Shown: one piece after another, positions 1 through 64,000 of the stretch
Numbering within the stretch: position 1 is the first letter of the stretch
How the letters are laid out: the number at the start of each line of letters is the position of its first letter
Origin: an uncultured Clostridia bacterium
GTDB taxonomy: Bacteria > Bacillota > Clostridia > Christensenellales > CAG-314
Assembly: GCA_947586855.1 (NCBI GenBank)
Contig: CANPXV010000006.1
Coordinates: forward strand, 14,982 to 78,981
DNA length: 64,000 bases
Reading direction: 5' to 3'
The notes under the pieces: model-generated
Database searches by the model: none
What the model was told of the DNA's origin: nothing
The model's input: only the letters and a program-made list of their open reading frames with translations
Position numbers and translations under genes: made by a program

Positions 1-3000
1 CCCGAATATATCCTGGGTATCGAAAACTACGCCTTCTGGAACTGCACCAACCTCAAAAAGGTAACCCTGCCCGAAAAACTTGCAACAATCGGCAAAGGTG
101 CGTTCTTCAATTGCACCAAGTTGGAGTCTATCAATCTGGATAACGTCAACATGATAAACGACGGTGCCTTCCAGGATTGCCGCTCGCTCACGGATGTCGG
201 CGAAAGCAAGTTGGCCCACCCTTATGCTTTGGGAACTTCGGCCTTCCAGGGTTGCACCAGCCTCAAAGAAATCGAGCTTACCAACCTGCGCAGAGGCGGC
301 GTGAGATCCTTTATGGGTTGCACGGGCCTCACCAAGATAACCTTTGGCGAGTCCACCCGCCTTGCCGAAAGCATGTTTGAGGGTTGCACGGGTATCACCC
401 GCACCAAGGGCAGCCCGCTTGTCGTCAACAGCGACCAGGTGCCCGACAGAGCATTCTACGGCTGCGAAAAGTTGGTGGCAGTAAAATTTACCAAGGATAT
501 CTCCTACTTCGGCGCTAACGCATTCCGCAACTGCTACAATCTCGAACAAGTCACGTTCGACGGCGCTTGCGAGGAATTTGCCTCTAACGTATTCTATGGA
601 TGCAACAAGCTGTCCTCATTCAAATTGGGCAGCTTCGAGGCGGTAGACGGCGTTGTGTACAACAGCGACAAGACGGAGCTGCTGTATGCCGTGCCCAGCC
701 TGTTCAAGCAGACGGACTTCGTGCTGCCCAAGACAGTCAGGTCCATTGCAAGCGGTGCATTTTCCGCCACAGGTATCCGTTCGTTCAGCGTAGAGGCCGA
801 TTCGGCGCTGACCACCATCGGCAACAACGCATTTGCCTATTGCAGCAATCTGACCTCCGTCACGCTGCCCGCCACGGTAACAAGCATAGGCAGAGGAGCC
901 TTTGCCGCCACGGGTATCCATGAGCTGGATCTCAGCGCACTGCACATCAACCTGCCCGAAGAAGTGTTGCAAGGCAGCAGCGTCGTCACAGTGACGCTGC
1001 CCACAGGCTGCACGGAAATCGGCGACAACGCATTTTCGGGCTGCACATCGTTGCAAACTGTCAACGGCTTGCAGGATGTCAAGGTCATCGGCAGCGGTGC
1101 ATTCCGTGGGGCCGGACTGACGTCCGCAACGTTGGGCGACGGCGTAACCGTCGGCAGCTATGCCTTTGCAGGACAATTTACCACACGTGTGGACGACAAC
1201 GACATCGTTCAGGTTGTGGCAAGCACGCCAAGCGCACTTACCTCTGTGACGTTTGCGGGCAAGGTGTATGTGGGTGACTACGCCTTTGCAAACACCTCCC
1301 TCTCCTCTCTGACAATTTCCGCCACGGGTTCCACTGTGGGCAACTACGGCTTTGCCTACAACCTCGGCATTGGCGAGATCAACGCTGACGGCGTTGTGGG
1401 CAAGCTGGGCGACTACGCCTTTGCATATTGCTCGCAGATAGTTGGTTCCAGCAGCGCAGCCGGTATCGGCGAAGTGTCGATAAACGGAGTCGAAGAGCTG
1501 GGCACTGGCGCCTTTGCAGAGAACATCGTGTTGCAAACAGTGCACTCGCAATCCCTCAAAAAGGTGGGCGACGAAGCATTCTATCCCTTGCAGGGTGTGT
1601 ACTACAACCATTTGACAGATATCGACCTCGGTAACGTGGTGGAGATCGGCGACAGAGCCTTCCCCCTGTGCAGAAGTCTTGCAAATGTAAATCTCTCCAA
1701 GGTCCAAACGATAGGCAACAGCGCCTTTGAGGCATGCGAGTCACTTGTGCAATTGGCACTGCCCGTCTGCACAAGCATAGGCGAAAACGCCTTTGGCGGA
1801 TGCAGCAGCCTCACTTTGCTCACGGTCCCCAATGTGGAACATATCGGCGCAAACGCTTTTGCAGGGACGGCCCTCACCACGCTTGCGCTCAACCCCAACC
1901 TCAAAACGATTGGCGACGCAATCGTGTACGGCGCAAACAACTTTACGGGCTTTACCGCAAACGGTCAATCAAGCGGCTCGTTCGGTTCCTTCGTCATCAA
2001 TGAGGGTGTGCTGTACTCCAAGCACTCCGACGGAACCTACACGCTGATCAGCTATCCCACCGCCAAGAGGAACAGCTCCTACAAGGTGTTGGAGGATACG
2101 ACCCGTATCGGTTTGCACGCGGCGGCGGGCAACAGATACCTGCAAGAGGTAACATTGCCTTCTTCGCTCAAATCTATCGGCGACTACGCATTTTATAACT
2201 GCCGTTCGCTGACAAAGGTCAACTTCCGCAGCTACTATGCGCCTCGCTTGGAGAGTGCGGCCAACGTGGTGGAGCAAATTCGCCTCAACGCCCCCGAGGA
2301 TCCCTCCGAAGAATACATGACGGCAAGGGACTTCCCCTACTTCGACGAGCTGTACCGCTACGATTTCTACTATCGTTTCCAAGAGGCGGGCGAGATATCC
2401 TACTTTTACGGCAACTACTTTGCTTACCGTCAGTTTGGCAGCATTGTCGGTCAAAAAAAGCTGACCATGCAAGTGCCTGCCAACTCGTCCGGATACGACA
2501 ACTTTATCTACAAAGTGTACTTTGACGAGCAAAAGGACGCCAACGGCAACGTCGTCAAGGGAGAGCGCACCACAGACAACTTTGCGCAGCAATTTATGGA
2601 TGCGGTAAAGGCCCTGCAAAAGTTGGGCAAGATCGACCGCTTTGCCTCCAAGCAGATGGAAGAGGCCGTGACGGCATTCAACCTTATGAAGGCGGCCGGC
2701 TCGATGTACGAGGTGTATGAAGAATACTTCAACGCCTACAACGAAATGCTGATGCAGTACAACGTGGACGTGGCCCGCAACGCATTGGGCAAGCTGTTCG
2801 AGATGGCCGATACGCCCTCCTCCTACAAGCTGCTCAAACAGGCCTACGACCTGTACAACGGCCTATCCGCAGACGAAAAGACCATGCTGGACGAAGCCCT
2901 TGGCAAGTCGGCCAAGACGCTGTTGGACAGCAAGATCGCCGAGTACACCCAAGCGGTGGGCGGCGGCCGGGTGGACCTTGGCAAGAGCTGGCCCGAGCGC

Positions 3001-3315
3001 GTGCTGGATCTGTTGGATCAACTGCTGGGCGGCGTTGGCACCGATCAACTGACCGAGCAACACTTTGCCAAGCTGCAACAGGCGCAGGCGCTGATCAAAA
3101 CTCTGTCGGACGACGAGCGCGACGAATACATTTCCAGATTGACGCCCTATCTCAACCTTATTGACGCCTGGAACAACTACGCCGACACAAGTGACATCGT
3201 ATCTGCGGCAAACGCAGTATCGGATAGCTTCGGCGGCAAGTTGCTGGTGGCGGTTGCGGGGCTAAACGCACTGCTTGCAGCAGCATATGTGGCGTTCAAG
3301 GGAGGTATCCTGTGA
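1..3315 (+). CDS. BspA/LRR_5-type leucine-rich-repeat cell-surface protein, 5'-truncated by the window edge
   Basis: Frame is open from base 1 (PEYILGIENYAFWNCTNLKKVTLPEKL...). Many 'IGxxAFxGCxSLxxVxLP' repeats, then helical repeats and a C-terminal hydrophobic anchor (LLVAVAGLNALLAAAYVAFK). Confidence 0.9.
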   Translation, partial: PEYILGIENYAFWNCTNLKKVTLPEKLATIGKGAFFNCTKLESINLDNVNMINDGAFQDCRSLTDVGESKLAHPYALGTSAFQGCTSLKEIELTNLRRGGVRSFMGCTGLTKITFGESTRLAESMFEGCTGITRTKGSPLVVNSDQVPDRAFYGCEKLVAVKFTKDISYFGANAFRNCYNLEQVTFDGACEEFASNVFYGCNKLSSFKLGSFEAVDGVVYNSDKTELLYAVPSLFKQTDFVLPKTVRSIASGAFSATGIRSFSVEADSALTTIGNNAFAYCSNLTSVTLPATVTSIGRGAFAATGIHELDLSALHINLPEEVLQGSSVVTVTLPTGCTEIGDNAFSGCTSLQTVNGLQDVKVIGSGAFRGAGLTSATLGDGVTVGSYAFAGQFTTRVDDNDIVQVVASTPSALTSVTFAGKVYVGDYAFANTSLSSLTISATGSTVGNYGFAYNLGIGEINADGVVGKLGDYAFAYCSQIVGSSSAAGIGEVSINGVEELGTGAFAENIVLQTVHSQSLKKVGDEAFYPLQGVYYNHLTDIDLGNVVEIGDRAFPLCRSLANVNLSKVQTIGNSAFEACESLVQLALPVCTSIGENAFGGCSSLTLLTVPNVEHIGANAFAGTALTTLALNPNLKTIGDAIVYGANNFTGFTANGQSSGSFGSFVINEGVLYSKHSDGTYTLISYPTAKRNSSYKVLEDTTRIGLHAAAGNRYLQEVTLPSSLKSIGDYAFYNCRSLTKVNFRSYYAPRLESAANVVEQIRLNAPEDPSEEYMTARDFPYFDELYRYDFYYRFQEAGEISYFYGNYFAYRQFGSIVGQKKLTMQVPANSSGYDNFIYKVYFDEQKDANGNVVKGERTTDNFAQQFMDAVKALQKLGKIDRFASKQMEEAVTAFNLMKAAGSMYEVYEEYFNAYNEMLMQYNVDVARNALGKLFEMADTPSSYKLLKQAYDLYNGLSADEKTMLDEALGKSAKTLLDSKIAEYTQAVGGGRVDLGKSWPERVLDLLDQLLGGVGTDQLTEQHFAKLQQAQALIKTLSDDERDEYISRLTPYLNLIDAWNNYADTSDIVSAANAVSDSFGGKLLVAVAGLNALLAAAYVAFKGGIL

Positions 3316-3866
3316 TGAAAAAGAGAAATATAGCGCTGCTTTGCGCAGTATTTGCATTGGTATTGGCGCTGTTTGCAGCCTGCAAGGTCGATGTGGACGA
3401 CATAAGCGATAGCTTTGCCGACATCGCCACCGCCCAAAAGGTAGACTACAATCTCACCGTGATGGGCGGCACGCTGTTGCGCTATCAAAACGACGCTGTC
3501 TACACCAAGTCGGGCAACGGATACAGCTGGACGGGCACGGTAAAGCAGCTCAACACACTGGACGCCGTCGAACCCTACACAGTGACAACAACGCAGGGTA
3601 CCTCGGCGGATACAAGTTTTGTGCCCAAGTTCAAGCTGGACGACGAAACGCTGTTTGCGTCCAGCGAGGCCACCAAGCAGTCGTTGTCGCTTGTGGTTGC
3701 CGAGGGTAGCGAGCGGCAGGTATTGTCCCTTGCGGATAGCGCCTCGCTCAACATCAGCAACCTTTCCATCGATTTTACGCTGGACGACGACCTCATCACG
3801 GAAATTCTGGTCAGGTTCGACTCCAACGGCTCCAACTTTTCGCTCAGGCTGGGCTTTACCTACTGA
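3315..3866 (+). CDS. hypothetical lipoprotein
   Basis: Signal peptide with lipobox LFAAC; GGAGG RBS at 3301; start overlaps the LRR stop (alternative GTG at 3312). Confidence 0.8.
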   Translation: MKKRNIALLCAVFALVLALFAACKVDVDDISDSFADIATAQKVDYNLTVMGGTLLRYQNDAVYTKSGNGYSWTGTVKQLNTLDAVEPYTVTTTQGTSADTSFVPKFKLDDETLFASSEATKQSLSLVVAEGSERQVLSLADSASLNISNLSIDFTLDDDLITEILVRFDSNGSNFSLRLGFTY

Positions 3867-3900
3867 GCGTGTGCAACAAAACTAACCAAAGGACAAAACA

Positions 3901-5049
3901 ATGAAATTTAACAAGCAAATTGCAATTGCCGTGATGTTTGTGGTGCTTGTGGCGGCGTTGGCTCTGTTGGGCGCATGCAGCAACCGAGACGAAAACATCG
4001 AGGGCAAATTACAGCTGACTTTTCAGTTTAACGGCGGCATTCTGGATAACGGCGCCACCAATTTGCAGGATAGCGTCAACCACGCCTGCGAGAAAAACAG
4101 CTATGTGGTGGATATCGCTACCTTTCCCGGGTTCAAATTTACTCGGTCGGGCTACGTGTTCGAGGGGTGGTTCCGGGACAAAGAGCTGACAGACGCCTGG
4201 GATTTTTCTAAGGACCGCATAACGGCAGACACCACACTGTATGCCAAGTGGCGCCCCGATATCGTCTACACCTACGGCGTGTATCTGGTGGTGGAGGGCA
4301 AGGAAAACGAGCTGCTGGGCCGCTACACCGTGGAGCAGGGCGAAAAGTTTGTGGACAAGCGAAACTACGGCACCAATCTGCGCAGCAAAAAGCGCACGTT
4401 TGAGAGATTTTGTTCCGACCCCGCACTAACAACGCCTTGGGATGACAACTTTGTCCACCCGGGCGGCGCCGTCAGCACCGAGATCCCCGTCTACGTCCAA
4501 TCGATAGACGGCGTGTGGCAATTTGTGTCCGACTACGAACAGCTTTTGGCGGCCATCAAAACGTCCGACTCCATTTGGTTGAAAGACAATATCGATTGCG
4601 GCGGCAAGGACCTGTACTTTGACACTTTCAATGCCGAGTTGAAAGGTGACAATCACAAGATATTCAACTTCAATGTGGAATCTTTTGCGGGCACCATGCA
4701 AGTGGCTCCCCAATACTCCATATTCAACCAACTCAATGCCAAAGCCAACATCCACGACGTCACGTTTGAGGGCGCACACTTTGCGTTGGCAGACTCCGCT
4801 ATCAGCTACAAGCTGGCCATTGCGGGATTGGCGCAGAGGGTGGCCAATGGCGCAAAAATCACCAATGTGCACGTCAGGGGCACATTTGACAGCAGTCAAT
4901 TGAAGTTTGTGTTCACGGCAACAGCTACCAATGTCACCTCGGACGACGACATAGCCCAATTGTTTGCGCAGTTGAGCTTCGAAGAATACAAAGATGACGA
5001 AGTTACAGTGCAAAACTTCGATTCGCAAATAACAAAACAAGGCAACTAA
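3901..5049 (+). CDS. lipoprotein with InlB B-repeat (Listeria-Bacteroides repeat) domains
   Basis: Lipobox LLGAC; motif 'GYVFEGWFRDKELTDAWDF...ITADTTLYAKW'; AAGGA RBS. Confidence 0.8.
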   Translation: MKFNKQIAIAVMFVVLVAALALLGACSNRDENIEGKLQLTFQFNGGILDNGATNLQDSVNHACEKNSYVVDIATFPGFKFTRSGYVFEGWFRDKELTDAWDFSKDRITADTTLYAKWRPDIVYTYGVYLVVEGKENELLGRYTVEQGEKFVDKRNYGTNLRSKKRTFERFCSDPALTTPWDDNFVHPGGAVSTEIPVYVQSIDGVWQFVSDYEQLLAAIKTSDSIWLKDNIDCGGKDLYFDTFNAELKGDNHKIFNFNVESFAGTMQVAPQYSIFNQLNAKANIHDVTFEGAHFALADSAISYKLAIAGLAQRVANGAKITNVHVRGTFDSSQLKFVFTATATNVTSDDDIAQLFAQLSFEEYKDDEVTVQNFDSQITKQGN

Positions 5050-5076
5050 CAAGCAAAACCGTTAAGGAGAAACATT

Positions 5077-7620
5077 ATGACTAAGATAAAAAAGATATTT
5101 GTTGTGCTGTTGACAGTGGCAATGCTGTGCATGTCGCTTGGCACAGTGGCAGCGTGCAAAGAATCCGATTGGGATAACGAAAGCACTCGTCTGGTTATGT
5201 CCATCGGCGAGTTGGACGGCGTTTTCAACCCGTTTTTCAGTTCGTCCGCAACGGACGGCTCCATTGTCAGCATGACGCAGGTGGGCATGCTTTCCTCCGA
5301 TAAGGAAGGCAACGTCGCCTTTGGCGAGGACGAACCCTGCGTGGTGTTGGACTACGAGGAAAGCACCAACAAACCCTCCGACGACAAGGAAACCTGGCGT
5401 ACCACCTACAAGTTCGTGCTCAAAAACAATCTCAAATTCAGCAACGGCTCTCCCCTCACCATGAAGGACGTGCTGTTCAACCTGTATGTGTATCTGGATC
5501 CCGCCTATACGGGCAGCTCCACCGTGTACTCTACGGATATTGTCGGTCTTGCCGAGTATCGCACGCAGCAGGCGGACGAAAGCGCACAAGAGGGCTTCAA
5601 CGTGCAATTCAGCAACGAGGCGACGGAGCGTATTTATCGGCTGTACAACGAGATCCAAAAGCTCTATGACCAAAAAGTGCTGACGGGCGTTGTCACAGAT
5701 GCGCAAATGACAAAAGCACTGACAGACTCTGTGGACTACTACAAAACGTTGGGCAACGACTACTCCGACTTCTTTACCTTGGTAGATGACTACAACAGGG
5801 CCAAGGTGCTGTTCAGGGAAGAATTGGAAAGCGACTACAACAATGCCGGCGCTCCCGAAGATATCACCTTCGACAACGGCCGTATCAAGCTGACCACCGC
5901 AACCGAGGCTTTCTTCTACAACGAGGGCTATATCACTTGGAACGACAAAGATAAAAAGCTGGAATACAGCATTTCGGAAGATCTGGCTAAAAATTCCAGC
6001 AAGGAAGAAGCTATCAACCTTATCTACGGTCAATATTTCGAAACCCAGACGGAAAGCAACAATGCAGGCATAGTTGTCACCGCCTGGAACACCTCTACCA
6101 AGTTGCAGGAGGAATTTACCGCCAAGGCCATGAAGGACTACTTCGATGAGCAGGGCGTAACCTACAAAAACGTCAGCGGTATCACCTTCCCCAACAGGAC
6201 AGAAGGTTCCAGCGTGACGGTGCATGGCAAAACCTACGGCAAGCCCACCTACGACAGCGAGGGCAACGTCATCGACGGCAACGAAGTGTTGCAGATAGAG
6301 ATCAAGGGCGTCGACCCCAAAGCTATCTGGAACTTTGCCTTTACGGTGGCACCCATGTACTACTATTCCAGCCCGGAGCAAATTTCCGCCTTCAACTATA
6401 CCGACCACTTCGGTGTGGACTACGGCAACATCGACTTCATGAACAACTACGTCAAGGCCTCTTCGAAAATCGGTCTGCCCGTGGGCGCAGGCCCCTACAA
6501 GGCCACGACCGCACAGGGCGACAGCGCCAATGTCACACCCGATACGTTCAGGGCCAACAACGTCATCCACTACGAGCGCAACGAGTACTTTATGCTTGGC
6601 TCTGCCAAGATCAAGTACGTCAACTACCAAGTGGTGGACGCCAAGATGATGCTTACCAGCTTGAAGAACGGCGACGTCCACTTTGTGGAGCCCAACTGCA
6701 AGCAGGAGAGTATTGACGAAGTAGAGGGCATGGGCGAAGGCTACGCCTACAAGACGGTCATGACCAACGGCTACGGCTACATCGGTATCAATGCTGAAAA
6801 GGTGCCCAGCCACCAGATCCGTCAGGCCATCATGCACGCCATCAACACGCAGGATTGCCTCGACTACTACGGCAACTACGCCTACCGTATCAACCGCTCC
6901 ATGACCCGCGCCAGCTGGGCCTATCCCGAAGAAACCGACGATGAAGGTCAGTACTACGAGTTTGACCCCGACGGCACCAAGTATATCGATGATCTGGTGA
7001 GCGATGCAGGCTATGTTCCTTCGGGCAGCGGTGCCTACACCAACCTCGCCACGGGCGACAAGTTGGAGTACACCTTTACCATAGCAGGCGACAGTGAGGA
7101 CCACCCCGCCTTCAACGCAATGTTTCATGCGGCCGAGATTCTCAACGAGCACGGCTTCAAAGTGACCGTCAAAAAGGACATCAACGCCCTCAAAAAGCTC
7201 AACACCGGCGATCTCACCGTTTGGGCGGCAGCTTGGGGCAGCGGTGTGGACCCCGACATGTATCAGGTGTATCACATCGACTCGCAAGCGGGCGCAACGG
7301 CCAACTGGGGCTACCGTGCGATTCGTCTTAACGCAGGCGGCACCTACAACTACGAAAAAGATCTTGTGGAAAGATTGTCCCAACAGATAGACGCCGCCCG
7401 CGAAACTCTCGATCAGGACGAGCGCAAAGAAATCTACGCAGAGTGCCTTGATTTGGTGATGGAGTTGGCTGTGGAGCTGCCCACCTATCAACGTAGCGAC
7501 ATGTTTGCCTACAACACCAACGTTATCGACGAAAGCAGCCTCACCCCCGAGAACGAGCTTACTCCCTTCAACGGGCTGCTCAACAGACTGTGGGAGGTCA
7601 GCTTTGTGGGCAACGACTAA
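5077..7620 (+). CDS. oppA: ABC transporter substrate-binding lipoprotein, family 5 (OppA/DppA-like), unusually long (847 aa)
   Basis: Lipobox TVAAC; 'LKFSNGSPLTMKDVLF', 'PVGAGPYK', 'IRQAIMHAIN'; followed by permeases and ATPases. Confidence 0.85.
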   Translation: MTKIKKIFVVLLTVAMLCMSLGTVAACKESDWDNESTRLVMSIGELDGVFNPFFSSSATDGSIVSMTQVGMLSSDKEGNVAFGEDEPCVVLDYEESTNKPSDDKETWRTTYKFVLKNNLKFSNGSPLTMKDVLFNLYVYLDPAYTGSSTVYSTDIVGLAEYRTQQADESAQEGFNVQFSNEATERIYRLYNEIQKLYDQKVLTGVVTDAQMTKALTDSVDYYKTLGNDYSDFFTLVDDYNRAKVLFREELESDYNNAGAPEDITFDNGRIKLTTATEAFFYNEGYITWNDKDKKLEYSISEDLAKNSSKEEAINLIYGQYFETQTESNNAGIVVTAWNTSTKLQEEFTAKAMKDYFDEQGVTYKNVSGITFPNRTEGSSVTVHGKTYGKPTYDSEGNVIDGNEVLQIEIKGVDPKAIWNFAFTVAPMYYYSSPEQISAFNYTDHFGVDYGNIDFMNNYVKASSKIGLPVGAGPYKATTAQGDSANVTPDTFRANNVIHYERNEYFMLGSAKIKYVNYQVVDAKMMLTSLKNGDVHFVEPNCKQESIDEVEGMGEGYAYKTVMTNGYGYIGINAEKVPSHQIRQAIMHAINTQDCLDYYGNYAYRINRSMTRASWAYPEETDDEGQYYEFDPDGTKYIDDLVSDAGYVPSGSGAYTNLATGDKLEYTFTIAGDSEDHPAFNAMFHAAEILNEHGFKVTVKKDINALKKLNTGDLTVWAAAWGSGVDPDMYQVYHIDSQAGATANWGYRAIRLNAGGTYNYEKDLVERLSQQIDAARETLDQDERKEIYAECLDLVMELAVELPTYQRSDMFAYNTNVIDESSLTPENELTPFNGLLNRLWEVSFVGND

Positions 7621-7687
7621 CAAACCCCCTGCTGATGTGCGGCCATGCCGCAAGTAACTACAACCGACAATCAAGTAAAGGAACAAG

Positions 7688-9358
7688 ATGGTAAAATATA
7701 TTATAAAAAGAATATTGCTATCCATCGTCATTCTGTTGGGTGTGTCTTTGATAATCTACACCTTGGTGCGCTTGATGCCTGCCGACTACATGGAAACCAA
7801 GTACGCCGAGCAGCTGAAAGCGGGCACCATCACCCAAGAGCAAGTGGACCAATTCAAGAAGGACGCCGGGCTGTATATGCCCGACGGCATTCTTACGCTC
7901 ACTTTGGACGAACCCGAGGATAGCGATCTGGATGGGTTGGTGTTTACCAAAAACGTCAAGTCCGTCAACTACGAACGTGTCGTCGACAAAAAGATGGCCG
8001 CTCACGAGCTGTACATAGGCAACTTTTACAGCGAGGACGAGGGCTGGCAGCTGACCTTGAAGGAAAATGGTCAGCAGTCCACCGGCAGCTACACAATCTA
8101 TCAGCGCAACTCCAAGCAGACCGAGACGCTGACCGACAGCTACACCGTGACGGTGACTAACGGACGGCTTGCGCTCAACTTCAAGGGCCTCGGCGGCGAA
8201 TTGACTTACACAGTGGAGGACGGGCAAAGCAGGCTCAACTTTACTGTCAGCGGCGGAGACTACAACGACCAGCTGTTTTTGCTGGACGTAAGTGAGGCCA
8301 ACTATCAAAATGCGCTGAAAGGCGACTACGACTGCGAACGCTTGGTGCAGGGCACCTGGCAAACGCACGACGGCACCTTGCAACTGCGTCTGGATGACGG
8401 CGAGTACACCGTGGTAGAGATGGCCGGCCGCAACAAAATCTTTGCAAGCGGCACCTACACCGTGGACGACCTCGACGAAAACAACAACGGTGTGTACGAG
8501 CTGGGCCTTGACGAAATCGGCACCAAACCGATAGAGTATCGCAACGCCTCCTTTGGCGAAAAAACCGGCGCAGTGCTGGGCGGCTACTTCAATTGGTTGT
8601 GGAACATGATGCAGGGCAACTTCGGGCGGTCTTTCACCCACGAAAAACCCGTCACCGAAGTGATTGCCGACCACATGTGGATATCCTTTATCATATCTTT
8701 TATCGCACTGATATTCGAGTTTGTCATCTCGATACCCCTTGGTATCACCAGCGCCACCCATCAGTACAGCGCACGGGACTACTTTGTGACGGTGGTCACA
8801 ATGATAGGTATATCCTTCCCCAGCTTCTTCTTTGCGGCGCTGCTCATCAAGCTGTTCAGCAGTACCTTGGGGTGGTTCCCCACGATGGGCCTTGTCAGCG
8901 GCGGCAGCAGTGCGACGGGCTTTGTGCGCTTTGCCGATATGGCCTGGCACCTTACGCTGCCCATGGTGGTGATGGTGGTGCTCAGCATCGGCAGCCTGAT
9001 GCGCTACACCCGCACCAACATGCTGGAAGTGCTCAGCAGCGACTACATACGTACCGCCCGTGCCAAGGGTCTTTCGGAAAAACGAGTGGTGTACGTGCAC
9101 GCCTTCCGTAACACGCTGATACCCCTCATGACAATGATGGCGGGCATATTGCCCAGCTTGTTTGGCGGCGCAATGATCACCGAAGAAGTGTTTGCCATCG
9201 ACGGAATAGGCCGCATAGCCTACAAGTCTCTCACGCAGGGCGACCTGCCGCTGATAATGGGCTACAACATGTTCCTGGCCGTGCTGACGGTCATCGGCAC
9301 GTTGCTGTCCGACATCATGTATGCGGTGGTCGATCCGCGCGTCAAACTTACCAAATAG
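7688..9358 (+). CDS. oppB: oligopeptide ABC permease (OppB-like) with a large extracytoplasmic insertion
   Basis: N-terminus 'KYIIKRILLSI', 'GNFGRSF', EAA loop 'DYIRTARAKGLSE', C-terminus 'DPRVK'. Confidence 0.9.
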   Translation: MVKYIIKRILLSIVILLGVSLIIYTLVRLMPADYMETKYAEQLKAGTITQEQVDQFKKDAGLYMPDGILTLTLDEPEDSDLDGLVFTKNVKSVNYERVVDKKMAAHELYIGNFYSEDEGWQLTLKENGQQSTGSYTIYQRNSKQTETLTDSYTVTVTNGRLALNFKGLGGELTYTVEDGQSRLNFTVSGGDYNDQLFLLDVSEANYQNALKGDYDCERLVQGTWQTHDGTLQLRLDDGEYTVVEMAGRNKIFASGTYTVDDLDENNNGVYELGLDEIGTKPIEYRNASFGEKTGAVLGGYFNWLWNMMQGNFGRSFTHEKPVTEVIADHMWISFIISFIALIFEFVISIPLGITSATHQYSARDYFVTVVTMIGISFPSFFFAALLIKLFSSTLGWFPTMGLVSGGSSATGFVRFADMAWHLTLPMVVMVVLSIGSLMRYTRTNMLEVLSSDYIRTARAKGLSEKRVVYVHAFRNTLIPLMTMMAGILPSLFGGAMITEEVFAIDGIGRIAYKSLTQGDLPLIMGYNMFLAVLTVIGTLLSDIMYAVVDPRVKLTK

Positions 9359-9367
9359 GAGGAAATC

Positions 9368-10474
9368 ATGGACGACAACAACAAATACCAAGTTTCCTCC
9401 CTGCAAGAAGAGGAATCGCAATCCACCCCCGCCACCGCACAGCAAACGCTGGTGCAGCTTAGCGACGAGGACGTGGAGCAAAAGATCTACTACAAGGAGC
9501 TCACTCCCACCCGCATGGTGCTGAGGCGCTTTTTCCGCTCGCAGCTGTCCGTTGTGGGCCTGATAATGATATTGGCGCTGTTTGTGTTTGCCTTTTTGGG
9601 TCCGCCGATATTCAAGCTGTTCAAGTACGATTGGGGCGAAACGGACGTGGACCGCACCCCCGTGCAAAAAATGTCCGGCACCTGGCTGGAAACGGAAGTA
9701 AACGGCGAAACGGTGCGTGTGTACCAATACAAATACTACACGGTCAACACCAACAGTCTCGCCTCCCCCTCCAAGGATCATTGGCTGGGCACCGACGAAA
9801 GAGGCATGGACGTGTTTGCCCGTCTGATGTACGGCGGACGAGTGTCCCTTACGCTGGGCTTTGTGGTGGTCATTCTCGAAACGCTGCTGGGCGTGATCAT
9901 CGGCGGCATATCGGGCTACTTTGGCGGTTGGGTGGACCAGGTGCTGATGCGTATCGTGGATATACTCAACTGTATCCCCACATTGCCGTTGCTGCTTATC
10001 GCTTCGGTGGTTATCGACAGCTGGGGCGTACCGGGGCAAGCCCGTATCTACTACCTGATGGTCATTTTGACGATTTTCGGTTGGAGCGGCACCGCCCGTA
10101 TGGTTCGCGGCCAGATACTGTATCTGAGAGAGCAGGAATACATCGTTGCATGCGAGGTGATGGGCATACCCACTTGGAGGCGCATATTTATGCACCTGAT
10201 ACCCAACATCATGCCGCAGCTGATTGTATCCATGACGCTGGGTCTGGGCGGTATCATCCTGTACGAGGCAACCCTGTCCTATCTGGGCTTGGGCATACCC
10301 ATCCCCTATGCGGCCTGGGGCACAATGATAAGCTCCTCTACCGACCCCATCACCATGTCCTACTATCCCAACTTGTGGATCCCCGCAGGTTTGCTGATAG
10401 TTATCGCCGTGCTGGGCTTCAACTTTGTGGGCGACGGACTTCGCGACGCCATGGACCCCAAGGCGAGAAAATAA
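9368..10474 (+). CDS. oppC: oligopeptide ABC permease (OppC-like)
   Basis: 'HWLGTDERGMDVFARLMYGGRVSL', 'FNFVGDGLRDAMDP'. Confidence 0.92.
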   Translation: MDDNNKYQVSSLQEEESQSTPATAQQTLVQLSDEDVEQKIYYKELTPTRMVLRRFFRSQLSVVGLIMILALFVFAFLGPPIFKLFKYDWGETDVDRTPVQKMSGTWLETEVNGETVRVYQYKYYTVNTNSLASPSKDHWLGTDERGMDVFARLMYGGRVSLTLGFVVVILETLLGVIIGGISGYFGGWVDQVLMRIVDILNCIPTLPLLLIASVVIDSWGVPGQARIYYLMVILTIFGWSGTARMVRGQILYLREQEYIVACEVMGIPTWRRIFMHLIPNIMPQLIVSMTLGLGGIILYEATLSYLGLGIPIPYAAWGTMISSSTDPITMSYYPNLWIPAGLLIVIAVLGFNFVGDGLRDAMDPKARK

Positions 10475-10523
10475 TCTACATTTGCAGCTTTGCGCATAAC
10501 TTGTGCAACAAAAAGGTATCGCA

Positions 10524-11843
10524 GTGAAAACTAACAAAGAAAAAAATCCCAATATACTCAGTCTCAAAGAGAGCCGTGCCATATTGCGCAGCAATCTTGC
10601 CGAAATGAAGAAGTTCGAAAAGATCAAGCGCAAAAAGGTCACTCCCGACTACTTTACCACGCAGCTCAACGACGACAACAACATCCTCGAAGTGGAAAAT
10701 CTTCACACCTACTTCTACACCGACAGCGGCGTATCCAAGGCCGTCAACGGCATAACCTTTTCGGTGCCGAAGGACTCCATTGTGGGTCTGGTGGGAGAGT
10801 CGGGCTGCGGCAAAAGCGTCACCAGCCTGTCCATCATGCAGTTGGTGCAGGCGCCGCAGGGCCAAGTGACGGAGGGTTCGATACGTTTTGCCACGTCCGA
10901 CTTTGTGTTGGACGACAAGGGCAAGCGCATACCCATCTACGTCACGGACGAGCAAGGCAACGTGGTGTACACCGACAAGCTGGACAAAAAGGGCAACCCC
11001 GTCAAGGACAAACAGGGCAACACGGTGCAAGTGCCGTTGCAGGCCCGCTCGGAGGACGGTATCCCCCTGTATGAGATGAAGGAAGTCACCTACGACATCG
11101 CCAAGATGCCCACGGCCGACATGTACCGCATCAGGGGCAAGGATATCTCCATGATATTTCAGGAGCCGATGACCAGCCTCAACCCCGTGTTTACCGTGGG
11201 GTATCAGATAGAGGAGGCGGTGTACCTCATCAACCCGCTTGCCACCAAAAAGGAGGCGCACGAAAAAGCCATCGAGATGCTGGCAAGGGTGGGCATACCC
11301 ATGCCGGAGACCATCGTCAACTACTATCCGCACCAACTTTCGGGCGGCATGCGGCAGCGTGTCATGATAGCCATTGCGCTTGTGGGCAACCCCAAGCTTA
11401 TCATAGCGGACGAACCCACAACGGCGTTGGACGTGACCATTCAGAGCCAGATATTGCACCTCATCAGGGAAGTACAACGTCAGTGCCATGCGTCGGTGGT
11501 GCTCATCACGCACGATTTGGGCGTGGTGGCGGAAACTTGCGACTATGTTGTGGTGATGTACGCAGGCAAAATTGTGGAAAAGGGCACCGTCTACGAGATT
11601 TTCGACAATCCCCTGCATCCCTACACCAAGGGCATACAAAAGGCCAAGCCTACCTTCGATACGGGCGTGGACGCCGAGCTGTACAGCATACCCGGTGTGG
11701 TGCCCAACCCCATCAATATCCCCAACGAGTGCCTGTTCAAGGATAGGTGCGGCGAGCGCTGCTCCTGCTGCGAGGGCGAGTATCCGGAGGAGATCCATGT
11801 TTCGCCCACGCACAGCGTGTTCTGCCACAAATACAAAAAATAA
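10524..11843 (+). CDS. oppD: oligopeptide ABC ATPase (OppD-like) with an internal insertion
   Basis: Walker [28 protein letters not shown]-terminal Cys-rich oligo_HPY domain. GTG start at 10524 chosen (ORF track gives 10503). Confidence 0.9.
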
Positions 11844-11861
11844 CTCACAACGAGAACTACA

Positions 11862-12947
11862 ATGAACGAAGAAATTTTGAACAGTCAAACGGAACAAACC
11901 CCCGAACAAACCGCCCCGATCTACGAGGATGACGGCAAGGACTACATTTTGCGAGTGCGCAATCTCAAACAGTACTTTCCTGTCAGCAAATCCATGTTCG
12001 GCAAAGTGCAGGCCTATCTGCGTGCGGTGGACGGCGTAAGTTTCGATTTGGAGCGAGGCAAAACAATAGGCATCGTGGGTGAGTCGGGCTGCGGCAAAAC
12101 CACCCTTGGGCGCACAATTTTGCGGTTATACGACATCACCGAGGGCTCCGCTCGCTACACCGACAACAACGGCAACAGCTACGAGCTGGCCGAGTTGAAG
12201 CGCAAGCAATTGCAACCGCTGCGCACCCAATTGCAGTTGGTGTTTCAGGACCCATATTCGTCGTTGCCGCCCCGCATGACGGTGGGCGCTATCATCGGTG
12301 AGGCCGTCAAGGTGCACCATATTGTGCCCAAAACGGAAGTGCACGACTACGTTTTGGAAGTGATGCGTCGCTGCGGATTGCAACCTCACTACTACGACAG
12401 ATATCCGCACGAGTTCAGCGGCGGTCAGCGTCAGCGTATCTGCATTGCCCGCGCATTGGCGGTAAAACCCAGCCTTGTCATTTGCGACGAGCCTGTTTCC
12501 GCCTTGGATGTGTCCATTCAGGCGCAGGTCATCAACCTGCTGAAAAAGTTGCAGAGAGAAATGGGCATTTCCTACATGTTCATTTCGCACGATCTGTCCG
12601 TTGTCAAATACATCAGCGACAGCATTGCCGTGATGTATCTGGGCAACATTGTGGAGATGGGCAGCACCGCCGACATCTGTACAAATGCCTCTCACCCCTA
12701 CACTCAAGCGCTGTTTTCCGCAGTGCCCGTGCCCAATCCTCACCGCAAGGCCAAGCCGGAGGAGTTGGAGGGCGAGCTGCCCTCTCCTGCCAATCCGCCG
12801 CAAGGGTGCAAATTCCACACCCGTTGCAAGCATTGCATGGAGTGTTGCAGTCAGACCGCTCCCGAAATGAGAGAAATCTCCCCCGGACACTTTGTCGCCT
12901 GCCACCTGTTTGACGACCCATCTCGGCAAAATGAGCAAGAAAGCTAA
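11862..12947 (+). CDS. oppF: oligopeptide ABC ATPase (OppF-like)
   Basis: [37 protein letters not shown]. Confidence 0.92.
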
Positions 12948-13188
12948 GCAAAAAACCGTCTACAAGCAGGACGACGGCCGCACAATCTACTCTATGGCGG
13001 GCTTGGAGGGCAAAACTCCCGAAGAGCTCGAAGAGCGAGACAGGCAACGCCGCAACGCCGTCAAAGTGACCCGAAAGGAGCGCCGCGCCATGATTGCCGC
13101 CGCCTTTCAGGTGTACGGCCCAATTTTGCTCATCATTCTGGTGGCGTTTGGGCTGGCGGCGGTGATAGTTTATCTGCTTATGCGGTAA
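12931..13188 (+). CDS. small membrane protein (85 aa), last gene of the opp operon
   Basis: ATG overlaps the oppF end; 'DDGRTIYSM' followed by one C-terminal TM helix; terminator downstream. Confidence 0.7.
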   Translation: MSKKAKQKTVYKQDDGRTIYSMAGLEGKTPEELEERDRQRRNAVKVTRKERRAMIAAAFQVYGPILLIILVAFGLAAVIVYLLMR

Positions 13189-13216
13189 ATAATTTTTACG
13201 AGATAAATTTTTTGCA

Positions 13217-13243
13217 AGAGAACTCACGATTTGAGTTCTTTTT
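13217..13243 (+). terminator. intrinsic terminator of the opp operon
   Basis: AAGAGAACTC-acgattt-GAGTTCTTTTT. Confidence 0.65.
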
Positions 13244-13257
13244 GTTATGTTTGAGTG

Positions 13258-13297
13258 CCGTTTTGTGCATTGACAAACGTCGTAGCTTGACTATAAT
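13258..13297 (+). promoter_or_regulatory. sigma-A promoter of the GH4 gene with an operator-like box
   Basis: TTGACA 13270-75, 16 bp, TATAAT 13292-97; CCGTTTTGTGCAT 13258-70 abuts the -35. Confidence 0.75.
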
Positions 13298-13353
13298 ATA
13301 AAATAATGAAATTTTGCGCAAAATCACAAAATTTTGCGTTTGGGAGGGTGGCT

Positions 13354-14754
13354 ATGATAAAAATTGCCTATATCGGCGGCGGCTCCAAACAGTGGGCCAG
13401 AGTGTTTATGAACGACCTCGCCTTGGACGAGGGCGATCTGTGCGGCGAAATTGCCCTGTACGACATCGACCGAGAGGCGGCCGAGCGCAACCGTCGTATA
13501 GGTATGCGTATCGGCAACTGCCCTGAGGCTCGCCACAAGTGGAGCTACACAGTCAGCGGCACCCTCGACGAGGCGCTTGCGGGCGCAACCTTTGTGGTGC
13601 TGTCCATCTTGCCGGGCACCTTCGACGAGATGGAGGTGGACGTCCACGCCCCCGAAAAATACGGCGTCTACCAATCGGTGGGGGACACCGTCGGCCCCGG
13701 CGGCGTGCTGCGTGCCATGCGTACCGTGCCGCTGTACGAGGGTTTTGCCCGTGCGATCAAGCGTTGCTGCCCCAAAGCGTGGGTTATCAATTTTACCAAC
13801 CCCATGTCCATTTGCGTCAAGACGCTGTACGACGTTTTCCCCGAGATCAAGGCGTTTGGCTGCTGTCACGAAGTGTTTCATGCGCAAAACTTTTTGTGTG
13901 CGGTGCTGCACGAGCAGCTTGGTGTGCCACGCCCCGACCGTCACGAGCTGTACACCGACGCTTGCGGCGTCAATCACTTTACCTGGATAACCGAGGCCAA
14001 GTGGCGCAACGTGGATGTGCTGTCGCTGTTGCCCGACTTTTTGCAAAAGTACTATCGCAGCGGATACTATTCGGGCAGCCTCACCGCCGAGCAGGCCCGC
14101 ACCGACCCATTTTGCTACAACAACAGGGTCAAGATGGACCTCTATCGCCGATTTGGCGTGTTGGGCGCAGCGGGCGACAGGCATCTGGCGGAGTTTGTCA
14201 GCAACAAATGGTACATGAGCGACCCTCGTCAGGTAGAGGAGTGGGGCTTTCACCTTACGCCTGTCAGTTATCGCAAGGCTCGCCAGCAGGAGCGTATCGA
14301 GGAGAGCATTCGTCTGGCCGACGGCACGCAGGCAGTGCAGCCGCACCGCTCGGACGAGGAGGCGGTGCGCCTGATGAAGGCGTTGCTGGGCTGCGGCACG
14401 GTGGTGTCCAACGTCAACATCGTCAACGTGGGACAGATGCCGCAAATGCCGCTTGGCGCCGTGGTGGAGACCAACTGCGTGTTCGACAGCGACAGCGTGC
14501 GCCCCGTAACCGCCAAACAGCTGCCCTCCGACGTGTGCAATCTGGTGTATCGCAACTGCGTCAACATCGAGACGTGCTACTACGGTATCAAGCAGCGCAA
14601 CCTGCAAATGATTTTTGAAAGTTTTGTCAATCAGCCGCTGTGCTCCTCGTTGGATATGGCGCAGGCCCGCAGCCTGTTTGAGGAAATGCTGGTGGGCACC
14701 CGCAAATATCTGGACGAGTTCTACGATTTGCAGGCCTTTTTAGACAACAAATAG
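13354..14754 (+). CDS. GH4 NAD+/Mn2+-dependent alpha-galacturonidase (LplD-like)
   Basis: Rossmann motif 'IAYIGGGS', 'QSVGDTVGPGG', 'NFTNPM' and the CHEV motif typical of GH4 alpha-galacturonidases; RBS GGGAGG. Confidence 0.88.
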   Translation: MIKIAYIGGGSKQWARVFMNDLALDEGDLCGEIALYDIDREAAERNRRIGMRIGNCPEARHKWSYTVSGTLDEALAGATFVVLSILPGTFDEMEVDVHAPEKYGVYQSVGDTVGPGGVLRAMRTVPLYEGFARAIKRCCPKAWVINFTNPMSICVKTLYDVFPEIKAFGCCHEVFHAQNFLCAVLHEQLGVPRPDRHELYTDACGVNHFTWITEAKWRNVDVLSLLPDFLQKYYRSGYYSGSLTAEQARTDPFCYNNRVKMDLYRRFGVLGAAGDRHLAEFVSNKWYMSDPRQVEEWGFHLTPVSYRKARQQERIEESIRLADGTQAVQPHRSDEEAVRLMKALLGCGTVVSNVNIVNVGQMPQMPLGAVVETNCVFDSDSVRPVTAKQLPSDVCNLVYRNCVNIETCYYGIKQRNLQMIFESFVNQPLCSSLDMAQARSLFEEMLVGTRKYLDEFYDLQAFLDNK

Positions 14755-14755
14755 T

Positions 14756-15763
14756 ATGGAAGTATTGGTGTTTTCGCTCAATGCGGTGTTGCCGTTGGTG
14801 CTGTTGGTGGCGTTGGGCTATCTGTTGCAGCGCACAAAAATCTTTTCCGACGATTTTTGGCAGACGTGCAACAAATTGGTGTTCAGGCTGTTTTTGCCCG
14901 TGATGTTGTTCTACAACGTCTACAATATCGCCGATTTTGCCGACATAAATTGGTGGTTTGTGCTGTACGGCTCGGCCTTCATCGTAGTGGTGTTTGGGCT
15001 GAGTATGCTGCTTGTGCCCCTGTTCGTCAGGGACAACGCCCAACGTGGCGTGATAGTGCAGGCCATATCCCGCAGCAACTATGCCATCATCGGCATACCT
15101 CTTGCTTCCAGCCTGTACGGTGCAAGCGGTGCAGCGGCGGCCAGCGTGATGTCGGCGTTCAGTATACCGCTGTTCAATGCCCTGTCCGTGATGGTGCTTG
15201 CCGCCTTCAATCGAGAAAGCGGCGCCAAGGTCAATTGGAAAAAGATGCTGTTGGATATCGTCACCAATCCGCTGATAATAGCGGTGGCGGCGGGCTTGTG
15301 CGTGCTGGGCGTCAGGGCGCTGTTTGTCAGGTGGGATTGGAGCTTCCGCCTGAGCGGCTTTGTGATAGGCAACACCAATGTGGACTTTTTGTACAAAACG
15401 TTGGAACTTCTTTCGCAGGTGGCCACTCCCCTTGCGCTCATAGTGCTGGGCGGACGTTTCTGTTTTTCCGCAAGCAAGCGCTTGTGGAAGCCCATCGCCG
15501 CCGTGTGTGTTGTGCGCATGCTGGTGCTGCCCGCCGCGGCATTGGCGTTGGCGTATCTCATTGTGCCCTCCCTCGGCGGAGAACACTTTGCCAGCTACAT
15601 TGCGCTGTTTGCCACCCCAGTTGCAGTATCCAGCGCCGTGATGGCCAAGGAAATGGGCGGCGACGACGAGCTTGCGGGGCAGTTGGTGGTGTGGACCACG
15701 CTGGCCTCGGGCGTCACGCTGTTTGCCGTGATTGCCGTTTGCCGAGCCTTGGGGCTGCTGTGA
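14756..15763 (+). CDS. AEC (auxin efflux carrier) family membrane transporter
   Basis: About 10 TM segments; 'RSNYAIIGIP', 'ATPLALIVLG', 'TPVAVSSAVMA'. Confidence 0.85.
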   Translation: MEVLVFSLNAVLPLVLLVALGYLLQRTKIFSDDFWQTCNKLVFRLFLPVMLFYNVYNIADFADINWWFVLYGSAFIVVVFGLSMLLVPLFVRDNAQRGVIVQAISRSNYAIIGIPLASSLYGASGAAAASVMSAFSIPLFNALSVMVLAAFNRESGAKVNWKKMLLDIVTNPLIIAVAAGLCVLGVRALFVRWDWSFRLSGFVIGNTNVDFLYKTLELLSQVATPLALIVLGGRFCFSASKRLWKPIAAVCVVRMLVLPAAALALAYLIVPSLGGEHFASYIALFATPVAVSSAVMAKEMGGDDELAGQLVVWTTLASGVTLFAVIAVCRALGLL

Positions 15764-15766
15764 TAT

Positions 15767-15828
15767 CCGTTTTGTACATAAACAAGTGCGTTTTTGCAAT
15801 TGCAAACAAATACAATATAGTTTAAGAT
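15767..15828 (+). promoter_or_regulatory. kduD promoter with an operator-like box
   Basis: CCGTTTTGTACAT 15767-79; TTGCAA 15800-05, 17 bp, TAAGAT 15823-28; palindrome TTTGCAATTGCAAA 15793-806. Confidence 0.55.
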
Positions 15829-15850
15829 AAAGTCGCAGGAGGATAAACTT

Positions 15851-16606
15851 ATGATTTTGGATAAATTCAGTTTGAATGGCAAAGTTGCCATTGTCACAGG
15901 CTCGGATACGGGTCTCGGCCAAGGATTTTGCAAGGCCTTTGTAGAGGCGGGCGCCAAGGTGATGGGCGTATCCGTTGTGCCCAGCACCGCCACGCAGCAG
16001 ATGCTTGGCGAGGACAACTTCAAATTTATGGTAGAAAACCTGATGACGTTGGAGCCTATCGACAGGATCATTGCCGAGACGTTAAAGCAGTTTGGCAGGA
16101 TCGATATCCTCGTCAACAACGCCGGCATCATCAAGCGGGAAGATTGCATTGATTTTTGCGAGGCCAGTTGGGATAGCGTCATGGCAGTCAACGCCAAAAC
16201 GGTGTTCTTTTTCAGCCAGGCGGTGGCACGTCAGTTCATCCGTCAGGGCGGCGGCGGCAAGATCATCTCCGTGGCCAGCATGCTCAGCTATCAGGGCGGC
16301 ATAAGAGTGCCCAGCTACACGGCAAGCAAATCGGCCGTCAAGGGTATCACGATGGCCATGGCCAACGAGTGGGCGCCCTACGGCATCAATGTCAACGCCA
16401 TTGCCCCCGGTTACATGGCCACCAACAACACGCAGGCCCTCCGCTCCGACGCCAACCGCAGCGAGGCCATCTTGGAGCGTATCCCCGCAGGACGTTGGGG
16501 CACCCCCGACGACATCATGGGTGCGGGCGTATTTCTCGCCTCTTCCGCCAGCGACTATGTCAACGGCTTCACCATTGCCGTGGACGGCGGCTGGCTGGGC
16601 AGATAA
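15851..16606 (+). CDS. kduD: 2-dehydro-3-deoxy-D-gluconate 5-dehydrogenase (SDR)
   Basis: TGxxxGLG, NNAG, 'SMLSYQGGIRVPSYTASKS', 'VDGGWL'. Confidence 0.95.
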   Translation: MILDKFSLNGKVAIVTGSDTGLGQGFCKAFVEAGAKVMGVSVVPSTATQQMLGEDNFKFMVENLMTLEPIDRIIAETLKQFGRIDILVNNAGIIKREDCIDFCEASWDSVMAVNAKTVFFFSQAVARQFIRQGGGGKIISVASMLSYQGGIRVPSYTASKSAVKGITMAMANEWAPYGINVNAIAPGYMATNNTQALRSDANRSEAILERIPAGRWGTPDDIMGAGVFLASSASDYVNGFTIAVDGGWLGR

Positions 16607-16623
16607 CCTTTTGCCACAACAAA

Positions 16624-16658
16624 AACTCCCTGTTGCAAGCAGCAGGGAGTTATTTTTT
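16624..16658 (+). terminator. intrinsic terminator after kduD
   Basis: AACTCCCTG...CAGGGAGTT followed by a T-run. Confidence 0.75.
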
Positions 16659-16659
16659 C

Positions 16660-16733
16660 CCCGACCAGGCGCAAGTCGGTACGGTTGACTACGCAACCGA
16701 CCCCTACGGGGCGCAAGCGCCGACTTGGTCGGG
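16660..16733 (+). repeat. short form of a palindromic intergenic repeat element
   Basis: Left end CCGACCAGGCGCAAGTCGGT resembles the long copies; ACTACGCAACCGACCCCTACGG (16688-709) is identical to 22834-55; closing stem CCCGACCA/TGGTCGGG. Confidence 0.75.
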
Positions 16734-16822
16734 CTGCTAAGGAACAACCTGCACGGTTGTTCATTTTTTAGACCTTCGCCGGGGTCTCCCATTGCCCCGG
16801 CACCCCCTGGGTAGTCTGCAAT

Positions 16823-16864
16823 CTCGGCGCAGGTCCGTGATTGCAGGGAGTTTAGTTGAAAGCA
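16823..16864 (+). repeat. repeat module A, with an inverted copy at 40710-40749
   Basis: CTCGGCGCAGGTCCGTGATTGCAG(GG)AGTTTAGTTGAAAGCA; the two copies differ only by a 2-nt indel. Confidence 0.8.
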
Positions 16865-17026
16865 TCTTGCTTTGTATAAAGAAAACTCCTGCGGTAAAAT
16901 CAGAAAGAGCTTGGCAGCTTTCTAAAATACCACAGGAGTCGTCAAATGAATGACACAAAAAGTTTAGCACACAGCGCAAAATTGTAAACGCCGTGTTGTG
17001 TTTTGCTTGGATAGTGGTGCGCCCAC

Positions 17027-17230
17027 TCAGTAGTCGGATAGGCCCAACAGGTAGTCGCTGGATACGTCCAGATATTTGCAAATGCGAAACAGCGTATCCA
17101 GACTGGGCACACAGCGCCCCTGCTTGTAGTCGGTTACGCATTGCTTGGATATGTGGCAGTACTCGGCAAGCGCACTTTGGCTGGCGCCGCTCACTTTGAG
17201 TATTTCGTTGAAACGTTGAGTAAATATCAT
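17027..17230 (-). CDS. small XRE/HTH_3 transcriptional regulator (67 aa)
   Basis: 'SQSALAEYCHISKQCVTDYKQGRCVPSLDTLFRICKYLDVSSDYLLG'; RBS GGGGTGAGG. Confidence 0.85.
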   Translation of the reverse strand: MIFTQRFNEILKVSGASQSALAEYCHISKQCVTDYKQGRCVPSLDTLFRICKYLDVSSDYLLGLSDY

Positions 17231-17261
17231 AACCTCACCCCAAAATATCTTATTCTTTTTG

Positions 17262-17302
17262 GTCAGTTGCTACTTGACAGTATGGTGTAGCCTGACTATA
17301 AT
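17262..17302 (+). promoter_or_regulatory. consensus sigma-A promoter flanked by an imperfect inverted repeat
   Basis: TTGACA 17274-79, 17 bp, TATAAT 17297-302; GTCAGTTGCTAC 17262-73 versus GTAGCCTGAC 17287-96. Confidence 0.75.
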
Positions 17303-17340
17303 AAGTGTAAATACAGTTTATTTTATTCGGAATAACTAAA

Positions 17341-17556
17341 ATGAAATATTTTGAGGCGGTTGCCGACAGGTTGAAATATTTTATGTGCCAAAAGGGTGTG
17401 TATCCGTCCATGTTGGCCAATAGTGCGGGCATTGCCCCCGATGTGCTGAAAGAAATTTTGTGCGGTCAATGCGGCGGCATTGCCTTGGGCGACCTGTGCA
17501 AAATTTGCCGTGCCTTGGATGTGTCCCTCTCCGACGTGCTGCCTCGCAGCGATTGA
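17341..17556 (+). CDS. small XRE/Cro-like HTH protein (71 aa)
   Basis: 'LANSAGIAPDVLKEIL...LGDLCKICRALDVSLSDV'; downstream of a consensus promoter; weak RBS. Confidence 0.7.
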   Translation: MKYFEAVADRLKYFMCQKGVYPSMLANSAGIAPDVLKEILCGQCGGIALGDLCKICRALDVSLSDVLPRSD

Positions 17557-17676
17557 TTGCAGCCCGATAACGGTGCGCCGCAAGCATATATAGTTTAGTT
17601 TATTTGATCAAGATACTATTTTATCTTTTTTATTGCACCCATATCCGTTGTACCGTGGCGCAGGGTGGCAAAATGT

Positions 17677-17738
17677 CTGTTTTGTGCATAAAAATATATA
17701 ATTTTGGTATTTACACCCCAAAAAACAGTATGTATAAT
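17677..17738 (+). promoter_or_regulatory. eda operon promoter with an operator-like box
   Basis: CTGTTTTGTGCAT 17677-89; TTTACA 17710-15, 17 bp, TATAAT 17733-38. Confidence 0.7.
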
Positions 17739-17772
17739 AACTTTGTACAAGGAGTAGTAGGAGCATTTTACT

Positions 17773-18744
17773 ATGACGAACAAACAATTTGTGGAACAAA
17801 TGGAGTGCACGGGCATCATACCCGTCATCAAGTTGGAAAAGACGGAGAACGCCGTGCCATTGGCCAAAGCGCTGTACGAGGGCGGCATACGGGCTGCCGA
17901 GGTGACATTCCGTGCCGAGGGTGCCGACAAGGTCATCTCCGCAATGACCAAGGCCTATCCCGACATGTTGGTGGGCGCAGGCACCGTGCTCACGGTGGAG
18001 CAGGTGGACGCAAGCATTCGTGCGGGGGCCAAGTTCTGCGTGGCGCCGGGGCTCAATCCCAGGGTAGTCAAGCACTGTCTGGACAAGGGCGTGCCCTTTG
18101 TGCCCGGCATTGCCAACGGCTCGCAGATAGAGCAGGCAATGGAGCTGGGTCTGGATTTCGTCAAGTTTTTCCCCGCCGAGCAGGCAGGCGGCGTGGCCTA
18201 CATCAAGGCCATATCCGCACCGTATTTTGCAATGCGGTTTATGCCCACGGGCGGCGTCAACGAAAACAACCTCAACAGCTATCTTGCCAACCCCAAGGTG
18301 GTGTGCTGCGGCGGCAGTTGGATAGTGCCCGACGCCCTTGTAAAATCGGAAGATTGGGCGGGCATCACGGCACTATGCAGGGCGGCCGTGCGCAAAATGC
18401 TGGACTTTCAGCTGGTGCACGTCGGCCTCAACAGCGACGGCGAAGATGACGCCGTGCAAACAGCCTCCGCCTTCGAAAGGCTGTTCGGCTGGCCCGTCAA
18501 GGTGGGCAACAGCAGCGTTTTTGCCGGCAAAGAGGTGGAGTGCATGAAGCACAACGGCCGCGGAGTGCACGGTCACATCGCCGTATCCACGGGCAACATC
18601 CGCCGTGCGGTGGCCCAGCTGGAAATGCAAGGCGTGCAGTTCGACAAGGACAGCTTCAAATACGACGGCAACGGCAGGATCACCGTGGCCTATCTCAAAG
18701 AGCAGGTGGCGGGCTTTGCCATCCACCTTGTGGAAAAGAAATAA
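17773..18744 (+). CDS. eda: KDPG/KHG aldolase fused to a C-terminal VOC-like domain
   Basis: 'AEVTFR', 'VGAGTV', 'VKFFPAE', 'FMPTGGV'; about 115 extra C-terminal residues containing 'GHIAVSTGNIRRAV'. Confidence 0.92.
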   Translation: MTNKQFVEQMECTGIIPVIKLEKTENAVPLAKALYEGGIRAAEVTFRAEGADKVISAMTKAYPDMLVGAGTVLTVEQVDASIRAGAKFCVAPGLNPRVVKHCLDKGVPFVPGIANGSQIEQAMELGLDFVKFFPAEQAGGVAYIKAISAPYFAMRFMPTGGVNENNLNSYLANPKVVCCGGSWIVPDALVKSEDWAGITALCRAAVRKMLDFQLVHVGLNSDGEDDAVQTASAFERLFGWPVKVGNSSVFAGKEVECMKHNGRGVHGHIAVSTGNIRRAVAQLEMQGVQFDKDSFKYDGNGRITVAYLKEQVAGFAIHLVEKK

Positions 18745-18767
18745 CAAACAGACGGGAGAACAGATAA

Positions 18768-19790
18768 ATGGCAAAAGTTGTAACGTTGGGAGAAATCATG
18801 CTGCGCCTTTCCACAAAGGGCTATGACCGTTTTGTGCAGGCTACCGATTTCGACGTCGTGTATGGCGGCGGCGAGGCAAACGTGGCTGTTTCTCTGGCCA
18901 ACTACGGGCACCAATCCTACTTTGTTACCAAATTGCCCAAGCACGAGATCGGCCAATGCGCAGTAAACAGTCTGCGTCAGCTGGGCGTGCACACCGACTA
19001 CATCGCCCGAGGCGGCGACAGGGTGGGCATCTACTTTTTGGAGACGGGCGCAAGCATGCGTCCCTCCAAGGTCATCTACGACCGTGCGCACAGCAGCATT
19101 GCCGAAAGCAAACCGCAGGACTTCGACTTCGACAGTATTTTCAGCGGGGCAAAGTGGTTCCATTGGACGGGTATCACGCCGGCCTTGGGCAAAAATGCGC
19201 AGGATGTGTTGGAGGCGGCGCTTGTCTCCGCCAAAAAGCACAATGTCACGGTCAGCGTGGACCTCAACTACCGCAAAAAGCTGTGGACCCCTGCCGAGGC
19301 GCAAAAATGTATGACGCACCTTATGCAATACGTTGACGTGTGTATCGGCAACGAAGAGGACGCCGAAAAATGTCTCGGGTTCAAGCCGGGTAACACCGAC
19401 GTCACGCAGGGCGCCTTGGAGCTGGGCGGCTACGAGGCCATTTTCCGCCAGATGCAGCAAAAATTCGGCTTCAAGTATGTTGTCACCAGCCTGAGAGAAA
19501 GCTACTCCGCATCCGACAACGGTTGGAGCGCTTTGGCCTTTGACGGCAAGGAATTTTACCGTTCTCGCAAGTACGACATACGCATTGTGGACCGTGTGGG
19601 CGGCGGCGACAGTTTCAGCGGCGGCTTTATCCACGGTTTGCTCAAATACGACGACTTCAAGCAAGCGTTGGAGTTTGCCGTGGCGGCAAGCGCCCTCAAA
19701 CACACCATCAGGGGCGACTTCAACCTCGTGACTGAGGAGGAAGTGGAAACGCTCAAAAACGGCGACGCCAGCGGCAGAGTGCAAAGATAG
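18768..19790 (+). CDS. kdgK: 2-keto-3-deoxygluconate kinase (PfkB family)
   Basis: 'GEIMLRLS', 'GGGEANVA', 'DLNYR', 'VDRVGGGDSF'. Confidence 0.92.
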   Translation: MAKVVTLGEIMLRLSTKGYDRFVQATDFDVVYGGGEANVAVSLANYGHQSYFVTKLPKHEIGQCAVNSLRQLGVHTDYIARGGDRVGIYFLETGASMRPSKVIYDRAHSSIAESKPQDFDFDSIFSGAKWFHWTGITPALGKNAQDVLEAALVSAKKHNVTVSVDLNYRKKLWTPAEAQKCMTHLMQYVDVCIGNEEDAEKCLGFKPGNTDVTQGALELGGYEAIFRQMQQKFGFKYVVTSLRESYSASDNGWSALAFDGKEFYRSRKYDIRIVDRVGGGDSFSGGFIHGLLKYDDFKQALEFAVAASALKHTIRGDFNLVTEEEVETLKNGDASGRVQR

Positions 19791-20636
19791 ATGGAACTGT
19801 TTATCCGTGCCCACGACCTTGGTGTCAAGGGCATAGACAACGTTATATCTCAGTTGGACGAGCTGACCTTGGACGGCGTGCAGCTTGTGGCCTACAAGGT
19901 GCTGCCCGATGTGCCCTATGCTGTGGGTGGTATGGATAGCGTCAAGGCGCAGGCCACGGGACGTGCGCTGGCAAATGCGGGCAAAAAGGTGGCGTTGATA
20001 GGCGCCTACTTCAACCCCGTTCACTCAGACAAGGGCAAGGTGGAGCGGTGCAAGCGCATCTTTTGCGACTACATCGACTGCGCCAAGCTGCTGGGTTGCG
20101 GCCTTGTCGGGTCGGAGACGGGCAGTTTCAACGACGACAAGTGGACCTACCACCCGCTCAACCGCACCGACGCCGCACTGCAAACGGTGGTGGAGACTTT
20201 TGGCGAGCTGGCGGACTATGCCGCACGCCGCAACGTCTGCATTGCCATGGAAGGCGCCTTTGGACACGTCTGTTACAGTGTGGACAGGTTGCAACAGGCG
20301 CTGGAACTTATCGGCAGGCCCAATGTCAAGGTGATATTCGATCTGTACAACTATCTGGATGTAACCAATGCGGATAGCTGCTACGACATTTTGCAGCAGG
20401 GGCTGGACACGTTCGGCAGGCGGATAGAAGTTTTTCACCTGAAAGATTTTCGTATCGAGCAGGGCAAGCTGACGCAATGTCCCGTTGGGCAGGGCGTGCT
20501 GGACTATGACAGGGTGCTCTCCGCCATATACCGCAGCAATCCCGAAGCCAAACTTGTTTTTGAAGGTACCGTCGGGCAAGATGTGCCCGCAGCGGTAAAG
20601 TTTATAAGGAGCAAACTAACAAAACTATGCAATTAG
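19791..20636 (+). CDS. sugar-phosphate isomerase/epimerase family TIM-barrel protein
   Basis: Metal-ligand pattern E (MEG), D-x-x-N (FDLYN), H-x-K-D (FHLKD), E (FEG). Confidence 0.75.
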   Translation: MELFIRAHDLGVKGIDNVISQLDELTLDGVQLVAYKVLPDVPYAVGGMDSVKAQATGRALANAGKKVALIGAYFNPVHSDKGKVERCKRIFCDYIDCAKLLGCGLVGSETGSFNDDKWTYHPLNRTDAALQTVVETFGELADYAARRNVCIAMEGAFGHVCYSVDRLQQALELIGRPNVKVIFDLYNYLDVTNADSCYDILQQGLDTFGRRIEVFHLKDFRIEQGKLTQCPVGQGVLDYDRVLSAIYRSNPEAKLVFEGTVGQDVPAAVKFIRSKLTKLCN

Positions 20637-21463
20637 ACATACGGTATAGCAATCACCCACAAGACTCAAAGTACTACGACACCGCCGCCCTCAGACGTCA
20701 CTACCTCATCGAAAAGGTGTTTGTCGAGGACGAAATTATGCTGACCTATTCTCATCAGGATCGCATAATAGCCGGCGGAGCAATGCCCGTCACCAAGCCG
20801 CTTGCCTTGGGCAGCTGCAAGGAGTTGGCCACCGACTACTTTTTGGAGAGGCGCGAAATGGGCGTCATCAACATCGGCGGCGACGGCACGATAGTGTTGG
20901 ACGGCAAGCAATATGCCGTCGGCTGCAAGGAGGGCATGTACATCGGCATGGGCACCCGCGAAATTATTTTCAAAAGCAACGACGCCCGCCACCCTGCCAA
21001 GTTTTATATCAACAGCTGCCCTGCGCACAAAACCTATCCCACCGTGCACATCACCAAGGACAAGGCCAATCATGTGGCGTGCGGCGACGCAGCCCACCTC
21101 AACAAGCGGGTGATAAATCAATTTGTGCACCCTGCGGTGTGCCAAAGCTGCCAGCTATCCATGGGCATGACGGAGTTGGACCCCACAAGCAGCTGGAACA
21201 CGATGCCCTGCCACACGCACGAGCGCCGTATGGAAGTGTACATGTATTTTGATTTGCACGAGGACAACGTTGTGTTCCACTTTATGGGGCAAAAGGAGGA
21301 AACTCGCCACATCGTCATGCACAACGAGCAGGCCGTCATATCCCCCAGCTGGTCCATTCACAGCGGAGTGGGCACCAGCAACTACATCTTTATCTGGGGC
21401 ATGTGCGGCGAAAATCAAACCTTTACCGATATGGACGGCATAGGCAATTTGGAGCTGAAATAA
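20627..21463 (+). CDS. kduI: 4-deoxy-L-threo-5-hexosulose-uronate ketol-isomerase
   Basis: 'FLERREMGVINIGG', 'WNTMPCHTHERRMEVY', 'SPSWSIHSG', 'WGMCGENQ'. Confidence 0.96.
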   Translation: MQLDIRYSNHPQDSKYYDTAALRRHYLIEKVFVEDEIMLTYSHQDRIIAGGAMPVTKPLALGSCKELATDYFLERREMGVINIGGDGTIVLDGKQYAVGCKEGMYIGMGTREIIFKSNDARHPAKFYINSCPAHKTYPTVHITKDKANHVACGDAAHLNKRVINQFVHPAVCQSCQLSMGMTELDPTSSWNTMPCHTHERRMEVYMYFDLHEDNVVFHFMGQKEETRHIVMHNEQAVISPSWSIHSGVGTSNYIFIWGMCGENQTFTDMDGIGNLELK

Positions 21464-21526
21464 GTTTCGGTAACTTTTTTGCCGCAAGGCAAAGTGACAA
21501 AAAATATAAAAAAGCGAGAGAAGGTC

Positions 21527-22624
21527 ATGGCATACTTAACACTCAAAAACATCAACAAAATTTATCCCAACGGCTTCCATGCGGTGCACGATTTCAATCT
21601 GGAAATCGAGCGTGGCGAGTTTATCGTCTTTGTTGGACCGTCCGGCTGCGGCAAAAGCACAACGCTGCGCATGATTGCCGGTCTGGAAAACATCTCCAAG
21701 GGAGATTTCTACATCGACGGTGTGCGTGCCAACGACAAAGGCCCCCGAGAGCGCCAGATAGCAATGGTGTTCCAGAGCTACGCACTGTATCCCCACATGA
21801 GCGTCTACGACAATCTGGCCTTCGGCTTGACTTTGCAGGGCGTGGACGAGGACGTGATCGAAGAACGGGTGATGAAAACGGCTAAGATCCTTGGCCTGAC
21901 GGAGTACCTCGACCGCAAACCACGTGCTCTTTCGGGCGGTCAGCGTCAACGTGTGGCGGTAGGACGTGCCATCATCCGCAAAGTGGGCGTGTTCCTGATG
22001 GACGAACCCCTTTCCAACCTCGACGCCAAGCAACGTGTCACAATGCGTTCGGAGATCACTCAGATCCACCGCGAAACCAAGGCTACCACCATCTACGTCA
22101 CGCACGACCAGACGGAGGCAATGACCATGGCGGACAGGATAGTAGTCATGAAGGACGGCTACATTCAGCAGGTGGGCACCCCCTACGAGCTGTACTTCAA
22201 CCCCGTCAACCTGTTTGTGGCGGGCTTCATCGGCGAGCCTCCTATGAACTTTGTGCCCACAACCGTCAACGGCGGCAAAGCTACCGTCGGCAACAACATG
22301 TTGGACCTCAGCCACGTCCTCAGTGGCGAAAAACTTGCCCAATACGAGGGCAAAGAAGTGGTGCTGGGCTTCCGCCCCGAAGGTATCGAGCTGGGCGAAA
22401 AGAAGGACGCCTACAATGTGGATTGCTTTGTGGAGCTTACCGAGCTGCTGGGCGACAACACCAACGTCTACGTCAACATCGGCAAGGACAGGGCTATCCT
22501 CAAAGTGGACCCGCACGACACCCCGTCAACGGATGTTGATATTCGTTTCAGCATAGCCTACGACAACGTGTACGTGTTCGACAAGGAGACCGAGCACGTC
22601 ATCACCGACCCCAAGCGCAAATAG
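21527..22624 (+). CDS. carbohydrate ABC ATPase (MsmX/MalK/UgpC family)
   Basis: GPSGCGKST, LSGGQRQR, MDEPLSNLDAK, YVTHDQ, C-terminal TOBE-like region. Confidence 0.92.
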   Translation: MAYLTLKNINKIYPNGFHAVHDFNLEIERGEFIVFVGPSGCGKSTTLRMIAGLENISKGDFYIDGVRANDKGPRERQIAMVFQSYALYPHMSVYDNLAFGLTLQGVDEDVIEERVMKTAKILGLTEYLDRKPRALSGGQRQRVAVGRAIIRKVGVFLMDEPLSNLDAKQRVTMRSEITQIHRETKATTIYVTHDQTEAMTMADRIVVMKDGYIQQVGTPYELYFNPVNLFVAGFIGEPPMNFVPTTVNGGKATVGNNMLDLSHVLSGEKLAQYEGKEVVLGFRPEGIELGEKKDAYNVDCFVELTELLGDNTNVYVNIGKDRAILKVDPHDTPSTDVDIRFSIAYDNVYVFDKETEHVITDPKRK

Positions 22625-22641
22625 AAACGACATTTTGTACA

Positions 22642-22688
22642 AAACGGCACGCCCAGCACGATAGCACCGTCTTGGGCTGCCGTTTTTT
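22642..22688 (+). terminator. intrinsic terminator after the ATPase gene
   Basis: AACGGCA-GCCCA...TGGGCTGCCGTT followed by a T-run. Confidence 0.65.
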
Positions 22689-22697
22689 GATAAGATC

Positions 22698-22855
22698 TTC
22701 CGGCCAAACGCAAGGCGGTTCGTCACAACTCTCGCTTGGCGTTACCATACGTGCAAGCACGAGTGGTACCAACGCCGCTCGGTTGTTCCTCTCCCACACA
22801 AGTTTCGTACCTCAACTTGTGCGAGTACCCTATACTACGCAACCGACCCCTACGG
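22698..22855 (+). repeat. long form of the palindromic intergenic repeat (REP/MITE-like), with an inverted copy at 40778-40930
   Basis: 22709-22823 matches the reverse complement of 40805-40919 at 114 of 115 nt by manual alignment; several internal hairpins. Confidence 0.9.
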
Positions 22856-22858
22856 AGC

Positions 22859-22878
22859 CACCTCGCCGGTGGGGCAAG
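22859..22878 (+). repeat. repeat module C, with a direct copy at 40662-40681
   Basis: Identical 20-mer CACCTCGCCGGTGGGGCAAG. Confidence 0.75.
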
Positions 22879-23057
22879 CAGGGGAGATTTTTCCCCAATG
22901 TAGCGGGCCGCTTCGCCCTGCGCCGTCATATACACAAAACGGACGGCCAAGCGGTGCAAAACGGTGCAAATTACAAAAAATATGCGCAAAAAAGTGTACG
23001 CAAATTGCGCTTTGTGCTACACTGATTGCACAAGCAAATATCACACAGGAGTGGATT

Positions 23058-24485
23058 ATGAAACAGCTCAACGGACAAAACTATGTCAAAAAGGACAGGC
23101 CCATCAGGATTTTGCAATTTGGAGAGGGCAATTTTTTGCGGGCGTTTGTGGATTGGATATTGCAGCACCTCAACGACAGCGGCGCCATCAACGCCAACGT
23201 TGCCGTGGTGCAGCCCGTGCCGCAGGGGCGCATTGAGCAGCTGCGTGCGCAGGACGGCCTGTACACCGTCTGTCTGGAAGGTATCCAACAGGGCAAGCGT
23301 GTGCAGTCGAGGGAGATCATCGATGTGCTGGGCGACTTTGTCAACCCCTACACCGACTACGACAAGTACCTCGCCTATGCCCACGGCGAGCAGCTGCAAA
23401 CGGTCATTTCCAACACCACCGAGGCGGGCATTGTGCTGGACGAAACGGACACCGATTTCGACGCATGCCCCCGTTCCTTCCCCGGCAAGCTGCTGGCCTT
23501 TTTGTGGGAGCGCTACCGTCATTTTGACGGCGACCCGACCAAAGGCCTTGCCATTGTGCCCTGCGAGCTGATCGACAACAACGGCAGCACGCTGCGCAAT
23601 GTGATGGTGCAATTGGCCAATCTGCGCCATATGGACAAAGATTTTATCCGCTGGCTGACCGAGGCCAACCACTTTACCGATACGCTTGTGGACAGGATCG
23701 TGCCCGGCTATCCCCGAGACACCGTTGGGGAGATATGGCAGCAGACAGGCTACCGTGACGACAACGTTGTCAAGGCGGAAGTTTTTCACCTGTGGGTGCT
23801 GAAAAGGGAGCCGTTTGTAGAAGAGCGTCTGCCCGCCGCAAGTTGCGGACTCAACGTCATCTTTGCCGACGACATCACCCCCTACAAGCAACGCAAGGTA
23901 AAAATCCTCAACGGCACACACACGGCAATGGTGCCCGTGGCCTATCTGTGCGGTCTGGACACCGTCGGCGAGGCCATGAACGACCCCGATGTGCGCCGCT
24001 TTGCCGAGAGGCTCATTTTTGAGGAAATCAAGCCCACCATCGACCTGCCGCAAGAGGAAATGACGTCCTTTGCCAACAGCGTGTTGGAACGTTTCCAAAA
24101 CCCGTTCATCCGCCACGAGCTGATGTCCATTGCCCTCAACAGCACCAGCAAGGTGCGCACCAGATTGCTGCCCACCTACAACGACTATCTGCGGCAAAAG
24201 GGCACCGCACCCAAGTGCGTGATGTTTGCAATATCCTCTTTGACGGCGTTTATGAGGGGCGAGCGCAACGGCCAACCCATTTTGTTGCAGGACGAGGAGC
24301 AAAACCTGCAATTTTGGCGCAGTTTGTGGCAAAACGACGACCTCAACGAGGTGGCAAGCGGAGCGCTCAACTATCTCGACGCCGATTTGTGTACCCCCTC
24401 CAATGTGCGCACAGTGGCGCAAAACCTGCACAACATTTGCACGCTGGGCATGCGCAAGGCATTGCAACAGCTGCTGCAAGCATAA
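23058..24485 (+). CDS. uxaB: tagaturonate reductase (altronate oxidoreductase)
   Basis: 'LQFGEGNFLRAF', 'SNTTEAGI', 'PCELI', 'LVDRIVPG', 'RKVKILNGTHT'; ATG 23058 follows AGGAG. Confidence 0.93.
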   Translation: MKQLNGQNYVKKDRPIRILQFGEGNFLRAFVDWILQHLNDSGAINANVAVVQPVPQGRIEQLRAQDGLYTVCLEGIQQGKRVQSREIIDVLGDFVNPYTDYDKYLAYAHGEQLQTVISNTTEAGIVLDETDTDFDACPRSFPGKLLAFLWERYRHFDGDPTKGLAIVPCELIDNNGSTLRNVMVQLANLRHMDKDFIRWLTEANHFTDTLVDRIVPGYPRDTVGEIWQQTGYRDDNVVKAEVFHLWVLKREPFVEERLPAASCGLNVIFADDITPYKQRKVKILNGTHTAMVPVAYLCGLDTVGEAMNDPDVRRFAERLIFEEIKPTIDLPQEEMTSFANSVLERFQNPFIRHELMSIALNSTSKVRTRLLPTYNDYLRQKGTAPKCVMFAISSLTAFMRGERNGQPILLQDEEQNLQFWRSLWQNDDLNEVASGALNYLDADLCTPSNVRTVAQNLHNICTLGMRKALQQLLQA

Positions 24486-24491
24486 CGGATC

Positions 24492-25964
24492 ATGAAAAAC
24501 TACATTCGCATCAACCCCAAAGATAATGTGGCGGTGGCCCTTGCTCCCCTCAAAAAAGGCGAACAGGTAGAATCCGTCCGCCTTACGGAAGATATAGCCC
24601 AAGGGCACAAGCTGGCCCTTTGCGACATACCAAAGGGCACCGAAATCATCAAATACGGCAACCCCATCGGGCGGGCCACCTGCGATATTGCCGCAGGCAG
24701 TCACGTGCACGAGCACAACACGGCCACCATGCTGGGCAAGCAGCTTACCTATTGCTACAATCCCGTGCGCACCGCCGTGCCCAAGCAGCCGCCCGTCACC
24801 GTCAACGTCTACAAGCGTTTGGACGGCAATGTGGGCATACGCAACGAGCTGTGGGTGATACCCCTTGTGGGCTGCGTCAACGCTCAGGCACGGGCGATAG
24901 TGCGCCGTTTCAACGAAAAGCACCCCCGTCCGAGTGGTATTGACGGCGTGCACGCATTTACCCACCCATACGGCTGCTCTCAGATAGGCGAGGACCATGT
25001 GCGCACTCGCAGCCTGTTGCAGCAAATGGTCAGGCACCCCAATGCAGGCGGCGTACTTGTGCTGGGCTTGGGTTGCGAAAACAACAAAATGTCAGATTTT
25101 GTGGAGACGTTGGGCGACTACGACCGCTCTCGCACCAGGTTTTTGGTGGCGCAGCAGGTGGAGGACGAAGTTGCCGAAGGCGTGCGCCTGTTGGAAGAGC
25201 TTTACTCTCTGGCACGGCAGGACGTGCGTGTGCCCTGCGATATCAGCTGCCTCAAAGTGGGGCTCAAATGCGGCGGTTCGGACGGCCTCAGCGGCTTGAC
25301 GGCCAATCCTCTGGTGGGGTTGGTATCGGACAAGCTGGTGGGCTGCGGCGCAACTACCGTGCTTACCGAGGTGCCCGAGATGTTCGGTGCAGAGCAGCTG
25401 CTTATGGACAGGGCGGCGGACGAGGCCACCTTCTGCAAGATAGTGAAACTTATCAACAACTTCAAGCAGTACTATGCCGACCACAATCAGCCCTGCTACG
25501 AAAATCCCTCGCCGGGCAACCGTGCAGGAGGCATCACCACGTTGGAGGACAAGTCGCTGGGCTGCGTGCAGAAGTCGGGCAGCAGCGCCGTGTGCGACGT
25601 GGTGTTCGACGGCGAGCATATCATGTCGCACGGGCTCAATTTGCTCAACGGCCCGGGCAATGACATGGTGGCCGTCACCAATCTTGGGGCGGCAGGATGC
25701 CATCTGGTGCTGTTTACCACGGGGCGGGGCACGCCGTTTGGCGGATTTGTGCCCACCGTCAAGATCGCTACCAACAGTCAATTGGCCGCCCACAAGCGCA
25801 ATTGGATAGATTTTGACGCAGGCGACGTGCTGCAAAACGGCTTCGAGGCCTCGTGCGGGGCGTTGTTCCGTCTGGTTGTGGATGTGGCCAACGGCAAACA
25901 AACGGTAAACGAGTTGCAGGACAGCAGAGATATTGCTCTGTTCAAAACGGGTGTTACACTCTGA
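24492..25964 (+). CDS. uxaA: altronate dehydratase
   Basis: N-terminal SAF domain 'GHKLAL...IIKYG', 'HPYGCSQ', 'LKCGGSDG', 'ENPSPGN', 'FTTGRGTP'. Confidence 0.93.
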   Translation: MKNYIRINPKDNVAVALAPLKKGEQVESVRLTEDIAQGHKLALCDIPKGTEIIKYGNPIGRATCDIAAGSHVHEHNTATMLGKQLTYCYNPVRTAVPKQPPVTVNVYKRLDGNVGIRNELWVIPLVGCVNAQARAIVRRFNEKHPRPSGIDGVHAFTHPYGCSQIGEDHVRTRSLLQQMVRHPNAGGVLVLGLGCENNKMSDFVETLGDYDRSRTRFLVAQQVEDEVAEGVRLLEELYSLARQDVRVPCDISCLKVGLKCGGSDGLSGLTANPLVGLVSDKLVGCGATTVLTEVPEMFGAEQLLMDRAADEATFCKIVKLINNFKQYYADHNQPCYENPSPGNRAGGITTLEDKSLGCVQKSGSSAVCDVVFDGEHIMSHGLNLLNGPGNDMVAVTNLGAAGCHLVLFTTGRGTPFGGFVPTVKIATNSQLAAHKRNWIDFDAGDVLQNGFEASCGALFRLVVDVANGKQTVNELQDSRDIALFKTGVTL

Positions 25965-25981
25965 TATATAGGGGAGAAATC

Positions 25982-27373
25982 ATGAAAAAATTTTTGGATA
26001 AAAACTTTCTTTTGCAAACGGAAACGGCGCAAAAACTGTATCACGGCTATGCCGAGCAGATGCCCATTTTCGACTTCCATTGCCACCTGCCCATTGCGGA
26101 GATCTACGAGGACAAGCACTATCGCAGCATAACGGAAGTGTGGTTGGGCGGCGATCACTACAAGTGGCGTCTTATGAGAGAAATGGGCGTGGACGAAAAG
26201 TTTATCACGGGGGACGCCGACGATTGGCAAAAGTTCCTCAAATATGCCGAGGTCATGCCCTATGCCATCGGCAACCCCATTTACCATTGGACCCATCTGG
26301 AATTGCAACGCTTTTTCGGCATCTACGACATCCTTTGCCCGTCAACGGCCCGCAAAATCTACGACGAGGCCAACGCCAAGCTCGCTACCCTTTCCGCCCG
26401 CAAGCTGATTGTGGATTCCAACGTCAAAACGCTGTTTACCACCGACGACCCGACGGACGATTTGCACTTCCACAAGCTGCTCTCTCAAACGGACTTTCCT
26501 GTCAGGGTGGCGCCCGCATTCCGTCCCGACAAGGCGCTAAACATCACCCAACCCACCTTTGCCGGCTACATTGCCAACCTCGGCAAGGTGGTGGGCTACC
26601 CCATCGACGGTATTGCCGCCCTTATGCGTGCGCTTGCCGACCGTGTGGACTACTTCGACAGTGTGGGGTGCGTATGCTCCGACCACGCCTTGGACGTGGT
26701 GATGTATCTGCCCGCAACGGAAAGCAAGGTGGACGCCATTTTGCGCCGTGCGCTGCAAGGGCAGGCCATTTCGAGAGAGGACGAGGAAAAATATCGGGGC
26801 TTTGTGCTGGTGCACCTTGGCCGACTGTATGCCGCCCACAAATGGGTGCAACAGTATCACATCGGGGCTTTGCGCAACAATTCCGGCAGGTATATGCGGC
26901 TGCTGGGTGCGGATACGGGCTTCGACGCAATCGAGGACCAGCCCTTTGCCGCCAAGCTGAGTCACATTCTGGACGAGTTGGACTCCACCGACGAGCTGCC
27001 CAAGACGATATTGTACTGCCTCAACCCCCGAGACAACGAGGTGCTGGCCTCGCTCATCAACTGCTTTCAGCAGTCGGGCGTGGTGGGCAAGCTGCAATTT
27101 GGCTCGGCGTGGTGGTTCAACGACCAAAAGGACGGCATAGAGCGTCAGCTTGTGGCGCTGTCGCAGTTGGGGCTGGTGTCCAAATTTGTAGGCATGCTTA
27201 CCGATAGCCGCAGCTTTCTTTCCTACACCCGCCACGAGTATTTCCGCCGCGTGCTGTGCAACTATCTGGGCGGCCTTGTCGAGCGGGGCGAGTACCCCTG
27301 CGATTTGCCCACCGTGGGCGCAATAGTGCAGGATATCTGCTACAACAACGCCGAAAAATATTTTTCCAAATAA
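25982..27373 (+). CDS. uxaC: glucuronate/galacturonate isomerase
   Basis: 'IFDFHCHL', 'GDHYKWR', 'TTDDP', 'GSAWWFND', 'GMLTDSRSFLSY'. Confidence 0.96.
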   Translation: MKKFLDKNFLLQTETAQKLYHGYAEQMPIFDFHCHLPIAEIYEDKHYRSITEVWLGGDHYKWRLMREMGVDEKFITGDADDWQKFLKYAEVMPYAIGNPIYHWTHLELQRFFGIYDILCPSTARKIYDEANAKLATLSARKLIVDSNVKTLFTTDDPTDDLHFHKLLSQTDFPVRVAPAFRPDKALNITQPTFAGYIANLGKVVGYPIDGIAALMRALADRVDYFDSVGCVCSDHALDVVMYLPATESKVDAILRRALQGQAISREDEEKYRGFVLVHLGRLYAAHKWVQQYHIGALRNNSGRYMRLLGADTGFDAIEDQPFAAKLSHILDELDSTDELPKTILYCLNPRDNEVLASLINCFQQSGVVGKLQFGSAWWFNDQKDGIERQLVALSQLGLVSKFVGMLTDSRSFLSYTRHEYFRRVLCNYLGGLVERGEYPCDLPTVGAIVQDICYNNAEKYFSK

Positions 27374-27414
27374 TTTTTGTGTAATTTTTGCATAATTTTT
27401 GCGTAATTTCTGCG
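27371..27414 (+). repeat. 11-bp tandem repeat, four copies
   Basis: TAATTTTTGTG TAATTTTTGCA TAATTTTTGCG TAATTTCTGCG, starting at the uxaC stop codon. Confidence 0.8.
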
Positions 27415-27431
27415 TAAAAAACGTATTTCTC

Positions 27432-27474
27432 AAAAAACAAGCGCATCTCTCAACAAATCGAGATGCGCTTTTTT
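27432..27474. terminator. bidirectional terminator between convergent uxaC and CE8 genes
   Basis: AAGCGCATCTC...GAGATGCGCTT with an A-run on the left and a T-run on the right. Confidence 0.8.
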
Positions 27475-27498
27475 GATTGTTTTTTGTGAATGGGACGA

Positions 27499-28401
27499 TT
27501 ATCGGAAAAATTCTTTCAGTTCGGATATTTGTCTGGCGGTGAGCGTCTTGCTCCAACCCACACGGCCGTCTATATGCCTGTCCTCGGCAAAGCGGGCCGT
27601 CTTGTCTCGTTGGGTGTCGTTCCACTTGTCAAAGCCCTGCGGCAAGATGCAATCGCCGTAGCTGCATCCCACAAAACTTGCCTTGCCGAAGTCCCTCCAA
27701 GGGCGTGCCAAAAACACGCTTTGGGGCGCTTGCCCCACAAAGGTGCAGTTGTCGAACACAAAGCCCACCGCCTGATTTTTGTCGTGAGCGGGCGCCGCCA
27801 CAAACCCGTGCCTGCCGTCCGCTTTGGACAGGAATGTGCACCTTTCAAACAGGCAATCGCCGCAGCCGAACACAAAATCCACCGTGCCCCGCACTTCACA
27901 GTGGCGGTAGATCTGCCTCGAACGGATGTGTTTGCGTAGCTTGTCCTTCAAAAAGCCGTCGTAGCGCTCTATCAGGTCGTCGGGCAGCGGCCCGCAAAAC
28001 AGCGTGTCCTGTTCGCTGTCCAGCAGACAGTTCTCCGCCAAAAAATCCCCTCCGTACACAGTCAGCGCCACCTCCTGCCCCTTTTGGGGAGAGTTGCCTG
28101 CGTCGTTGGCCACAGTCAGGTTGCGTAGCGTTATTTCGTCGGCGCAAACGGCCACGGTGTACGTCCGAAAGGTGTTCAGCTCCACGCCCTTTTCGTCGGG
28201 CTTTTTGGCATAGTCGTCCCACACGATGACCGTATTGTCCCTGTCGGCGCCCTCTATCGTCAATCCGAGGGTGTTCAGCTCCAACTTGCAGCGGTACACG
28301 CCCCGTTGCAGCACAATCCCGGTGTAGGGCAGCGCACTGTCGACAATTTGTTGCAGGTCGTCGTCGGGCGAAGCGAAAATTGTATGCAATATCTTGCTCA
28401 T
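27499..28401 (-). CDS. pectin methylesterase (CE8), no signal peptide
   Basis: 'GQEVAL', 'QDTLF', 'GTVDFVFG', 'FLARPWR'. Confidence 0.9.
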   Translation of the reverse strand: MSKILHTIFASPDDDLQQIVDSALPYTGIVLQRGVYRCKLELNTLGLTIEGADRDNTVIVWDDYAKKPDEKGVELNTFRTYTVAVCADEITLRNLTVANDAGNSPQKGQEVALTVYGGDFLAENCLLDSEQDTLFCGPLPDDLIERYDGFLKDKLRKHIRSRQIYRHCEVRGTVDFVFGCGDCLFERCTFLSKADGRHGFVAAPAHDKNQAVGFVFDNCTFVGQAPQSVFLARPWRDFGKASFVGCSYGDCILPQGFDKWNDTQRDKTARFAEDRHIDGRVGWSKTLTARQISELKEFFR

Positions 28402-28407
28402 ACCGCT

Positions 28408-28436
28408 ATTTTAGCGCACAAGCGGCGGTCTGTCAA
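28408..28436 (-). promoter_or_regulatory. promoter of the CE8 gene, predicting a leaderless mRNA
   Basis: Minus strand TTGACA (28436-31), 17 bp, TAAAAT (28413-08), 6 nt, then ATG; no SD sequence. Confidence 0.7.
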
Positions 28437-28652
28437 CAACAGAGTTTCAGTTGGCCTGCCGCAGTGCGATCCGCCCTTTGCGCTTGCCGTCCAAAAGATG
28501 TTCAAAACTGAAACAAAATTTCAGAATATGCACAAAATGGACATAATTTGAGGCAAAAATGCCGTTTTTTGTCCATATTTGGTATGGAAATTTTGACAAA
28601 CATTTTGTAAAATTATTTCGTAAAATAATGAGAAAGTGGGGTACAATGCTTT

Positions 28653-29258
28653 TTGGCGCAAAAATCTTTGACCTTTGCCCAATATCGAGCGGCGGATGTT
28701 GCGATATTTACCGTTATCGCCACTGCGTTTGAGGCGCTTGTAACATTGGCGGCCACACAGTGGTTTCCCGATCAGGCGTACTCCATCAGCTTTGTGTACG
28801 TGTTTGCCGCCCTGGTGGCAATGCGATGGGGCGCCTGGATGCTTGTCCCCACAACCACAAGCGCATTGGCCTACTGCTTGGTGTTGCAGGCCGATTGGCA
28901 GATGTATCTGGTGATGGCACTTGGCAATGCCTTTTGCGTGTTGTTGCTGGTGTTGCACAAACTTATCGGCAAGCAGCGCATAAGAGACTCGGCCTGGTGG
29001 ACAACGCTGTATGTGGCGGCCACCTACGTGTTTGTATCTGCGGGGCGTTTGTTGGTGGGCTTGCCCATGCCGCAGATAACCGTTGCGGCCAGCCTCAACA
29101 GCATATTGTACGATGCGCTTCCTGCGGCGTTTGCGTTGGTGGTGGTGCTCATCTGCCGCAAGCAAAACGGCCTGTTCGAGGATCAGAAACACTACTTGAT
29201 ACGCACCCAAAAGGAACGGGACAAAGAACTGCGTCAATCCAACATTGACGAGCAATAG
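28653..29258 (+). CDS. membrane protein of unknown function (about 6 TM, ECF S-component-like size and topology)
   Basis: 201-aa hydrophobic ORF with TTG start, first gene of the sugar ABC operon. Confidence 0.7.
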   Translation: MAQKSLTFAQYRAADVAIFTVIATAFEALVTLAATQWFPDQAYSISFVYVFAALVAMRWGAWMLVPTTTSALAYCLVLQADWQMYLVMALGNAFCVLLLVLHKLIGKQRIRDSAWWTTLYVAATYVFVSAGRLLVGLPMPQITVAASLNSILYDALPAAFALVVVLICRKQNGLFEDQKHYLIRTQKERDKELRQSNIDEQ

Positions 29259-29293
29259 AACAAATTTCAGCAAAATTTTTTGGAGGAAATCCA

Positions 29294-30355
29294 ATGGCAG
29301 AAAAAGTATCAGAGCTCATTTTCGATGAGCAAACGAAAACTTATTCCATGGACCCCGAGCAAGTAGTACGAGACGATGTGGAAAAGCATCATTGGCTAAA
29401 CACGGCCAAGACCATTCTCAAAGATTGGCGGCTGTACCTGATGCTTGTTCCCATGCTGTTTGTGTTTATTTGCTGGCGTTACCTGCCGATGTACGAACTG
29501 TTGGGGAGTTTCAAACTGTCCCAAACGGGCGTAGAAGTCAACGACCAACTTTATCTGGGATTTTCCAGCTTCAAAACTCTGTTGTTTGGCGGCACCGAGC
29601 TGTCCATGGAGTTTTGGCGCGCATTCCGCAACACATTTTTGCTTAGTTTTTACGGATTGTGCTTTGGCTTTCCCATGCCGATAATTTTGGCGTTGTTCTT
29701 CAACGAGATCAAGTCCAACATCATGCGCAGCACCTTCCAGGTGCTCACATACCTGCCCAAGTTTATGTCCACCGTTGTCATGACAACGTTGGTTACAATG
29801 TTGGTCAAGGAGAGCAACATCGTCTCCGGCATGGGCGTCATTTCGCAGGCGTTGCAAGCGATGGGCATCATCTCTCCCGAAGTGGCCGAGGCAGGCCTGC
29901 TCAAAAATCCCGACCTGTTCCGCACGATCTACCAGGTCAGCGGCATCTGGGAGGGCGCAGGTTACGACAGCATAGTGTATTTTGCGGCGGTGATAGCCAT
30001 CTCGCCCACCAGCTACGAGGCGGCGCAGATAGACGGCGCCGGCAAAATGGCGCAAATGAGATACGTGGTGCTGCCCAGCATTTTGTCCACAGTGGTCATC
30101 ATGCTCATCACTCGTATCGGCTCGCTGCTCAGCGTAGGCTATGAAAAAGTTTTGTTGTTGTACAACAGCAACACTTGGGTCACCGCAGACGTTGTGTCCA
30201 CCTTCTCATATCGCTACGGCGGCATGGGCGGGGGCGGTTCCAGCCAGCCCGGCTTGGCGTCCGCAGCGGAAATGATCAACAACCTGATAGGTATGGTGCT
30301 TGTCATCGGTGCCAATGCGATCGCCCGCAAGGCAAGCGACGTTTCGCTGTACTAA
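29294..30355 (+). CDS. carbohydrate ABC permease (LplB/YteP-like)
   Basis: 'FPMPIILALFFNE', 'YLPKFMS', EAA loop 'YEAAQIDGAG', 'GYEKVLLL'. Confidence 0.9.
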   Translation: MAEKVSELIFDEQTKTYSMDPEQVVRDDVEKHHWLNTAKTILKDWRLYLMLVPMLFVFICWRYLPMYELLGSFKLSQTGVEVNDQLYLGFSSFKTLLFGGTELSMEFWRAFRNTFLLSFYGLCFGFPMPIILALFFNEIKSNIMRSTFQVLTYLPKFMSTVVMTTLVTMLVKESNIVSGMGVISQALQAMGIISPEVAEAGLLKNPDLFRTIYQVSGIWEGAGYDSIVYFAAVIAISPTSYEAAQIDGAGKMAQMRYVVLPSILSTVVIMLITRIGSLLSVGYEKVLLLYNSNTWVTADVVSTFSYRYGGMGGGGSSQPGLASAAEMINNLIGMVLVIGANAIARKASDVSLY

Positions 30356-30367
30356 GGAGGATAAGAT

Positions 30368-31258
30368 ATGAAACGGAAATTAGCAGCATCCGAACTGATA
30401 TTCAAAATTCTGTCCTATCTGTTCCTTGGTATATTTGCGCTGATGTGCCTGTATCCCTTTGTATTTACGCTCAGCAGCTCCATCAGCAGCTCGGAGGCGG
30501 TGGACAGCAACCAAGTCATTTTGCTGCCCAAGGGCATACAGTTTGACGCATTCAAAACGATGTTCACCGACAACCTGTTCTGGAACGCCTACGCCAACAC
30601 GCTGTTTTTGACGGTGTTTGGTACCGTGTGGGCGTTGGGAGTGGCCATCCTTGGCGGATATGCGCTCTCCAAAAAGCGTTTGCTGTTCCGCAAGGGATTC
30701 AACTTCTTTCTGGTGTTTACCATGTGGTTCAGCGCAGGTATCGTCCCTCAATACCTCAACTATGTCAAGACAAGAGACATATTTAACAGCCTTGGCATAA
30801 TGGACGACAAGTGGTTGATCGTCATTGCCATGGGTATGGCCGCCATGAACATCATCTTGTTGCGCAACGCTTTCGAGGGAGTGCCCTCCGAAATCGAAGA
30901 GGCGGCAATAGTGGACGGCGCCACCGAAATGCAGGTGCTGACAAAGGTGTATATCCCCATGTCCAAGTCCACGATAGCCACTGTCACATTGTTCTTTGCA
31001 ATATCCCGTTGGAACGGCTACTTCTGGGCAAGACAAATGATACAAAACTCCAACGAGTATCCGTTGCAGGTGTTCATTCGTCTCAAATTGGAGGACTACA
31101 CCAACCTGGAATACCTTGCCGGTTGGAGCGAAAACTACTCGGCCAACTCGGCAATATACGCACTGATAATTTGCGCCGTGATACCCATCCTTATCATTTA
31201 CCCCTTCATCCAAAAGTACTTTGCCAAGGGCGTAAACATGGGCGGCGTCAAAGAATAG
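30368..31258 (+). CDS. carbohydrate ABC permease (LplC/YtcP-like)
   Basis: 'FTMWFSAGIVP', 'EEAAIVDGA', 'YPFIQKYFAKGVNMGGVKE'. Confidence 0.9.
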   Translation: MKRKLAASELIFKILSYLFLGIFALMCLYPFVFTLSSSISSSEAVDSNQVILLPKGIQFDAFKTMFTDNLFWNAYANTLFLTVFGTVWALGVAILGGYALSKKRLLFRKGFNFFLVFTMWFSAGIVPQYLNYVKTRDIFNSLGIMDDKWLIVIAMGMAAMNIILLRNAFEGVPSEIEEAAIVDGATEMQVLTKVYIPMSKSTIATVTLFFAISRWNGYFWARQMIQNSNEYPLQVFIRLKLEDYTNLEYLAGWSENYSANSAIYALIICAVIPILIIYPFIQKYFAKGVNMGGVKE

Positions 31259-31327
31259 TCAAATGGCAACACCCGCTTTTAGCGGTAAACAAAAAAATCA
31301 AAAAATATATTTTTTAGGAGGAAAAAC

Positions 31328-33640
31328 ATGAAAAAGAGCAAAATCATTTTGTCGGTTGTGCTCGCTCTCGTGTTGGTTTGCACGGCGCTTGTCGCTGTTG
31401 CCTGCCACAAGCATGAGTTTGGCGGCGAGTGGTATGCAGATGCCACAAGTCACTGGCAAAAAGCCACCTGTGAGCATACCGAAGAAATCGGCAACAAGGC
31501 TCCGCACAATTTCCAAAACGGACGTTGCACGGTTTGCGGTTACACACAGGATCTGAGCACTTTGCTGCCCTATGCCGAAAACACCGTTCTGCGCATTGCC
31601 GCAGGCTACAACAACGGTGACACGGGTATCACCTTCTCGGCAAGCAAGGCAGGCTCCGGCGTCAAACTGTCCGACGGCACTACCTACAACGAAGGCGACC
31701 TGAAACCCACTTGGAAACAAATTTCCGAAGATATGAAAATCAAGTTCGAGAACAAATACTCCGGAAAGAGCGCTTCCAACGAGTACGACTATTGGGTAAC
31801 GGCAGAAAACACCGCAGCTGTTGACATCATGTCCGGTACTGCCACCAAATTGCAGGAAGGCGGTGCACAAGGTTTGTTCATCAACCTTGTTGACTACCTT
31901 GACAAGATGCCCAACTTCCGTCAATATCTCCAAGACAACCCCATTGTTCGTTTGTCCGTAACGGGCAGCGTAACAGGTAGCAATGCAGGCGCAATCTATT
32001 TCAGCCCCTACTTTGACGGCGTTGACGACATCGAGCGTTTCCCGCTGGTTCGTGCCGATTTGGTGAGAACCCTTCTCGACGGAACAACGGATTATTCCGG
32101 TGCCAATCGTGCTGTTACTGTCGGCAAGTATCAACCCTACATGCCCACAACCGGCACTGTTGCGGTAGAATCTTTGACCGCTGACGGCAAAGGCACACAA
32201 ACAATCACCAAAGATTACAGCAAGTACGGCAACATCATACAAAAGATGAACGCCGAAACCAATCTTACAGGTAACAAGGCCGTTGCAATGTTCCGCGAGT
32301 ACATCGACAAGACCTATGGCGACACCTATGCAAAGCGTTCTGACCTGTTCCTCGGCTATGATGCTGCTTGGGATGCTGACGAACTTGTAGCTTTGCTGCG
32401 TTGCGCCGTTGCTTCTCTGAACGACAGCACAAACGAGCATAACCCCATTTCCGGTCTGTACAGCCGTGAGACGGAAAACACTCAACGCGAAGTTGACCTG
32501 TTCCGCTTTGCCGGCAGCCTGTTTGGTGTGCGCGGTATGGAATCTCGTCAGGACTATCTGTACTTTGACAAGGACGGCAAGCTCCATGACGCTCGTCAGG
32601 AAACAGACGCTTACGAAGCTGTTCTGCGCCTCAACGCCATGAAAGAGGAAGGTTTGGTTTCTGTTACCGGTTCCGTCAACAGCCAGGATCGTCTTGCAAG
32701 AGACGCCGGTATCGTTTCGTACGATTACAGCCAGACTCAAACAATCTACAATGACACAGAACTCAACGGCGGCAAAAACGCTGTGGATAAGAATCAAAAA
32801 GGCGAAGAGTACACCCCGATGATGGTGCCCGTAGCTCACTGGGACGACGGCACAGGCGCACAGTATTTCAGATTTACCGAGTCCTGGCGTTCCGTCAAGA
32901 CCGAAGGTTGGGCAATCTCCAAGGCCGGCGTTGGCAGCGATACCAACAAGCTCAATGCGGCCCTTGCTCTCATCGACTTTGCGTTCTCTGTTCAGGGTCA
33001 AATCACCATGTCCTATGGTTCTGACGACTTCATCAAGGTCAAAAATGCAGATGCAGTTGTCAACATCATGTCCGATATCCCCAACAAGTACGAGACATTC
33101 ACCTTCAACGGAGAAGAGTGGCCTGTGATTTCCGACGGTTGCGCAACAGACCTTGCAAACCTTGCAAGCGGCAACTACACCAACTTTGCTCGTTTCTATC
33201 TTGGATCCACGTTGAACGGCTTCCCCAAGAGCCAGGCGTTCGAGTATCAATGCACTCACGAAGTAGGTAAGGCAGGCGCAGGAAAAGTTTCCGCCGCTAT
33301 CGGACTTGGCACCGTCAAGCACCCCGTTCTCAGTGTAAACAGCGACAATATGTGGTATACGTCTGTTCCCACAACGTTGCCTCACACCACAACCGAGAAC
33401 ACCGCCATCAACAGCTACACCGAACTTGGCACAAGCAAGTGGAGCAGCTCTTCCGGCCAGAACATCAACGTGTTCATCGAGATCATCAAGCTCGGTTGGA
33501 GCAACACAGCTATCACAGCAACAAGTGCTCAGACGGCAGTGAACGTTGTAAAGACTGATTGGCACGGAACGCAATACCTGACTTACAAGCAAGCCGCTTG
33601 GGACAGACTGCTTCAATTCTACAACACTCTTAGCAAATAA
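31328..33640 (+). CDS. large extracellular solute-binding lipoprotein (770 aa), probable oligogalacturonide receptor
   Basis: Lipobox AVAC; SBP-like segments 'NLVDYLDKMPNFRQYL' and 'GWAISK'; directly follows the permeases; N-terminal His/Cys module. Confidence 0.75.
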   Translation: MKKSKIILSVVLALVLVCTALVAVACHKHEFGGEWYADATSHWQKATCEHTEEIGNKAPHNFQNGRCTVCGYTQDLSTLLPYAENTVLRIAAGYNNGDTGITFSASKAGSGVKLSDGTTYNEGDLKPTWKQISEDMKIKFENKYSGKSASNEYDYWVTAENTAAVDIMSGTATKLQEGGAQGLFINLVDYLDKMPNFRQYLQDNPIVRLSVTGSVTGSNAGAIYFSPYFDGVDDIERFPLVRADLVRTLLDGTTDYSGANRAVTVGKYQPYMPTTGTVAVESLTADGKGTQTITKDYSKYGNIIQKMNAETNLTGNKAVAMFREYIDKTYGDTYAKRSDLFLGYDAAWDADELVALLRCAVASLNDSTNEHNPISGLYSRETENTQREVDLFRFAGSLFGVRGMESRQDYLYFDKDGKLHDARQETDAYEAVLRLNAMKEEGLVSVTGSVNSQDRLARDAGIVSYDYSQTQTIYNDTELNGGKNAVDKNQKGEEYTPMMVPVAHWDDGTGAQYFRFTESWRSVKTEGWAISKAGVGSDTNKLNAALALIDFAFSVQGQITMSYGSDDFIKVKNADAVVNIMSDIPNKYETFTFNGEEWPVISDGCATDLANLASGNYTNFARFYLGSTLNGFPKSQAFEYQCTHEVGKAGAGKVSAAIGLGTVKHPVLSVNSDNMWYTSVPTTLPHTTTENTAINSYTELGTSKWSSSSGQNINVFIEIIKLGWSNTAITATSAQTAVNVVKTDWHGTQYLTYKQAAWDRLLQFYNTLSK

Positions 33641-33684
33641 CAAAATCGATTGCAGCAGTGCAACAAACTGCAAACAATTTGTTC

Positions 33685-33709
33685 CTCGGGGAGGCGTCCC
33701 CTCCCCGAG
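33685..33709 (+). other. GC-rich stem-loop after the SBP gene (probable mRNA stabiliser or partial terminator)
   Basis: CTCGGGGAGG-cgtcc-CCTCCCCGAG with no U-tract. Confidence 0.6.
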
Positions 33710-33764
33710 AGGGCAAATTACAAAACAATTCCGTCACTTGTGACAGAACGGAGGACTGAAAACT

Positions 33765-34457
33765 ATGTTTAAGTCGCAGATGAGATTTCAAAAAATCCTT
33801 TGCTTGGCATGCCTCATATTGTCGGCATTGCTGTTTGTGTACGCAATAGGATTTGTCACCCCGATTTACGATCAGTATTTCCTCACCATGGACAGAGAAC
33901 TCGGCGAAGACTATGCCCGTGTGGAGGGCGCTCAGATCTTTTGGGAGTTGGAAACGTTGACCAGCTACGAAGTGCGGGACGTTTTTGACAGCAACAATAA
34001 CTGGGTGGGCACCGAAAATGTCAAGGTGCGAGAGATTGGGCTGATCGATCAGATGTTGGGCGTTGCCATTGCAGATATATGTGTAGCGATTTTGTTATTT
34101 GTTTTCAACACCCACAAGCGCAGAAAGTACTACATCGGCAATTATATCGCCACCGGGGTATATGCAGCTTACAATGTCGCCATTGCCGCCTGGATAATCG
34201 CTCGCCTCAACTACTTTATCAAGGGCTTTGCAAAGGTCAACCTCGAACAGCTCAAAGCGTTTTGCGAAGAGCAAAACATCGCCTATCGCCCGCAAGCCAC
34301 AACCAACATTTTGTATGTGGGCATTGCGCTGTGCGTTGTTTTGATGCTGGCCGCTGTGGCAGTGGTGCTCAACTTACTTTGGAAATTACAGCTTCAAAAG
34401 CGTGAAAATAAACTGTTGCAACAAAACCAAGCAGAGGAGGTGGCAGTCAATGGCTAA
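33765..34457 (+). CDS. membrane protein of unknown function (about 4 TM)
   Basis: GGAGG RBS; hydrophobic helices; overlaps the next gene. Confidence 0.8.
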   Translation: MFKSQMRFQKILCLACLILSALLFVYAIGFVTPIYDQYFLTMDRELGEDYARVEGAQIFWELETLTSYEVRDVFDSNNNWVGTENVKVREIGLIDQMLGVAIADICVAILLFVFNTHKRRKYYIGNYIATGVYAAYNVAIAAWIIARLNYFIKGFAKVNLEQLKAFCEEQNIAYRPQATTNILYVGIALCVVLMLAAVAVVLNLLWKLQLQKRENKLLQQNQAEEVAVNG

Positions 34458-35088
34458 CACATTCGAACGCACTCAGTACGAGCAGGAAGTGACAGAGGAG
34501 GCCACCGACAAGGTAGTTTCCGTCAAGGATACCGTGCAGGAGACTGTCGAGCATGCGTCGCAGTCCGACGTGGCCGAGGTGCAACGCCCGCTGATGGACA
34601 AGGACGAGGAGCGCAAAATCCGTCAGGACAGGATGCGCTTTGTCACCAACAAACTTTCCAGCGGTCTGGCGATACTTGCAATATTGCTAAACGTGTTCTA
34701 CTTTGTAAGTATCTATCGCTCCAACGCCAACTTCTACTATTCCATCGACATCGGCATATCCGTGTTGCTCAATCTGCTGTTTATGCTTGCGGTGTTTCTT
34801 TGCTCCGAAGGCGTCAAAAACTACAACAAAAGCTACTCTATCGCCCTGATAGTGATTGGTGTGATAGAGTTGGCGCGGATATTCTTTTTGCCCCTTTCGG
34901 CGCACAATGCAACGGTAACGGACGCAGCGGGCGTCACCAGCAAGATCATGTCCGACGCACAATTTGCTCGCGTCACGATCTATCTTGCATGCGCCGCAGC
35001 ATTGCTGCTTGCCTCCGGCATAATCGGCGTCATTCGCAGCGTCAAGCTTGCCGCCTACAAAAAAACTCTGGACGAAAAACCCGCATAA
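34450..35088 (+). CDS. membrane protein of unknown function (about 4 TM)
   Basis: GGAGG RBS before ATG 34450; acidic N-terminal tail followed by 4 TM segments. Confidence 0.8.
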   Translation: MANTFERTQYEQEVTEEATDKVVSVKDTVQETVEHASQSDVAEVQRPLMDKDEERKIRQDRMRFVTNKLSSGLAILAILLNVFYFVSIYRSNANFYYSIDIGISVLLNLLFMLAVFLCSEGVKNYNKSYSIALIVIGVIELARIFFLPLSAHNATVTDAAGVTSKIMSDAQFARVTIYLACAAALLLASGIIGVIRSVKLAAYKKTLDEKPA

Positions 35089-35097
35089 GGAGAAGTT

Positions 35098-36156
35098 ATG
35101 GCAGAACTAAGTTTACAACATCTTGACAAAATCTACGACAACAAGGTGCAAGCCGTATACGACTTCAATCTTGACGTAAAGGACGGCGAGTTTATCGTTT
35201 TGGTTGGACCCTCCGGTTGCGGCAAATCCACAACGCTGCGCATGGTGGCAGGGTTGGAGGATATCTCCAACGGCACCCTCATCATCGACGGCAAGGACGT
35301 GACCCGCATGCCCCCCAAAGACAGGGACATAGCGATGGTGTTCCAGAACTACGCCCTCTACGGCCACATGACCATCTACGAAAATATGGCATTCAGCCTG
35401 GTGCTGCGCAAGGAAAACAAAAACGTCATCCACCAAAAGGTGATGGCCGCAGCGGAAATTTTGGGATTGACCGAGCAGCTCAACAAAAAGCCCAAGCAAC
35501 TATCCGGCGGACAGCGCCAACGTGTGGCAATGGGCCGTGCGATAGTGCGCAACCCCAAGGTGTTTTTGTTTGACGAGCCCCTTTCCAACCTGGACGCCAA
35601 GTTGAGGGGCGCAATGCGCCGAGAAATCATGTTGCTGCACAAGCGTTTGGGCGCAACCATGCTGTACGTTACGCACGACCAGACCGAGGCGCTCACCTTG
35701 GCCGACCGCATTGTGTGCATGTCCATGGGACACGTCCAGCAAATCGGCACCCCGTTGGAGCTGTACGACACCCCGGCCAACCTGTTTGTGGCCAGCTTTA
35801 TCGGCCTGCCCCCGATGAATTTGTTTGATGTGGATGTGCAGCGAGATCGCTTGGTGGGCGACAGCTTTGTCTATCCCCTCAATGCCGAGCAGCAACGCCT
35901 GCTGGCGGACTACAACGGCAAAAAGATTGTGCTGGGCGTTCGTCCCGAGCACATTGTGGAGGGTGGCGAGACGGTGCTGAACGTCACCAACAACGAAAAT
36001 CTCGGCCAAAACACTCTTGTTCACGGGCACATCGGCGGCAAATCCGTTGTTGCCAAGATACGGGATTGGTGCCACTACAAGTACGGCGACAAGGTGAATG
36101 TCAGTTTCAGCACTGTGCATTTCTTCGATAAAGAAACGGAAAACGCCATCAGGTAA
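35098..36156 (+). CDS. carbohydrate ABC ATPase (MalK/MsmX family)
   Basis: GPSGCGKST, LSGGQRQR, FDEPLSNLDAK, YVTHDQ. Confidence 0.92.
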   Translation: MAELSLQHLDKIYDNKVQAVYDFNLDVKDGEFIVLVGPSGCGKSTTLRMVAGLEDISNGTLIIDGKDVTRMPPKDRDIAMVFQNYALYGHMTIYENMAFSLVLRKENKNVIHQKVMAAAEILGLTEQLNKKPKQLSGGQRQRVAMGRAIVRNPKVFLFDEPLSNLDAKLRGAMRREIMLLHKRLGATMLYVTHDQTEALTLADRIVCMSMGHVQQIGTPLELYDTPANLFVASFIGLPPMNLFDVDVQRDRLVGDSFVYPLNAEQQRLLADYNGKKIVLGVRPEHIVEGGETVLNVTNNENLGQNTLVHGHIGGKSVVAKIRDWCHYKYGDKVNVSFSTVHFFDKETENAIR

Positions 36157-36167
36157 GGAGAGCAACT

Positions 36168-36818
36168 ATGGATAACCTCGAAACAACCGCAACGGAAGCC
36201 GTGCAAGAGACGGCCGCCCCCGTTGAAAAGAAAAAAACATCAGCCAAGGAGTTTTTTGTGAGACTTGGCGCCGGCACCCGCGAGTTTTTCCGCAAGATAA
36301 TGGTGTCGTTGAAGCGCCGTCCGCACAACGTTGCACTGTGCATGCTTCTGATAAGTTTCATCGTGTACTCGTTTGCGCTGTCCAGCATGTCCAAAACTAC
36401 GGCTTTGATACAAGGCTCCGGCATGGGATTGTTTGAATTTGCCATCATGCTGTTCTCTCTGTTGTCGCTGGTGTGTTTCCTCAATGCCTTCCCCAAGAGG
36501 GCAAAGGTCAAGATCGTATTTTTGGTGCTGCTGTTTGCAATGCTTGCGCTGGTGTTGGTGTGCGACATCATGTACTTTGTCCGCATCAACGAGGCGCTCA
36601 CCCGCACCAACAATCCCATCGTGCTGCCCTCGGACGGATCCCGCGACTACGTGCTAAAAGCCAAGACTATCTCGCTGGTGCACATCGTGTTGTTGGGCAT
36701 TTCGATAGCGCTCACCGCAACTATCCCCCTGTACGGCAAGCTGTTCCAAAAGGTCAAAACAAGCATCGAGTTGGAGTACACCGAGGCAGAGGACGCCGTG
36801 GAGCTTGCGGAGGACTGA
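36168..36818 (+). CDS. membrane protein of unknown function (about 4 TM)
   Basis: AAGGAG RBS; amphipathic N-terminal helix followed by 4 TM segments. Confidence 0.8.
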   Translation: MDNLETTATEAVQETAAPVEKKKTSAKEFFVRLGAGTREFFRKIMVSLKRRPHNVALCMLLISFIVYSFALSSMSKTTALIQGSGMGLFEFAIMLFSLLSLVCFLNAFPKRAKVKIVFLVLLFAMLALVLVCDIMYFVRINEALTRTNNPIVLPSDGSRDYVLKAKTISLVHIVLLGISIALTATIPLYGKLFQKVKTSIELEYTEAEDAVELAED

Positions 36819-36870
36819 TTTTCAGCCAACAATTTCAGCCGTCAAATCGGTTTTCTCCTCAATACAAAAT

Positions 36871-36903
36871 GCAACAGACACGTTTTTGCGTCTGTTGCTT
36901 TTT
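36871..36903 (+). terminator. intrinsic terminator of the pectin ABC operon
   Basis: GCAACAGAC...GTCTGTTGC followed by TTTTT. Confidence 0.7.
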
Positions 36904-36934
36904 GCAAAATAGAGGCTGATGGTTGCGTCGCCGC

Positions 36935-36963
36935 TTGCCAATCGCCGCAATATACTGTATAAT
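36935..36963 (+). promoter_or_regulatory. promoter of the membrane protein-GH28-GH105 operon, predicting a leaderless mRNA
   Basis: TTGCCA 36935-40, 17 bp, TATAAT 36958-63, 6 nt, then ATG 36970. Confidence 0.65.
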
Positions 36964-36969
36964 AAGGAT

Positions 36970-37776
36970 ATGTCAAAGAAATCCAAACAAAAGCAAAAGT
37001 TCATCTACGAAAAGGACCTGGACAACTACTACGAGCTGCACAACGACGCCGTGGATCGTCTGGTGGACGCCGACGAGGACAACGTGCCCGAAGTGGGCGA
37101 GGCCGAGCTGAAACAGTACAAATCCAGCAAATTGTCCAAGATCCCCATGTGGATACGGGCGCTGTTTATCAAATTTTGGTTCAATGGCGCAGTGTGTTTC
37201 TTCTTCCTGTGGGGATTGTCGCTGTTTTTGCAAAACGTCTGGGATCAGATATTGGTGGTGGGCTTTGCCATGGGCGTGGTTACCGACCTGTTGGTCAACA
37301 ACGTGTTCCGCTTTCTCGCCGACGAGCCCAACGCCAACAACAAATGGATGATGATCCCGCAAAAGCGTTTCTGGACCATTTTTGTCAACATCATCTACGC
37401 CTATGCGGTGCTGTCGTTGGTGGTGCTTACCTATCAGGGTATCAACTTGCTGATAACGGGCGGCACTCTGGACGAATACAACTTCGGCAACTTTTTGGGA
37501 GTGGAGCCGTTTTTGTTCGGCTTGTTCTACCTGCTGTTCGATATGCTGTTCATCGGTATCAAGGACGGCATTGTCGAGGCCGTGCGCAAGGTGAAGGAGG
37601 CTCGCACCCTCAAAAAGCAGCAAACTGCCGCTGCCGAAGGCTCGCCAGATGACGCCGCTGCCGAAGCGCAAATGCCTTTTGACGAAACCGCCGAGCCTGC
37701 GCCCCCGCAAACGGTGACCATTGTGCAGCAAGTGGTGCACACCTCATCCAAAAAGAAACATAAAAAGAAAAAATAA
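36970..37776 (+). CDS. membrane protein of unknown function (about 4 TM, Lys-rich C-terminal tail)
   Basis: 'KFWFNGAVCFFFLWGL', 'GVEPFLFG'; C-terminus SSKKKHKKKK. Confidence 0.8.
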   Translation: MSKKSKQKQKFIYEKDLDNYYELHNDAVDRLVDADEDNVPEVGEAELKQYKSSKLSKIPMWIRALFIKFWFNGAVCFFFLWGLSLFLQNVWDQILVVGFAMGVVTDLLVNNVFRFLADEPNANNKWMMIPQKRFWTIFVNIIYAYAVLSLVVLTYQGINLLITGGTLDEYNFGNFLGVEPFLFGLFYLLFDMLFIGIKDGIVEAVRKVKEARTLKKQQTAAAEGSPDDAAAEAQMPFDETAEPAPPQTVTIVQQVVHTSSKKKHKKKK

Positions 37777-37795
37777 CACTCTACGGTAAAACTCT

Positions 37796-39358
37796 ATGAT
37801 AAAACTTGTATTTGTCAGCTCCACAACAGCCTGCTTCGAGTGGCAAAACAGCCGCCCCTACTACACCGAGCGCAGCTACGAGGTCATTCTGAACGGCGTG
37901 CCTCAATTTTCGGCCAACACCAATGTGTTCAGTTTGTTCAACCTCAAACCTGCCACGCAGTATGTGGTGGAAATCAACGACACGGCGATCAAGCTGCAAT
38001 TTGAGACCCCCGCCGAGACGTGCTGTCTGGACGTGGCCGACTTCGGCGCCAAGGGAGACGGCGTAACGGACGACACGCACGCCATACAAAACGCCATACA
38101 CTGCCTGCCCAAGAGGGGGAGGCTGCTGTTCCGCAAGGGCACCTATCTTGTTTCGCCCATCTGCCTCAAAAGCGAAATCACATTGGAGCTGTGCGCCGAC
38201 GCCACCCTTGTGGGCCGCACCGAGCGGGATAGCTATCCGCTGATTCCCGGCGAGATACGTGATGTGGAGACGGGCGAAATGCACCAGATCGGCGCCTGGG
38301 AGGGCGAACCTACCACCATGCACCAATCGCTTGTTTTCGGAGAGCATCTGCACGACGTGTATGTGGTGGGACAAGGCTCCATCGACGGCAACGCACAAAA
38401 CTCCGATTGGTGGATAGACGTTAAAAACCAGCCCTACGGTCGTCCCCGTCTGGTGTTTCTCAACCGTTGCACCAACGTGTATTTTCACGGAATCACGGGC
38501 AAAAACAGCGCCTCGTGGCAGTTTCATCCCTATTTTTGCACCAACGTAAATTTCTACGGGGTAAGCGTGCTTGCGCCCAAGGATAGCCCCAACACCGACG
38601 CCATCGACCCCGAAAGCTGCGACAACGTGCACATTGTGGGTTGCCGCCTCAGCGTGGGCGACGATTGTATCGGTATCAAGTCCGGCAAGATGTATCTGGG
38701 ACAAAAATACAAAACGCCCGCCAATCACCACACAATACGCAACTGCTACATGCGCTACGGCCACGGCGCCATAACGTTGGGCAGCGAAAACGCCGGCGGC
38801 GTGCAAAATCTCACCGTCAACCGCTGTATTTTTGACAGTACCGACAGGGGCCTGCGTATCAAAACCCGCAGGGGACGGGGCAAGTACGCCGTCATCGACG
38901 GCATCACCTTCGAAAACATCTACATGAACCATGTGCTGACGCCCATTGTCATCAACATGTGGTACAATTGCTGCGATCCCGACAGATACTCCGAGTACAA
39001 CACCACCCGAGAAAAGCTGCCCGTAGACGACCGCACGCCCCACTTGGGACGTTTCCACTTCAAGGATATGGTGTGCGACAATTGTCACGTTGCCGCCTGC
39101 TACTGCGACGGCCTGCCCGAGCAGCCCATCGACGAGATTGTCATCGAAAACATCAAGTTCAACTATTCGGTCAATGCAACTCACGGCGGCGTGCCCGCCA
39201 TGCAAAACAACCCCAAGGTGCTGTGCCGTGCGGGGATGTACTTCGACAACGTATCTCGGCTGCGCATACGCAACGTGCAGCTGGACGGCGTCAAGGGCGA
39301 CGCAGTTGTCAAAAACAACGTCGCCGACTACAAGGAGGAGCAATGTACGAGCAAATAG
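37796..39358 (+). CDS. GH28 (exo-)polygalacturonase with an N-terminal FN3-like domain, no signal peptide
   Basis: GH28 motifs NTD, GDDC, GHG, RIK; 'DFGAKGDGVTDDT'. Confidence 0.93.
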   Translation: MIKLVFVSSTTACFEWQNSRPYYTERSYEVILNGVPQFSANTNVFSLFNLKPATQYVVEINDTAIKLQFETPAETCCLDVADFGAKGDGVTDDTHAIQNAIHCLPKRGRLLFRKGTYLVSPICLKSEITLELCADATLVGRTERDSYPLIPGEIRDVETGEMHQIGAWEGEPTTMHQSLVFGEHLHDVYVVGQGSIDGNAQNSDWWIDVKNQPYGRPRLVFLNRCTNVYFHGITGKNSASWQFHPYFCTNVNFYGVSVLAPKDSPNTDAIDPESCDNVHIVGCRLSVGDDCIGIKSGKMYLGQKYKTPANHHTIRNCYMRYGHGAITLGSENAGGVQNLTVNRCIFDSTDRGLRIKTRRGRGKYAVIDGITFENIYMNHVLTPIVINMWYNCCDPDRYSEYNTTREKLPVDDRTPHLGRFHFKDMVCDNCHVAACYCDGLPEQPIDEIVIENIKFNYSVNATHGGVPAMQNNPKVLCRAGMYFDNVSRLRIRNVQLDGVKGDAVVKNNVADYKEEQCTSK

Positions 39359-40464
39359 AGCAATATGTGGACAGAATTTTGCGAGAATCCACCCCCGCAT
39401 GTCCCTTTTGGAACATCGAAAGCATCAAGCAGGGCAAGCAGCCGCATTGGAACTACATCGACGGTTGCATGCTCACTTCGCTGCTTAAACTGCACAAACT
39501 GACGGGCGAACAGCGCTACTTTGAGTTTGTGGAGCGCTTTGTGGACTTTTATGTGTTCGAGGACGGCTCCATCAGGGGCTACGACAAGCAAAACTTCAAC
39601 CTCGACGACATCAACGAGGGCAAGGTGCTGTTTGAGCTGTACCGTGTGACGGGCAAGGACAAGTACAAGTTGGCCATCGACCTGCTCAAATCGCAGCTGG
39701 ACGACCAGCCCCGCACCTCCACGGGCAACTTCTGGCACAAGCTCATCTATCCCAACCAGGTGTGGTTGGACGGGCTGTATATGGCGCAGGGGTTTTCCAC
39801 GCTGTGGCAAAAGCACGTCGGCAACAAAGATTACAGCGACGTGGTGCGGCAGATCGTCAATGTGCGCAAGTACATGTACGACGAGCACAAAAAGCTGTTC
39901 TATCACGGGTGGGATTGCTCTCGTACGGCCTTTTGGTGCAACAAGCAAACGGGGCTTTCGGCCAACTTTTGGCTGCGTGCCATGGGCTGGTATCTGGTGG
40001 CCATGGCGGACTTTTTGGAGGAGTGCGACGACCCCGAAAGTTGCCGTCAGGTGGCGGAGGTGTTCCGTCTGGCGATAGAGGGCGTTGCAAACTATGTGGA
40101 CAGCGAAACTCACATGCTGTTTCAGGTGGTGGATCGCATAGGCGAGCAGGGCAACTATCCCGAGACAAGCGGCAGCAGTATGGTGGCCTACGCTATGTTG
40201 AAGGGCGCACGTCTGGGCTACCTCGACGCCTCTTTCAGCGCATTGGGCAAGCAGATTTTCGACGGCATTTGCACACGCTACCTCAGCGGCGACAACGGCG
40301 AGCTCAATCTGGGCGGCATATGCCTTGTTGCGGGCCTCGGTCCGGAAAACAACCGCCGCAGAGACGGCAGCTACCAATACTACATTTCCGAGCCTGTCGT
40401 TGCCAACGACGCAAAGGGCGTGGCACCGTTTGTGCTGTGCTACACCGAGATAAAGCAGCTGTGA
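39343..40464 (+). CDS. GH105 unsaturated (rhamno)galacturonyl hydrolase (YteR-like)
   Basis: 'WNYIDG', 'NLDDIN', 'FWHK..YPNQVWLDGLYM', 'FWLRAMGW'; GGAGG RBS before ATG 39343. Confidence 0.92.
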   Translation: MYEQIEQYVDRILRESTPACPFWNIESIKQGKQPHWNYIDGCMLTSLLKLHKLTGEQRYFEFVERFVDFYVFEDGSIRGYDKQNFNLDDINEGKVLFELYRVTGKDKYKLAIDLLKSQLDDQPRTSTGNFWHKLIYPNQVWLDGLYMAQGFSTLWQKHVGNKDYSDVVRQIVNVRKYMYDEHKKLFYHGWDCSRTAFWCNKQTGLSANFWLRAMGWYLVAMADFLEECDDPESCRQVAEVFRLAIEGVANYVDSETHMLFQVVDRIGEQGNYPETSGSSMVAYAMLKGARLGYLDASFSALGKQIFDGICTRYLSGDNGELNLGGICLVAGLGPENNRRRDGSYQYYISEPVVANDAKGVAPFVLCYTEIKQL

Positions 40465-40536
40465 TCATTTCTTTCGGCGCACGTTTGGCCTTGCCGACTG
40501 CACCACATAATCTGCAATATCAACACGATAAATATG

Positions 40537-40569
40537 AAAAGTCAGCTTCCATGCGGTAGCTGACTTTTT
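40537..40569 (+). terminator. intrinsic terminator after GH105
   Basis: AAAAGTCAGCT...AGCTGACTTTTT. Confidence 0.75.
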
Positions 40570-40709
40570 GTCGCAATGGGACGTGTTTTCCGCATATGGG
40601 CACAAAAAATCGCCAACATTGCAACGCTTGCGCAGATGTGCATATGCAGATATCACCAACTCACCTCGCCGGTGGGGCAAGTTGGGGATAACCAAAACAC
40701 AAAACCCGC

Positions 40710-40749
40710 TGCTTTCAACTAAACTCTGCAATCACGGACCTGCGCCGAG
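40710..40749 (-). repeat. repeat module A (inverted copy of 16823-16864)
   Basis: Direct sequence match apart from a 2-nt indel. Confidence 0.8.
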
Positions 40750-40777
40750 GAAAAATTAGAAAAGAAACTTTTTTGGC

Positions 40778-40930
40778 GGGTCGGTTGCGTAAGTAATGGG
40801 GCCCCGCACAAGTTGAGGTACGAAACTTGTGTGGGAGAGGAACAACCGAGCGGCGTTGGTACCATTCGTGCTTGCACGTATGGTAACGCCAAGCGAGAGT
40901 TGTGACGAACCGCCTTGCGCTTGGTCGGAA
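40778..40930 (-). repeat. long palindromic repeat (inverted copy of 22698-22849)
   Basis: Near-identical 115-bp core plus conserved ends. Confidence 0.9.
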
Positions 40931-40959
40931 AAAAAACCGCACTCGACTTGCGAGTGCGG
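40929..40959 (-). terminator. intrinsic terminator of the AraC gene
   Basis: CCGCACTCG-actt-G-CGAGTGCGG with an A8 run on the + strand (T-run on the - strand). Confidence 0.7.
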
Positions 40960-40975
40960 CAGTGGTGGGCAAAGG

Positions 40976-41743
40976 TCATTTGTCTGTCAATTGCTGCTGG
41001 GGGGGGGTATTGCGTTTCATGTAGTTGATGGGCGAGCAGCCAAAGTGCTTTTTGAACACCCGCGAAAAGTACAGCGGCTCGTCGTAACCGCACATGCTGG
41101 CCACCTTGGTCACGTTGTACTCGTGGTCGATGGAGCTAAGCAATTTTTCCGCCGTCTGCATGCGGATGTGCGTCAGATAGGCATGGGGTGTCACGCCCAT
41201 TTCGTTCTTGAACAGCTTGCGCAGATAGTCGTAGCTAAACGGCATGGATTTGAGAAACTCGTCCAACTCGTAGCTGCAATCGGGAAAATTCTTCACTATG
41301 TCGCTCTTGATCTCCTCCACAGCCTTGGATAGCGGCTTGTCATTTTGCAGGGCGATGACATAGTTTACTATCAGGTTGCTCAATGCGGATAGCAGCAGCT
41401 GCTTCTTGTCCATATTGTTGTTGTAGTAGAAGAATATGTCCTCAAATGCGCCCAGCACGTGCTTGTCGTTGTCGTCGGCGATGCGCATGGGGCTTTTGAA
41501 GGGCAGCGTGGCGTCCGCAATGCGCACATGGATATTGGTAAATCCCTTTGCGCTGGTGTTGGTATGCGAAATATGGGGTGGCAATATCACAATGTCCCCC
41601 GAGTTGTAGTGAATGGTGGTGGAGTCCTCAATTACAAATTCGCCCGCACCGCTGGTGCAGTAGACAAACTCCCAATTGTCATGGAAATGCTCTGCAACGA
41701 GATAGGTACGCAAATGTTTTCCTACGTAAACTACGTCATTCAT
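40976..41743 (-). CDS. AraC-family transcriptional regulator (cupin sensor plus HTH)
   Basis: 'EHFHDNWEFVY' cupin; 'YLRKLFK..G', 'VASMCGYDEPLYFSRVFKKHFGCSP'; AGAGGGA RBS. Confidence 0.92.
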   Translation of the reverse strand: MNDVVYVGKHLRTYLVAEHFHDNWEFVYCTSGAGEFVIEDSTTIHYNSGDIVILPPHISHTNTSAKGFTNIHVRIADATLPFKSPMRIADDNDKHVLGAFEDIFFYYNNNMDKKQLLLSALSNLIVNYVIALQNDKPLSKAVEEIKSDIVKNFPDCSYELDEFLKSMPFSYDYLRKLFKNEMGVTPHAYLTHIRMQTAEKLLSSIDHEYNVTKVASMCGYDEPLYFSRVFKKHFGCSPINYMKRNTPPQQQLTDK

Positions 41744-41840
41744 AGTATCCCTCTGTCCATATCTTACCATAATAGAACTGTTTTGTCTATACCAATTTTT
41801 TCATTATTGGTGTAAAATAAGTTGATAAGGAGTTTATTTT

Positions 41841-42689
41841 ATGCTGGATATGCAACACGAAACGTTTTTGAGGTTCGATGGCGGCCGCACCAAGGCCTTT
41901 ACGCTAAGCTACGACGACGGCGTCACCGCCGACAAGCGCCTGCTCAAAATTTTGGACAGCTATGGCGTCAAATGCACTTTCAATCTCAACTCGGGGGTTT
42001 TCCCCGATAGGGGACTGCACAACCGTCTGGGCGAGCAGGAGAGCTTCAACACCTTTGCCGATTGCCAACACGAGCTGGCTTTGCACGGGCACAGACATCT
42101 GTACCTTACCAAGGTGTCTGCCGTGCAGGTTGCGCAGGAGATTGTCGCCAACAGAGAGTATCTGGAACAGCGCTACAACCGTCTGGTGTGCGGCATGGCC
42201 TATGCCTACGGCGCCACAGACGACAGTATCTGCGACATGCTGCGCAGTTTGGGCGTGACGTATGCCCGCACCACGCAGTCCACGGGCAGCTTTGATATCC
42301 CTGCCGACTTTTTGCGCTGGAACCCCACCTGCCATCACACCGACAAGCAGCTGATGGAGTTGGCCCGCCGCTTTACCGACACATCTCCCACCGACGAGCG
42401 CAAGGCACGAGAGAGCTACCTGTTTTACGTGTGGGGGCACAGCTACGAGTTTGACGACAACAACAATTGGCACGTCATCACCGATTTGCTGGACGCCGTT
42501 GCGGGCCGCAGCGATGTGTGGTATGCCACCAACGGCGAGATTTGCAACTATGTGACGGCATTTCGCCGCTTGCAGTGGGGCGTTGCCGACCAACTTGTCT
42601 ACAACCCCACCTGCCGGACCTTGTGGGTGGAGCGGGACAAAAAGCTGTACCGCATCGACCCAAACGCCACTGTGCATTTTGATATATAA
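41841..42689 (+). CDS. CE4/NodB-like polysaccharide deacetylase, cytoplasmic
   Basis: 'TLSYDDG', 'HELALHGHRH', 'YVWGHSYEF'. Confidence 0.85.
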   Translation: MLDMQHETFLRFDGGRTKAFTLSYDDGVTADKRLLKILDSYGVKCTFNLNSGVFPDRGLHNRLGEQESFNTFADCQHELALHGHRHLYLTKVSAVQVAQEIVANREYLEQRYNRLVCGMAYAYGATDDSICDMLRSLGVTYARTTQSTGSFDIPADFLRWNPTCHHTDKQLMELARRFTDTSPTDERKARESYLFYVWGHSYEFDDNNNWHVITDLLDAVAGRSDVWYATNGEICNYVTAFRRLQWGVADQLVYNPTCRTLWVERDKKLYRIDPNATVHFDI

Positions 42690-42698
42690 TGGGCTTGC

Positions 42699-42734
42699 GC
42701 CTCTCCGCCTTTCCGTTGTCGGAGAGGCTTTTTT
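42699..42734 (+). terminator. intrinsic terminator after the deacetylase
   Basis: GCCTCTCCG...CGGAGAGGC followed by TTTTTT. Confidence 0.75.
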
Positions 42735-42960
42735 GATGTTTTTCGGCAGATGTACGCACCCCCCCCAACCCCATTTGCCCGTGATGTGGGCAAACACATC
42801 TCGGCGCAAACAACCGCTTGCATAGATAAATGAGGCCGCCGCAACAAAAGACCCTCCTGCTGCAAGTGCAACGGGAGGGGTGCTTGGCAAATTTCGCTCA
42901 GGTGTGTTCTGTGATAATGTTGGTTTTCAAGCAACTAATATCAAATAATATGTTTTAACT

Positions 42961-43006
42961 AAACATTTTTTATTTTTTTATCCAAACATTTTTTATGTTT
43001 TTATCC
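42961..43006. repeat. 23-bp AT-rich tandem duplication
   Basis: AAACATTTTTTATTTTTTTATCC / AAACATTTTTTATGTTTTTATCC. Confidence 0.6.
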
Positions 43007-43026
43007 CTACATCTGCCGTGGAACCA

Positions 43027-45009
43027 CTATTTGCGGGGCAGGGTCACCTTTACGCACAACGGAGTGTCGGCCGAGTTGGTGCCGATGTACACTTCGTAGG
43101 CGCCACCCTCCACCAGCCAGCGGTCCTCCGCCACAGAGTAGTAGGCAAAGGCCTCAAAGGGCAGCCGCACGGTAACACGCTGCGTTGCATGCGCCTCCAA
43201 CGGTACCCGACGGAAGGCCGCCAATTCCATAAATGGTCGAAAAACTCTCGGGTTGACCTCTCGCACGTACAGTTGCGCAATTTCCGTGCCCGCACGCTCG
43301 CCCACGTTGGACAGGTCGAAGCTCACCTCGACGCCCTGTTCGTCCACCTTGGCAACGGCGTTGGCGTAGGCAAACTTGGTGTAGCTTAGCCCGTAGCCGA
43401 AGGGAAACATCGGTTGCGGCAAAGCGTTGGGCAGCCCCTTGTGCAGGGCGGTGGTGTGGTAGCGATAGCCCACCAACAGTCCGTCGCTGTACACGCTTAC
43501 GGTGCTGTCGCAGTAGCAGTCGTGGGCAGGATAGGCGTTTTCCGTGTGGGGAAAAGTCTCCGTCAGTTTTCCGCAGGGGACGATCTTGCCCGTCAGCACC
43601 TCGGCCACGGCCACATTGCCCACCTCTCCGGGATAGCCCGCCCACACAACGGCGGCCACGTCCTCTATCCAATCGGACATATCCACGGGCGCACCGCAGT
43701 ACAGCACCACCACGGTGTTGGGGTTTTTGCGGGCGGTTTCCTTTATCAGATGTTCCTGCGATATCGGCAGACGGGCCTGCGCCCTGTCAAAGCCCTCGCA
43801 GTCGTGCAGACCTGCGCACACAATGGCGGCGTCCTTGCCGTAGGCGTCCTCTATTTGCAGCAGGGGCGCCTCGGACACGCCGTATTCCCACAGATCCCGA
43901 TAGCTCACTTTGCCCTGCGGCAGAGCCTCTTTCAGCGCCGAAAGCAACGTGACGGGCGTTTTGCTTGGCACCACCGAGGACGAACCGCCCCCGTTGATGT
44001 AGTTGTTGGCAAAGTTGCCGCCCACGCTTACGTTGGCAGTGGCGGATAGCGGCAGCACGCCGTTGTTTTTTAGCAGCACAATGCCCTCTTGCGCTATTTG
44101 CAGCGCCACATTGCGCCGTTCGTCCACAGTCATGGTGATTTTGCGGGATTTTTTGTTGTTTTCGCAGTTGCGCACAAAGCGCAGCACCCTGTTGGCGCAC
44201 TCGTCCACCTGACTGTCGGTTAGTTCGCCGTCATCGTAGGCCTGTTGCAGACGGTTGCGGTGCTTCTCGTCGTAGGGCATGATGAGGTCCAGCCCCGCCT
44301 TGACGGAGGCCGCTGCGTCGGTGACTGCGCCCCAATCGGACATGATGAGTCCGTCACCGAAGTGTAGCTGTTTGCGTAGCAACTCAAACATTTTTTTGTG
44401 TTGCGCCATACGCACGCCGTTTGTCACATTGTAGGAGCACATCACGGCCATCGGTTGCGCCTCGCACGCCATCTCGAAGGCTTTGAGGTAGATCTCTCGC
44501 AGGGTGCGCTCGTCCACCTCGGCGCTTAGCCACATGCGGCTGTTTTCGGCGTTGTTGCAGCAAAAGTGTTTAAGTGTGGCGCCCACGCCGTTATCCTGCA
44601 AGCCCCGCACATATTGCCTGCCCAATGTGCCCGCCAGCAGCGGGTCCTCCGATATGTATTCGAAATTTCTGCCGCAGTGGGGGCTGCGCTTGATGTTGAG
44701 CCCCGGTGCCAGCAGCACGTCCACGTCCTTGTCTATGGCGTCGTTTGCCAGGGCGCAACCCAGCCGATAGGTCAGCTGCTCGTCCCAGCATTGGCTTGTC
44801 ACCTGCATAGATGGATACGCCACCGAGGGTTGGTCCACAAACCTGTCCCCCTCCTGCTTGGGCGTGCGCAGACCCAGCGGCCCGTCCGATACGGTGGCGC
44901 AGTACAGTTTGCCGCCGAAATCCTCCGTATGCCAACAGTCCTTGCCCATCAGCAGTTGCAATTTGTCCTTTTGTGCGATATTTTGCTGCGTATTTTGCGT
45001 TTTTTTCAC
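43027..45009 (-). CDS. GH3 beta-glucosidase, cytoplasmic
   Basis: 'SDGPLGLR', 'GRNFEYISEDP', 'KHF', 'MSDWG' nucleophile, 'FPFGYGLSYT', C-terminal Fn3-like domain; GTG start after AGGAG. Confidence 0.92.
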   Translation of the reverse strand: MKKTQNTQQNIAQKDKLQLLMGKDCWHTEDFGGKLYCATVSDGPLGLRTPKQEGDRFVDQPSVAYPSMQVTSQCWDEQLTYRLGCALANDAIDKDVDVLLAPGLNIKRSPHCGRNFEYISEDPLLAGTLGRQYVRGLQDNGVGATLKHFCCNNAENSRMWLSAEVDERTLREIYLKAFEMACEAQPMAVMCSYNVTNGVRMAQHKKMFELLRKQLHFGDGLIMSDWGAVTDAAASVKAGLDLIMPYDEKHRNRLQQAYDDGELTDSQVDECANRVLRFVRNCENNKKSRKITMTVDERRNVALQIAQEGIVLLKNNGVLPLSATANVSVGGNFANNYINGGGSSSVVPSKTPVTLLSALKEALPQGKVSYRDLWEYGVSEAPLLQIEDAYGKDAAIVCAGLHDCEGFDRAQARLPISQEHLIKETARKNPNTVVVLYCGAPVDMSDWIEDVAAVVWAGYPGEVGNVAVAEVLTGKIVPCGKLTETFPHTENAYPAHDCYCDSTVSVYSDGLLVGYRYHTTALHKGLPNALPQPMFPFGYGLSYTKFAYANAVAKVDEQGVEVSFDLSNVGERAGTEIAQLYVREVNPRVFRPFMELAAFRRVPLEAHATQRVTVRLPFEAFAYYSVAEDRWLVEGGAYEVYIGTNSADTPLCVKVTLPRK

Positions 45010-45060
45010 GGTGATTCTCCTTGAATTTTATATTTTTACATCTGCACATATGCGCAATTA

Positions 45061-45996
45061 TCAGTAGTATTCCACAACTTCGACGGGTATTTTTATCCGC
45101 TGCTCCGTCATCACGTGGTCGTATAGTTGCAGCATCGAGTAGGCCGCAATGGCGCCCCAATGCTTGCGCTCGGCCTTGGCCGTGACGTAGGCAAAGTGGG
45201 ATGGCGGTTTGAGCCCGTCAAAGCCGGCAAGCAGCACCTTTCCGCCCAAACCTTTCAGCTCCAACTCGCTGTGTATGCCCATGGCCGTCTCGTCGTTGGC
45301 GCACACGATGGCGTCGGGCAGCACGGATTTTTCCAGCAAAAATCGGGATACGCTCACGCCGCCCTCGTAGGTAAAGTCGCTTTGCAACACAACGGTGTTT
45401 TTGCTTTGCAGACGGTTGTCCGCCAGCGCCTGACAAAAGCCCTTGTAGCGATTTTTGCTCTCCACCGATGTGTTTGGGCCGCCCACAAAGGCAAAACTGC
45501 GTGCGCCTCGGTTGATGAGAGAGGTGGTGACGTCGTAGCCGCCCTTGTAGTTGTCCAGCGTCACGTTGACAGCGCCGTCTATGAGGTCGTCCCTGTCCAT
45601 CATCACCACGGGTATGCGGCGGCTTATCACCTCCCGTATGTCCTCGGTGGATACGCTGCTGTTAAGCACAAACAGCCCGTCCATCCATTTGAGGTTGGTG
45701 ATGTTTTCGCCGACGTAGATGACCAGCTCGCAGTTGCTTACGTTGAGCACGCTCTTCAACGTGCTGACAATCTCCGGATAGATGATGCCGCTTATCGAGT
45801 GCAAGCACAGCATCATCTGGCGTTGATAGCCGTGGTTGCGCTTGCGGCCGCTTTTGCCGGTGTAGCCCAGCTCCTGCGCCGCCTCGATGACCCGCTGCTT
45901 GGTTTCGTCCGGTATGCGCGGGTCGTTGTTGAGCACATAGCTGACGGTGGACACGGCAACTTGCGCCTTTTGGGCAATATCTTTGAGTGTGACCAT
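45061..45996 (-). CDS. LacI-family transcriptional regulator
   Basis: 'TLKDIAQKAQVAVSTVSYVLN'; periplasmic-binding-fold effector domain ('CANDETAMG', 'GFD'); ATG 45996 follows AAGGAG. Confidence 0.92.
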   Translation of the reverse strand: MVTLKDIAQKAQVAVSTVSYVLNNDPRIPDETKQRVIEAAQELGYTGKSGRKRNHGYQRQMMLCLHSISGIIYPEIVSTLKSVLNVSNCELVIYVGENITNLKWMDGLFVLNSSVSTEDIREVISRRIPVVMMDRDDLIDGAVNVTLDNYKGGYDVTTSLINRGARSFAFVGGPNTSVESKNRYKGFCQALADNRLQSKNTVVLQSDFTYEGGVSVSRFLLEKSVLPDAIVCANDETAMGIHSELELKGLGGKVLLAGFDGLKPPSHFAYVTAKAERKHWGAIAAYSMLQLYDHVMTEQRIKIPVEVVEYY

Positions 45997-46075
45997 TTTT
46001 CTCCTTGACGTGCGCCAAAACGTATTTTTGCCCGAAACAGCGTTTCTTTTGCATTTTTGACGCACCAATATAAAC

Positions 46076-46245
46076 ATTGTAGCACCATTCTGTCGTAATT
46101 GTCAAGAATTCAACAAAATACACCTAAATTCAATGAAATTTCGACAAATTAAACGGCCAGCCCGTCTTGAAACGCCCTTTTGGATATGCTAAAATGGAAT
46201 CGTAAGGGTGAAATTTTGCTTTTTTGCCCGTCAATAGTGAAATTT
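46076..46245. promoter_or_regulatory. divergent promoters with three putative LacI operators
   Basis: Plus strand TTGAAA 46167-72, 17 bp, TG-c-TAAAAT 46190-95. Minus strand TTGACA 46105-100, 18 bp, TACAAT 46081-76. TGAAATTT at 46134, 46209 and 46238. Confidence 0.65.
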
Positions 46246-46270
46246 ATTGAAAGAGAAAGAGAGATAATAT

Positions 46271-48616
46271 ATGTTAGATAACAAATACGGATACTTTTCT
46301 CCCGACGGAAAGGAATTCGTGATCACCAACCCCTACACACCCAGACCCTGGATCAACGTCATCAGCAACGGTGACTATTCTATGATGGTGTCGCAGATGG
46401 GCGGTGGATTCTCATTCAGAGGCAACGCCGAGCAAAACAGGATAACTCGGCTGTATCAGGATATAGTAAAGGACAATTGGGGCAAGTACTTCTACCTGCG
46501 GGACAAGCAAAGCGGCCGGTTTTGGAGCGCCGCACTCAATCCCGTCAAAAGCAATTGCGACGGCTACACGGTGCGTCACGGCTTGGGCTACTCTGCATTT
46601 GTGCGCACCTCCGAGGGTATCGAGAGCACCCTCACGGTGTTTGTGGCCCGCAACAAGCCTATGGAGTACGCCCTGCTCACCCTCAAAAACCTCACGGACA
46701 GGCCTCGCTCGTTGGATGTGACGGGATATTTCGAGTGGGCGTTGGGCATTGCCTACGACACCCACAGGGAGTTTCAGCGTCTGTTCTACGACGTGCGCTA
46801 CGACAAATCTCTGCATGCGGTGGTGGCCAACAAGTGCCTTTGGGGCTTTGCCGACAGCAAGGGCCGCTACAACAACGACGACTATCCCTACACGGCGTTT
46901 TTTGCCGCCTCCGACGAGCCGAGCTCCTTCGACACGGATAAGGAAAGCTTTATCGGCATGTATCGTGACGAGGCCGACCCATTGGCAATGCAAAGCGACA
47001 AATTGGCTTGTAACTCGGGCAGATACGGCGACCCGATAGCGGCATTGCGCATCGAGGTTGAGCTGCCCGCAAATGGCAGCCACACGATGTGCTTTGCATT
47101 GGGACTTGCGCAAAAGCAGACGGAGGACTATCGCAGTCTGGCCGCATGTGCGCAGGTGGAGCAAGCCCGTGCGGAGCTGCAAGCGGTGCAGGACTATTGG
47201 ACGGAGCTGTGCGACAAAGAGCATGTCAGCTCTCCCGACCCCGCATTTGACGTGATGACCAACTATTGGTGCAAATATCAGGCGCTATCCTGCCGCATGT
47301 GGGCCAAGGCGGCCTACTACCAGATAAGCGGCGGTATCGGCTTCCGCGATCAGTTGCAGGACAGCCTTGTCTGCCTCGAAACGGATCCGCAGCTCACCGA
47401 GCGTCAGATATTGTTGCACGCCACCAAGCAATTCCGTCAGGGCGACGTGCTGCATTGGTGGCTCACCTACAACGGCGCAGGCCCCCGCACCAGCTGTTCG
47501 GACGACTTTTTGTGGTTGCCCTTTGCCGTACTTTGCTATATGGAAGAGGTCGGCAACCGCAACATACTGAATCAACAGGCGACTTGGTTGGACGGCGGCA
47601 GCGGCACCATCTACGAGCACTGCAAGGCTGCGATCAATCACAGCCTGTCCATGTTCAGCGACAGGGGCATACCCCTGATGGGCGCCCACGATTGGAACGA
47701 CGGATTGTCCGCAGTGGGGCACGGCATGAAGGGCGAAAGTTTTTGGGTGGCGGAGTTTTTGTACTACATCATCACCCGCTTTGCCACCGTGGCAGAGCAA
47801 ACCGACGACGCCCCCTTTGCCGAGCTGTTACGTGTCAGGGCGGCGCAACTCAAAAAAGATTTCAACAAACACGGTTGGGACGGAGAGTGGTTTTTGCAGG
47901 CCACCAACGATCTGGGCGAAAAATTGGGCAGCAAGGATAACGCCGAGGGCAAGATCTTCCTCAATCCGCAGCTGTGGGCGGTGATAAGCGACATCACCAC
48001 GGCAGAACGCAAGCAAAAGGCCATGCAGTCGGTGGAAAAATACCTGCTGAAAGAGCACGGCGCATTGTTGCTTGCGCCGGAATATTGCTCTCCCAATTGC
48101 GAGGTGGGCTACATCACCCGCTACGCCCCCGGTTTGAGAGAAAACGGCGGCGTCTACACCCATGCGGCCACCTGGGCGGTGTGGGCAGAGGCACTTATGG
48201 GGCGTCCCGAGCTGGCCTACAAGGCATATAGCGGCATTTGTCCGCCCAACAGGGGCAAGGATGTGGACAGCTTCAAATCCGAGCCGTACGTGTTGCCGGG
48301 CAACAGCGACGGGCCCATCTCTCCCTATTTCGGCAAGGGCGGTTGGAGCTGGTACTCCGGCTCGGCGCAGTGGCTGCACAGGGTGGCCGTCAATTGGATA
48401 CTCGGCGTGCGTGCCACCTTTGAAGGGTTGGTGGTGGAGCCGTGCATTCCGTCGGATTGGCAGGGCTACGACTACAAGCGCAGCTTCCGCAATGCCGTGT
48501 ACAACATTTCGGTGCGGCGTACGGGTAAAAAACAGCTTGTCGTGGACGGAAAGATCTGCAACCGCATACCCGACTTTGGTCAGGGCGAACACAAAGTTGA
48601 ATTGGAAATAGAGTAA
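46271..48616 (+). CDS. GH94 glycoside phosphorylase, probably acting on beta-1,2-gluco-oligosaccharides
   Basis: 'PRPWINVISN', 'YYQISGGIGFRDQLQD', 'GDVLHWW', 'SDDFLWLP', 'DWNDG', 'RENGGVYTH', 'GWSWYSGSA'. Confidence 0.88.
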   Translation: MLDNKYGYFSPDGKEFVITNPYTPRPWINVISNGDYSMMVSQMGGGFSFRGNAEQNRITRLYQDIVKDNWGKYFYLRDKQSGRFWSAALNPVKSNCDGYTVRHGLGYSAFVRTSEGIESTLTVFVARNKPMEYALLTLKNLTDRPRSLDVTGYFEWALGIAYDTHREFQRLFYDVRYDKSLHAVVANKCLWGFADSKGRYNNDDYPYTAFFAASDEPSSFDTDKESFIGMYRDEADPLAMQSDKLACNSGRYGDPIAALRIEVELPANGSHTMCFALGLAQKQTEDYRSLAACAQVEQARAELQAVQDYWTELCDKEHVSSPDPAFDVMTNYWCKYQALSCRMWAKAAYYQISGGIGFRDQLQDSLVCLETDPQLTERQILLHATKQFRQGDVLHWWLTYNGAGPRTSCSDDFLWLPFAVLCYMEEVGNRNILNQQATWLDGGSGTIYEHCKAAINHSLSMFSDRGIPLMGAHDWNDGLSAVGHGMKGESFWVAEFLYYIITRFATVAEQTDDAPFAELLRVRAAQLKKDFNKHGWDGEWFLQATNDLGEKLGSKDNAEGKIFLNPQLWAVISDITTAERKQKAMQSVEKYLLKEHGALLLAPEYCSPNCEVGYITRYAPGLRENGGVYTHAATWAVWAEALMGRPELAYKAYSGICPPNRGKDVDSFKSEPYVLPGNSDGPISPYFGKGGWSWYSGSAQWLHRVAVNWILGVRATFEGLVVEPCIPSDWQGYDYKRSFRNAVYNISVRRTGKKQLVVDGKICNRIPDFGQGEHKVELEIE

Positions 48617-48648
48617 CACGCAAATAACAATCAAAACAGGAGGACCAC

Positions 48649-50127
48649 ATGAAAAAGTTAGCTATTGTATTGACGCTGGTGTTGGTGCTTGCCGCCGCAG
48701 TTACAGCGTTTGCTGCTTGCAAAAACGATTACGACCTCATCTACGACTGCTGGAATCTCGGCACCGATGCGGAGCCCACGGTCGAGGAGTACATGATCCA
48801 AGCCTTCGAGGAGGCGCACAACGTAAGGATCATGCGCCGCAACCACCCGGGAAGCAGCTACGGCGACGCTATCAAATCCACGATAGGCAGAGGCGAAGCC
48901 CCCGATGTGTTTATGATAGACAGCATCAACTATGTGCTGTCCAATCAATATGGTCTGGACATCACAGAGTATGCCGCAAACGATGAGGATTGGAAAAACA
49001 TCCCCGCCGCATTGGAAGAATCCGCCCACTACAAGAGCGGTATCTATGCAGTCCCCTTTGCCATGCACATGGAAGGTTTCTTTGTGAACGTCGATCTTCT
49101 CAAAAAGAATAACGTCACTTCTCCCACCAAAGGTTCCAGCCTTCCCTATCCCACCAAAGCTTCCGACTTTACCTACGAGTGGTTCAAAGAGGCCATCTCC
49201 AAGGTGACGATGGCCGACCCCGCAACAAATCAGAAAGCCAAGGGATTGCTTTCCGAATCGGAATTTATGGATTGGTACCCCTCCGCCGTCAACAGCGACT
49301 ACGGTATGTTTACCTGGGACGGCAGCAAGTACAATCTGGACTCGCCCGAATTTGCCGAGGCTTTGGCCCAGACGGCGGATATCAGGGCCAAGGGCTACTC
49401 CTACGATTCGCTCAGCGCCGAAGAGCGCCAGGCCGACTTTGGCGGGGTGGATCCAGTTGACGCCTTCAACCAAGGCAAGGTGGCCTTCCGCTACGGCAAG
49501 AGCTACGAAGCCCCCGACATGTTCCAAAAATCCGGCGGTAACTTCGAAATTGTGTTTTTGGGTATCCCATATGTCCAAAATTCCACTTCCGATCACAAGC
49601 GTACGGAAAGCTTTTCGATAATGATACCCGACTATACAGCCGTCTACAAGGAAACCAAAAATCCCGAATTGGCCTTTGAATTTGCCAAGTGGATGGGTTA
49701 CAGCCCCGAAGGCATCCAAAAGCGTATCGAGCTGGCCCAGGACGCCAAAGACCTTGCAAACCAAGTGCCCAACACGCTGCCCATGACCACGGACGAAAGC
49801 GCTATCGAAAAGTACTTTGCCATCTATCCTGTCAAAGGCGTGGAGAAAATGTACGAAAATCTGGACAAGTTGATCATGGAACCCACCAAGGTGGTCCCCG
49901 GCTACACAGGTTCCAGATGGAACGCCGTTACCAAGCTGGAAATCAAAGTTATGGAAGACAACGAACTCAAAACCAAGCAGAACGCCAAGATAGGTGAATT
50001 TTTGGACGCTTGCTGGAACGGCTACGGCGATGTGGACTTTACCCCCGAGCGTGCAGCAAGCTGCAACAATCTGGCCAACCAGCAGTACGCCAATATGGTT
50101 GCCAAATACGAGGAACTTTACCATTAA
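48649..50127 (+). CDS. carbohydrate ABC solute-binding lipoprotein (family 1)
   Basis: Lipobox AFAAC; 'GEAPDVF', 'IYAVPF', 'KNPELAFEFAKWM'. Confidence 0.88.
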   Translation: MKKLAIVLTLVLVLAAAVTAFAACKNDYDLIYDCWNLGTDAEPTVEEYMIQAFEEAHNVRIMRRNHPGSSYGDAIKSTIGRGEAPDVFMIDSINYVLSNQYGLDITEYAANDEDWKNIPAALEESAHYKSGIYAVPFAMHMEGFFVNVDLLKKNNVTSPTKGSSLPYPTKASDFTYEWFKEAISKVTMADPATNQKAKGLLSESEFMDWYPSAVNSDYGMFTWDGSKYNLDSPEFAEALAQTADIRAKGYSYDSLSAEERQADFGGVDPVDAFNQGKVAFRYGKSYEAPDMFQKSGGNFEIVFLGIPYVQNSTSDHKRTESFSIMIPDYTAVYKETKNPELAFEFAKWMGYSPEGIQKRIELAQDAKDLANQVPNTLPMTTDESAIEKYFAIYPVKGVEKMYENLDKLIMEPTKVVPGYTGSRWNAVTKLEIKVMEDNELKTKQNAKIGEFLDACWNGYGDVDFTPERAASCNNLANQQYANMVAKYEELYH

Positions 50128-50230
50128 AAAACGTCGATAGAGTCGTAAAAAATGCTTACGGCTCTATCTGTCCCGTTGCGGAGACGCCGCAACAAGTGCG
50201 CACCGCACTAAAAAATCCAAGGAAAACGTT

Positions 50231-53185
50231 ATGAAAAAAGCATTAGTCGTAGTATTCGCTTTGATATTGACGCTTGCAACCGTCTGTTTGGCGGGCTGCA
50301 AGGGCGAGGTATACGATTTTTCCATTGCAAGCACGGGCTTCGACGACGTGGAGCAGTCCGCCTCTGCCGACACAAACAAGCAGCTTGTGTTGGATGAGGC
50401 CCATTCGGATGCGCATTGGGTGACCGAGCCGGAAAATCTTCACGGCCGCAACGACAGAGCGTTGTCCCTCCAAGAGGGCGAAAGCGTCACCTTTACCGTC
50501 ACATTGGACGCCGCCGACAAGCTGGCTTTCTATGCCGAGTGGTACATCGAGCACACGGGCCTGTCCGACAGCGAAGTGGAGATCGTCATCAACGAGCAGG
50601 ACAAGATCCAAGCGGCGGGCAGTGCGGCAAACGTTCAGCCCGACTCGGCCCGTTCCAGCCTCAAAGCCCTGTGGCGCAACAAGACGGAAACTTTCAGCAA
50701 GGATAGCTACGGCAACGAGATCGTGCCCTCGCAGGTCAAGATCGACGAGTGGATCAGCGGCCCCCTGTACGAGTACGACGCTCTCACGGCCATTGCGCCC
50801 GTGTATCAATTCAAAGAGGGCGTCAACACCGTCAAGTTTACCGTCATCACAGCGGGAGAGTTGCTGTTGGGCGATGTCTGGGTGCGTTCGGAACAGCTTC
50901 CGCCAACCTACGAGGACTATTCCAAACAGAACACCAATATGGGCAGCGGCAGATACACGGTAGAGGCCGAGCATGTGGAGAGCAAAAACACCACATCTGT
51001 TGTGCCTACCTACTCCGCAGATGTCAACGTCACCCCCTACGAGACGTACGTTTCGCCGCTGAACACCATGCAGGGCATGAGCTCGCCCACGCATACGCTC
51101 ACCTACAAGGTAAAGGTGGATACGACGGGCGTGTACAACATTGCGTTCAACTACAACAACGAAAACGCCAACCGTGTTACCTTTGCCAAGATAGAGATAG
51201 ACGGCAAAACGCAGTTCAGAGAGCTGCTGCGCTATCCCTTTGTCAACGGCGACGACTACGTTGTGGAAACGCTCAGCGACCAAGTCACGGGGGAGCCCTA
51301 CGGTATCCGTCTGGAAGCGGGCGAGCACCTGATTTCCATCAAAATTGACGGCAGCATGACCGCCAAGTACACCACAGAGCTGTCCCAATCGATAGACGAC
51401 CTCAACGGTATCTACCTCAACCTCAAAAAGATAGCGGGTACCATCCAGGATAAGGACAGAGAGTGGGTGCCCGACAACGACTACCCCGGTGTGGTGGAAA
51501 AGTTGCAGGAAATAAGCGACCAGCTGTATCGGCTCAGCGAAGAGCTGCGCAACGTCAACGGCTCCGAAAACGTCAACTATCAGGCCATCATCTACTTTGA
51601 GGCGGCCATCAACGCCATCGAGGGTCTGTTGGAGAAGCCTCAGGCCATCGCCAACAACTACGCCCAGCTAAGCGAAGGCAGCGGCTCCATCGTGCAGACG
51701 TTGGCCAACGCCCGCACGGACATCGAAACGACGCCGCTCAATCTGGACAAATTGGTGGTGTATGCCGACGGCGACACGGGCATCGAGCACAAGAGCGGTT
51801 TCTTCGGCTTTTGGGAGGGCGTCAAAAAGTTCTTCCGCAGCTTTGTCACCGACTACTCCATTGTCAGCGCCGACGACCAGACGATAGAAGTGTGGGTGGC
51901 TCGCAGCCGTCAATATGTCGATTTGATGCAGCAATTGATAGACGGCAGCGACTTTACGCAGCAGACGGGCTACAAGGTGCGCTTCTCCATACTTGCCGAC
52001 GAGGGCAAGCTGATACTGAGCAACGCCGCCAACATCGCCCCCAACGTCGTCATGGGTATATCCAACTGGCTGCCCTACGAAATGGGTATCAGAGATTTGA
52101 CGGTGGACCTCACTCAATTTGACAACTACGGCGAGATAATCAGCCGTTTCAGTCCCGGCGCAATGATCTCGCTTATCGCCGACGGCAGAGGCCTTGCCCT
52201 GCCCGAAACGCAGGACTTCTATGTCATGTACTTCCGCAAGGACGTGCTCGGCAGTCTGGGACTATATGACGGCACAATGGAATCGCTGCCGCAAACCTGG
52301 CAGGATGTGACGGAAATTTTGCCCGTGCTGCAACGTGCAGGCCTCAATTTCTACATTCCGCTGTCCAGCTCCACGTCCAGCAAATCCATCATGACCACGG
52401 CGCCCTTCATCTATCAGTACGGCGGCAATCTGTTCTCCGACGACGCCACCCGCACCACGATAGCGGACGAAACCAGCTTGAAGGCCGTCCAGCTGATGAC
52501 AGAGCTGTACACATTGTATGGCCTGCCCCAGCAGATAAGCAACTTCTTCGACAACTTCCGCAATGGCAGCCTGCCGATAGGCGTGTCCACATTTGACACC
52601 TACATTCGTCTGTCCATGGCCGCACCCGAGATTGCCGGCAAATGGGCAGTGGCACTTTCGCCGGGAGTGTACAACGAGGAGACGGGCGAGATCGCTCGTT
52701 GGCAAACGGGCAGCGCAACCTCTATGGCACTGTTCAAGAGCGGCGACGCCGCCAAGGACGAGGCCGGTTGGAAGCTGTTGGATTGGTGGTCCGGCAAGGA
52801 AACGCAACGAGACTTTATGCAGATGCTGACCATGCTGTACGGCAAGGCGTACATCTGGAACAGCGCCAATATCGAGGCGTTTGGCGAGTCGGTAGCCTTC
52901 TCCACCGCAGACAAAAACGTGATTTTGCAGCAGTGGCAGTGGATGAGAGAGATCCCCAAGGTGCCCGGCTGGTACATGTTGGAGAGAGAACTGAGCAACG
53001 CCTGGAACAACATCGTCATCAACGGCCAGAACACCCGTTCGGCAGTGGAGGACGCTGTGACCAAGATAGACAAGGAACTGATGCGCAAGCTGGAAGAATT
53101 TGGCTATGTGCAGGACGGCAAACTCGTCAAACCTTACAAACTTACCACGCTTGCCGATATCGAAGAACTAAAAAAGGGCAAGTGA
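50231..53185 (+). CDS. giant solute-binding lipoprotein (984 aa): CBM-like beta-sandwich domains, a helical region and an SBP domain
   Basis: Lipobox LAGC; 'YTVEAEH' CBM6/35-like start; C-terminal SBP motifs 'ALPETQDFYVMYFRKDVL' and 'PQTWQDV'. Confidence 0.82.
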   Translation: MKKALVVVFALILTLATVCLAGCKGEVYDFSIASTGFDDVEQSASADTNKQLVLDEAHSDAHWVTEPENLHGRNDRALSLQEGESVTFTVTLDAADKLAFYAEWYIEHTGLSDSEVEIVINEQDKIQAAGSAANVQPDSARSSLKALWRNKTETFSKDSYGNEIVPSQVKIDEWISGPLYEYDALTAIAPVYQFKEGVNTVKFTVITAGELLLGDVWVRSEQLPPTYEDYSKQNTNMGSGRYTVEAEHVESKNTTSVVPTYSADVNVTPYETYVSPLNTMQGMSSPTHTLTYKVKVDTTGVYNIAFNYNNENANRVTFAKIEIDGKTQFRELLRYPFVNGDDYVVETLSDQVTGEPYGIRLEAGEHLISIKIDGSMTAKYTTELSQSIDDLNGIYLNLKKIAGTIQDKDREWVPDNDYPGVVEKLQEISDQLYRLSEELRNVNGSENVNYQAIIYFEAAINAIEGLLEKPQAIANNYAQLSEGSGSIVQTLANARTDIETTPLNLDKLVVYADGDTGIEHKSGFFGFWEGVKKFFRSFVTDYSIVSADDQTIEVWVARSRQYVDLMQQLIDGSDFTQQTGYKVRFSILADEGKLILSNAANIAPNVVMGISNWLPYEMGIRDLTVDLTQFDNYGEIISRFSPGAMISLIADGRGLALPETQDFYVMYFRKDVLGSLGLYDGTMESLPQTWQDVTEILPVLQRAGLNFYIPLSSSTSSKSIMTTAPFIYQYGGNLFSDDATRTTIADETSLKAVQLMTELYTLYGLPQQISNFFDNFRNGSLPIGVSTFDTYIRLSMAAPEIAGKWAVALSPGVYNEETGEIARWQTGSATSMALFKSGDAAKDEAGWKLLDWWSGKETQRDFMQMLTMLYGKAYIWNSANIEAFGESVAFSTADKNVILQQWQWMREIPKVPGWYMLERELSNAWNNIVINGQNTRSAVEDAVTKIDKELMRKLEEFGYVQDGKLVKPYKLTTLADIEELKKGK

Positions 53186-53200
53186 TTTTGGGAGAAGACT

Positions 53201-54163
53201 ATGACAGAAATTACAGTCAAAAAAGAAAAGTCGATGCGGCTTCCTTCTCGGCAGGAGCTGAAAAAGAAGGGAATCGGCGGCAAGCGTAGCGGCTTTACAA
53301 CGGCGCTGCTGATAGCACCCTACATATTGTCGTTTGTGGTGTTTATCGTGCTGCCCGTTGTCATCGCCATAGGATTGTCCTTTACCGACTTCAACAGTAT
53401 CAGCTCGCCCCATTTTGTAGGCTTCGGTAACTACATTCGCCTGCTTACAAGCGACGAGGAATTCATGCAAAAGGTGCTGCCCAACACCATCAAGTTTGCA
53501 CTTATCGCAGGGCCGACGGGATACTTGCTTTCCTTCCTGCTGGCCTGGATGTTGGCGCAGATACCCAAGCTGCCCCGCACAATATTGGCCTTGCTGATCT
53601 ACTCGCCGTCGCTTACTGCGGGCGTGGCAATGCAAGTGGTGTGGACGACGATATTCTCCGGCGACCCAAACGGCTACCTCAACGCAATATTGTTGAAATG
53701 GGGTGTGATTTCCGAAGCGGTGCAATGGCTGCAAAGCGAAGAATACCTGATGACCATCATGATCATCGTCACAGTGTGGTCCAGCATGGGCGTGGGATTT
53801 TTGGCTATGCTGTCCGGCATACTCAACATCGACCCCGAGCTGTACGAGGCGGCCTATATGGACGGCATGAAAAACCGCGCGCAGGAGATATGGTACGTCA
53901 CGCTGCCCTCTATGAAGCCGCAATTGCTGTTTGGCGCAGTTATGGCGGTGGTCAACACGTTCCAAGCGGGCGCAATCGGCGTGCAGCTATCCGGCTCTAA
54001 CCCGACGCCCAACTATGCAGGTCAGTTGATGGTCAACCACATCGAGGACTACGGCTACATTCGCTACGAAATGGGCTATGCCGCAGCCGTCAGCGTGGTG
54101 CTGCTGTTGCTGATATACCTGCTGAGCAAGATTATCCGTGCTATCCTCACGGAAAAAGACTGA
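53201..54163 (+). CDS. carbohydrate ABC permease (MalF-like)
   Basis: 'FVGFGNY', 'LYEAAYMDG', 'RYEMGYAAA'. Confidence 0.9.
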
Positions 54164-54178
54164 TAGCGGAGGTACCCA

Positions 54179-55051
54179 ATGGCATCATTTCAAGGTAAAA
54201 AGATAAACCCAAAACACTTCCATGTCAGTCAGATAAAGTTCTACATTATTTTGCTGCCCTTTGCCGTGTTTATGGTGTTGCCGATAATCTACATATTTAC
54301 TACGGCATTCAAACCGGCAGACGAGTTGTTCAAGTTTCCTCCCAGCTTCTTCGTAAAAAATCCCACCTGGGATAACTACAAAGCGCTGTTCGAGTTGATG
54401 GCAGGTTCGTCCGTGCCGGCGTCCAGATATCTGTTCAACTCCGTCATTGTGACGGTGCTGACGGTGGTGATAAGCATCTTTTTGGCGGTTTCGGCAGGAT
54501 ATGTACTCAGCAAAAAGAACTTCAAGGGCCGCAACGTGCTGTTTGAGATAAACACTCTGGCGCTGATGTTTGTGCCTATCGCCGTGTCGATACCCCGCTT
54601 CATCATCATCGTCAATCTGGGCTTGGTGGACAGATTTGTAGCCAACATTCTGCCGATAATAGCCATGCCGATAGGCGTGTTTTTGCTGAAACAGTTTGTG
54701 GACCAGATCCCCGACCCCCTGATAGAGGCGGCCAAGATGGACGGCGCAGGCGAGTGGACGATATTGTTCAAGGTCATCATACCCATGGTGCGCCCCGCAA
54801 TCGCCACCGTTGCGATACTGTCCTTCCAATCGGCTTGGGGCAATGTAGAGGCGTCAACGCTGTATCTCAACAACGAAAGTCTCAAAACATTTGCCTACTA
54901 CATAACAACCTTTTCCTCCGGCGGTTCGTCCACTGTGACGCAAGGCATCACGGCGGCAAGTGCGTTGATCATGTTCCTGCCCAACCTCATCATATTCATT
55001 TGTATGCAGAGCAAGGTCATGGACACCATGGCGCACTCCGGTATCAAGTAA
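54179..55051 (+). CDS. carbohydrate ABC permease (MalG-like)
   Basis: 'AFKPADELF', 'YLFNS', 'LIEAAKMDGA'. Confidence 0.9.
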   Translation: MASFQGKKINPKHFHVSQIKFYIILLPFAVFMVLPIIYIFTTAFKPADELFKFPPSFFVKNPTWDNYKALFELMAGSSVPASRYLFNSVIVTVLTVVISIFLAVSAGYVLSKKNFKGRNVLFEINTLALMFVPIAVSIPRFIIIVNLGLVDRFVANILPIIAMPIGVFLLKQFVDQIPDPLIEAAKMDGAGEWTILFKVIIPMVRPAIATVAILSFQSAWGNVEASTLYLNNESLKTFAYYITTFSSGGSSTVTQGITAASALIMFLPNLIIFICMQSKVMDTMAHSGIK

Positions 55052-55096
55052 CCCACAAAGGCAAATTTACAAAAAGCAAGTTACGGAGGTTTCCTT

Positions 55097-57163
55097 GTGA
55101 AACGTTGGTATATAGTGATAGCAATCCTTGTTTTGGCCACGGTGACAGTGTTTGCCATGCCCTCGATTGCCTTTGCCGTACCCTATTCTACCGAGACGAT
55201 CGGCCCCGAGAGCAGCGTTGTGCCCACACAAACGGCCTACACGCCCACGGGTAAGATCGTGTTGCCCGCAGTCACGTCCAATAACGACAAAAAGGGCATG
55301 GACTTTGCAATAGAGGAGGCGGCAGACGTTGCAAACAGCAAGGTGTACATCGCCGACGCCAAGTCGGCATGCGTCACCGTGCTCAGCATGACGGGCGATC
55401 AGCTCGGCGTCATCGGCTCGGGCACGCTCAACACTCCCACAGGCGTGGCGCTGGACGACAAGTGGTTGTATGTCGCAGATTCAGGCAACAACAAAATTTA
55501 CATATTCGACAAAGCAGGCGAGTCGCAGGGCGAGATTTCCAAGCCCACCAACCCATTGGTCGGTGCCGACACGCCCTTTGTGCCTGCCAAGGTGACGGTG
55601 GACCGTCGAGGCAATCTGTATGTGGTAAGTACGGGCTGTTCCAGCGGGTTGATGCAGCTTAGCCTTGTCAGGGACGAAAACGGCGCTCTGCAAGGAGAAT
55701 TTGTGGGCTATGTGGGCGCAAACGAAACGCAGGCCACATTCCAATCCCTGTTGCAGGATCTGTTTTTCTCCGACGCACAGAAAAGCGACTTTTTGGCGGT
55801 GCCGCGTTCTCCCACGAACGTCGCCATCAACAGCCGAGGCCTGATATACACCGTCACAAACAATTCGCACAGCAACGCCGTCAAAAAGCTCAACACGCTG
55901 GGCAACGCTATCATGTCCCCCTCCGTCAACTACGCAAGGACGGTTGCAGTGAGCATTGACGACGCCGAAAACATCTTCTCGGTGGACAACGACGGCTACA
56001 TCACCGTGTTTGACAGCTACGGCGATTTGCTGTTCCGCTTCGGCGGCAAAGATTCCGAAGAGCGTCTGGGCAGTTTGTCCATTCCTGCGGCGATCGAAGT
56101 GCTCAGCGACGGCTCGATAGTGGTGCTGGACGAGGACTACCGTATGGCCACCGTGTATCAACGCACAGAGTTTGCCGAAAAGGTGTTCAAAGCGGTCAGC
56201 TACTACAAGGATGGCCTTTATCTGGAAGGCGAAAACGATTGGAAAGATATCCTGCGCCTCAACAGCAGTTTCATCGTATCCTACAAGGCGCTTGCCCGTG
56301 CCAGCATGAAGCGGGGCGACTACGAGACGGCGCTCAGACAGTTCAAGCTGGCGGAGGACAAGGACGGCTACTCCGAGGCCTATTGGGAGATCCGCAACGA
56401 TTGGTTGCAGGATAACGTAGGTTGGATAGTGGCAGTCATTCTGGTGCTGGTGGTGTTGGTGGTGGTGTGGAAGATCATCGACAAAAAGAAGCCGAAATTG
56501 CTGGCTCCCGTCAAGGCGGGCGTGAGCAAAGTTACCAACGTGCGCATCGTGAGAGAGCTGCTCTTCACCAAAAACTACTTCAAATCCGCCCCCGACGCCG
56601 TGTATCAGACCAAGTATCACGAGGCAACAAGCGTTTGGTCGGCATTGATACTGTACGTGTGGTTTGTGGTGTTGCAGCTGCTGGATGTGCTGGTGACGGG
56701 CTACCTGTTCAACAGCAACAGCGTCTACAACAGCAATGCGCTGCGCATTGTGCTCACATCTACGGCCGTGCTGTTTGCGTTGGTGTTGTGCAACTACTTT
56801 GTCAGCACCGTATCGGACGGCGAAGGCAAACTCAAACACTGCTTCATATCCTTCATATATGCGCTGGCGCCCTATCTGATATTGGCGCTGCCCATGTTTG
56901 TGATAAGCAGATTCCTCACCTACAACGAGCAGATCATCTACGATTTGCTGATGGTCATTATCTACGGTTGGAGTGCAGTGTGCATTTTCCGCACGATAAT
57001 GGAGCTGCACGACTACACTTTCTGGCAGGCTGTCAAGAACATAATTTTGACATTGTTTGCCTTTGTCATGGCAATACTGTTTGTCATTGTACTGCGCATG
57101 TTGGTAACCCAATTCTTCGGTTACTTTGCGTCACTGTTCAGGGAGATGTTCACCCATGCTTAA
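55097..57163 (+). CDS. NHL beta-propeller + TPR + YIP1-like membrane domain protein
   Basis: Signal peptide; NHL repeats ('LNTPTGVALD..LYVADSGNNKIYIFD'); TPR-like helices; C-terminal multi-TM region 'DGEGKLK...YALAP'. Confidence 0.8.
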   Translation: MKRWYIVIAILVLATVTVFAMPSIAFAVPYSTETIGPESSVVPTQTAYTPTGKIVLPAVTSNNDKKGMDFAIEEAADVANSKVYIADAKSACVTVLSMTGDQLGVIGSGTLNTPTGVALDDKWLYVADSGNNKIYIFDKAGESQGEISKPTNPLVGADTPFVPAKVTVDRRGNLYVVSTGCSSGLMQLSLVRDENGALQGEFVGYVGANETQATFQSLLQDLFFSDAQKSDFLAVPRSPTNVAINSRGLIYTVTNNSHSNAVKKLNTLGNAIMSPSVNYARTVAVSIDDAENIFSVDNDGYITVFDSYGDLLFRFGGKDSEERLGSLSIPAAIEVLSDGSIVVLDEDYRMATVYQRTEFAEKVFKAVSYYKDGLYLEGENDWKDILRLNSSFIVSYKALARASMKRGDYETALRQFKLAEDKDGYSEAYWEIRNDWLQDNVGWIVAVILVLVVLVVVWKIIDKKKPKLLAPVKAGVSKVTNVRIVRELLFTKNYFKSAPDAVYQTKYHEATSVWSALILYVWFVVLQLLDVLVTGYLFNSNSVYNSNALRIVLTSTAVLFALVLCNYFVSTVSDGEGKLKHCFISFIYALAPYLILALPMFVISRFLTYNEQIIYDLLMVIIYGWSAVCIFRTIMELHDYTFWQAVKNIILTLFAFVMAILFVIVLRMLVTQFFGYFASLFREMFTHA

Positions 57164-59318
57164 AAAACTATTGATTTTAGCGTTGTGCATAGTGCTTGTC
57201 GTCTCCGTCGCCATAGGCATCGTGTATGCCGACGATCCTGTCACCCCGCCGGACGAGCAGGAAGACGTCGGGACGGAGAACACCTACTATACGGTTGAGA
57301 TTGGCGACGCTGTTCTCAAAGTGAACACTTTCAACCTCAATATGGAAATTACCAAGGGCAACCGCACTTGGTACAGTGGCAACAGGCCGGTAGACGAAGA
57401 AGGCAACTATCTGGACGGCATGGCGTACCTCGGCAGCAGAGTTACCGACGGTATCACCGTGGGCTACCGCAACCTCAACAGCAACAACAAGATAGTGCAG
57501 GCAGAGTCCATCACCAATCTGGTCTCCGCCCCCGGCGAGGACAGCCCAGTCAGCAAATTTGACGAGAGGGACGACGGCTTTGACGCCACGCTGCGCCTCA
57601 GAAGCAACGCCGGCACGCTCAGCTTCAAGTTGCAGGTGCGTTTTGACGGCACCAACCTGAAAGCCACCGTGCCCAACAGCTCCATTGTAGAAGGCGGCAA
57701 TATGGGCTTGGAGCAGATCACGCTGTTCCCCTACTTCGACGGCAGCTATCAGCAGACGGAAGGGCAGATATTTATCCCCGACGGCAGCGGTGCGCTCATC
57801 GATCTCAGCGTGCCCACACGTGCCAGAAACGGCTACAACGAGCGTGTCTACGGCGAGGACTTGTCCTACGTCAACACGGCGCAAAGCAACAACCAGCCGG
57901 AGCGTGTCACGATGCCCGTGCTGGCCACCCTCTATCCCGACGGCGGCACCACAATGATCGCCACCAAGGGCGCAGAGTACTGCCGTGTTGTTGCCAATGC
58001 CAGCGGCACAAACAACATGGATTACAACAGGGCCTGCTTCTCCTTTGTTTACAGAGAGGAGTATTTCAGGGTGTATGACGACAAGGGCACAACGTCCAAC
58101 TATCCGTCCATGTCCGAGCGCAGCGAGTTCGACGCTCAGATAACCTACACGCTCATGGACGAGGGCGTCAACATCGCCGACGTGGCCGAAGTGTACCGCA
58201 AACATCTGGATCTCAAACAATCGTCCATTCAGAACGTCGGCTTGCGCCTGCAATTTTTGATGGCGGAAAACAAGCCATCTATGTTCGGCCGCACCAAGGT
58301 CACCATGACCACGACGGACTACTTGGAGAGCGTTGTGCGAGACGTCAACTCCTACTGCAAGGGCCTCACGGTCTCCGTCACGGGCTACCAAAGGGGCGGT
58401 CTGGGCGGATCGGGAGCGTCGGTGTTCCCCATGGCGGGCAAGTCCTCCTTCAAATCGCTGGGCAAAACGCTCACCACTCTCGACGTGCCGCTGTGTTTCT
58501 CGGTGGATTACGTCCGCATACACGAGCGTGCAAGCATAGCCAAGGGCGACCTGTTGCAAAACATTTCGGAGCAGTTTGTGACCTTGGCCGATACCCGTGC
58601 CGGATCCAACGTGACCTATCGTGTGCTCAAACCCTCGTACAGTCTGGACAATCTGCTTTCGGATGCTGACGACCTGCAAGACTTTTATGCGGGCATCGAG
58701 GCCTCCAATCTGGGCGCAATGCTGTTTTCGGGATACAAGTCGGAGGTTTTCTCTCGCAGCGACCTCATCAAATCCACGTGCGATGCGATAGGCAGTCTGC
58801 AAGTGCCCATTGCCCTGTCCAACCCCAACGACTACATGTTTGGCGTGCTGGATAGCTATGTGGACGCACCGATAGAGTACTCGGCCTACCTCATCGAGAC
58901 GGAAAGCGTGCCCTTCCTGCAAATGGTGCTGGGCGGCAGCGTGCCGATGTACTCCGAGGCGCTCAATCTGGACTTCACCGGTCAACAATTGATACTGCGC
59001 CTCATCGACAGCAACGTGTACCCCTCCTTTATCCTCACCGAGCAGGACGCCATCGAGCTGTACGGCACTGACAGTCAAAGCATCTTTACTTCCTCCTTCG
59101 ATGTGTGGAAGTACAGCATAAGCGACACCTACAAGCAAGTCAACGACGTGCTCAGTCAAGTGGTGGGCGAGCACATTGTCAACAGAACGCAAGTGGCTGC
59201 CAATGTGTATGTCAACACCTACTCTAACCAAGTCAAAACGGTTGTAAACTACTCTTCCACCCCCTACACCTATCAAGGTAAGCTGATTGATGCGATGACG
59301 GCAGAAGTTGTGCGCTAA
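57156..59318 (+). CDS. secreted DUF5696-like protein
   Basis: Signal peptide; 'GQIFIPDGSGALI', 'VPFLQMVLGG..Y', 'YSNQVKTVVNYS'; position typical of this cassette; ATG 57156. Confidence 0.72.
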   Translation: MLKKLLILALCIVLVVSVAIGIVYADDPVTPPDEQEDVGTENTYYTVEIGDAVLKVNTFNLNMEITKGNRTWYSGNRPVDEEGNYLDGMAYLGSRVTDGITVGYRNLNSNNKIVQAESITNLVSAPGEDSPVSKFDERDDGFDATLRLRSNAGTLSFKLQVRFDGTNLKATVPNSSIVEGGNMGLEQITLFPYFDGSYQQTEGQIFIPDGSGALIDLSVPTRARNGYNERVYGEDLSYVNTAQSNNQPERVTMPVLATLYPDGGTTMIATKGAEYCRVVANASGTNNMDYNRACFSFVYREEYFRVYDDKGTTSNYPSMSERSEFDAQITYTLMDEGVNIADVAEVYRKHLDLKQSSIQNVGLRLQFLMAENKPSMFGRTKVTMTTTDYLESVVRDVNSYCKGLTVSVTGYQRGGLGGSGASVFPMAGKSSFKSLGKTLTTLDVPLCFSVDYVRIHERASIAKGDLLQNISEQFVTLADTRAGSNVTYRVLKPSYSLDNLLSDADDLQDFYAGIEASNLGAMLFSGYKSEVFSRSDLIKSTCDAIGSLQVPIALSNPNDYMFGVLDSYVDAPIEYSAYLIETESVPFLQMVLGGSVPMYSEALNLDFTGQQLILRLIDSNVYPSFILTEQDAIELYGTDSQSIFTSSFDVWKYSISDTYKQVNDVLSQVVGEHIVNRTQVAANVYVNTYSNQVKTVVNYSSTPYTYQGKLIDAMTAEVVR

Positions 59319-59335
59319 ATCACCAACAAACAACT

Positions 59336-60211
59336 ATGAAAAAAGCAAAAAAACAAAAAATTCAATACACTCGTTCGGAAGTGCTTTCGGGATACGCATT
59401 TTGCGCACTGTGGCTTGTGGGCTTTATGGCGTTTATGCTGTACCCGATCATCCAGACCTTTGTGTTCAGCTTCAACGACGTAACCGTCCGAGAGGGCGCC
59501 TTCGAGATGAAAAGCGTGGGCTTCGAGTACTACATCAGGGCACTGACGCAGGATACGGACTTTTTGCAAGGCCTTGAAGACTACGCCATCAAGCTGGTGC
59601 TGTATGTGCCCGTCATCACCGTTATTTCGCTGATACTTGCCATGCTGCTCAACAACAAATTGAAGGGCACGGGGTTGTTCCGCACGATATTCTTTCTGCC
59701 CGTCATCATCACCAGCGGCCCCGTCATGCAGATTTTCATCGAGCAGGGCGTTGCGTCCTTCCCCGGGGTTGAAGAGCTCATCAACTTTGAGGCCCTTGCC
59801 GGCACGGTGCCGCAGTTTCTGCTGGACGCATTGCAGTTTCTCACAAGCGAGTTCATCATGATACTGTGGTTCAGCGGTATCCAGATATTGGTGTTTATGA
59901 CCGGCCTGCAAAAGATGGACAAGAATATGTACGAGGCGGCGCAGATCGACGGCGCATCCAAGTGGGAGATGTTCTGGAAGCTGACCCTGCCCGCACTCAA
60001 CCCGACGATAGTGCTCAACGTGGTGTTCACGGTGGTGATGCAGTCGGTGTTCTCCCTCAACCCGATCATCACCCGCATCAAGGGCTATATGCAACAGGAG
60101 GGCTACGGCTATGCGTCGGCCACGGCATGGATCTACTTTGTGGTGATGCTGGCGCTGCTGGGACTGTCCGTGCTGATATTCAAGAAACACGAAAGGAGGG
60201 TCAAGAGATGA
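59336..60211 (+). CDS. carbohydrate ABC permease (MalF-like), second pair
   Basis: 'FRTIFFLPVII', 'MYEAAQIDGASKWEMFWKLTLP', 'GYASATAWIY'. Confidence 0.9.
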   Translation: MKKAKKQKIQYTRSEVLSGYAFCALWLVGFMAFMLYPIIQTFVFSFNDVTVREGAFEMKSVGFEYYIRALTQDTDFLQGLEDYAIKLVLYVPVITVISLILAMLLNNKLKGTGLFRTIFFLPVIITSGPVMQIFIEQGVASFPGVEELINFEALAGTVPQFLLDALQFLTSEFIMILWFSGIQILVFMTGLQKMDKNMYEAAQIDGASKWEMFWKLTLPALNPTIVLNVVFTVVMQSVFSLNPIITRIKGYMQQEGYGYASATAWIYFVVMLALLGLSVLIFKKHERRVKR

Positions 60212-61767
60212 GCAAACGTACTCCTTCCTCGCAGACGCCGCAAAACGACGAGCAATTGCAAACCAACCTGACGGAGCAACAGACAAGCGAAGTCAACGCC
60301 GAAGCTGCACAGCCCGTGGCAGACGCCCCGACGGCCGCTCCGACGGCAACGGCGCAACCCGCAACGGACAGCCTTGCAGAAAGCACCGCAAGCGCCGCCG
60401 ACGAAGCCGACGAAAAAGAGAGCTTTGGCGCACGTCTCAAAGGCTTCTTTGTGATGTTGGGCAGCAAAATCGGTACATACTTTGTCAATTTGGGCAAGCG
60501 TTTTTGCGCCTTCTGGGTCAGATTTTGGCACAAAACGGTCAGATTTTTCAAAAACGTAGGCGTGTTCTTCCGCATGTTGTGGTCGCTGTGCGTCGAGGCC
60601 AAGCTGAAACTTGACGACAAACGCAAGGCCCGCAAGCAGCGCAAGGCAGAGGCGCGGGGCATTCAGCTTGAAGTCGCTCCCGAGCAGCAGGATCAGCCCG
60701 TTGCAGACGAGCAACAGTCCGCCGAGGCCGAGCCAATCGTTGTCACCGACAAACAGCCTCTTGACGAAACCGTTGTCGAGGACTCCGAGCAGGAAGAAGC
60801 TGTGGACGAAGTGTTGCTTATGCGCAGCAAATTTGCCCATTTCTTCCGTCGCCGCACCAAGGACGAATGGAAGGTGGCGCTGCTCGGCAACAACGAAAAG
60901 AAGGGCGCAATTCCCCTTATCATATGCTATGCGCTGTTGATATTGTTCGGTTTTGTGTACATCTACCCCATATTGTACATGCTGGCCTATTCGCTGATGG
61001 GCGAAAGCGACGTTGCCAACCCCATGGTTACCTATTGGCCCACCGAGTGGCAATGGAGCAACTACCGAGAGGCCTCTCGCACGTTGGATTTCTTCAACAC
61101 ACTGCTGCAAACGGCGTATATATCGGTGTTGCCGTCCATTTTCCAGACGGTGGCCTGCGGTATCACCGCTTACGGATTGGCACGGTTCCGCTTCCCCGGC
61201 AAAAAGCTGATTTTCACCCTGATAATCCTCACGTTTATCATCCCGCCTCAGCTTACCATGATGCCGCAGCTTATCACCTTCACCAAGTTCGGCTTCTCGG
61301 GCAACGTGCTCAGCTACATGGTGCCGGCGGCATTCGGGCAAGGTATCAAATCGGCCGTATTCATACTGATCTTCTACCAATTTTTCCGTGGGATACCCGA
61401 CTCGGTGGTGGAAGCGGCCAAGATAGACGGCGCCAACTCCTTCCAGATCTTTGTCAAGATCGGTATCCCTGCCGCCGTACCCGCAATATTGCTCAGCTTT
61501 TTGTTGTCGGTGGTGTGGTACTACAACGAGACTGTGCTTGCCGACGTCTATCTGGGCAACACCGTCAAACTGTTGCCGGTGGAGTTGGAAAAATTCCGCG
61601 AGACCTTCGACCGCCTCAATGGCACCTCTGCCAGCGGAAAGACAGTCAGCGAGGCAATCTACATGGCAGGTACCCTGCTTAACGTGTTGCCGCTCATCAT
61701 CATGTACTTCTTCACTCAAAAGTACTTTGTGGACGGCATCGACAAGGCCGGTATCACAGGCGAATAA
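60208..61767 (+). CDS. carbohydrate ABC permease (MalG-like) with a roughly 230-aa N-terminal extension
   Basis: GGAGG RBS; ATG overlaps the previous stop; 'AYGLARFRFPGK', 'VEAAKIDGA', 'QKYFVDGIDKAGITG'. Confidence 0.88.
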   Translation: MSKRTPSSQTPQNDEQLQTNLTEQQTSEVNAEAAQPVADAPTAAPTATAQPATDSLAESTASAADEADEKESFGARLKGFFVMLGSKIGTYFVNLGKRFCAFWVRFWHKTVRFFKNVGVFFRMLWSLCVEAKLKLDDKRKARKQRKAEARGIQLEVAPEQQDQPVADEQQSAEAEPIVVTDKQPLDETVVEDSEQEEAVDEVLLMRSKFAHFFRRRTKDEWKVALLGNNEKKGAIPLIICYALLILFGFVYIYPILYMLAYSLMGESDVANPMVTYWPTEWQWSNYREASRTLDFFNTLLQTAYISVLPSIFQTVACGITAYGLARFRFPGKKLIFTLIILTFIIPPQLTMMPQLITFTKFGFSGNVLSYMVPAAFGQGIKSAVFILIFYQFFRGIPDSVVEAAKIDGANSFQIFVKIGIPAAVPAILLSFLLSVVWYYNETVLADVYLGNTVKLLPVELEKFRETFDRLNGTSASGKTVSEAIYMAGTLLNVLPLIIMYFFTQKYFVDGIDKAGITGE

Positions 61768-61785
61768 GCCGAAAAAGGATCTACA

Positions 61786-63117
61786 ATGAAAAAATTTTGG
61801 ACAAGTATTTGCTCGATAGTGCTTGCGGCGGCAATGCTGCTGTGCCTTGTGGCCTGCGGCGAGCCGTCCAAGGACCAACTGTTAAAGGACTATTCGGAGG
61901 CTATCGAGCAGGAAATGAAGGGCTGTTTCGATTTCTTCTGGAACGAAACGCAAACCAACGCCGATTCTCCCGCATACGGGCTTGTGGCCGACAGGAGCGG
62001 CTCGGCGCCAAGCAACGCCTCCATTGCCTCGGTGGGCTTTGGTCTGGCGGCCTATGTCGTGGGCGTCGAGGAGGGCTACATCACCCGTCAGCAGGGCGAG
62101 GAGCGCACCAAGGGCACCTTGCAAACGCTGTTGCGGCTGCAAACTGAGGGCGGCAACGCCACCAAGCACGGGTTTTTTACCCACTTTCTCAACACAACAA
62201 CGGCCAAGCCTGCCAGCGGCAGTGAAATTTCCTCCATCGATACAGCCATCATGCTGTGCGGCGCCATCACCGCAGCGGAGTACTTCGGCGGCGAGGTGGA
62301 GACCCTCACCAACCAAATCTATGCTAACGTGGATTGGACGTCCATGCGCATGCAGCGCAACGGCAAAAAATATATCGCCATGACGTTCAGCGGCGAAACC
62401 CCGATAACTCCGTGGGACTACTACGCCGAGCAGCTGATGATATATGTGCTGGGCGCAGGCAGCCCCAACGAAAACTATCGTCTCGGCGACGAGGAATACT
62501 ACGATTTCACCCGTCAGCAGGGCAACTACGGCGGACACAAATTCTATTACAGTTGGTTTGGCAGCATTTTCACCTATCAATTCAGCCATGCCTTCATCGA
62601 TTTCCGCAACAAAAAGGATCGCAACGGCACCGATTGGTGGGATAACTCTGTGCAAGCGTCTCTTGCCGCCTACGAATATTGCCAAGATAACGCCAAACTC
62701 TCGCAGACCTATGCAGAGGGTGGCTGGGGATTGACCGCATGCGACTCTCCCTCGGGATACAGCGGCGAACTCGGTTGTCCGCCCCGCGGGTGGAGCTCGT
62801 CCGACAACCCCAACTACGAGCGTATACAGGGCACGATAGCTCCCTGCGGCGCAATAGGCAGCGTGGTGTTTACACCCAAGCAATCGCTGGAAGCATTGAC
62901 GCACTATCAAGGCATACGCCTGATCAACGGCAAGTACGGCCTCAAAGACAGCTACAATGTGGAGAGAAGGTTCTACGCCTCCGACTACATCGGCATCGAC
63001 AAGGGCATTTCGCTGCTTATGCTGTACAACTACAAGTGCGACGGCGTGTGGACGCTCACCAACGGCAATCAATATCTGCAAAACGGGCTTGCGGCGCTGG
63101 GCTTTACCGCCGCATAG
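61786..63117 (+). CDS. GH144-like (glycoamylase-domain, clan GH-S) beta-1,2-glucanase, lipoprotein
   Basis: Lipobox LVAC; 'SIASVGFGL', 'HGFFTHF', 'EISSIDTA', 'WDYYAEQ', 'FTYQFSHAFIDFR', 'WGLTAC', 'IGIDKG'. Confidence 0.82.
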   Translation: MKKFWTSICSIVLAAAMLLCLVACGEPSKDQLLKDYSEAIEQEMKGCFDFFWNETQTNADSPAYGLVADRSGSAPSNASIASVGFGLAAYVVGVEEGYITRQQGEERTKGTLQTLLRLQTEGGNATKHGFFTHFLNTTTAKPASGSEISSIDTAIMLCGAITAAEYFGGEVETLTNQIYANVDWTSMRMQRNGKKYIAMTFSGETPITPWDYYAEQLMIYVLGAGSPNENYRLGDEEYYDFTRQQGNYGGHKFYYSWFGSIFTYQFSHAFIDFRNKKDRNGTDWWDNSVQASLAAYEYCQDNAKLSQTYAEGGWGLTACDSPSGYSGELGCPPRGWSSSDNPNYERIQGTIAPCGAIGSVVFTPKQSLEALTHYQGIRLINGKYGLKDSYNVERRFYASDYIGIDKGISLLMLYNYKCDGVWTLTNGNQYLQNGLAALGFTAA

Positions 63118-63123
63118 GAGAAT

Positions 63124-64000
63124 ATGGATCACAACAAAACTACCATCGGGTCTGCCGCTCGCAGCGGCGCAGTCGGCACGGCATTGCTAACGGACGAATT
63201 GCACGCATGTTTCAACTACTTTTGCGACAACTTTTCCCGCAGTGAGGCCGCCTTCGGCTTGATGCCCGACCGCATACCCGATGTCAAGGGCAAAAGCTCG
63301 ATAGCCGCCACGGGCTACATGTTGGCGGCGATGGCGGTGGGGGCGGATTTCGGCTGGATATCCCCGGACGAGGCGCAGCAAATTTGCCATCGCACATTGC
63401 AAACGTTGCTGCAATTGCCATCGGATAAAGGCTTTTACTTCCACTTTTACGAGACGGCCACGGGTCTGCGCTACAAGCAAAGCGAGCTTTCCACAATTGA
63501 CAGCGCCCTGCTGTTTTGCGGAGCGTTGACGGCGGGCGGCTACTTCGGCGGAGAAATCCTCCGTTTGGCGCAGCTCATCGCCCAACGTGCCGATTGGGGC
63601 TACTTCTACGACCCCGACCGCAAGATGTTTCGCATGGCCCGCTACGACGACGTGGGCTGGGTGGCGCATTGGGACTACTTTGCCGAGCAGCTGATGATAT
63701 ACGTGTTGGCGGCGGCAAACGGGTTTCCGCAGGCACGCACCGCCTATCAAAGTTTCGGCCGACTGCACGGCTTTGCGCCCAACGGACAAGACTTTGTGTA
63801 CACCTGGTGCGGCACGCTGTTCACACACCAATTCAGCCACGCATTTGTGGATTTCCGCAACATCACCGACGCCGACGGCTTCGATTGGTTTGCAAATTCC
63901 GTCACGGCCAGCGTCAACGATCGTCTGTTCTGCGCCGGTCAGCCGCAGCTGTATCCCGACGGAATCTGGGGGCTGACAAGTTGCGCCACACCCGATGGCT
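63124..64000 (+). CDS. second GH144-like protein, no signal peptide, truncated by the window end (absent from the ORF track)
   Basis: AGGAG RBS. Manual translation: MDHNKTT...GLMPDR...SIAATGYML...GFYFHFY...ELSTIDSA...WDYFAEQLMIYVL...FTHQFSHAFVDFR...WGLTSC. Confidence 0.82.
   Translation, partial: MDHNKTTIGSAARSGAVGTALLTDELHACFNYFCDNFSRSEAAFGLMPDRIPDVKGKSSIAATGYMLAAMAVGADFGWISPDEAQQICHRTLQTLLQLPSDKGFYFHFYETATGLRYKQSELSTIDSALLFCGALTAGGYFGGEILRLAQLIAQRADWGYFYDPDRKMFRMARYDDVGWVAHWDYFAEQLMIYVLAAANGFPQARTAYQSFGRLHGFAPNGQDFVYTWCGTLFTHQFSHAFVDFRNITDADGFDWFANSVTASVNDRLFCAGQPQLYPDGIWGLTSCATPDG

Follow-up and report, generated by a model that had tools for sequence, protein, structure and literature searches.

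A conserved ABC importer module with five membrane proteins of its own, probably for oligogalacturonides, in gut and rumen bacteria

Analysis of a 64,000-nucleotide stretch of DNA from an uncultured Clostridia bacterium (hereafter, the window) revealed a conserved gene module that, on balance, probably encodes an undescribed importer of oligogalacturonides, built from a type I ABC core together with two paralogous ATPases and five membrane proteins specific to the module (M1-M5). Type I ABC importers are five-part machines, with one solute-binding protein (SBP), a pair of permeases and a single ATPase present in two copies. In the loci we examined, the core always comes with five more membrane proteins, and a second, paralogous ATPase is conserved as well. 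Moreover, one of the five is modeled with the fold of a subunit that captures substrate in another importer class. If these proteins assemble, they would constitute a new importer architecture in which four or more membrane protein families are new. The literature we searched, including text of PMC13543919, PMC13501991 and PMC6344614, contains no description of the module; supplementary expression tables may list such genes.

A conserved gene series in a pectin-catabolic setting

The two permeases, 770-aa SBP, ATPase and membrane ORFs named in the original prediction all exist on the + strand where it had placed them, and its starts for M3 and M5 agree with those of orthologues. The genes run in the order M1-P1-P2-SBP-M2-M3-A1-M4-M5 on the + strand of the window, followed by GH28-GH105:

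21527..22624, +: A2, second MalK-type ABC ATPase (ORF 21479-22624; probable start 21527); ABC_tran and OB_MalK
28653..29258, +: M1, six-helix membrane protein, 201 aa, predicted ECF S-component fold (AF2 model, structure comparison)
29294..30355, +: P1, type I ABC permease with EAA loop; BPD_transp_1, weak UgpA/MalF matches in NCBIfam
30368..31258, +: P2, type I ABC permease with EAA loop; BPD_transp_1, MalG/UgpE-like in NCBIfam
31328..33640, +: SBP, 770-aa lipoprotein, AlgQ-like solute-binding protein (profile match to AlgQ1/AlgQ2)
33765..34457, +: M2, four-helix membrane protein with a 66-aa acidic outer loop and a conserved RRKYY inner loop
34450..35088, +: M3, four-helix membrane protein with conserved DRMRY, SEGVKNY and RIF.IP..AH motifs
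35098..36156, +: A1, MalK/UgpC-type ABC ATPase; ABC_tran and OB_MalK, UgpC subfamily E 1e-140 (NCBIfam, above cut-off)
36168..36818, +: M4, four-helix membrane protein with a conserved YSLNLT.ISNTTA outer loop and FPKR.KP inner loop
36871..36898, unstranded: palindromic stem-loop with a T-run after it on the + strand (consensus match only)
36935-36963: promoter-like TTGCCA-17-TATAAT, downstream of the stem-loop (consensus match only)
36970..37776, +: M5, four-helix membrane protein with conserved KALFIKFWFNGA.CFF..WGL, TD.LVNN.FRF, KWMMFP and GVEP motifs
37796..39358, +: GH28 polygalacturonase without signal peptide (Pfam; NCBIfam PglA-like)
39343..40464, +: GH105/GH88 unsaturated uronyl hydrolase (Glyco_hydro_88, E 6e-76)

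The overlapping or tight spacing claimed around the ATPase was borne out: there is an 8-nt overlap between M2 and M3, and A1 is separated from M3 by 9 nt and from M4 by 11 nt. M4 and M5 lie 151 nt apart and are parted in the window by the stem-loop and promoter-like site, both consensus matches. The gap between M5 and GH28 is 19 nt. The earlier view that a fifth membrane protein heads a GH28-GH105 operon needs correcting: in most lineages M5 is part of the module, not of the GH28 operon. The predicted second MalK-type ATPase of the eda operon is A2, located 6 kb upstream of the module in the hexuronate operon Eda-KdgK-TIM-KduI-A2-UxaB-UxaA-UxaC.

The core displays the features of a CUT1-like type I importer: an SBP, a MalK-type ATPase with an OB domain and two permeases with an EAA loop (PF00528: P1, E 4e-8; P2, E 7e-15; an EAA...G stretch is visible in both). 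Its conserved gene set exceeds the usual CUT1 composition (SBP, two permeases, one kind of ATPase) by five membrane genes and the second ATPase paralogue. The SBP, which measures 700-800 aa across the module, begins with a lipoprotein-like signal ending in C and had no Pfam match, either as the window protein or among the 7 SBPs scanned. A profile of 61 orthologues matches AlgQ1/AlgQ2 (E 2e-9 to 3e-8, spanning only about 100 residues of the SBP N-lobe) and family-1 SBPs (E 3e-5), and in the Atlas the closest clusters that carry a name are SBP_bac_8 and SBP_bac_1 (0.91-0.92). AlgQ-like SBPs are of the type that binds acidic oligosaccharides.

We examined the best 80 of 130 confirmed loci, with flanks limited to the fetched stretch. 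The original prediction envisaged conserved linkage of each orphan membrane protein and held that homologues in unrelated contexts would count against it; what we found is nine genes in one identical order in all 57 loci uncut at the 5' end, and M1-M5 homologues only within the module in 80/80 loci (best 80 of 130) and in genome G410. More distant relatives may exist in other contexts. M1 opens the series in 57/57 complete loci, and the other 23 of the 80 loci are cut by a contig edge, all of them beginning within 161 nt of a locus end. M2 is present in 73/80, M3 in 74/80 and M4 in 80/80 of these best 80 of 130 loci, the M2 misses corresponding to contig ends. The same nine-gene order occurs in three congeners and in G410, and an HMM scan of the G007 contig (L014) detected both A1 and M4. 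Profiles of M1, M4, M5 and the SBP gave clear matches only in the same 2 genomes of 399-400 sampled from the class. Submitter labels assign the loci to Lachnospiraceae, Oscillospiraceae, Christensenellaceae, Erysipelotrichaceae, Spirochaetota and Coriobacteriaceae, and the hosts of the module are gut and rumen bacteria of several phyla, going by these labels. The sequencing runs containing the module were DNA only (rabbit gut, gut metagenomes), with no RNA run among those listed.

The proposed link to pectin also holds across lineages. Of five annotated lineages, four have genes for GH28, GH105, CE8, Uxa, Kdu, KdgK or Eda beside the module; the fetched flank of the Christensenellaceae-type locus (L021) contains no such genes. 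Among complete loci, GH28 adjoins M5 in 39/57 and GH105 is present in 32/57. No signal-like N-terminus was found in CE8, GH28, GH105 or CE4. We propose that the module, conserved and apparently spread horizontally, has an ordinary CUT1-like type I ABC importer at its core. Outside the cell, the AlgQ-like lipoprotein would catch acidic oligosaccharides. P1 and P2 would form the pore, and cytoplasmic CE8, CE4, GH28 and GH105 would strip and cleave the imported oligomers, the products feeding the Uxa and Kdu/Kdg/Eda pathways. Should the proteins assemble, the module would also mark those uncultured Clostridia of herbivore guts that use pectin oligomers in the cytoplasm. An earlier suggestion that the membrane proteins scaffold cytoplasmic pectinases drew no support from anything in the analysis.

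Five membrane protein families

M1-M5 are real genes, because orthologues from many lineages, at 26-61% identity, keep their length, topology and motifs. The absence of recognizable motifs noted at the outset stands at the level of sequence families: the window proteins have no match in Pfam or NCBIfam, and none of 120 diverse M1-M5 members reached the Pfam cut-off, with scattered sub-threshold matches only. It does not stand for the fold of M1, which was assigned by structure prediction. The AF2 model of M1 (pLDDT 94.8) has six membrane helices, and a hydropathy scan detected at least five segments. Compared with solved structures (VIA), the top 21 rows are all ECF S-components (Z 14.0-7.4), led by 4hzu_S (Z 14.0, rmsd 3.5 over 160 residues), and Foldseek gave a probability of 1.00 and a TM of 0.5-0.6 to ThiT. 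The modeled structure of M1 thus has the ECF S-component fold. A profile search of PDB sequences with M1 returned nothing meaningful, and its relatives are all named 'hypothetical' among the 120 listed. The protein has a conserved C-terminal cytoplasmic motif, G..EDQK.YL.R.

One reading of this fold is that M1 acts as a standard S-component of the group II ECF type, relying on a shared EcfAA'T of the genome, and that M2-M5 have non-transport roles (anchoring, sensing, envelope) and share the operon only for co-regulation. The locus itself has no EcfT or EcfA/EcfA'. Consistent with this reading, contig 18 of G000 carries, outside the locus, a canonical EcfT (CbiQ, E 5e-42) adjoining two ABC ATPase ORFs, and the outer loop of some M4 relatives is extended by long, variable inserts of the kind found in surface-exposed proteins. 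However, M1 falls outside every S-component sequence family, with no Pfam or NCBIfam match for the window protein or for 24 diverse orthologues. In S-components, an AxxxA small-residue motif in helix 1 contacts EcfT. M1 helix 1 lacks the conserved small-residue pair: only position 33 is small (93% of 58 sequences), and positions 29 and 37 are I/L/V and W; its invariant residues are Y11, D15 and E27. Strict gene order across phyla and families confined to the module also exceed what co-regulation usually preserves, and we regard this reading as very doubtful.

Hydropathy scans indicate four membrane segments in each of M2, M3, M4 and M5, which we predict to be mutually unrelated four-helix proteins with both termini cytoplasmic. 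BLAST and hhalign of broad alignments (all probabilities under 3%) detected no paralogy among M1-M5, and the window's own genome holds no paralogues of them. The AF2 model of M5 (pLDDT 79) consists of four long helices, a four-helix bundle without a known relative: no fold relatives were found in the PDB (best Foldseek E 0.76; best VIA-wide Z 6.8, which is background level), and a profile search of PDB sequences gave nothing meaningful. M5 comprises at least 1678 sequence clusters, again all named 'hypothetical' among the 120 relatives listed. For M4, 412 representative clusters were retrieved at E<=1e-3, and the ESM Atlas yielded only 'hypothetical' clusters, all under 0.9. Among proteins of at least 432 aa, none had M3 fused to a neighboring gene, which is weak evidence. 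A complex prediction for M2+M3+M4+M5 with M5 as partner scored 0.00 against a mark of 0.32, which is no answer and counts neither way. With more than 1000 sequence clusters per family, there is enough material for inter-protein co-evolution analysis and for choosing tractable homologues.

Two ATPases and the histories of the genes

A2 is 52.5% identical to A1, and both retain Walker A, Q-loop, LSGGQ, Walker B and H-loop motifs. In a phylogenetic tree, A2 and 54 second ATPases of other loci form a clade (support 100) apart from the A1 clade, and a 43-row IQ-TREE subsample recovered the ATPase clades with SH-aLRT values of 99 and 100. Among the five carriers that include the window's genome, an A2 orthologue with 67-90% identity is present in 4/4 of the others. 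None was found in five non-carrier congeners (0/5), where the best full-length match is 50-56% identical and one partial match reaches 63%. A2 lies inside the fetched flank in 42/57 complete loci, either downstream of GH28-GH105-TIM, immediately downstream of M5 or immediately upstream of M1. Its separate paralogue clade and its co-occurrence with the module fit a heterodimeric ATPase, and A1 and A2, with catalytic motifs intact in both, most likely pair as a heterodimer on the asymmetric P1/P2 pair.

Because A2 resides in a catabolic operon and, in G007 and G410, lies apart from the module, it could serve another, unrecognized function of the pectin regulon. It might, for example, be a shared, MsmX-like multitask ATPase of that regulon, leaving the importer with an A1 homodimer, a proposal we think rather unlikely. 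Its location in a catabolic operon rather than the module in the window's lineage, G410, G003 and G007 agrees with such a role, as does the use of shared ATPases by pectin ABC importers of Bacillus subtilis (PMC5730181). Against it, the module already has its own ATPase, the parts of the regulon examined contain no further permease pair, and A2 is directly 3' of M5 in 19/80 loci and directly 5' of M1 in 6/80 (best 80 of 130). In addition, other MalK-like ATPases exist in the window's genome for its other CUT1 loci.

The M proteins have evolved 3-4 times faster than P1, P2 and A1 (mean distances of 0.79-1.10, versus 0.24-0.31). Across 57 loci, partial Mantel tests of rate covariation gave 0.62 for A1-M5, 0.51 for M1-A1, 0.49 for P1-P2, 0.42 for P2-SBP and 0.40 for SBP-M3. 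We rejected these values as a sign of contacts, since they are accounted for by the swap of a contiguous P1-P2-SBP-M2-M3 cassette. In AU tests, M1, A1 and M5 each reject the middle-gene tree (p<=5e-5), M2 and M3 each reject the flank tree (p<=0.005) and M4 rejects neither. One history is common to P1, P2, the SBP, M2 and M3, and a different tree is common to M1, A1 and M5.

These histories bear on whether the locus encodes two transporters rather than one: a classical CUT1 importer for oligomers (SBP-P1-P2 with a homodimer of one ATPase) and a new ECF-like transporter in which M1 captures a substrate, perhaps a small pectin product such as galacturonate or the unsaturated monomer, M2-M5 stand in for the T-component and energy comes from the other MalK paralogue. 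The tree common to M1, A1 and M5, unlike that of the middle genes, is in keeping with this division, as are the S-component fold of M1, the co-occurrence of two catalytically intact ATPase paralogues and the close packing of M2-M3-A1-M4-M5. However, M2 and M3 follow P1, P2 and the SBP in their history, not A1. The locus encodes no EcfT-like protein, and no M protein matches CbiQ/EcfT in Pfam. Both ATPases are MalK-type and carry the OB regulatory domain that type I importers typically have, and M1-M5 never occur without P1-P2-SBP (best 80 of 130 loci). Two separate transporters are accordingly improbable.

The single importer with accessory membrane proteins, which we favor, matches the multi-subunit system originally proposed: comparative genomics supports it, and its physical assembly is inferred. 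M1-M5 would most likely be stoichiometric accessory subunits of one membrane complex. Counting against this reading are the faster evolution of the M proteins, the position of A2 away from the module, the stem-loop and promoter-like site between M4 and M5 and, weakly, the absence of M3 fusions among the proteins searched. A bolder version, which we put forward only tentatively, is that all ten proteins form a single hybrid machine in which an A1/A2 heterodimer drives P1/P2, with M1-M5 permanently docked and more than 30 membrane helices in total. The permease/SBP cassette would have M2 and M3 as its co-adapted partners, and the ATPase side would have M1 and M5. Such a machine would define a new class of ABC importer that joins type I and ECF features.

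Comparison with known transport systems

ECF transporters (S-component, EcfT and EcfA/EcfA') resemble the module in the predicted fold of M1 and in having two different ATPases. The module differs in that EcfT is missing from the locus, its ATPases are MalK-type rather than EcfA-type, and M1 always occurs alongside a type I importer that depends on an SBP.

Among type I systems, the alginate importer AlgM1M2SS-AlgQ1/Q2 of Sphingomonas sp. A1 uses a single ATPase, AlgS, as a homodimer, and is not known to have further membrane subunits. This importer (PDB 4tqu and others) likewise handles acidic uronate oligo- or polysaccharides through two different permeases. Relative to AlgQ1/AlgQ2, the SBP of the module is a lipoprotein of 700-800 aa whose profile match is confined to the N-lobe stretch described above.

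TogMNAB of Dickeya dadantii, an oligogalacturonide ABC transporter cited in PMC13543919, shares with the module the presumed substrate class, the CUT1 type and the linkage to pectin catabolism. It is not known to have more than four components. In Bacillus subtilis, YtcQP-YteP and YesOPQ share the ATPase MsmX and are likewise Firmicute CUT1 importers of pectin fragments with an ATPase encoded away from the permeases (PMC5730181). Whereas MsmX serves many importers, A1 and A2 are specific to the module described here, and five more membrane proteins are conserved alongside them.

A candidate oligogalacturonide importer module

The pectin locus is best explained as an undescribed, horizontally spread oligogalacturonide importer module, in which a type I ABC core and two dedicated MalK paralogues are combined with five module-specific membrane proteins (M1-M5). 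The original prediction of an undescribed multi-subunit importer for such oligomers is thus supported as far as comparative analysis and structural prediction reach, and we found no description of the module in the literature that our search covered. For these proteins we infer assembly, stoichiometry, and the part played by each M protein. The predicted gene arrangement was confirmed, with all genes listed on the plus strand and the second MalK-type ATPase (A2) in the catabolic operon.

Genes of the module, its neighbors, and A2 (window coordinates)
28653-29258, +, M1, membrane protein
29294-30355, +, P1, permease (Pfam BPD_transp_1)
30368-31258, +, P2, permease (Pfam BPD_transp_1)
31328-33640, +, SBP, 770-aa solute-binding lipoprotein, no Pfam match
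33765-34457, +, M2, membrane protein
34450-35088, +, M3, membrane protein
35098-36156, +, A1, MalK-type ATPase (Pfam ABC_tran and MalK OB domain)
36168-36818, +, M4, membrane protein
36970-37776, +, M5, membrane protein
37796-39358, +, GH28 (Pfam GH28)
39343-40464, +, GH105 (Pfam GH88/105)
21527-22624, A2, in the operon Eda-KdgK-TIM barrel-KduI-A2-UxaB-UxaA-UxaC

Among the window proteins, neither M1-M5 nor the large lipoprotein has any Pfam match, and NCBIfam was concordant. The M2 and M3 reading frames share 8 nt, and gaps of 9 and 11 nt separate M3 from A1 and A1 from M4. Flanking the module are a CE8 pectinesterase, an AraC regulator, and a CE4 esterase. A signal-like N-terminus is absent from the window's CE8, GH28, GH105, and CE4 proteins, so esterified oligomers must enter the cell before they are degraded.

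M5 had been assigned to the head of the GH28-GH105 operon, which holds as a possibility for the window's lineage; elsewhere M5 is mostly a module gene. In the window, the 151-nt spacer between M4 and M5 contains a stem-loop with a T-run, followed by a promoter-like site, and M5 may therefore head the GH28-GH105 transcript.

Spacer feature (window coordinates)
36871-36970, stem-loop with T-run and promoter-like TTGCCA-17-TATAAT, by sequence match

The promoter-like site ends 6 nt upstream of the M5 start codon and, judged from sequence, would make the M5-GH28-GH105 transcript of this lineage leaderless or nearly so. Across most lineages among the fetched loci, M5 follows M4 by about 10 nt or less, which identifies it as a member of the module.

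The window holds other transport loci. A further CUT1-type sugar ABC locus (SBPs at 48649-53185, permeases at 53201-55051 and 59336-61767) has two extra genes embedded at 55097-59318, the first encoding a protein of 688 aa that combines NHL repeats with a Yip1 membrane domain at its C-terminus, and the second a DUF5696 protein. In this genome, sugar ABC loci may more generally include additional membrane proteins. An Opp/Dpp-type importer at 5077-12947 includes an SBP_bac_5 protein of 847 aa and an unusually long first permease (556 aa).

Conservation, confinement, and history of the module

The window's own genome (1.47 Mb, 7960 ORFs) contains no paralogue of any M protein, nor are the five related to one another. 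M2 is present in 3 of 24 congeners searched, each time with the entire locus syntenic. Screening one genome per species with an M5 alignment confirmed 130 loci, of which the best 80 were analyzed. Profile searches of these 80 recovered M4 in all, M3 in 74, M2 in 73, and M1 in 57, with the M1-M4 matches in constant relative position. All nine genes occur in the order M1-P1-P2-SBP-M2-M3-A1-M4-M5 in 57 of the best 80 loci; in the other 23, at most 161 nt separate the first gene from the beginning of the fetched sequence, indicating that the missing genes were cut off rather than lost.

Submitter labels are mainly Bacillota (Lachnospiraceae, Oscillospiraceae, Christensenellaceae, and Erysipelotrichaceae), and a few loci lie in bins labeled Spirochaetota, Coriobacteriaceae, or Chloroflexi. 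One congener locus (L016, equivalent to G003:C80) bears the label Candidatus Fimimonas, a genus that NCBI taxonomy places in Myxococcaceae. Relatives of the module, and small 1.5-Mb genomes, carry mostly Clostridia or Bacillota labels, and the L016 label appears misplaced. A Christensenellaceae-type locus (L021) encodes a second, 802-aa SBP paralogue directly behind M5 (10618-13026) and has A2 immediately upstream of M1. In an Erysipelotrichaceae locus (L077:12991-14844), a 617-aa ORF joins pectinesterase and KDPG aldolase domains; from its sequence, this could be either a genuine fusion or an ORF-calling artifact.

In 399-400 genomes sampled evenly from the class, clear matches to the M4, M1, and M5 profiles came only from the window's genome and one other (G410), in which GH28 and GH105 follow a complete module; the M4 and M1 profiles each gave two further marginal, partial matches (E ~1e-4). 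The SBP profile (E<=1e-10, two candidates scored per genome) picked out the same two genomes. At 90% identity the M5 and M1 families comprise at least 1678 and at least 1148 clusters, respectively; the 120 listed for each are all "hypothetical" and without a Pfam domain. For M4, clustering at 50% identity yields 412 representative clusters, and none of 120 diverse M family members reached a Pfam cut-off. Within the loci and genomes examined, we thus encountered no M homologues in unrelated contexts or known families, in line with the predicted linkage of each orphan.

Pairwise distances covary in two groups of genes. AU tests find the P1-P2-SBP-M2-M3 tree incompatible with M1, A1, and M5 individually, and the M1-A1-M5 tree incompatible with M2 and with M3; for M4, neither tree is rejected. 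The two differing trees indicate that the genes in the middle, a contiguous cassette to which M2 and M3 belong, were swapped between modules while the M1 and A1...M5 flanks stayed together. Co-adaptation of M2 and M3 to the permeases and SBP is compatible with this history, for which contiguity alone suffices as an explanation. We accordingly set aside distance covariation as a sign of protein contacts, as contiguity alone accounts for the shared history.

A second MalK-type ATPase associated with the module

The second MalK-type ATPase predicted in the co-regulated eda operon is real, forms its own clade, and co-occurs with the module. A1 and A2 share 52.5% identity, and both retain intact Walker A, Q-loop, LSGGQ, Walker B, and H-loop motifs. 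A tree of 138 MalK-like proteins places the window's A2 with 54 "second" ATPases from other loci (support 100), separate from the A1 clade and from further MalK paralogues of its genome; a subsample of 43 rows, analyzed under a mixture model, agreed (SH-aLRT 99 and 100). A2 lies inside the fetched flank of 42 of the 57 complete loci: in 23 it comes behind GH28-GH105 plus a TIM-barrel gene, in 12 immediately 3' of M5, in 6 immediately 5' of M1, and in 1 at another upstream position. The fetched stretches extend just 1-2.5 kb upstream of M1, so an A2 located as in the window would escape detection.

All four other carriers tested have an A2 orthologue (67-90% identity) in the same catabolic operon, including one congener (G007) and G410, in which A2 and the module are on separate contigs, whereas in five module-free congeners the best matches stay at 50-56%, apart from a partial one at 63%. 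Possession of A2 therefore goes with possession of the module, linked or not. The simplest reading, which we infer, is that A1 and A2 act as a heterodimer on the asymmetric P1/P2 permeases; the alternative is that A2, encoded in the catabolic operon, has a separate role within the regulon.

A xylose-isomerase-like TIM-barrel gene (AP_endonuc_2) accompanies A2 across lineages, as TIM-KduI-A2 or GH105-TIM-A2.

TIM-barrel genes (AP_endonuc_2)
19791-20636, window
L087:13267-14130, fetched locus
L082:1460-2422, fetched locus

Predicted folds of the membrane proteins and the binding protein

M1 had been counted as an orphan, which holds for its sequence, with no match to an S-component family in Pfam or NCBIfam, but not for its predicted fold. 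Hydropathy indicates at least five membrane segments, and the model (58 sequences, pLDDT 94.8) points to an ECF S-component fold: its top 21 VIA matches are exclusively S-components (ThiT, PanT, RibU, BioY, FolT, CbrT, and an L. brevis S subunit), with Z values of 14.0-7.4 across 150-170 residues, below which unrelated folds appear. Foldseek was concordant. Invariant residues are Y11, D15, E27, R58, and D154, and the C-terminus carries a conserved cytoplasmic motif.

This fold bears on the main rival explanation, that two transporters share one locus. A further possibility is ordinary ECF coupling of M1, since the window's genome encodes a canonical EcfT with two ATPase ORFs elsewhere. A small-residue pair in helix 1 is a motif of ECF S-components, and no conserved pair of this kind is present in helix 1 of M1 in the orthologue alignment. 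We favor the single importer module, with M1 as one of its five membrane proteins.

By hydropathy, M2-M5 have four membrane segments each, with both termini predicted to be cytoplasmic from the K/R distribution in loops. M5 was modeled (81 sequences, pLDDT 79) as a bundle of four long helices, for which Foldseek and VIA returned no PDB relative. Some M4 relatives, of 340-858 aa, are enlarged by long insertions, either repeated or Ala/Glu/Lys-rich, that separate helix 3 from helix 4 and lie on what is predicted to be the outer face. Among members of 380-858 aa, the insert of P0301 consists of about eight repeats of roughly 70 aa, and those of P0267, P0276, and P0275 are Ala/Glu/Lys-rich and coiled-coil-like in appearance, with no Pfam family matched.

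The mature SBP of the window begins with a Cys/His-rich stretch (31403-31540, residues 26-71; C..H.H....W....H W...C.H...H.F..G.C..CG) suggestive of a small module for metal binding or disulfide formation; the consensus of 61 SBP orthologues does not preserve it. SBP identity across lineages is 52-63%. The SBP profile matches family-1 SBPs as well as AlgQ1 and AlgQ2, which bind alginate (E 2e-9 to 3e-8 for these two), a likeness that identifies the large lipoprotein as a member of the SBP type whose ligands are acidic oligosaccharides.

What the first reader, a model, noticed from the sequence alone, without database searches (positions are those of the whole stretch)
43027..64000. Gram-positive beta-1,2-glucan utilisation system: surface and cytoplasmic GH144 pair, GH94, GH3 and an 8-gene importer
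Seen: LacI and GH3 are divergent from one long operon encoding GH94, SBP, giant SBP, 2 permeases, NHL-TPR-YIP1, DUF5696-like, 2 permeases, a lipoprotein GH144 and a signal-less GH144. Established: GH144 enzymes are beta-1,2-glucanases, and the Listeria beta-1,2-glucan locus uses LacI + GH94 + GH3 + a simple 3-gene ABC system. Inference: this is a far more elaborate version, with surface cleavage, multi-component capture and cytoplasmic hydrolysis/phosphorolysis. It would let a gut clostridium consume bacterial (cyclic/periplasmic) beta-1,2-glucans, and it would assign a substrate to an otherwise uncharacterised transporter cassette.
Basis: partly seen in the sequence, partly recalled or inferred. 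Interest (0 to 1): 0.8.

Follow-up and report, generated by a model that had tools for sequence, protein, structure and literature searches.

The report
Beta-1,2-glucan uptake operon of a gut Clostridium
This is a real 13-gene operon, with a divergent regulator and beta-glucosidase, that most likely lets a small-genome gut Clostridium capture, import and break down bacterial beta-1,2-glucans; a Chloroflexus gene cluster that appears to have the same layout was described in print in 2026, so it is a new member of a known kind.

Summary
The genes are all there as described. The operon runs on past the window end. It goes on with the rest of the second GH144, an MsmK-type ATPase and a 1112-aa lipoprotein made of seven tandem modules, then a strong terminator.

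The beta-1,2-glucan reading is supported:
- Both GH144 proteins match characterised beta-1,2-glucanases.
[quoted passage not shown] Its key residues are kept.
- The same gene order recurs in Chloroflexota and Bacilli.

- The GH94 is not the Listeria SOGP type. It is closest to the phosphorylase domain of cyclic glucan synthase.
- The GH3 is not Lin1840-type.
- The seven-gene core (giant binding protein, four permeases, NHL-Yip1, DUF5696) is a generic cassette. Only 19 of 80 loci examined carry GH144.
- A Chloroflexus cluster that appears equivalent is already published (PMC13731917).

This scan has found the cassette before on other DNA. What remains open is the role of DUF5696 (GH129-like fold) and NHL-Yip1, the GH94 substrate, and whether whole cyclic glucans are imported.

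The parts
43027..45009 (-). GH3 beta-glucosidase, 660 aa, no signal peptide. BglB-type, not Lin1840-type. Presumed to hydrolyse sophorose and short oligomers to glucose.
   Evidence: Pfam PF00933, PF01915 and Fn3-like. PDB 8j9f 9.7e-123 and 7ms2 3.2e-121, against Lin1840 1.7e-50. Orthologues of 73% and 72% identity lie in the same place in G001 and G004.
45061..45996 (-). LacI-family repressor. The probable start is 45996; the open frame runs to 46077.
   Evidence: Pfam LacI HTH at residues 30-73 of the long frame, plus Peripla_BP_1/3/4. Sequence around 45996 read.
45997..46270 (.). Divergent intergenic region, presumed promoter and operator. No confident operator was found.
   Evidence: Only a 13-nt, 77%-complementary inverted repeat at 46211-46245.
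46271..48616 (+). [quoted passage not shown] Its substrate has not been tested.
   Evidence: Pfam. PDB: Cgs 8rf9 4.5e-147, against ChBP 6.8e-120 and CBP 2.3e-115, with no SOGP hit. The DWND catalytic motif aligns with Cgs D2528 (PMC10901819). 56% identical over its full length to the first gene of the same operon in a Chloroflexota genome.
48649..50127 (+). SBP1, a lipoprotein solute-binding protein. Homologue of the beta-1,2-glucan-binding Chy400_4166.
   Evidence: PDB 22hh 2.1e-44. 22HH is Chy400_4166 (PMC13731917). Counterparts of W74, D336 and K419 are kept and W308 is Tyr. In 55 relatives: W 54/55, D 55/55, K 55/55, Y 50/55.
50231..53185 (+). SBP2, a 984-aa lipoprotein. Two beta-sandwich (CBM-like) domains, a helical spacer, then a CUT1-type SBP domain.
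   Evidence: Pfam SBP_bac_8 at 574-865. Model pLDDT 87.8. Foldseek 3uor and Lin1841 5ysb, TM (target) 0.80-0.82. PDB sequence search: 5ysb 5.1e-12. The G174 orthologue hits CBM_35 at 283-368.
53201..55051 (+). Permease pair 1 (P1 53201-54163, P2 54179-55051).
   Evidence: PF00528. Found in 72 and 75 of 80 DUF5696 loci.
55097..57163 (+). Exported NHL-repeat domain fused to a C-terminal Yip1 multi-pass membrane domain. Function unknown.
   Evidence: Pfam NHL 6.9e-9 and Yip1 5.5e-7 at 499-663. N-terminal signal sequence. Found in 75 of 80 loci.
57156..59318 (+). DUF5696, 720 aa. N-terminal membrane anchor, then beta-sandwich, TIM barrel and beta-sandwich. GH129/GH101-like fold.
   Evidence: Pfam 1.8e-118. 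Model pLDDT 83.5. Foldseek 5opq 2e-26, TM 0.62/0.67, then NagBb, GH101, GH36 and GH31. Conserved acidic residues D209, D235, D618 and E179.
59336..61767 (+). Permease pair 2 (P3 59336-60211; P4 60208-61767, with a ~230-aa N-terminal extension).
   Evidence: PF00528. Translation and start codon. Each found in 76 of 80 loci.
61786..63117 (+). GH144a, a surface lipoprotein and presumed endo-beta-1,2-glucanase.
   Evidence: PF10091 6.2e-54. PDB XcSGL 1e-50, CpSGL 9.9e-32. Glu and Phe of the SGL clan are kept. The Tyr is probably kept, in a GYS motif. Lipobox LVAC.
63124..64000 (+). GH144b, cytoplasmic (no signal peptide), cut by the window end. The full protein is 424 aa (L003:2106-3380). It is followed outside the window by MsmK (L003:3412-4545), the seven-module lipoprotein (L003:4624-7962) and a terminator (L003:8109-8136).
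   Evidence: PF10091 1.2e-50 on the full protein. PDB XcSGL 2.7e-42. 40% identical to GH144a. Searches cover the downstream genes.

Best explanation
This is a LacI-controlled operon of 13 genes (about 23 kb), plus a divergent GH3, for using exogenous beta-1,2-glucans. Those may be cyclic glucans, linear glucans or osmoregulated periplasmic glucans of other bacteria.

Proposed steps. Every step is inferred from homology; none is shown for this organism.
1. At the cell surface, the seven-module lipoprotein and the two CBM-like domains of the giant SBP2 hold the polymer. The lipoprotein GH144a cuts long chains endolytically.
2. SBP1, the counterpart of Chy400_4166, binds long linear or intact cyclic glucan (about ten glucose units contacted). 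SBP2 may take shorter oligomers.
3. Two CUT1-type permease pairs (P1P2 and P3P4), energised by the operon's own MsmK ATPase, carry the sugars in. The membrane-anchored GH129-like DUF5696 and the NHL-Yip1 protein act as fixed extracytoplasmic accessories of unknown role.
4. In the cytoplasm, the signal-less GH144b opens or shortens imported long or cyclic chains. The Cgs-type GH94 releases glucose 1-phosphate from the non-reducing end. The GH3 finishes sophorose and short oligomers to glucose.

The genome has no cyclic glucan synthase of its own, so it is a consumer.
For: Families:
- GH144a and GH144b match the characterised GH144 enzymes XcSGL (1e-50 and 2.7e-42) and CpSGL. They keep the Glu and Phe that define the SGL clan (PMC12102758, passages).
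- SBP1 matches Chy400_4166 at 2.1e-44, with the unit-G residues kept. [quoted passage not shown]
- The GH94 is closest to the Cgs phosphorylase domain, which trims beta-1,2 chains.

Synteny:
- The order GH94-SBP1-SBP2-P1-P2-NHLYip1-DUF5696-P3-P4-GH144 recurs in a Chloroflexota genome, with the GH94 56% identical. It also recurs in the Anaerolineae locus L012 and in four small-genome Clostridia.
- 19 of 80 DUF5696 loci carry GH144.
- Of the five Bacilli loci whose flanks were annotated, all five add a GH35, three a GH3, and one (L036) a true SOGP. These are all enzyme types tied to beta-1,2-glucan in print.

No own synthase: the genome's only PF10091 matches are the two GH144 genes.
Against: - There are no biochemical data for any protein of this organism.
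- The GH94 clade is uncharacterised. [quoted passage not shown]
- Chy400_4167, the second SBP of the Chloroflexus cluster and by gene order the SBP2 counterpart, shifted with none of the polysaccharides tested there. The same paper says Lin1841's recognition residues are mostly not conserved in it. SBP2's ligand is therefore open.
- The GH3 is not of the sophorose-preferring Lin1840 type.
- The seven-gene core occurs with quite different CAZymes elsewhere, so it says nothing about substrate by itself.
- Import of whole cyclic glucans is an inference from SBP1's homologue and from the cytoplasmic endo-glucanase.
Confidence: 0.8

Rival explanations
1. The machinery is the same, but the natural substrate is not free cyclic beta-1,2-glucan. 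It would instead be short or branched beta-1,2-linked material: enterobacterial osmoregulated periplasmic glucans, sophoro-oligosaccharides released by other degraders, or sophorosides.
For: - The SBP2 C-terminal domain resembles the oligosaccharide binder Lin1841.
- The GH94 has the ~800-aa size of disaccharide phosphorylases.
- In SBP1, W308 is replaced by Tyr. PMC13731917 says this substitution may affect chain-length or form preference.
Against: - The SBP1 family is the polymer- and cyclic-glucan-binding type.
- A cytoplasmic endo-glucanase is hard to explain if only short oligomers enter.
- A surface endo-GH144 and a seven-module lipoprotein suggest a polymer.
Confidence: 0.12
2. This is a general beta-glucan or cellodextrin locus. 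The GH94 would be a cellobiose or chitobiose phosphorylase, the GH3 a cellobiase, and the PF10091 proteins would act on another glucan.
For: - The GH94 also matches ChBP and CBP strongly (E 1e-120 to 1e-115).
- The GH3 is of the generic BglB type.
- Chy400_4166 shifted weakly with beta-1,3 and beta-1,4 glucans in gels.
- The cassette serves other glycans elsewhere.
Against: - The GH94's best match by 90 bits is the beta-1,2-specific Cgs domain.
- As far as I know, every characterised GH144 acts on beta-1,2-glucan or its oligomers (one search names only such GH144 activities; that there are no others is recalled).
- The GH94, GH144 and SBP1 stay together across three phyla.
- The Bacilli versions carry SOGP and GH35.
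- ITC showed high affinity for beta-1,2-glucan, unlike barley glucan (abstract).
Confidence: 0.06
3. The locus remodels or recycles the cell's own beta-1,2-glucan rather than foraging.
For: - 89 of 201 sampled genomes of the same order carry a giant PF10091-containing frame.
- One genome (G174) has both such a frame and this locus.
Against: - This genome (92.9% complete) has no giant frame. Its only PF10091 matches are the two GH144 genes.
- BPD_transp_1 permeases with lipoprotein SBPs are importers.
Confidence: 0.02

Closest known systems
Chloroflexus aurantiacus Y-400-fl cluster Chy400_4165-4178 (PMC13731917, FEBS J 2026; Chy400_4174 is reported there as a characterised SGL)
   Same: - Starts with a GH94 that is only distantly related to SOGP.
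- Two SBP genes, the first being the beta-1,2-glucan binder.
- 'Two sets' of ABC transporter genes.
- One GH144 with and one GH144 without a signal peptide.
- A GH3.
- SBP1 here matches Chy400_4166 at E 2e-44 with key residues kept.
- A Chloroflexota genome I fetched has the same order, including NHL-Yip1 and DUF5696.
   Different: - The host is a Gram-positive, spore-forming, 1.47-Mb Clostridium.
- There is no GH35.
- The GH3 is BglB-type and divergently transcribed with LacI.
- The operon has its own MsmK and a lineage-specific seven-module lipoprotein.
- The parts of the paper I read do not mention the two accessory genes. That Chy400_4170 and 4171 are NHL-Yip1 and DUF5696 is inferred from the gene count. 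Fig. S1 is a PDF supplement that I could not see.
Listeria innocua lin1839-1843 sophoro-oligosaccharide locus (SOGP, GH3 Lin1840, SBP Lin1841, two permeases)
   Same: - The substrate class.
- The logic of a cytoplasmic phosphorylase plus a GH3.
- A CUT1 ABC importer.
- The SBP2 C-terminal domain resembles Lin1841 (5.1e-12; TM 0.82).
   Different: - There is no SOGP-type GH94.
- The GH3 is not Lin1840-type.
- The locus adds endo-glucanases, a polymer-binding SBP, a second permease pair, DUF5696 and NHL-Yip1.
[quoted passage not shown]
   Same: - It is the best PDB match of the window's GH94 (4.5e-147, query residues 4-751).
- The catalytic DWND motif is kept.
- The domain phosphorolyses beta-1,2 chains.
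   Different: - The window's protein is a free 781-aa cytoplasmic enzyme in a catabolic operon.
- It is only about 35% identical to the Cgs-like domains of same-order genomes.
- Its acceptor and chain-length range is unknown.
GH129/GH101 glycosidases (ZgGH129 5opq, NagBb 5wzr, EngBF 2zxq), compared with DUF5696
   Same: The three-domain fold of beta-sandwich, TIM barrel and beta-sandwich. Foldseek E 2e-26, TM 0.62-0.67.
   Different: - 11% identity.
- N-terminal membrane anchor.
- Across 77 sequences I found only one conserved acidic position (D618) within the barrel region, residues 360-660. I could not superpose catalytic residues.

Membership tests
GH144 (endo-beta-1,2-glucanase family; Pfam PF10091) | Significant match to the family model and to characterised members | tested here: met
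   PF10091 at 183 bits (GH144a) and 172.6 bits (GH144b), against a cut-off of 27. XcSGL 1e-50 and 2.7e-42; CpSGL 9.9e-32 and 2.2e-16.
GH144 (endo-beta-1,2-glucanase family; Pfam PF10091) | SGL-clan residues: Glu (XcSGL E239) and Phe (F286) | tested here: met
   Read from the HMMER alignments to 8xul, using a chain offset of 14 that I deduced. Both proteins have Glu in '..AEQLMIYVL..' and Phe in the '..F(T/G)(Y/H)QFSH..' stretch.
GH144 (endo-beta-1,2-glucanase family; Pfam PF10091) | SGL-clan Tyr (XcSGL Y367) | tested here: inconclusive
   The alignment to XcSGL is gapped at this position. A Tyr in GYS (GH144a) and GYC (GH144b) aligns with the GYS/GYA Tyr of 4gl3 and 3eu8, and the two paralogues align with each other there.
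GH144 (endo-beta-1,2-glucanase family; Pfam PF10091) | Hydrolysis of beta-1,2-glucan | not testable with these tools
   Needs an enzyme assay.
GH94 glycoside phosphorylases | Supersandwich and catalytic domains, and a catalytic Asp | tested here: met
   PF06165 3.2e-78 and PF17167 2.2e-110. DWND aligns with the Cgs motif that holds D2528.
[quoted passage not shown] | SOGP-specific domains (PF21958, PF21250, PF21270) and similarity to Lin1839 or LpSOGP | tested here: not met
   None of these Pfam families was hit at E<=0.01, whereas the Neobacillus locus protein hits them at 1e-116. No SOGP chain is among the 20 PDB hits at E<=1e-5. That SOGP structures are in the PDB is taken from PMC10901819.
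Chy400_4166-type beta-1,2-glucan-binding SBP | Homology, plus the unit-G recognition residues W74, W308 (or Tyr), D336 and K419 | tested here: met
   22hh 2.1e-44. The counterparts are W35, Y286, D328 and K414. Conservation in 55 relatives is 54, 50, 55 and 55. The paper says the W-to-Y change is found in Group 1 and 'in several homologs'.
Chy400_4166-type beta-1,2-glucan-binding SBP | Binding of linear or cyclic beta-1,2-glucan | not testable with these tools
   Needs ITC or a gel shift.
Lin1841-type sophoro-oligosaccharide SBP (for the SBP2 C-terminal domain) | Conserved Sop3-5 recognition residues | not tested
   Only overall similarity was measured (5.1e-12; TM 0.82). PMC13731917 states that most Lin1841 recognition residues are not conserved in Chy400_4167.
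Lin1840/BT_3567-type sophorose-preferring GH3 | Closest similarity to that subgroup | tested here: not met
   Lin1840 1.7e-50, against 9.7e-123 for 8j9f. Only 29-30% identical to the GH3 of the Bacilli loci.
CUT1-type (MalFGK2-like) ABC sugar importer | Lipoprotein SBP, BPD_transp_1 permease pair and MalK/MsmK ATPase with OB/TOBE domains | tested here: met
GH129/GH101 (for DUF5696) | Fold | tested here: met
   Foldseek 2e-26, TM 0.62-0.67.
GH129/GH101 (for DUF5696) | Catalytic Asp/Glu pair on barrel strands 4 and 6 | tested here: inconclusive
   Across 77 sequences only D209, D235, D618 and E179 are conserved acidic positions. D209 was part of the scan pattern, so it is 100% by construction. 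No residue-level superposition was possible.

The most novel reading that the evidence does not exclude
The double-translocon cassette (giant CBM-SBP, two permease pairs, membrane-anchored GH129-like DUF5696, NHL-Yip1) would be a Gram-positive machine for taking up very large or cyclic glycans intact. In this version, whole cyclic beta-1,2-glucans of DP 17 or more would be bound by SBP1, imported, and only then opened by the cytoplasmic GH144b. They would then be phosphorolysed by a new Cgs-derived GH94 specificity. The substrate would come largely from neighbouring gut Clostridia: 89 of 201 sampled genomes of the same order carry a giant Cgs-like frame. That would make this a cross-feeding system on Gram-positive cyclic glucans.
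Probability: 0.25. Interest if true: 0.8.

Novelty: new member of a known kind. Interest (0 to 1): 0.5.

Why it matters
- **A defined substrate for one version of the cassette.** Beta-1,2-glucan gives one version of a widespread, unstudied Gram-positive uptake cassette a defined substrate that can be prepared enzymatically. A structurally solved counterpart of its extra binding protein is already available. The roles of DUF5696 and NHL-Yip1 therefore become testable.
- **An untested GH94 clade.** The operon points to a free, Cgs-type GH94 as a candidate new phosphorylase for making or degrading sophoro-oligosaccharides.
- **Possible exchange among gut Clostridia.** About 44% of sampled genomes of this order carry a giant Cgs-like frame, while few carry this catabolic locus (4 of 201). 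Beta-1,2-glucans may thus be made and exchanged among gut Clostridia, not only by Proteobacteria.
- **A large investment.** A 1.47-Mb genome spends about 1.8% of its DNA on this locus.

Tried and rejected
- **The Chloroflexus aurantiacus locus itself.** I could not fetch it by name. The SBP1 homologue search returned only 55 close relatives and no named Chloroflexus. I used unnamed Chloroflexota genomes instead: 7 of 201 have an SBP1 relative, and one was read in full.
- **Fig. S1 and Figs S3-S4 of PMC13731917.** These are in a PDF supplement that I could not read.
- **LacI operator.** Only a weak inverted repeat was found.
- **Promoter scan.** It was run only on the downstream locus L003. It found 4 sites there, against 4.9 expected from shuffles. 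The window's own intergenic region was not scanned.
- **Self-BLAST of the 1112-aa lipoprotein.** It printed no off-diagonal hits. Cutting the protein into seven segments by eye and comparing them gave E values down to 3e-38.
- **Atlas look-ups.** They give only leads to galactose-binding-like or CBM-like modules (scores 0.93-0.94).
- **Foldseek on the whole SBP2 model.** It reports only the SBP domain, so the CBM-like nature of its N-terminal sandwiches rests on the secondary structure and on a CBM_35 hit in one orthologue.
- **One origin for the GH144-linked cassettes.** This is not shown. The label needs 4 changes on the DUF5696 tree (0 of 500 shuffles as low), and the backbone forks are unsupported.

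Full report

Yes. Pfam confirms every gene at the stated coordinates:
- GH3, 43027-45009(-).
- LacI, 45061-46077(-).
- GH94, 46271-48616.
- A 492-aa solute-binding protein (SBP1).
- A 984-aa protein whose SBP domain lies only at residues 574-865 (SBP2).
- Two permeases.
- A protein with NHL repeats and a C-terminal Yip1 domain.
- DUF5696 (E 1.8e-118).
- Two more permeases.
- Two PF10091 proteins. PF10091 is the Pfam family that holds GH144.

The translations show signal peptides ending in a lipobox cysteine on SBP1, SBP2 and the first GH144.

Small corrections follow.
- Pfam finds no TPR in the NHL-Yip1 protein.
- The fourth permease begins at ATG 60208, in an ATGA overlap with the third. It has a ~230-aa low-complexity N-terminal extension.
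- LacI probably begins at 45996.
- DUF5696 begins at 57156.

**2. The operon continues beyond the window.**

The window is contig C6:14982-78981 of a 1.47-Mb, 36-contig genome that is 92.9% complete. Reading on:
- The second GH144 is 424 aa.
- It is followed by an MsmK/MalK-type ATPase.
- Next comes a frame of 1137 aa that probably starts at an internal Met, giving a 1112-aa lipoprotein.
- This protein has no Pfam, NCBIfam or PDB sequence match. It has only 13 relatives in the 5.8-billion-cluster search.
- It consists of seven tandem modules of about 130-160 aa. Pairwise E values go down to 3e-38; the first module is more distant, at 1.5e-5. Language-model look-ups point to galactose-binding-like or CBM-like modules. 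These are leads only.
- A terminator with a 12-bp stem follows it, then spoIIGA and a sigma-70-family sigma factor gene that I take to be sigE from its position.

The transcription unit is therefore 13 genes and about 23 kb. With the divergent LacI-GH3 pair it takes about 26 kb, or 1.8% of the genome.

**3. What the parts are.**

*GH144 pair.*
- GH144a matches XcSGL (8xul) at 1e-50 and the founding enzyme CpSGL (5gzh) at 9.9e-32.
- GH144b matches them at 2.7e-42 and 2.2e-16.
- The two are 40% identical paralogues.
- In the printed alignments both proteins keep the Glu and the Phe. The Tyr falls in a gapped stretch, but it probably corresponds to a conserved GYS/GYC Tyr.

*SBP1.*
- Its only strong PDB match is 22hh (2.1e-44).
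- PMC13731917 identifies 22HH as Chy400_4166 of Chloroflexus aurantiacus.
- The residues said to hold 'unit G' are W74, W308, D336 and K419. Here they correspond to W35, Y286, D328 and K414.
- The paper says the W308-to-Tyr change is found in its Group 1 and 'in several homologs'.
- In 55 relatives of SBP1 these positions are W 54/55, Y 50/55 (F 3, W 2), D 55/55 and K 55/55.

*GH94.*
- That is ahead of chitobiose phosphorylase (404.7 bits) and cellobiose phosphorylase (about 390 bits).
- No SOGP chain appears among the 20 hits, and no SOGP-specific Pfam domain is present.
- The DWND motif aligns with the Cgs motif that holds the catalytic acid D2528.
- In Cgs this domain trims beta-1,2 chains by phosphorolysis (PMC10901819, passages).
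- The window's protein is only about 35% identical to the corresponding domain of Cgs-like giants in its own order. It is therefore a separate, free-standing clade.

*GH3.* It is closest to generic BglB-type beta-glucosidases (9.7e-123) and far from Lin1840 (1.7e-50).

*SBP2.*
- The AlphaFold model (55-sequence alignment, pLDDT 87.8) shows four parts in order: a lipoprotein anchor, two beta-sandwich domains (about 45-372), a helical spacer (375-540) and an SBP domain.
- The closest structures of the SBP domain are X. citri 'MalE' 3uor and Lin1841 (TM 0.80-0.82). By sequence it matches them at 4e-12 to 5e-12.
- The orthologue in genome G174 hits CBM_35 in the second sandwich.

*DUF5696.*
- The model (22 sequences, pLDDT 83.5) has an N-terminal membrane helix, a beta-sandwich, a TIM barrel and a C-terminal sandwich.
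- Foldseek puts it nearest GH129 (5opq: 2e-26, TM 0.62/0.67; NagBb), then GH101, GH36 and GH31.
- Across 77 sequences the conserved acidic positions are D209, D235, D618 and E179. D209 sits in the peptide pattern used to find the loci, so its 100% is by construction.
- I could not decide whether a catalytic pair is present.

**4. Synteny.**

A scan of species-representative genomes with a DUF5696 profile found at least 567 relatives. The best 80 loci were kept. A tblastn search with the window's proteins at E<=1e-8 gave these counts out of 80 loci:

| Protein | Loci with a match |
|---|---|
| DUF5696 | 80 |
| P3 | 76 |
| P4 | 76 |
| P2 | 75 |
| NHL-Yip1 | 75 |
| P1 | 72 |
| SBP2 | 69 |
| SBP1 | 30 |
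| GH144a | 19 |
| MsmK | 19 |
| GH144b | 18 |
| LacI | 17 |
| GH3 | 11 |
| GH94 | 8 |
| Repeat lipoprotein | 4 |

Some misses are due to short contigs.

The seven-gene core is thus a generic cassette. The GH144-linked loci are:
- Four small-genome Clostridia (L004-L007). Judging by the isolate labels in their record titles, which is my reading, these are bins from animal-gut metagenomes.
- One Anaerolineae bin (L012).
- Fourteen Bacillaceae, Fictibacillaceae or Paenibacillaceae loci (ten, plus four that include L011, which lay in a shorter locus).

Pfam on the flanks of eight GH144-linked loci (49 frames) gave these results:
- All five Bacilli loci annotated carry a GH35. PMC13731917 describes a GH35 as a beta-1,2 transglycosylase homologue in its cluster.
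- Three of the five carry a GH3.
- One, in Neobacillus (L036), carries a true SOGP.
- The Clostridia and Chloroflexota versions begin with the Cgs-type GH94.

The two GH94 types therefore look like alternative phosphorolytic modules of one pathway. This is an inference.

Flanks of eight cassettes without GH144 (51 frames) hold quite different enzymes:
- GH31 with Lmo2446-like N-terminal domains.
- GH16 with GH17 and GH3.
- GH88 with PL22.
- GH43 with GH3 and GH63.
- GH65 with a HAD phosphatase.

On a DUF5696 tree the GH144 label needs 4 changes (0 of 500 shuffles as low). It is clustered, but a single origin is not shown.

A Chloroflexota genome fetched separately has the order GH94 (56% identical, full length), SBP1, SBP2, P1, P2, NHL-Yip1, DUF5696, P3, P4, GH144. 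LacI follows, and a GH3 lies further downstream.

In the two closest genomes the GH3 orthologue (73% and 72% identical) lies just beyond the GH94 end of the operon, as it does here.

**5. Comparison with what is in print.**

PMC13731917 (abstract, section 11 and passages read; supplements not readable) describes Chy400_4165-4178:
- A GH94 'distantly related' to SOGP, whose substrate 'has not been sufficiently presumed'.
- Two SBPs, 4166 and 4167.
- GH144 4174 with a signal peptide and GH144 4176 without one.
- GH35 4177 and GH3 4178.

Six genes lie between 4167 and 4174. That is exactly the number needed for P1, P2, NHL-Yip1, DUF5696, P3 and P4, but I could not see Fig. S1 to confirm it.

The paper reports that 4167 shifted with none of the polysaccharides tested.

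The overall architecture, and its link to beta-1,2-glucan, is therefore already published. The two accessory proteins are not mentioned in the parts I read. Literature searches gave:
- 'DUF5696': 0 papers.
- Yip1 / solute-binding protein / NHL repeat / polysaccharide utilization, at least 3 of 4 terms: 0 papers.

Earlier agents of this scan found the same cassette on other DNA, in xylan and beta-glucan versions, and also placed DUF5696 near GH129. My reproduce those points independently.

**6. Ecology.**

I sampled 201 genomes of the same order.
- 91 have a PF10091 match.
- In 89 of them the match lies in a frame of 1039-2954 aa, mostly 2400-2950 aa.
- The one such frame that I annotated (G010, 2818 aa) has PF10091 followed by GH94 supersandwich and catalytic domains. 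This is the layout of the cyclase and phosphorylase parts of Cgs.
- Four such frames match the window's GH94 at 29-35% identity.
- That the other frames are cyclic glucan synthases is inferred from their size and the PF10091 hit alone.
- Small free-standing GH144 frames occur in only 4 of the 201 genomes: G000, G153 (same genus), G174 and G005.
- G174 has the whole locus as well as a giant frame.
- The window's genome has no giant frame.

Producers therefore appear common and consumers rare in this order.

**7. Verdict.**

- It is a new, Gram-positive, small-genome member of a locus type that apparently matches one now described in Chloroflexus. Its lineage-specific features are: no GH35, a BglB-type GH3, its own MsmK, and a seven-module lipoprotein.
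- What stays unknown, and worth work, is the role of DUF5696 and NHL-Yip1, why there are two translocons, the specificity of the free Cgs-type GH94, and whether intact cyclic glucans are imported.

Noticed in passing
L003:4624-7962 (contig C6, just beyond the window end; window-equivalent 65642-68980): Last gene of the operon. It encodes a 1112-aa lipoprotein with no Pfam, NCBIfam or PDB sequence match and only 13 relatives. It is built of seven tandem ~140-aa modules that language-model look-ups liken to CBM or galactose-binding-like domains. It is possibly a lineage-specific glucan-capturing surface protein.
   Followed up: partly
Genomes G005-G204 of the same order; L084:1849-10305(-): 89 of 201 sampled genomes of this order carry a PF10091 match inside a giant frame, mostly 2400-2950 aa. 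[quoted passage not shown] Gut Clostridia may be common producers of cyclic beta-1,2-glucan.
   Followed up: partly
L085 (G174:C23:1-20000) and G174:C21: One genome of another family in the order has both the complete uptake locus (SBP1, CBM35-SBP2, permeases, NHL-Yip1, DUF5696, two GH144, MsmK, GH3) and a 2447-aa Cgs-like frame.
   Followed up: partly
window 60208-60900: The fourth permease has a ~230-aa acidic, Ala/Gln/Glu-rich N-terminal extension with an amphipathic stretch. The tblastn match covers this part only in the two closest genomes (L004, L007: 100% coverage, against ~48% elsewhere).
   Followed up: no
window 13306-42689: Upstream of the finding lies a pectin and uronate utilisation region: GH4, a short-chain dehydrogenase, KDPG aldolase, KduI, UxaC, pectinesterase, GH88, an AraC regulator, a polysaccharide deacetylase, and two further MsmK-type ATPases (21479-22624 and 35098-36156).
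   Followed up: no
window 121-5049: A 1064-aa BspA-type leucine-rich-repeat protein, and a protein with a Listeria-Bacteroides repeat. Both are probably surface proteins.
   Followed up: no
window 5062-11909(-), 22971-25037(-), 31298-33673(-): Long open frames (477-974 aa) without any Pfam hit at 1e-8. Whether they are real genes or antisense frames in this 55% G+C DNA was not checked.
   Followed up: no
L013, L019, L062, L017, L044, L074, L051: The same seven-gene cassette sits beside GH31 enzymes with Lmo2446-like N-terminal domains, GH16 with GH17 and GH3 (including Acholeplasma laidlawii), GH88 with PL22, GH43 with GH63, or GH65. It is a general-purpose module. Several of these partner enzymes act, as far as I recall, on cyclic or unusual glucans.
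   Followed up: partly
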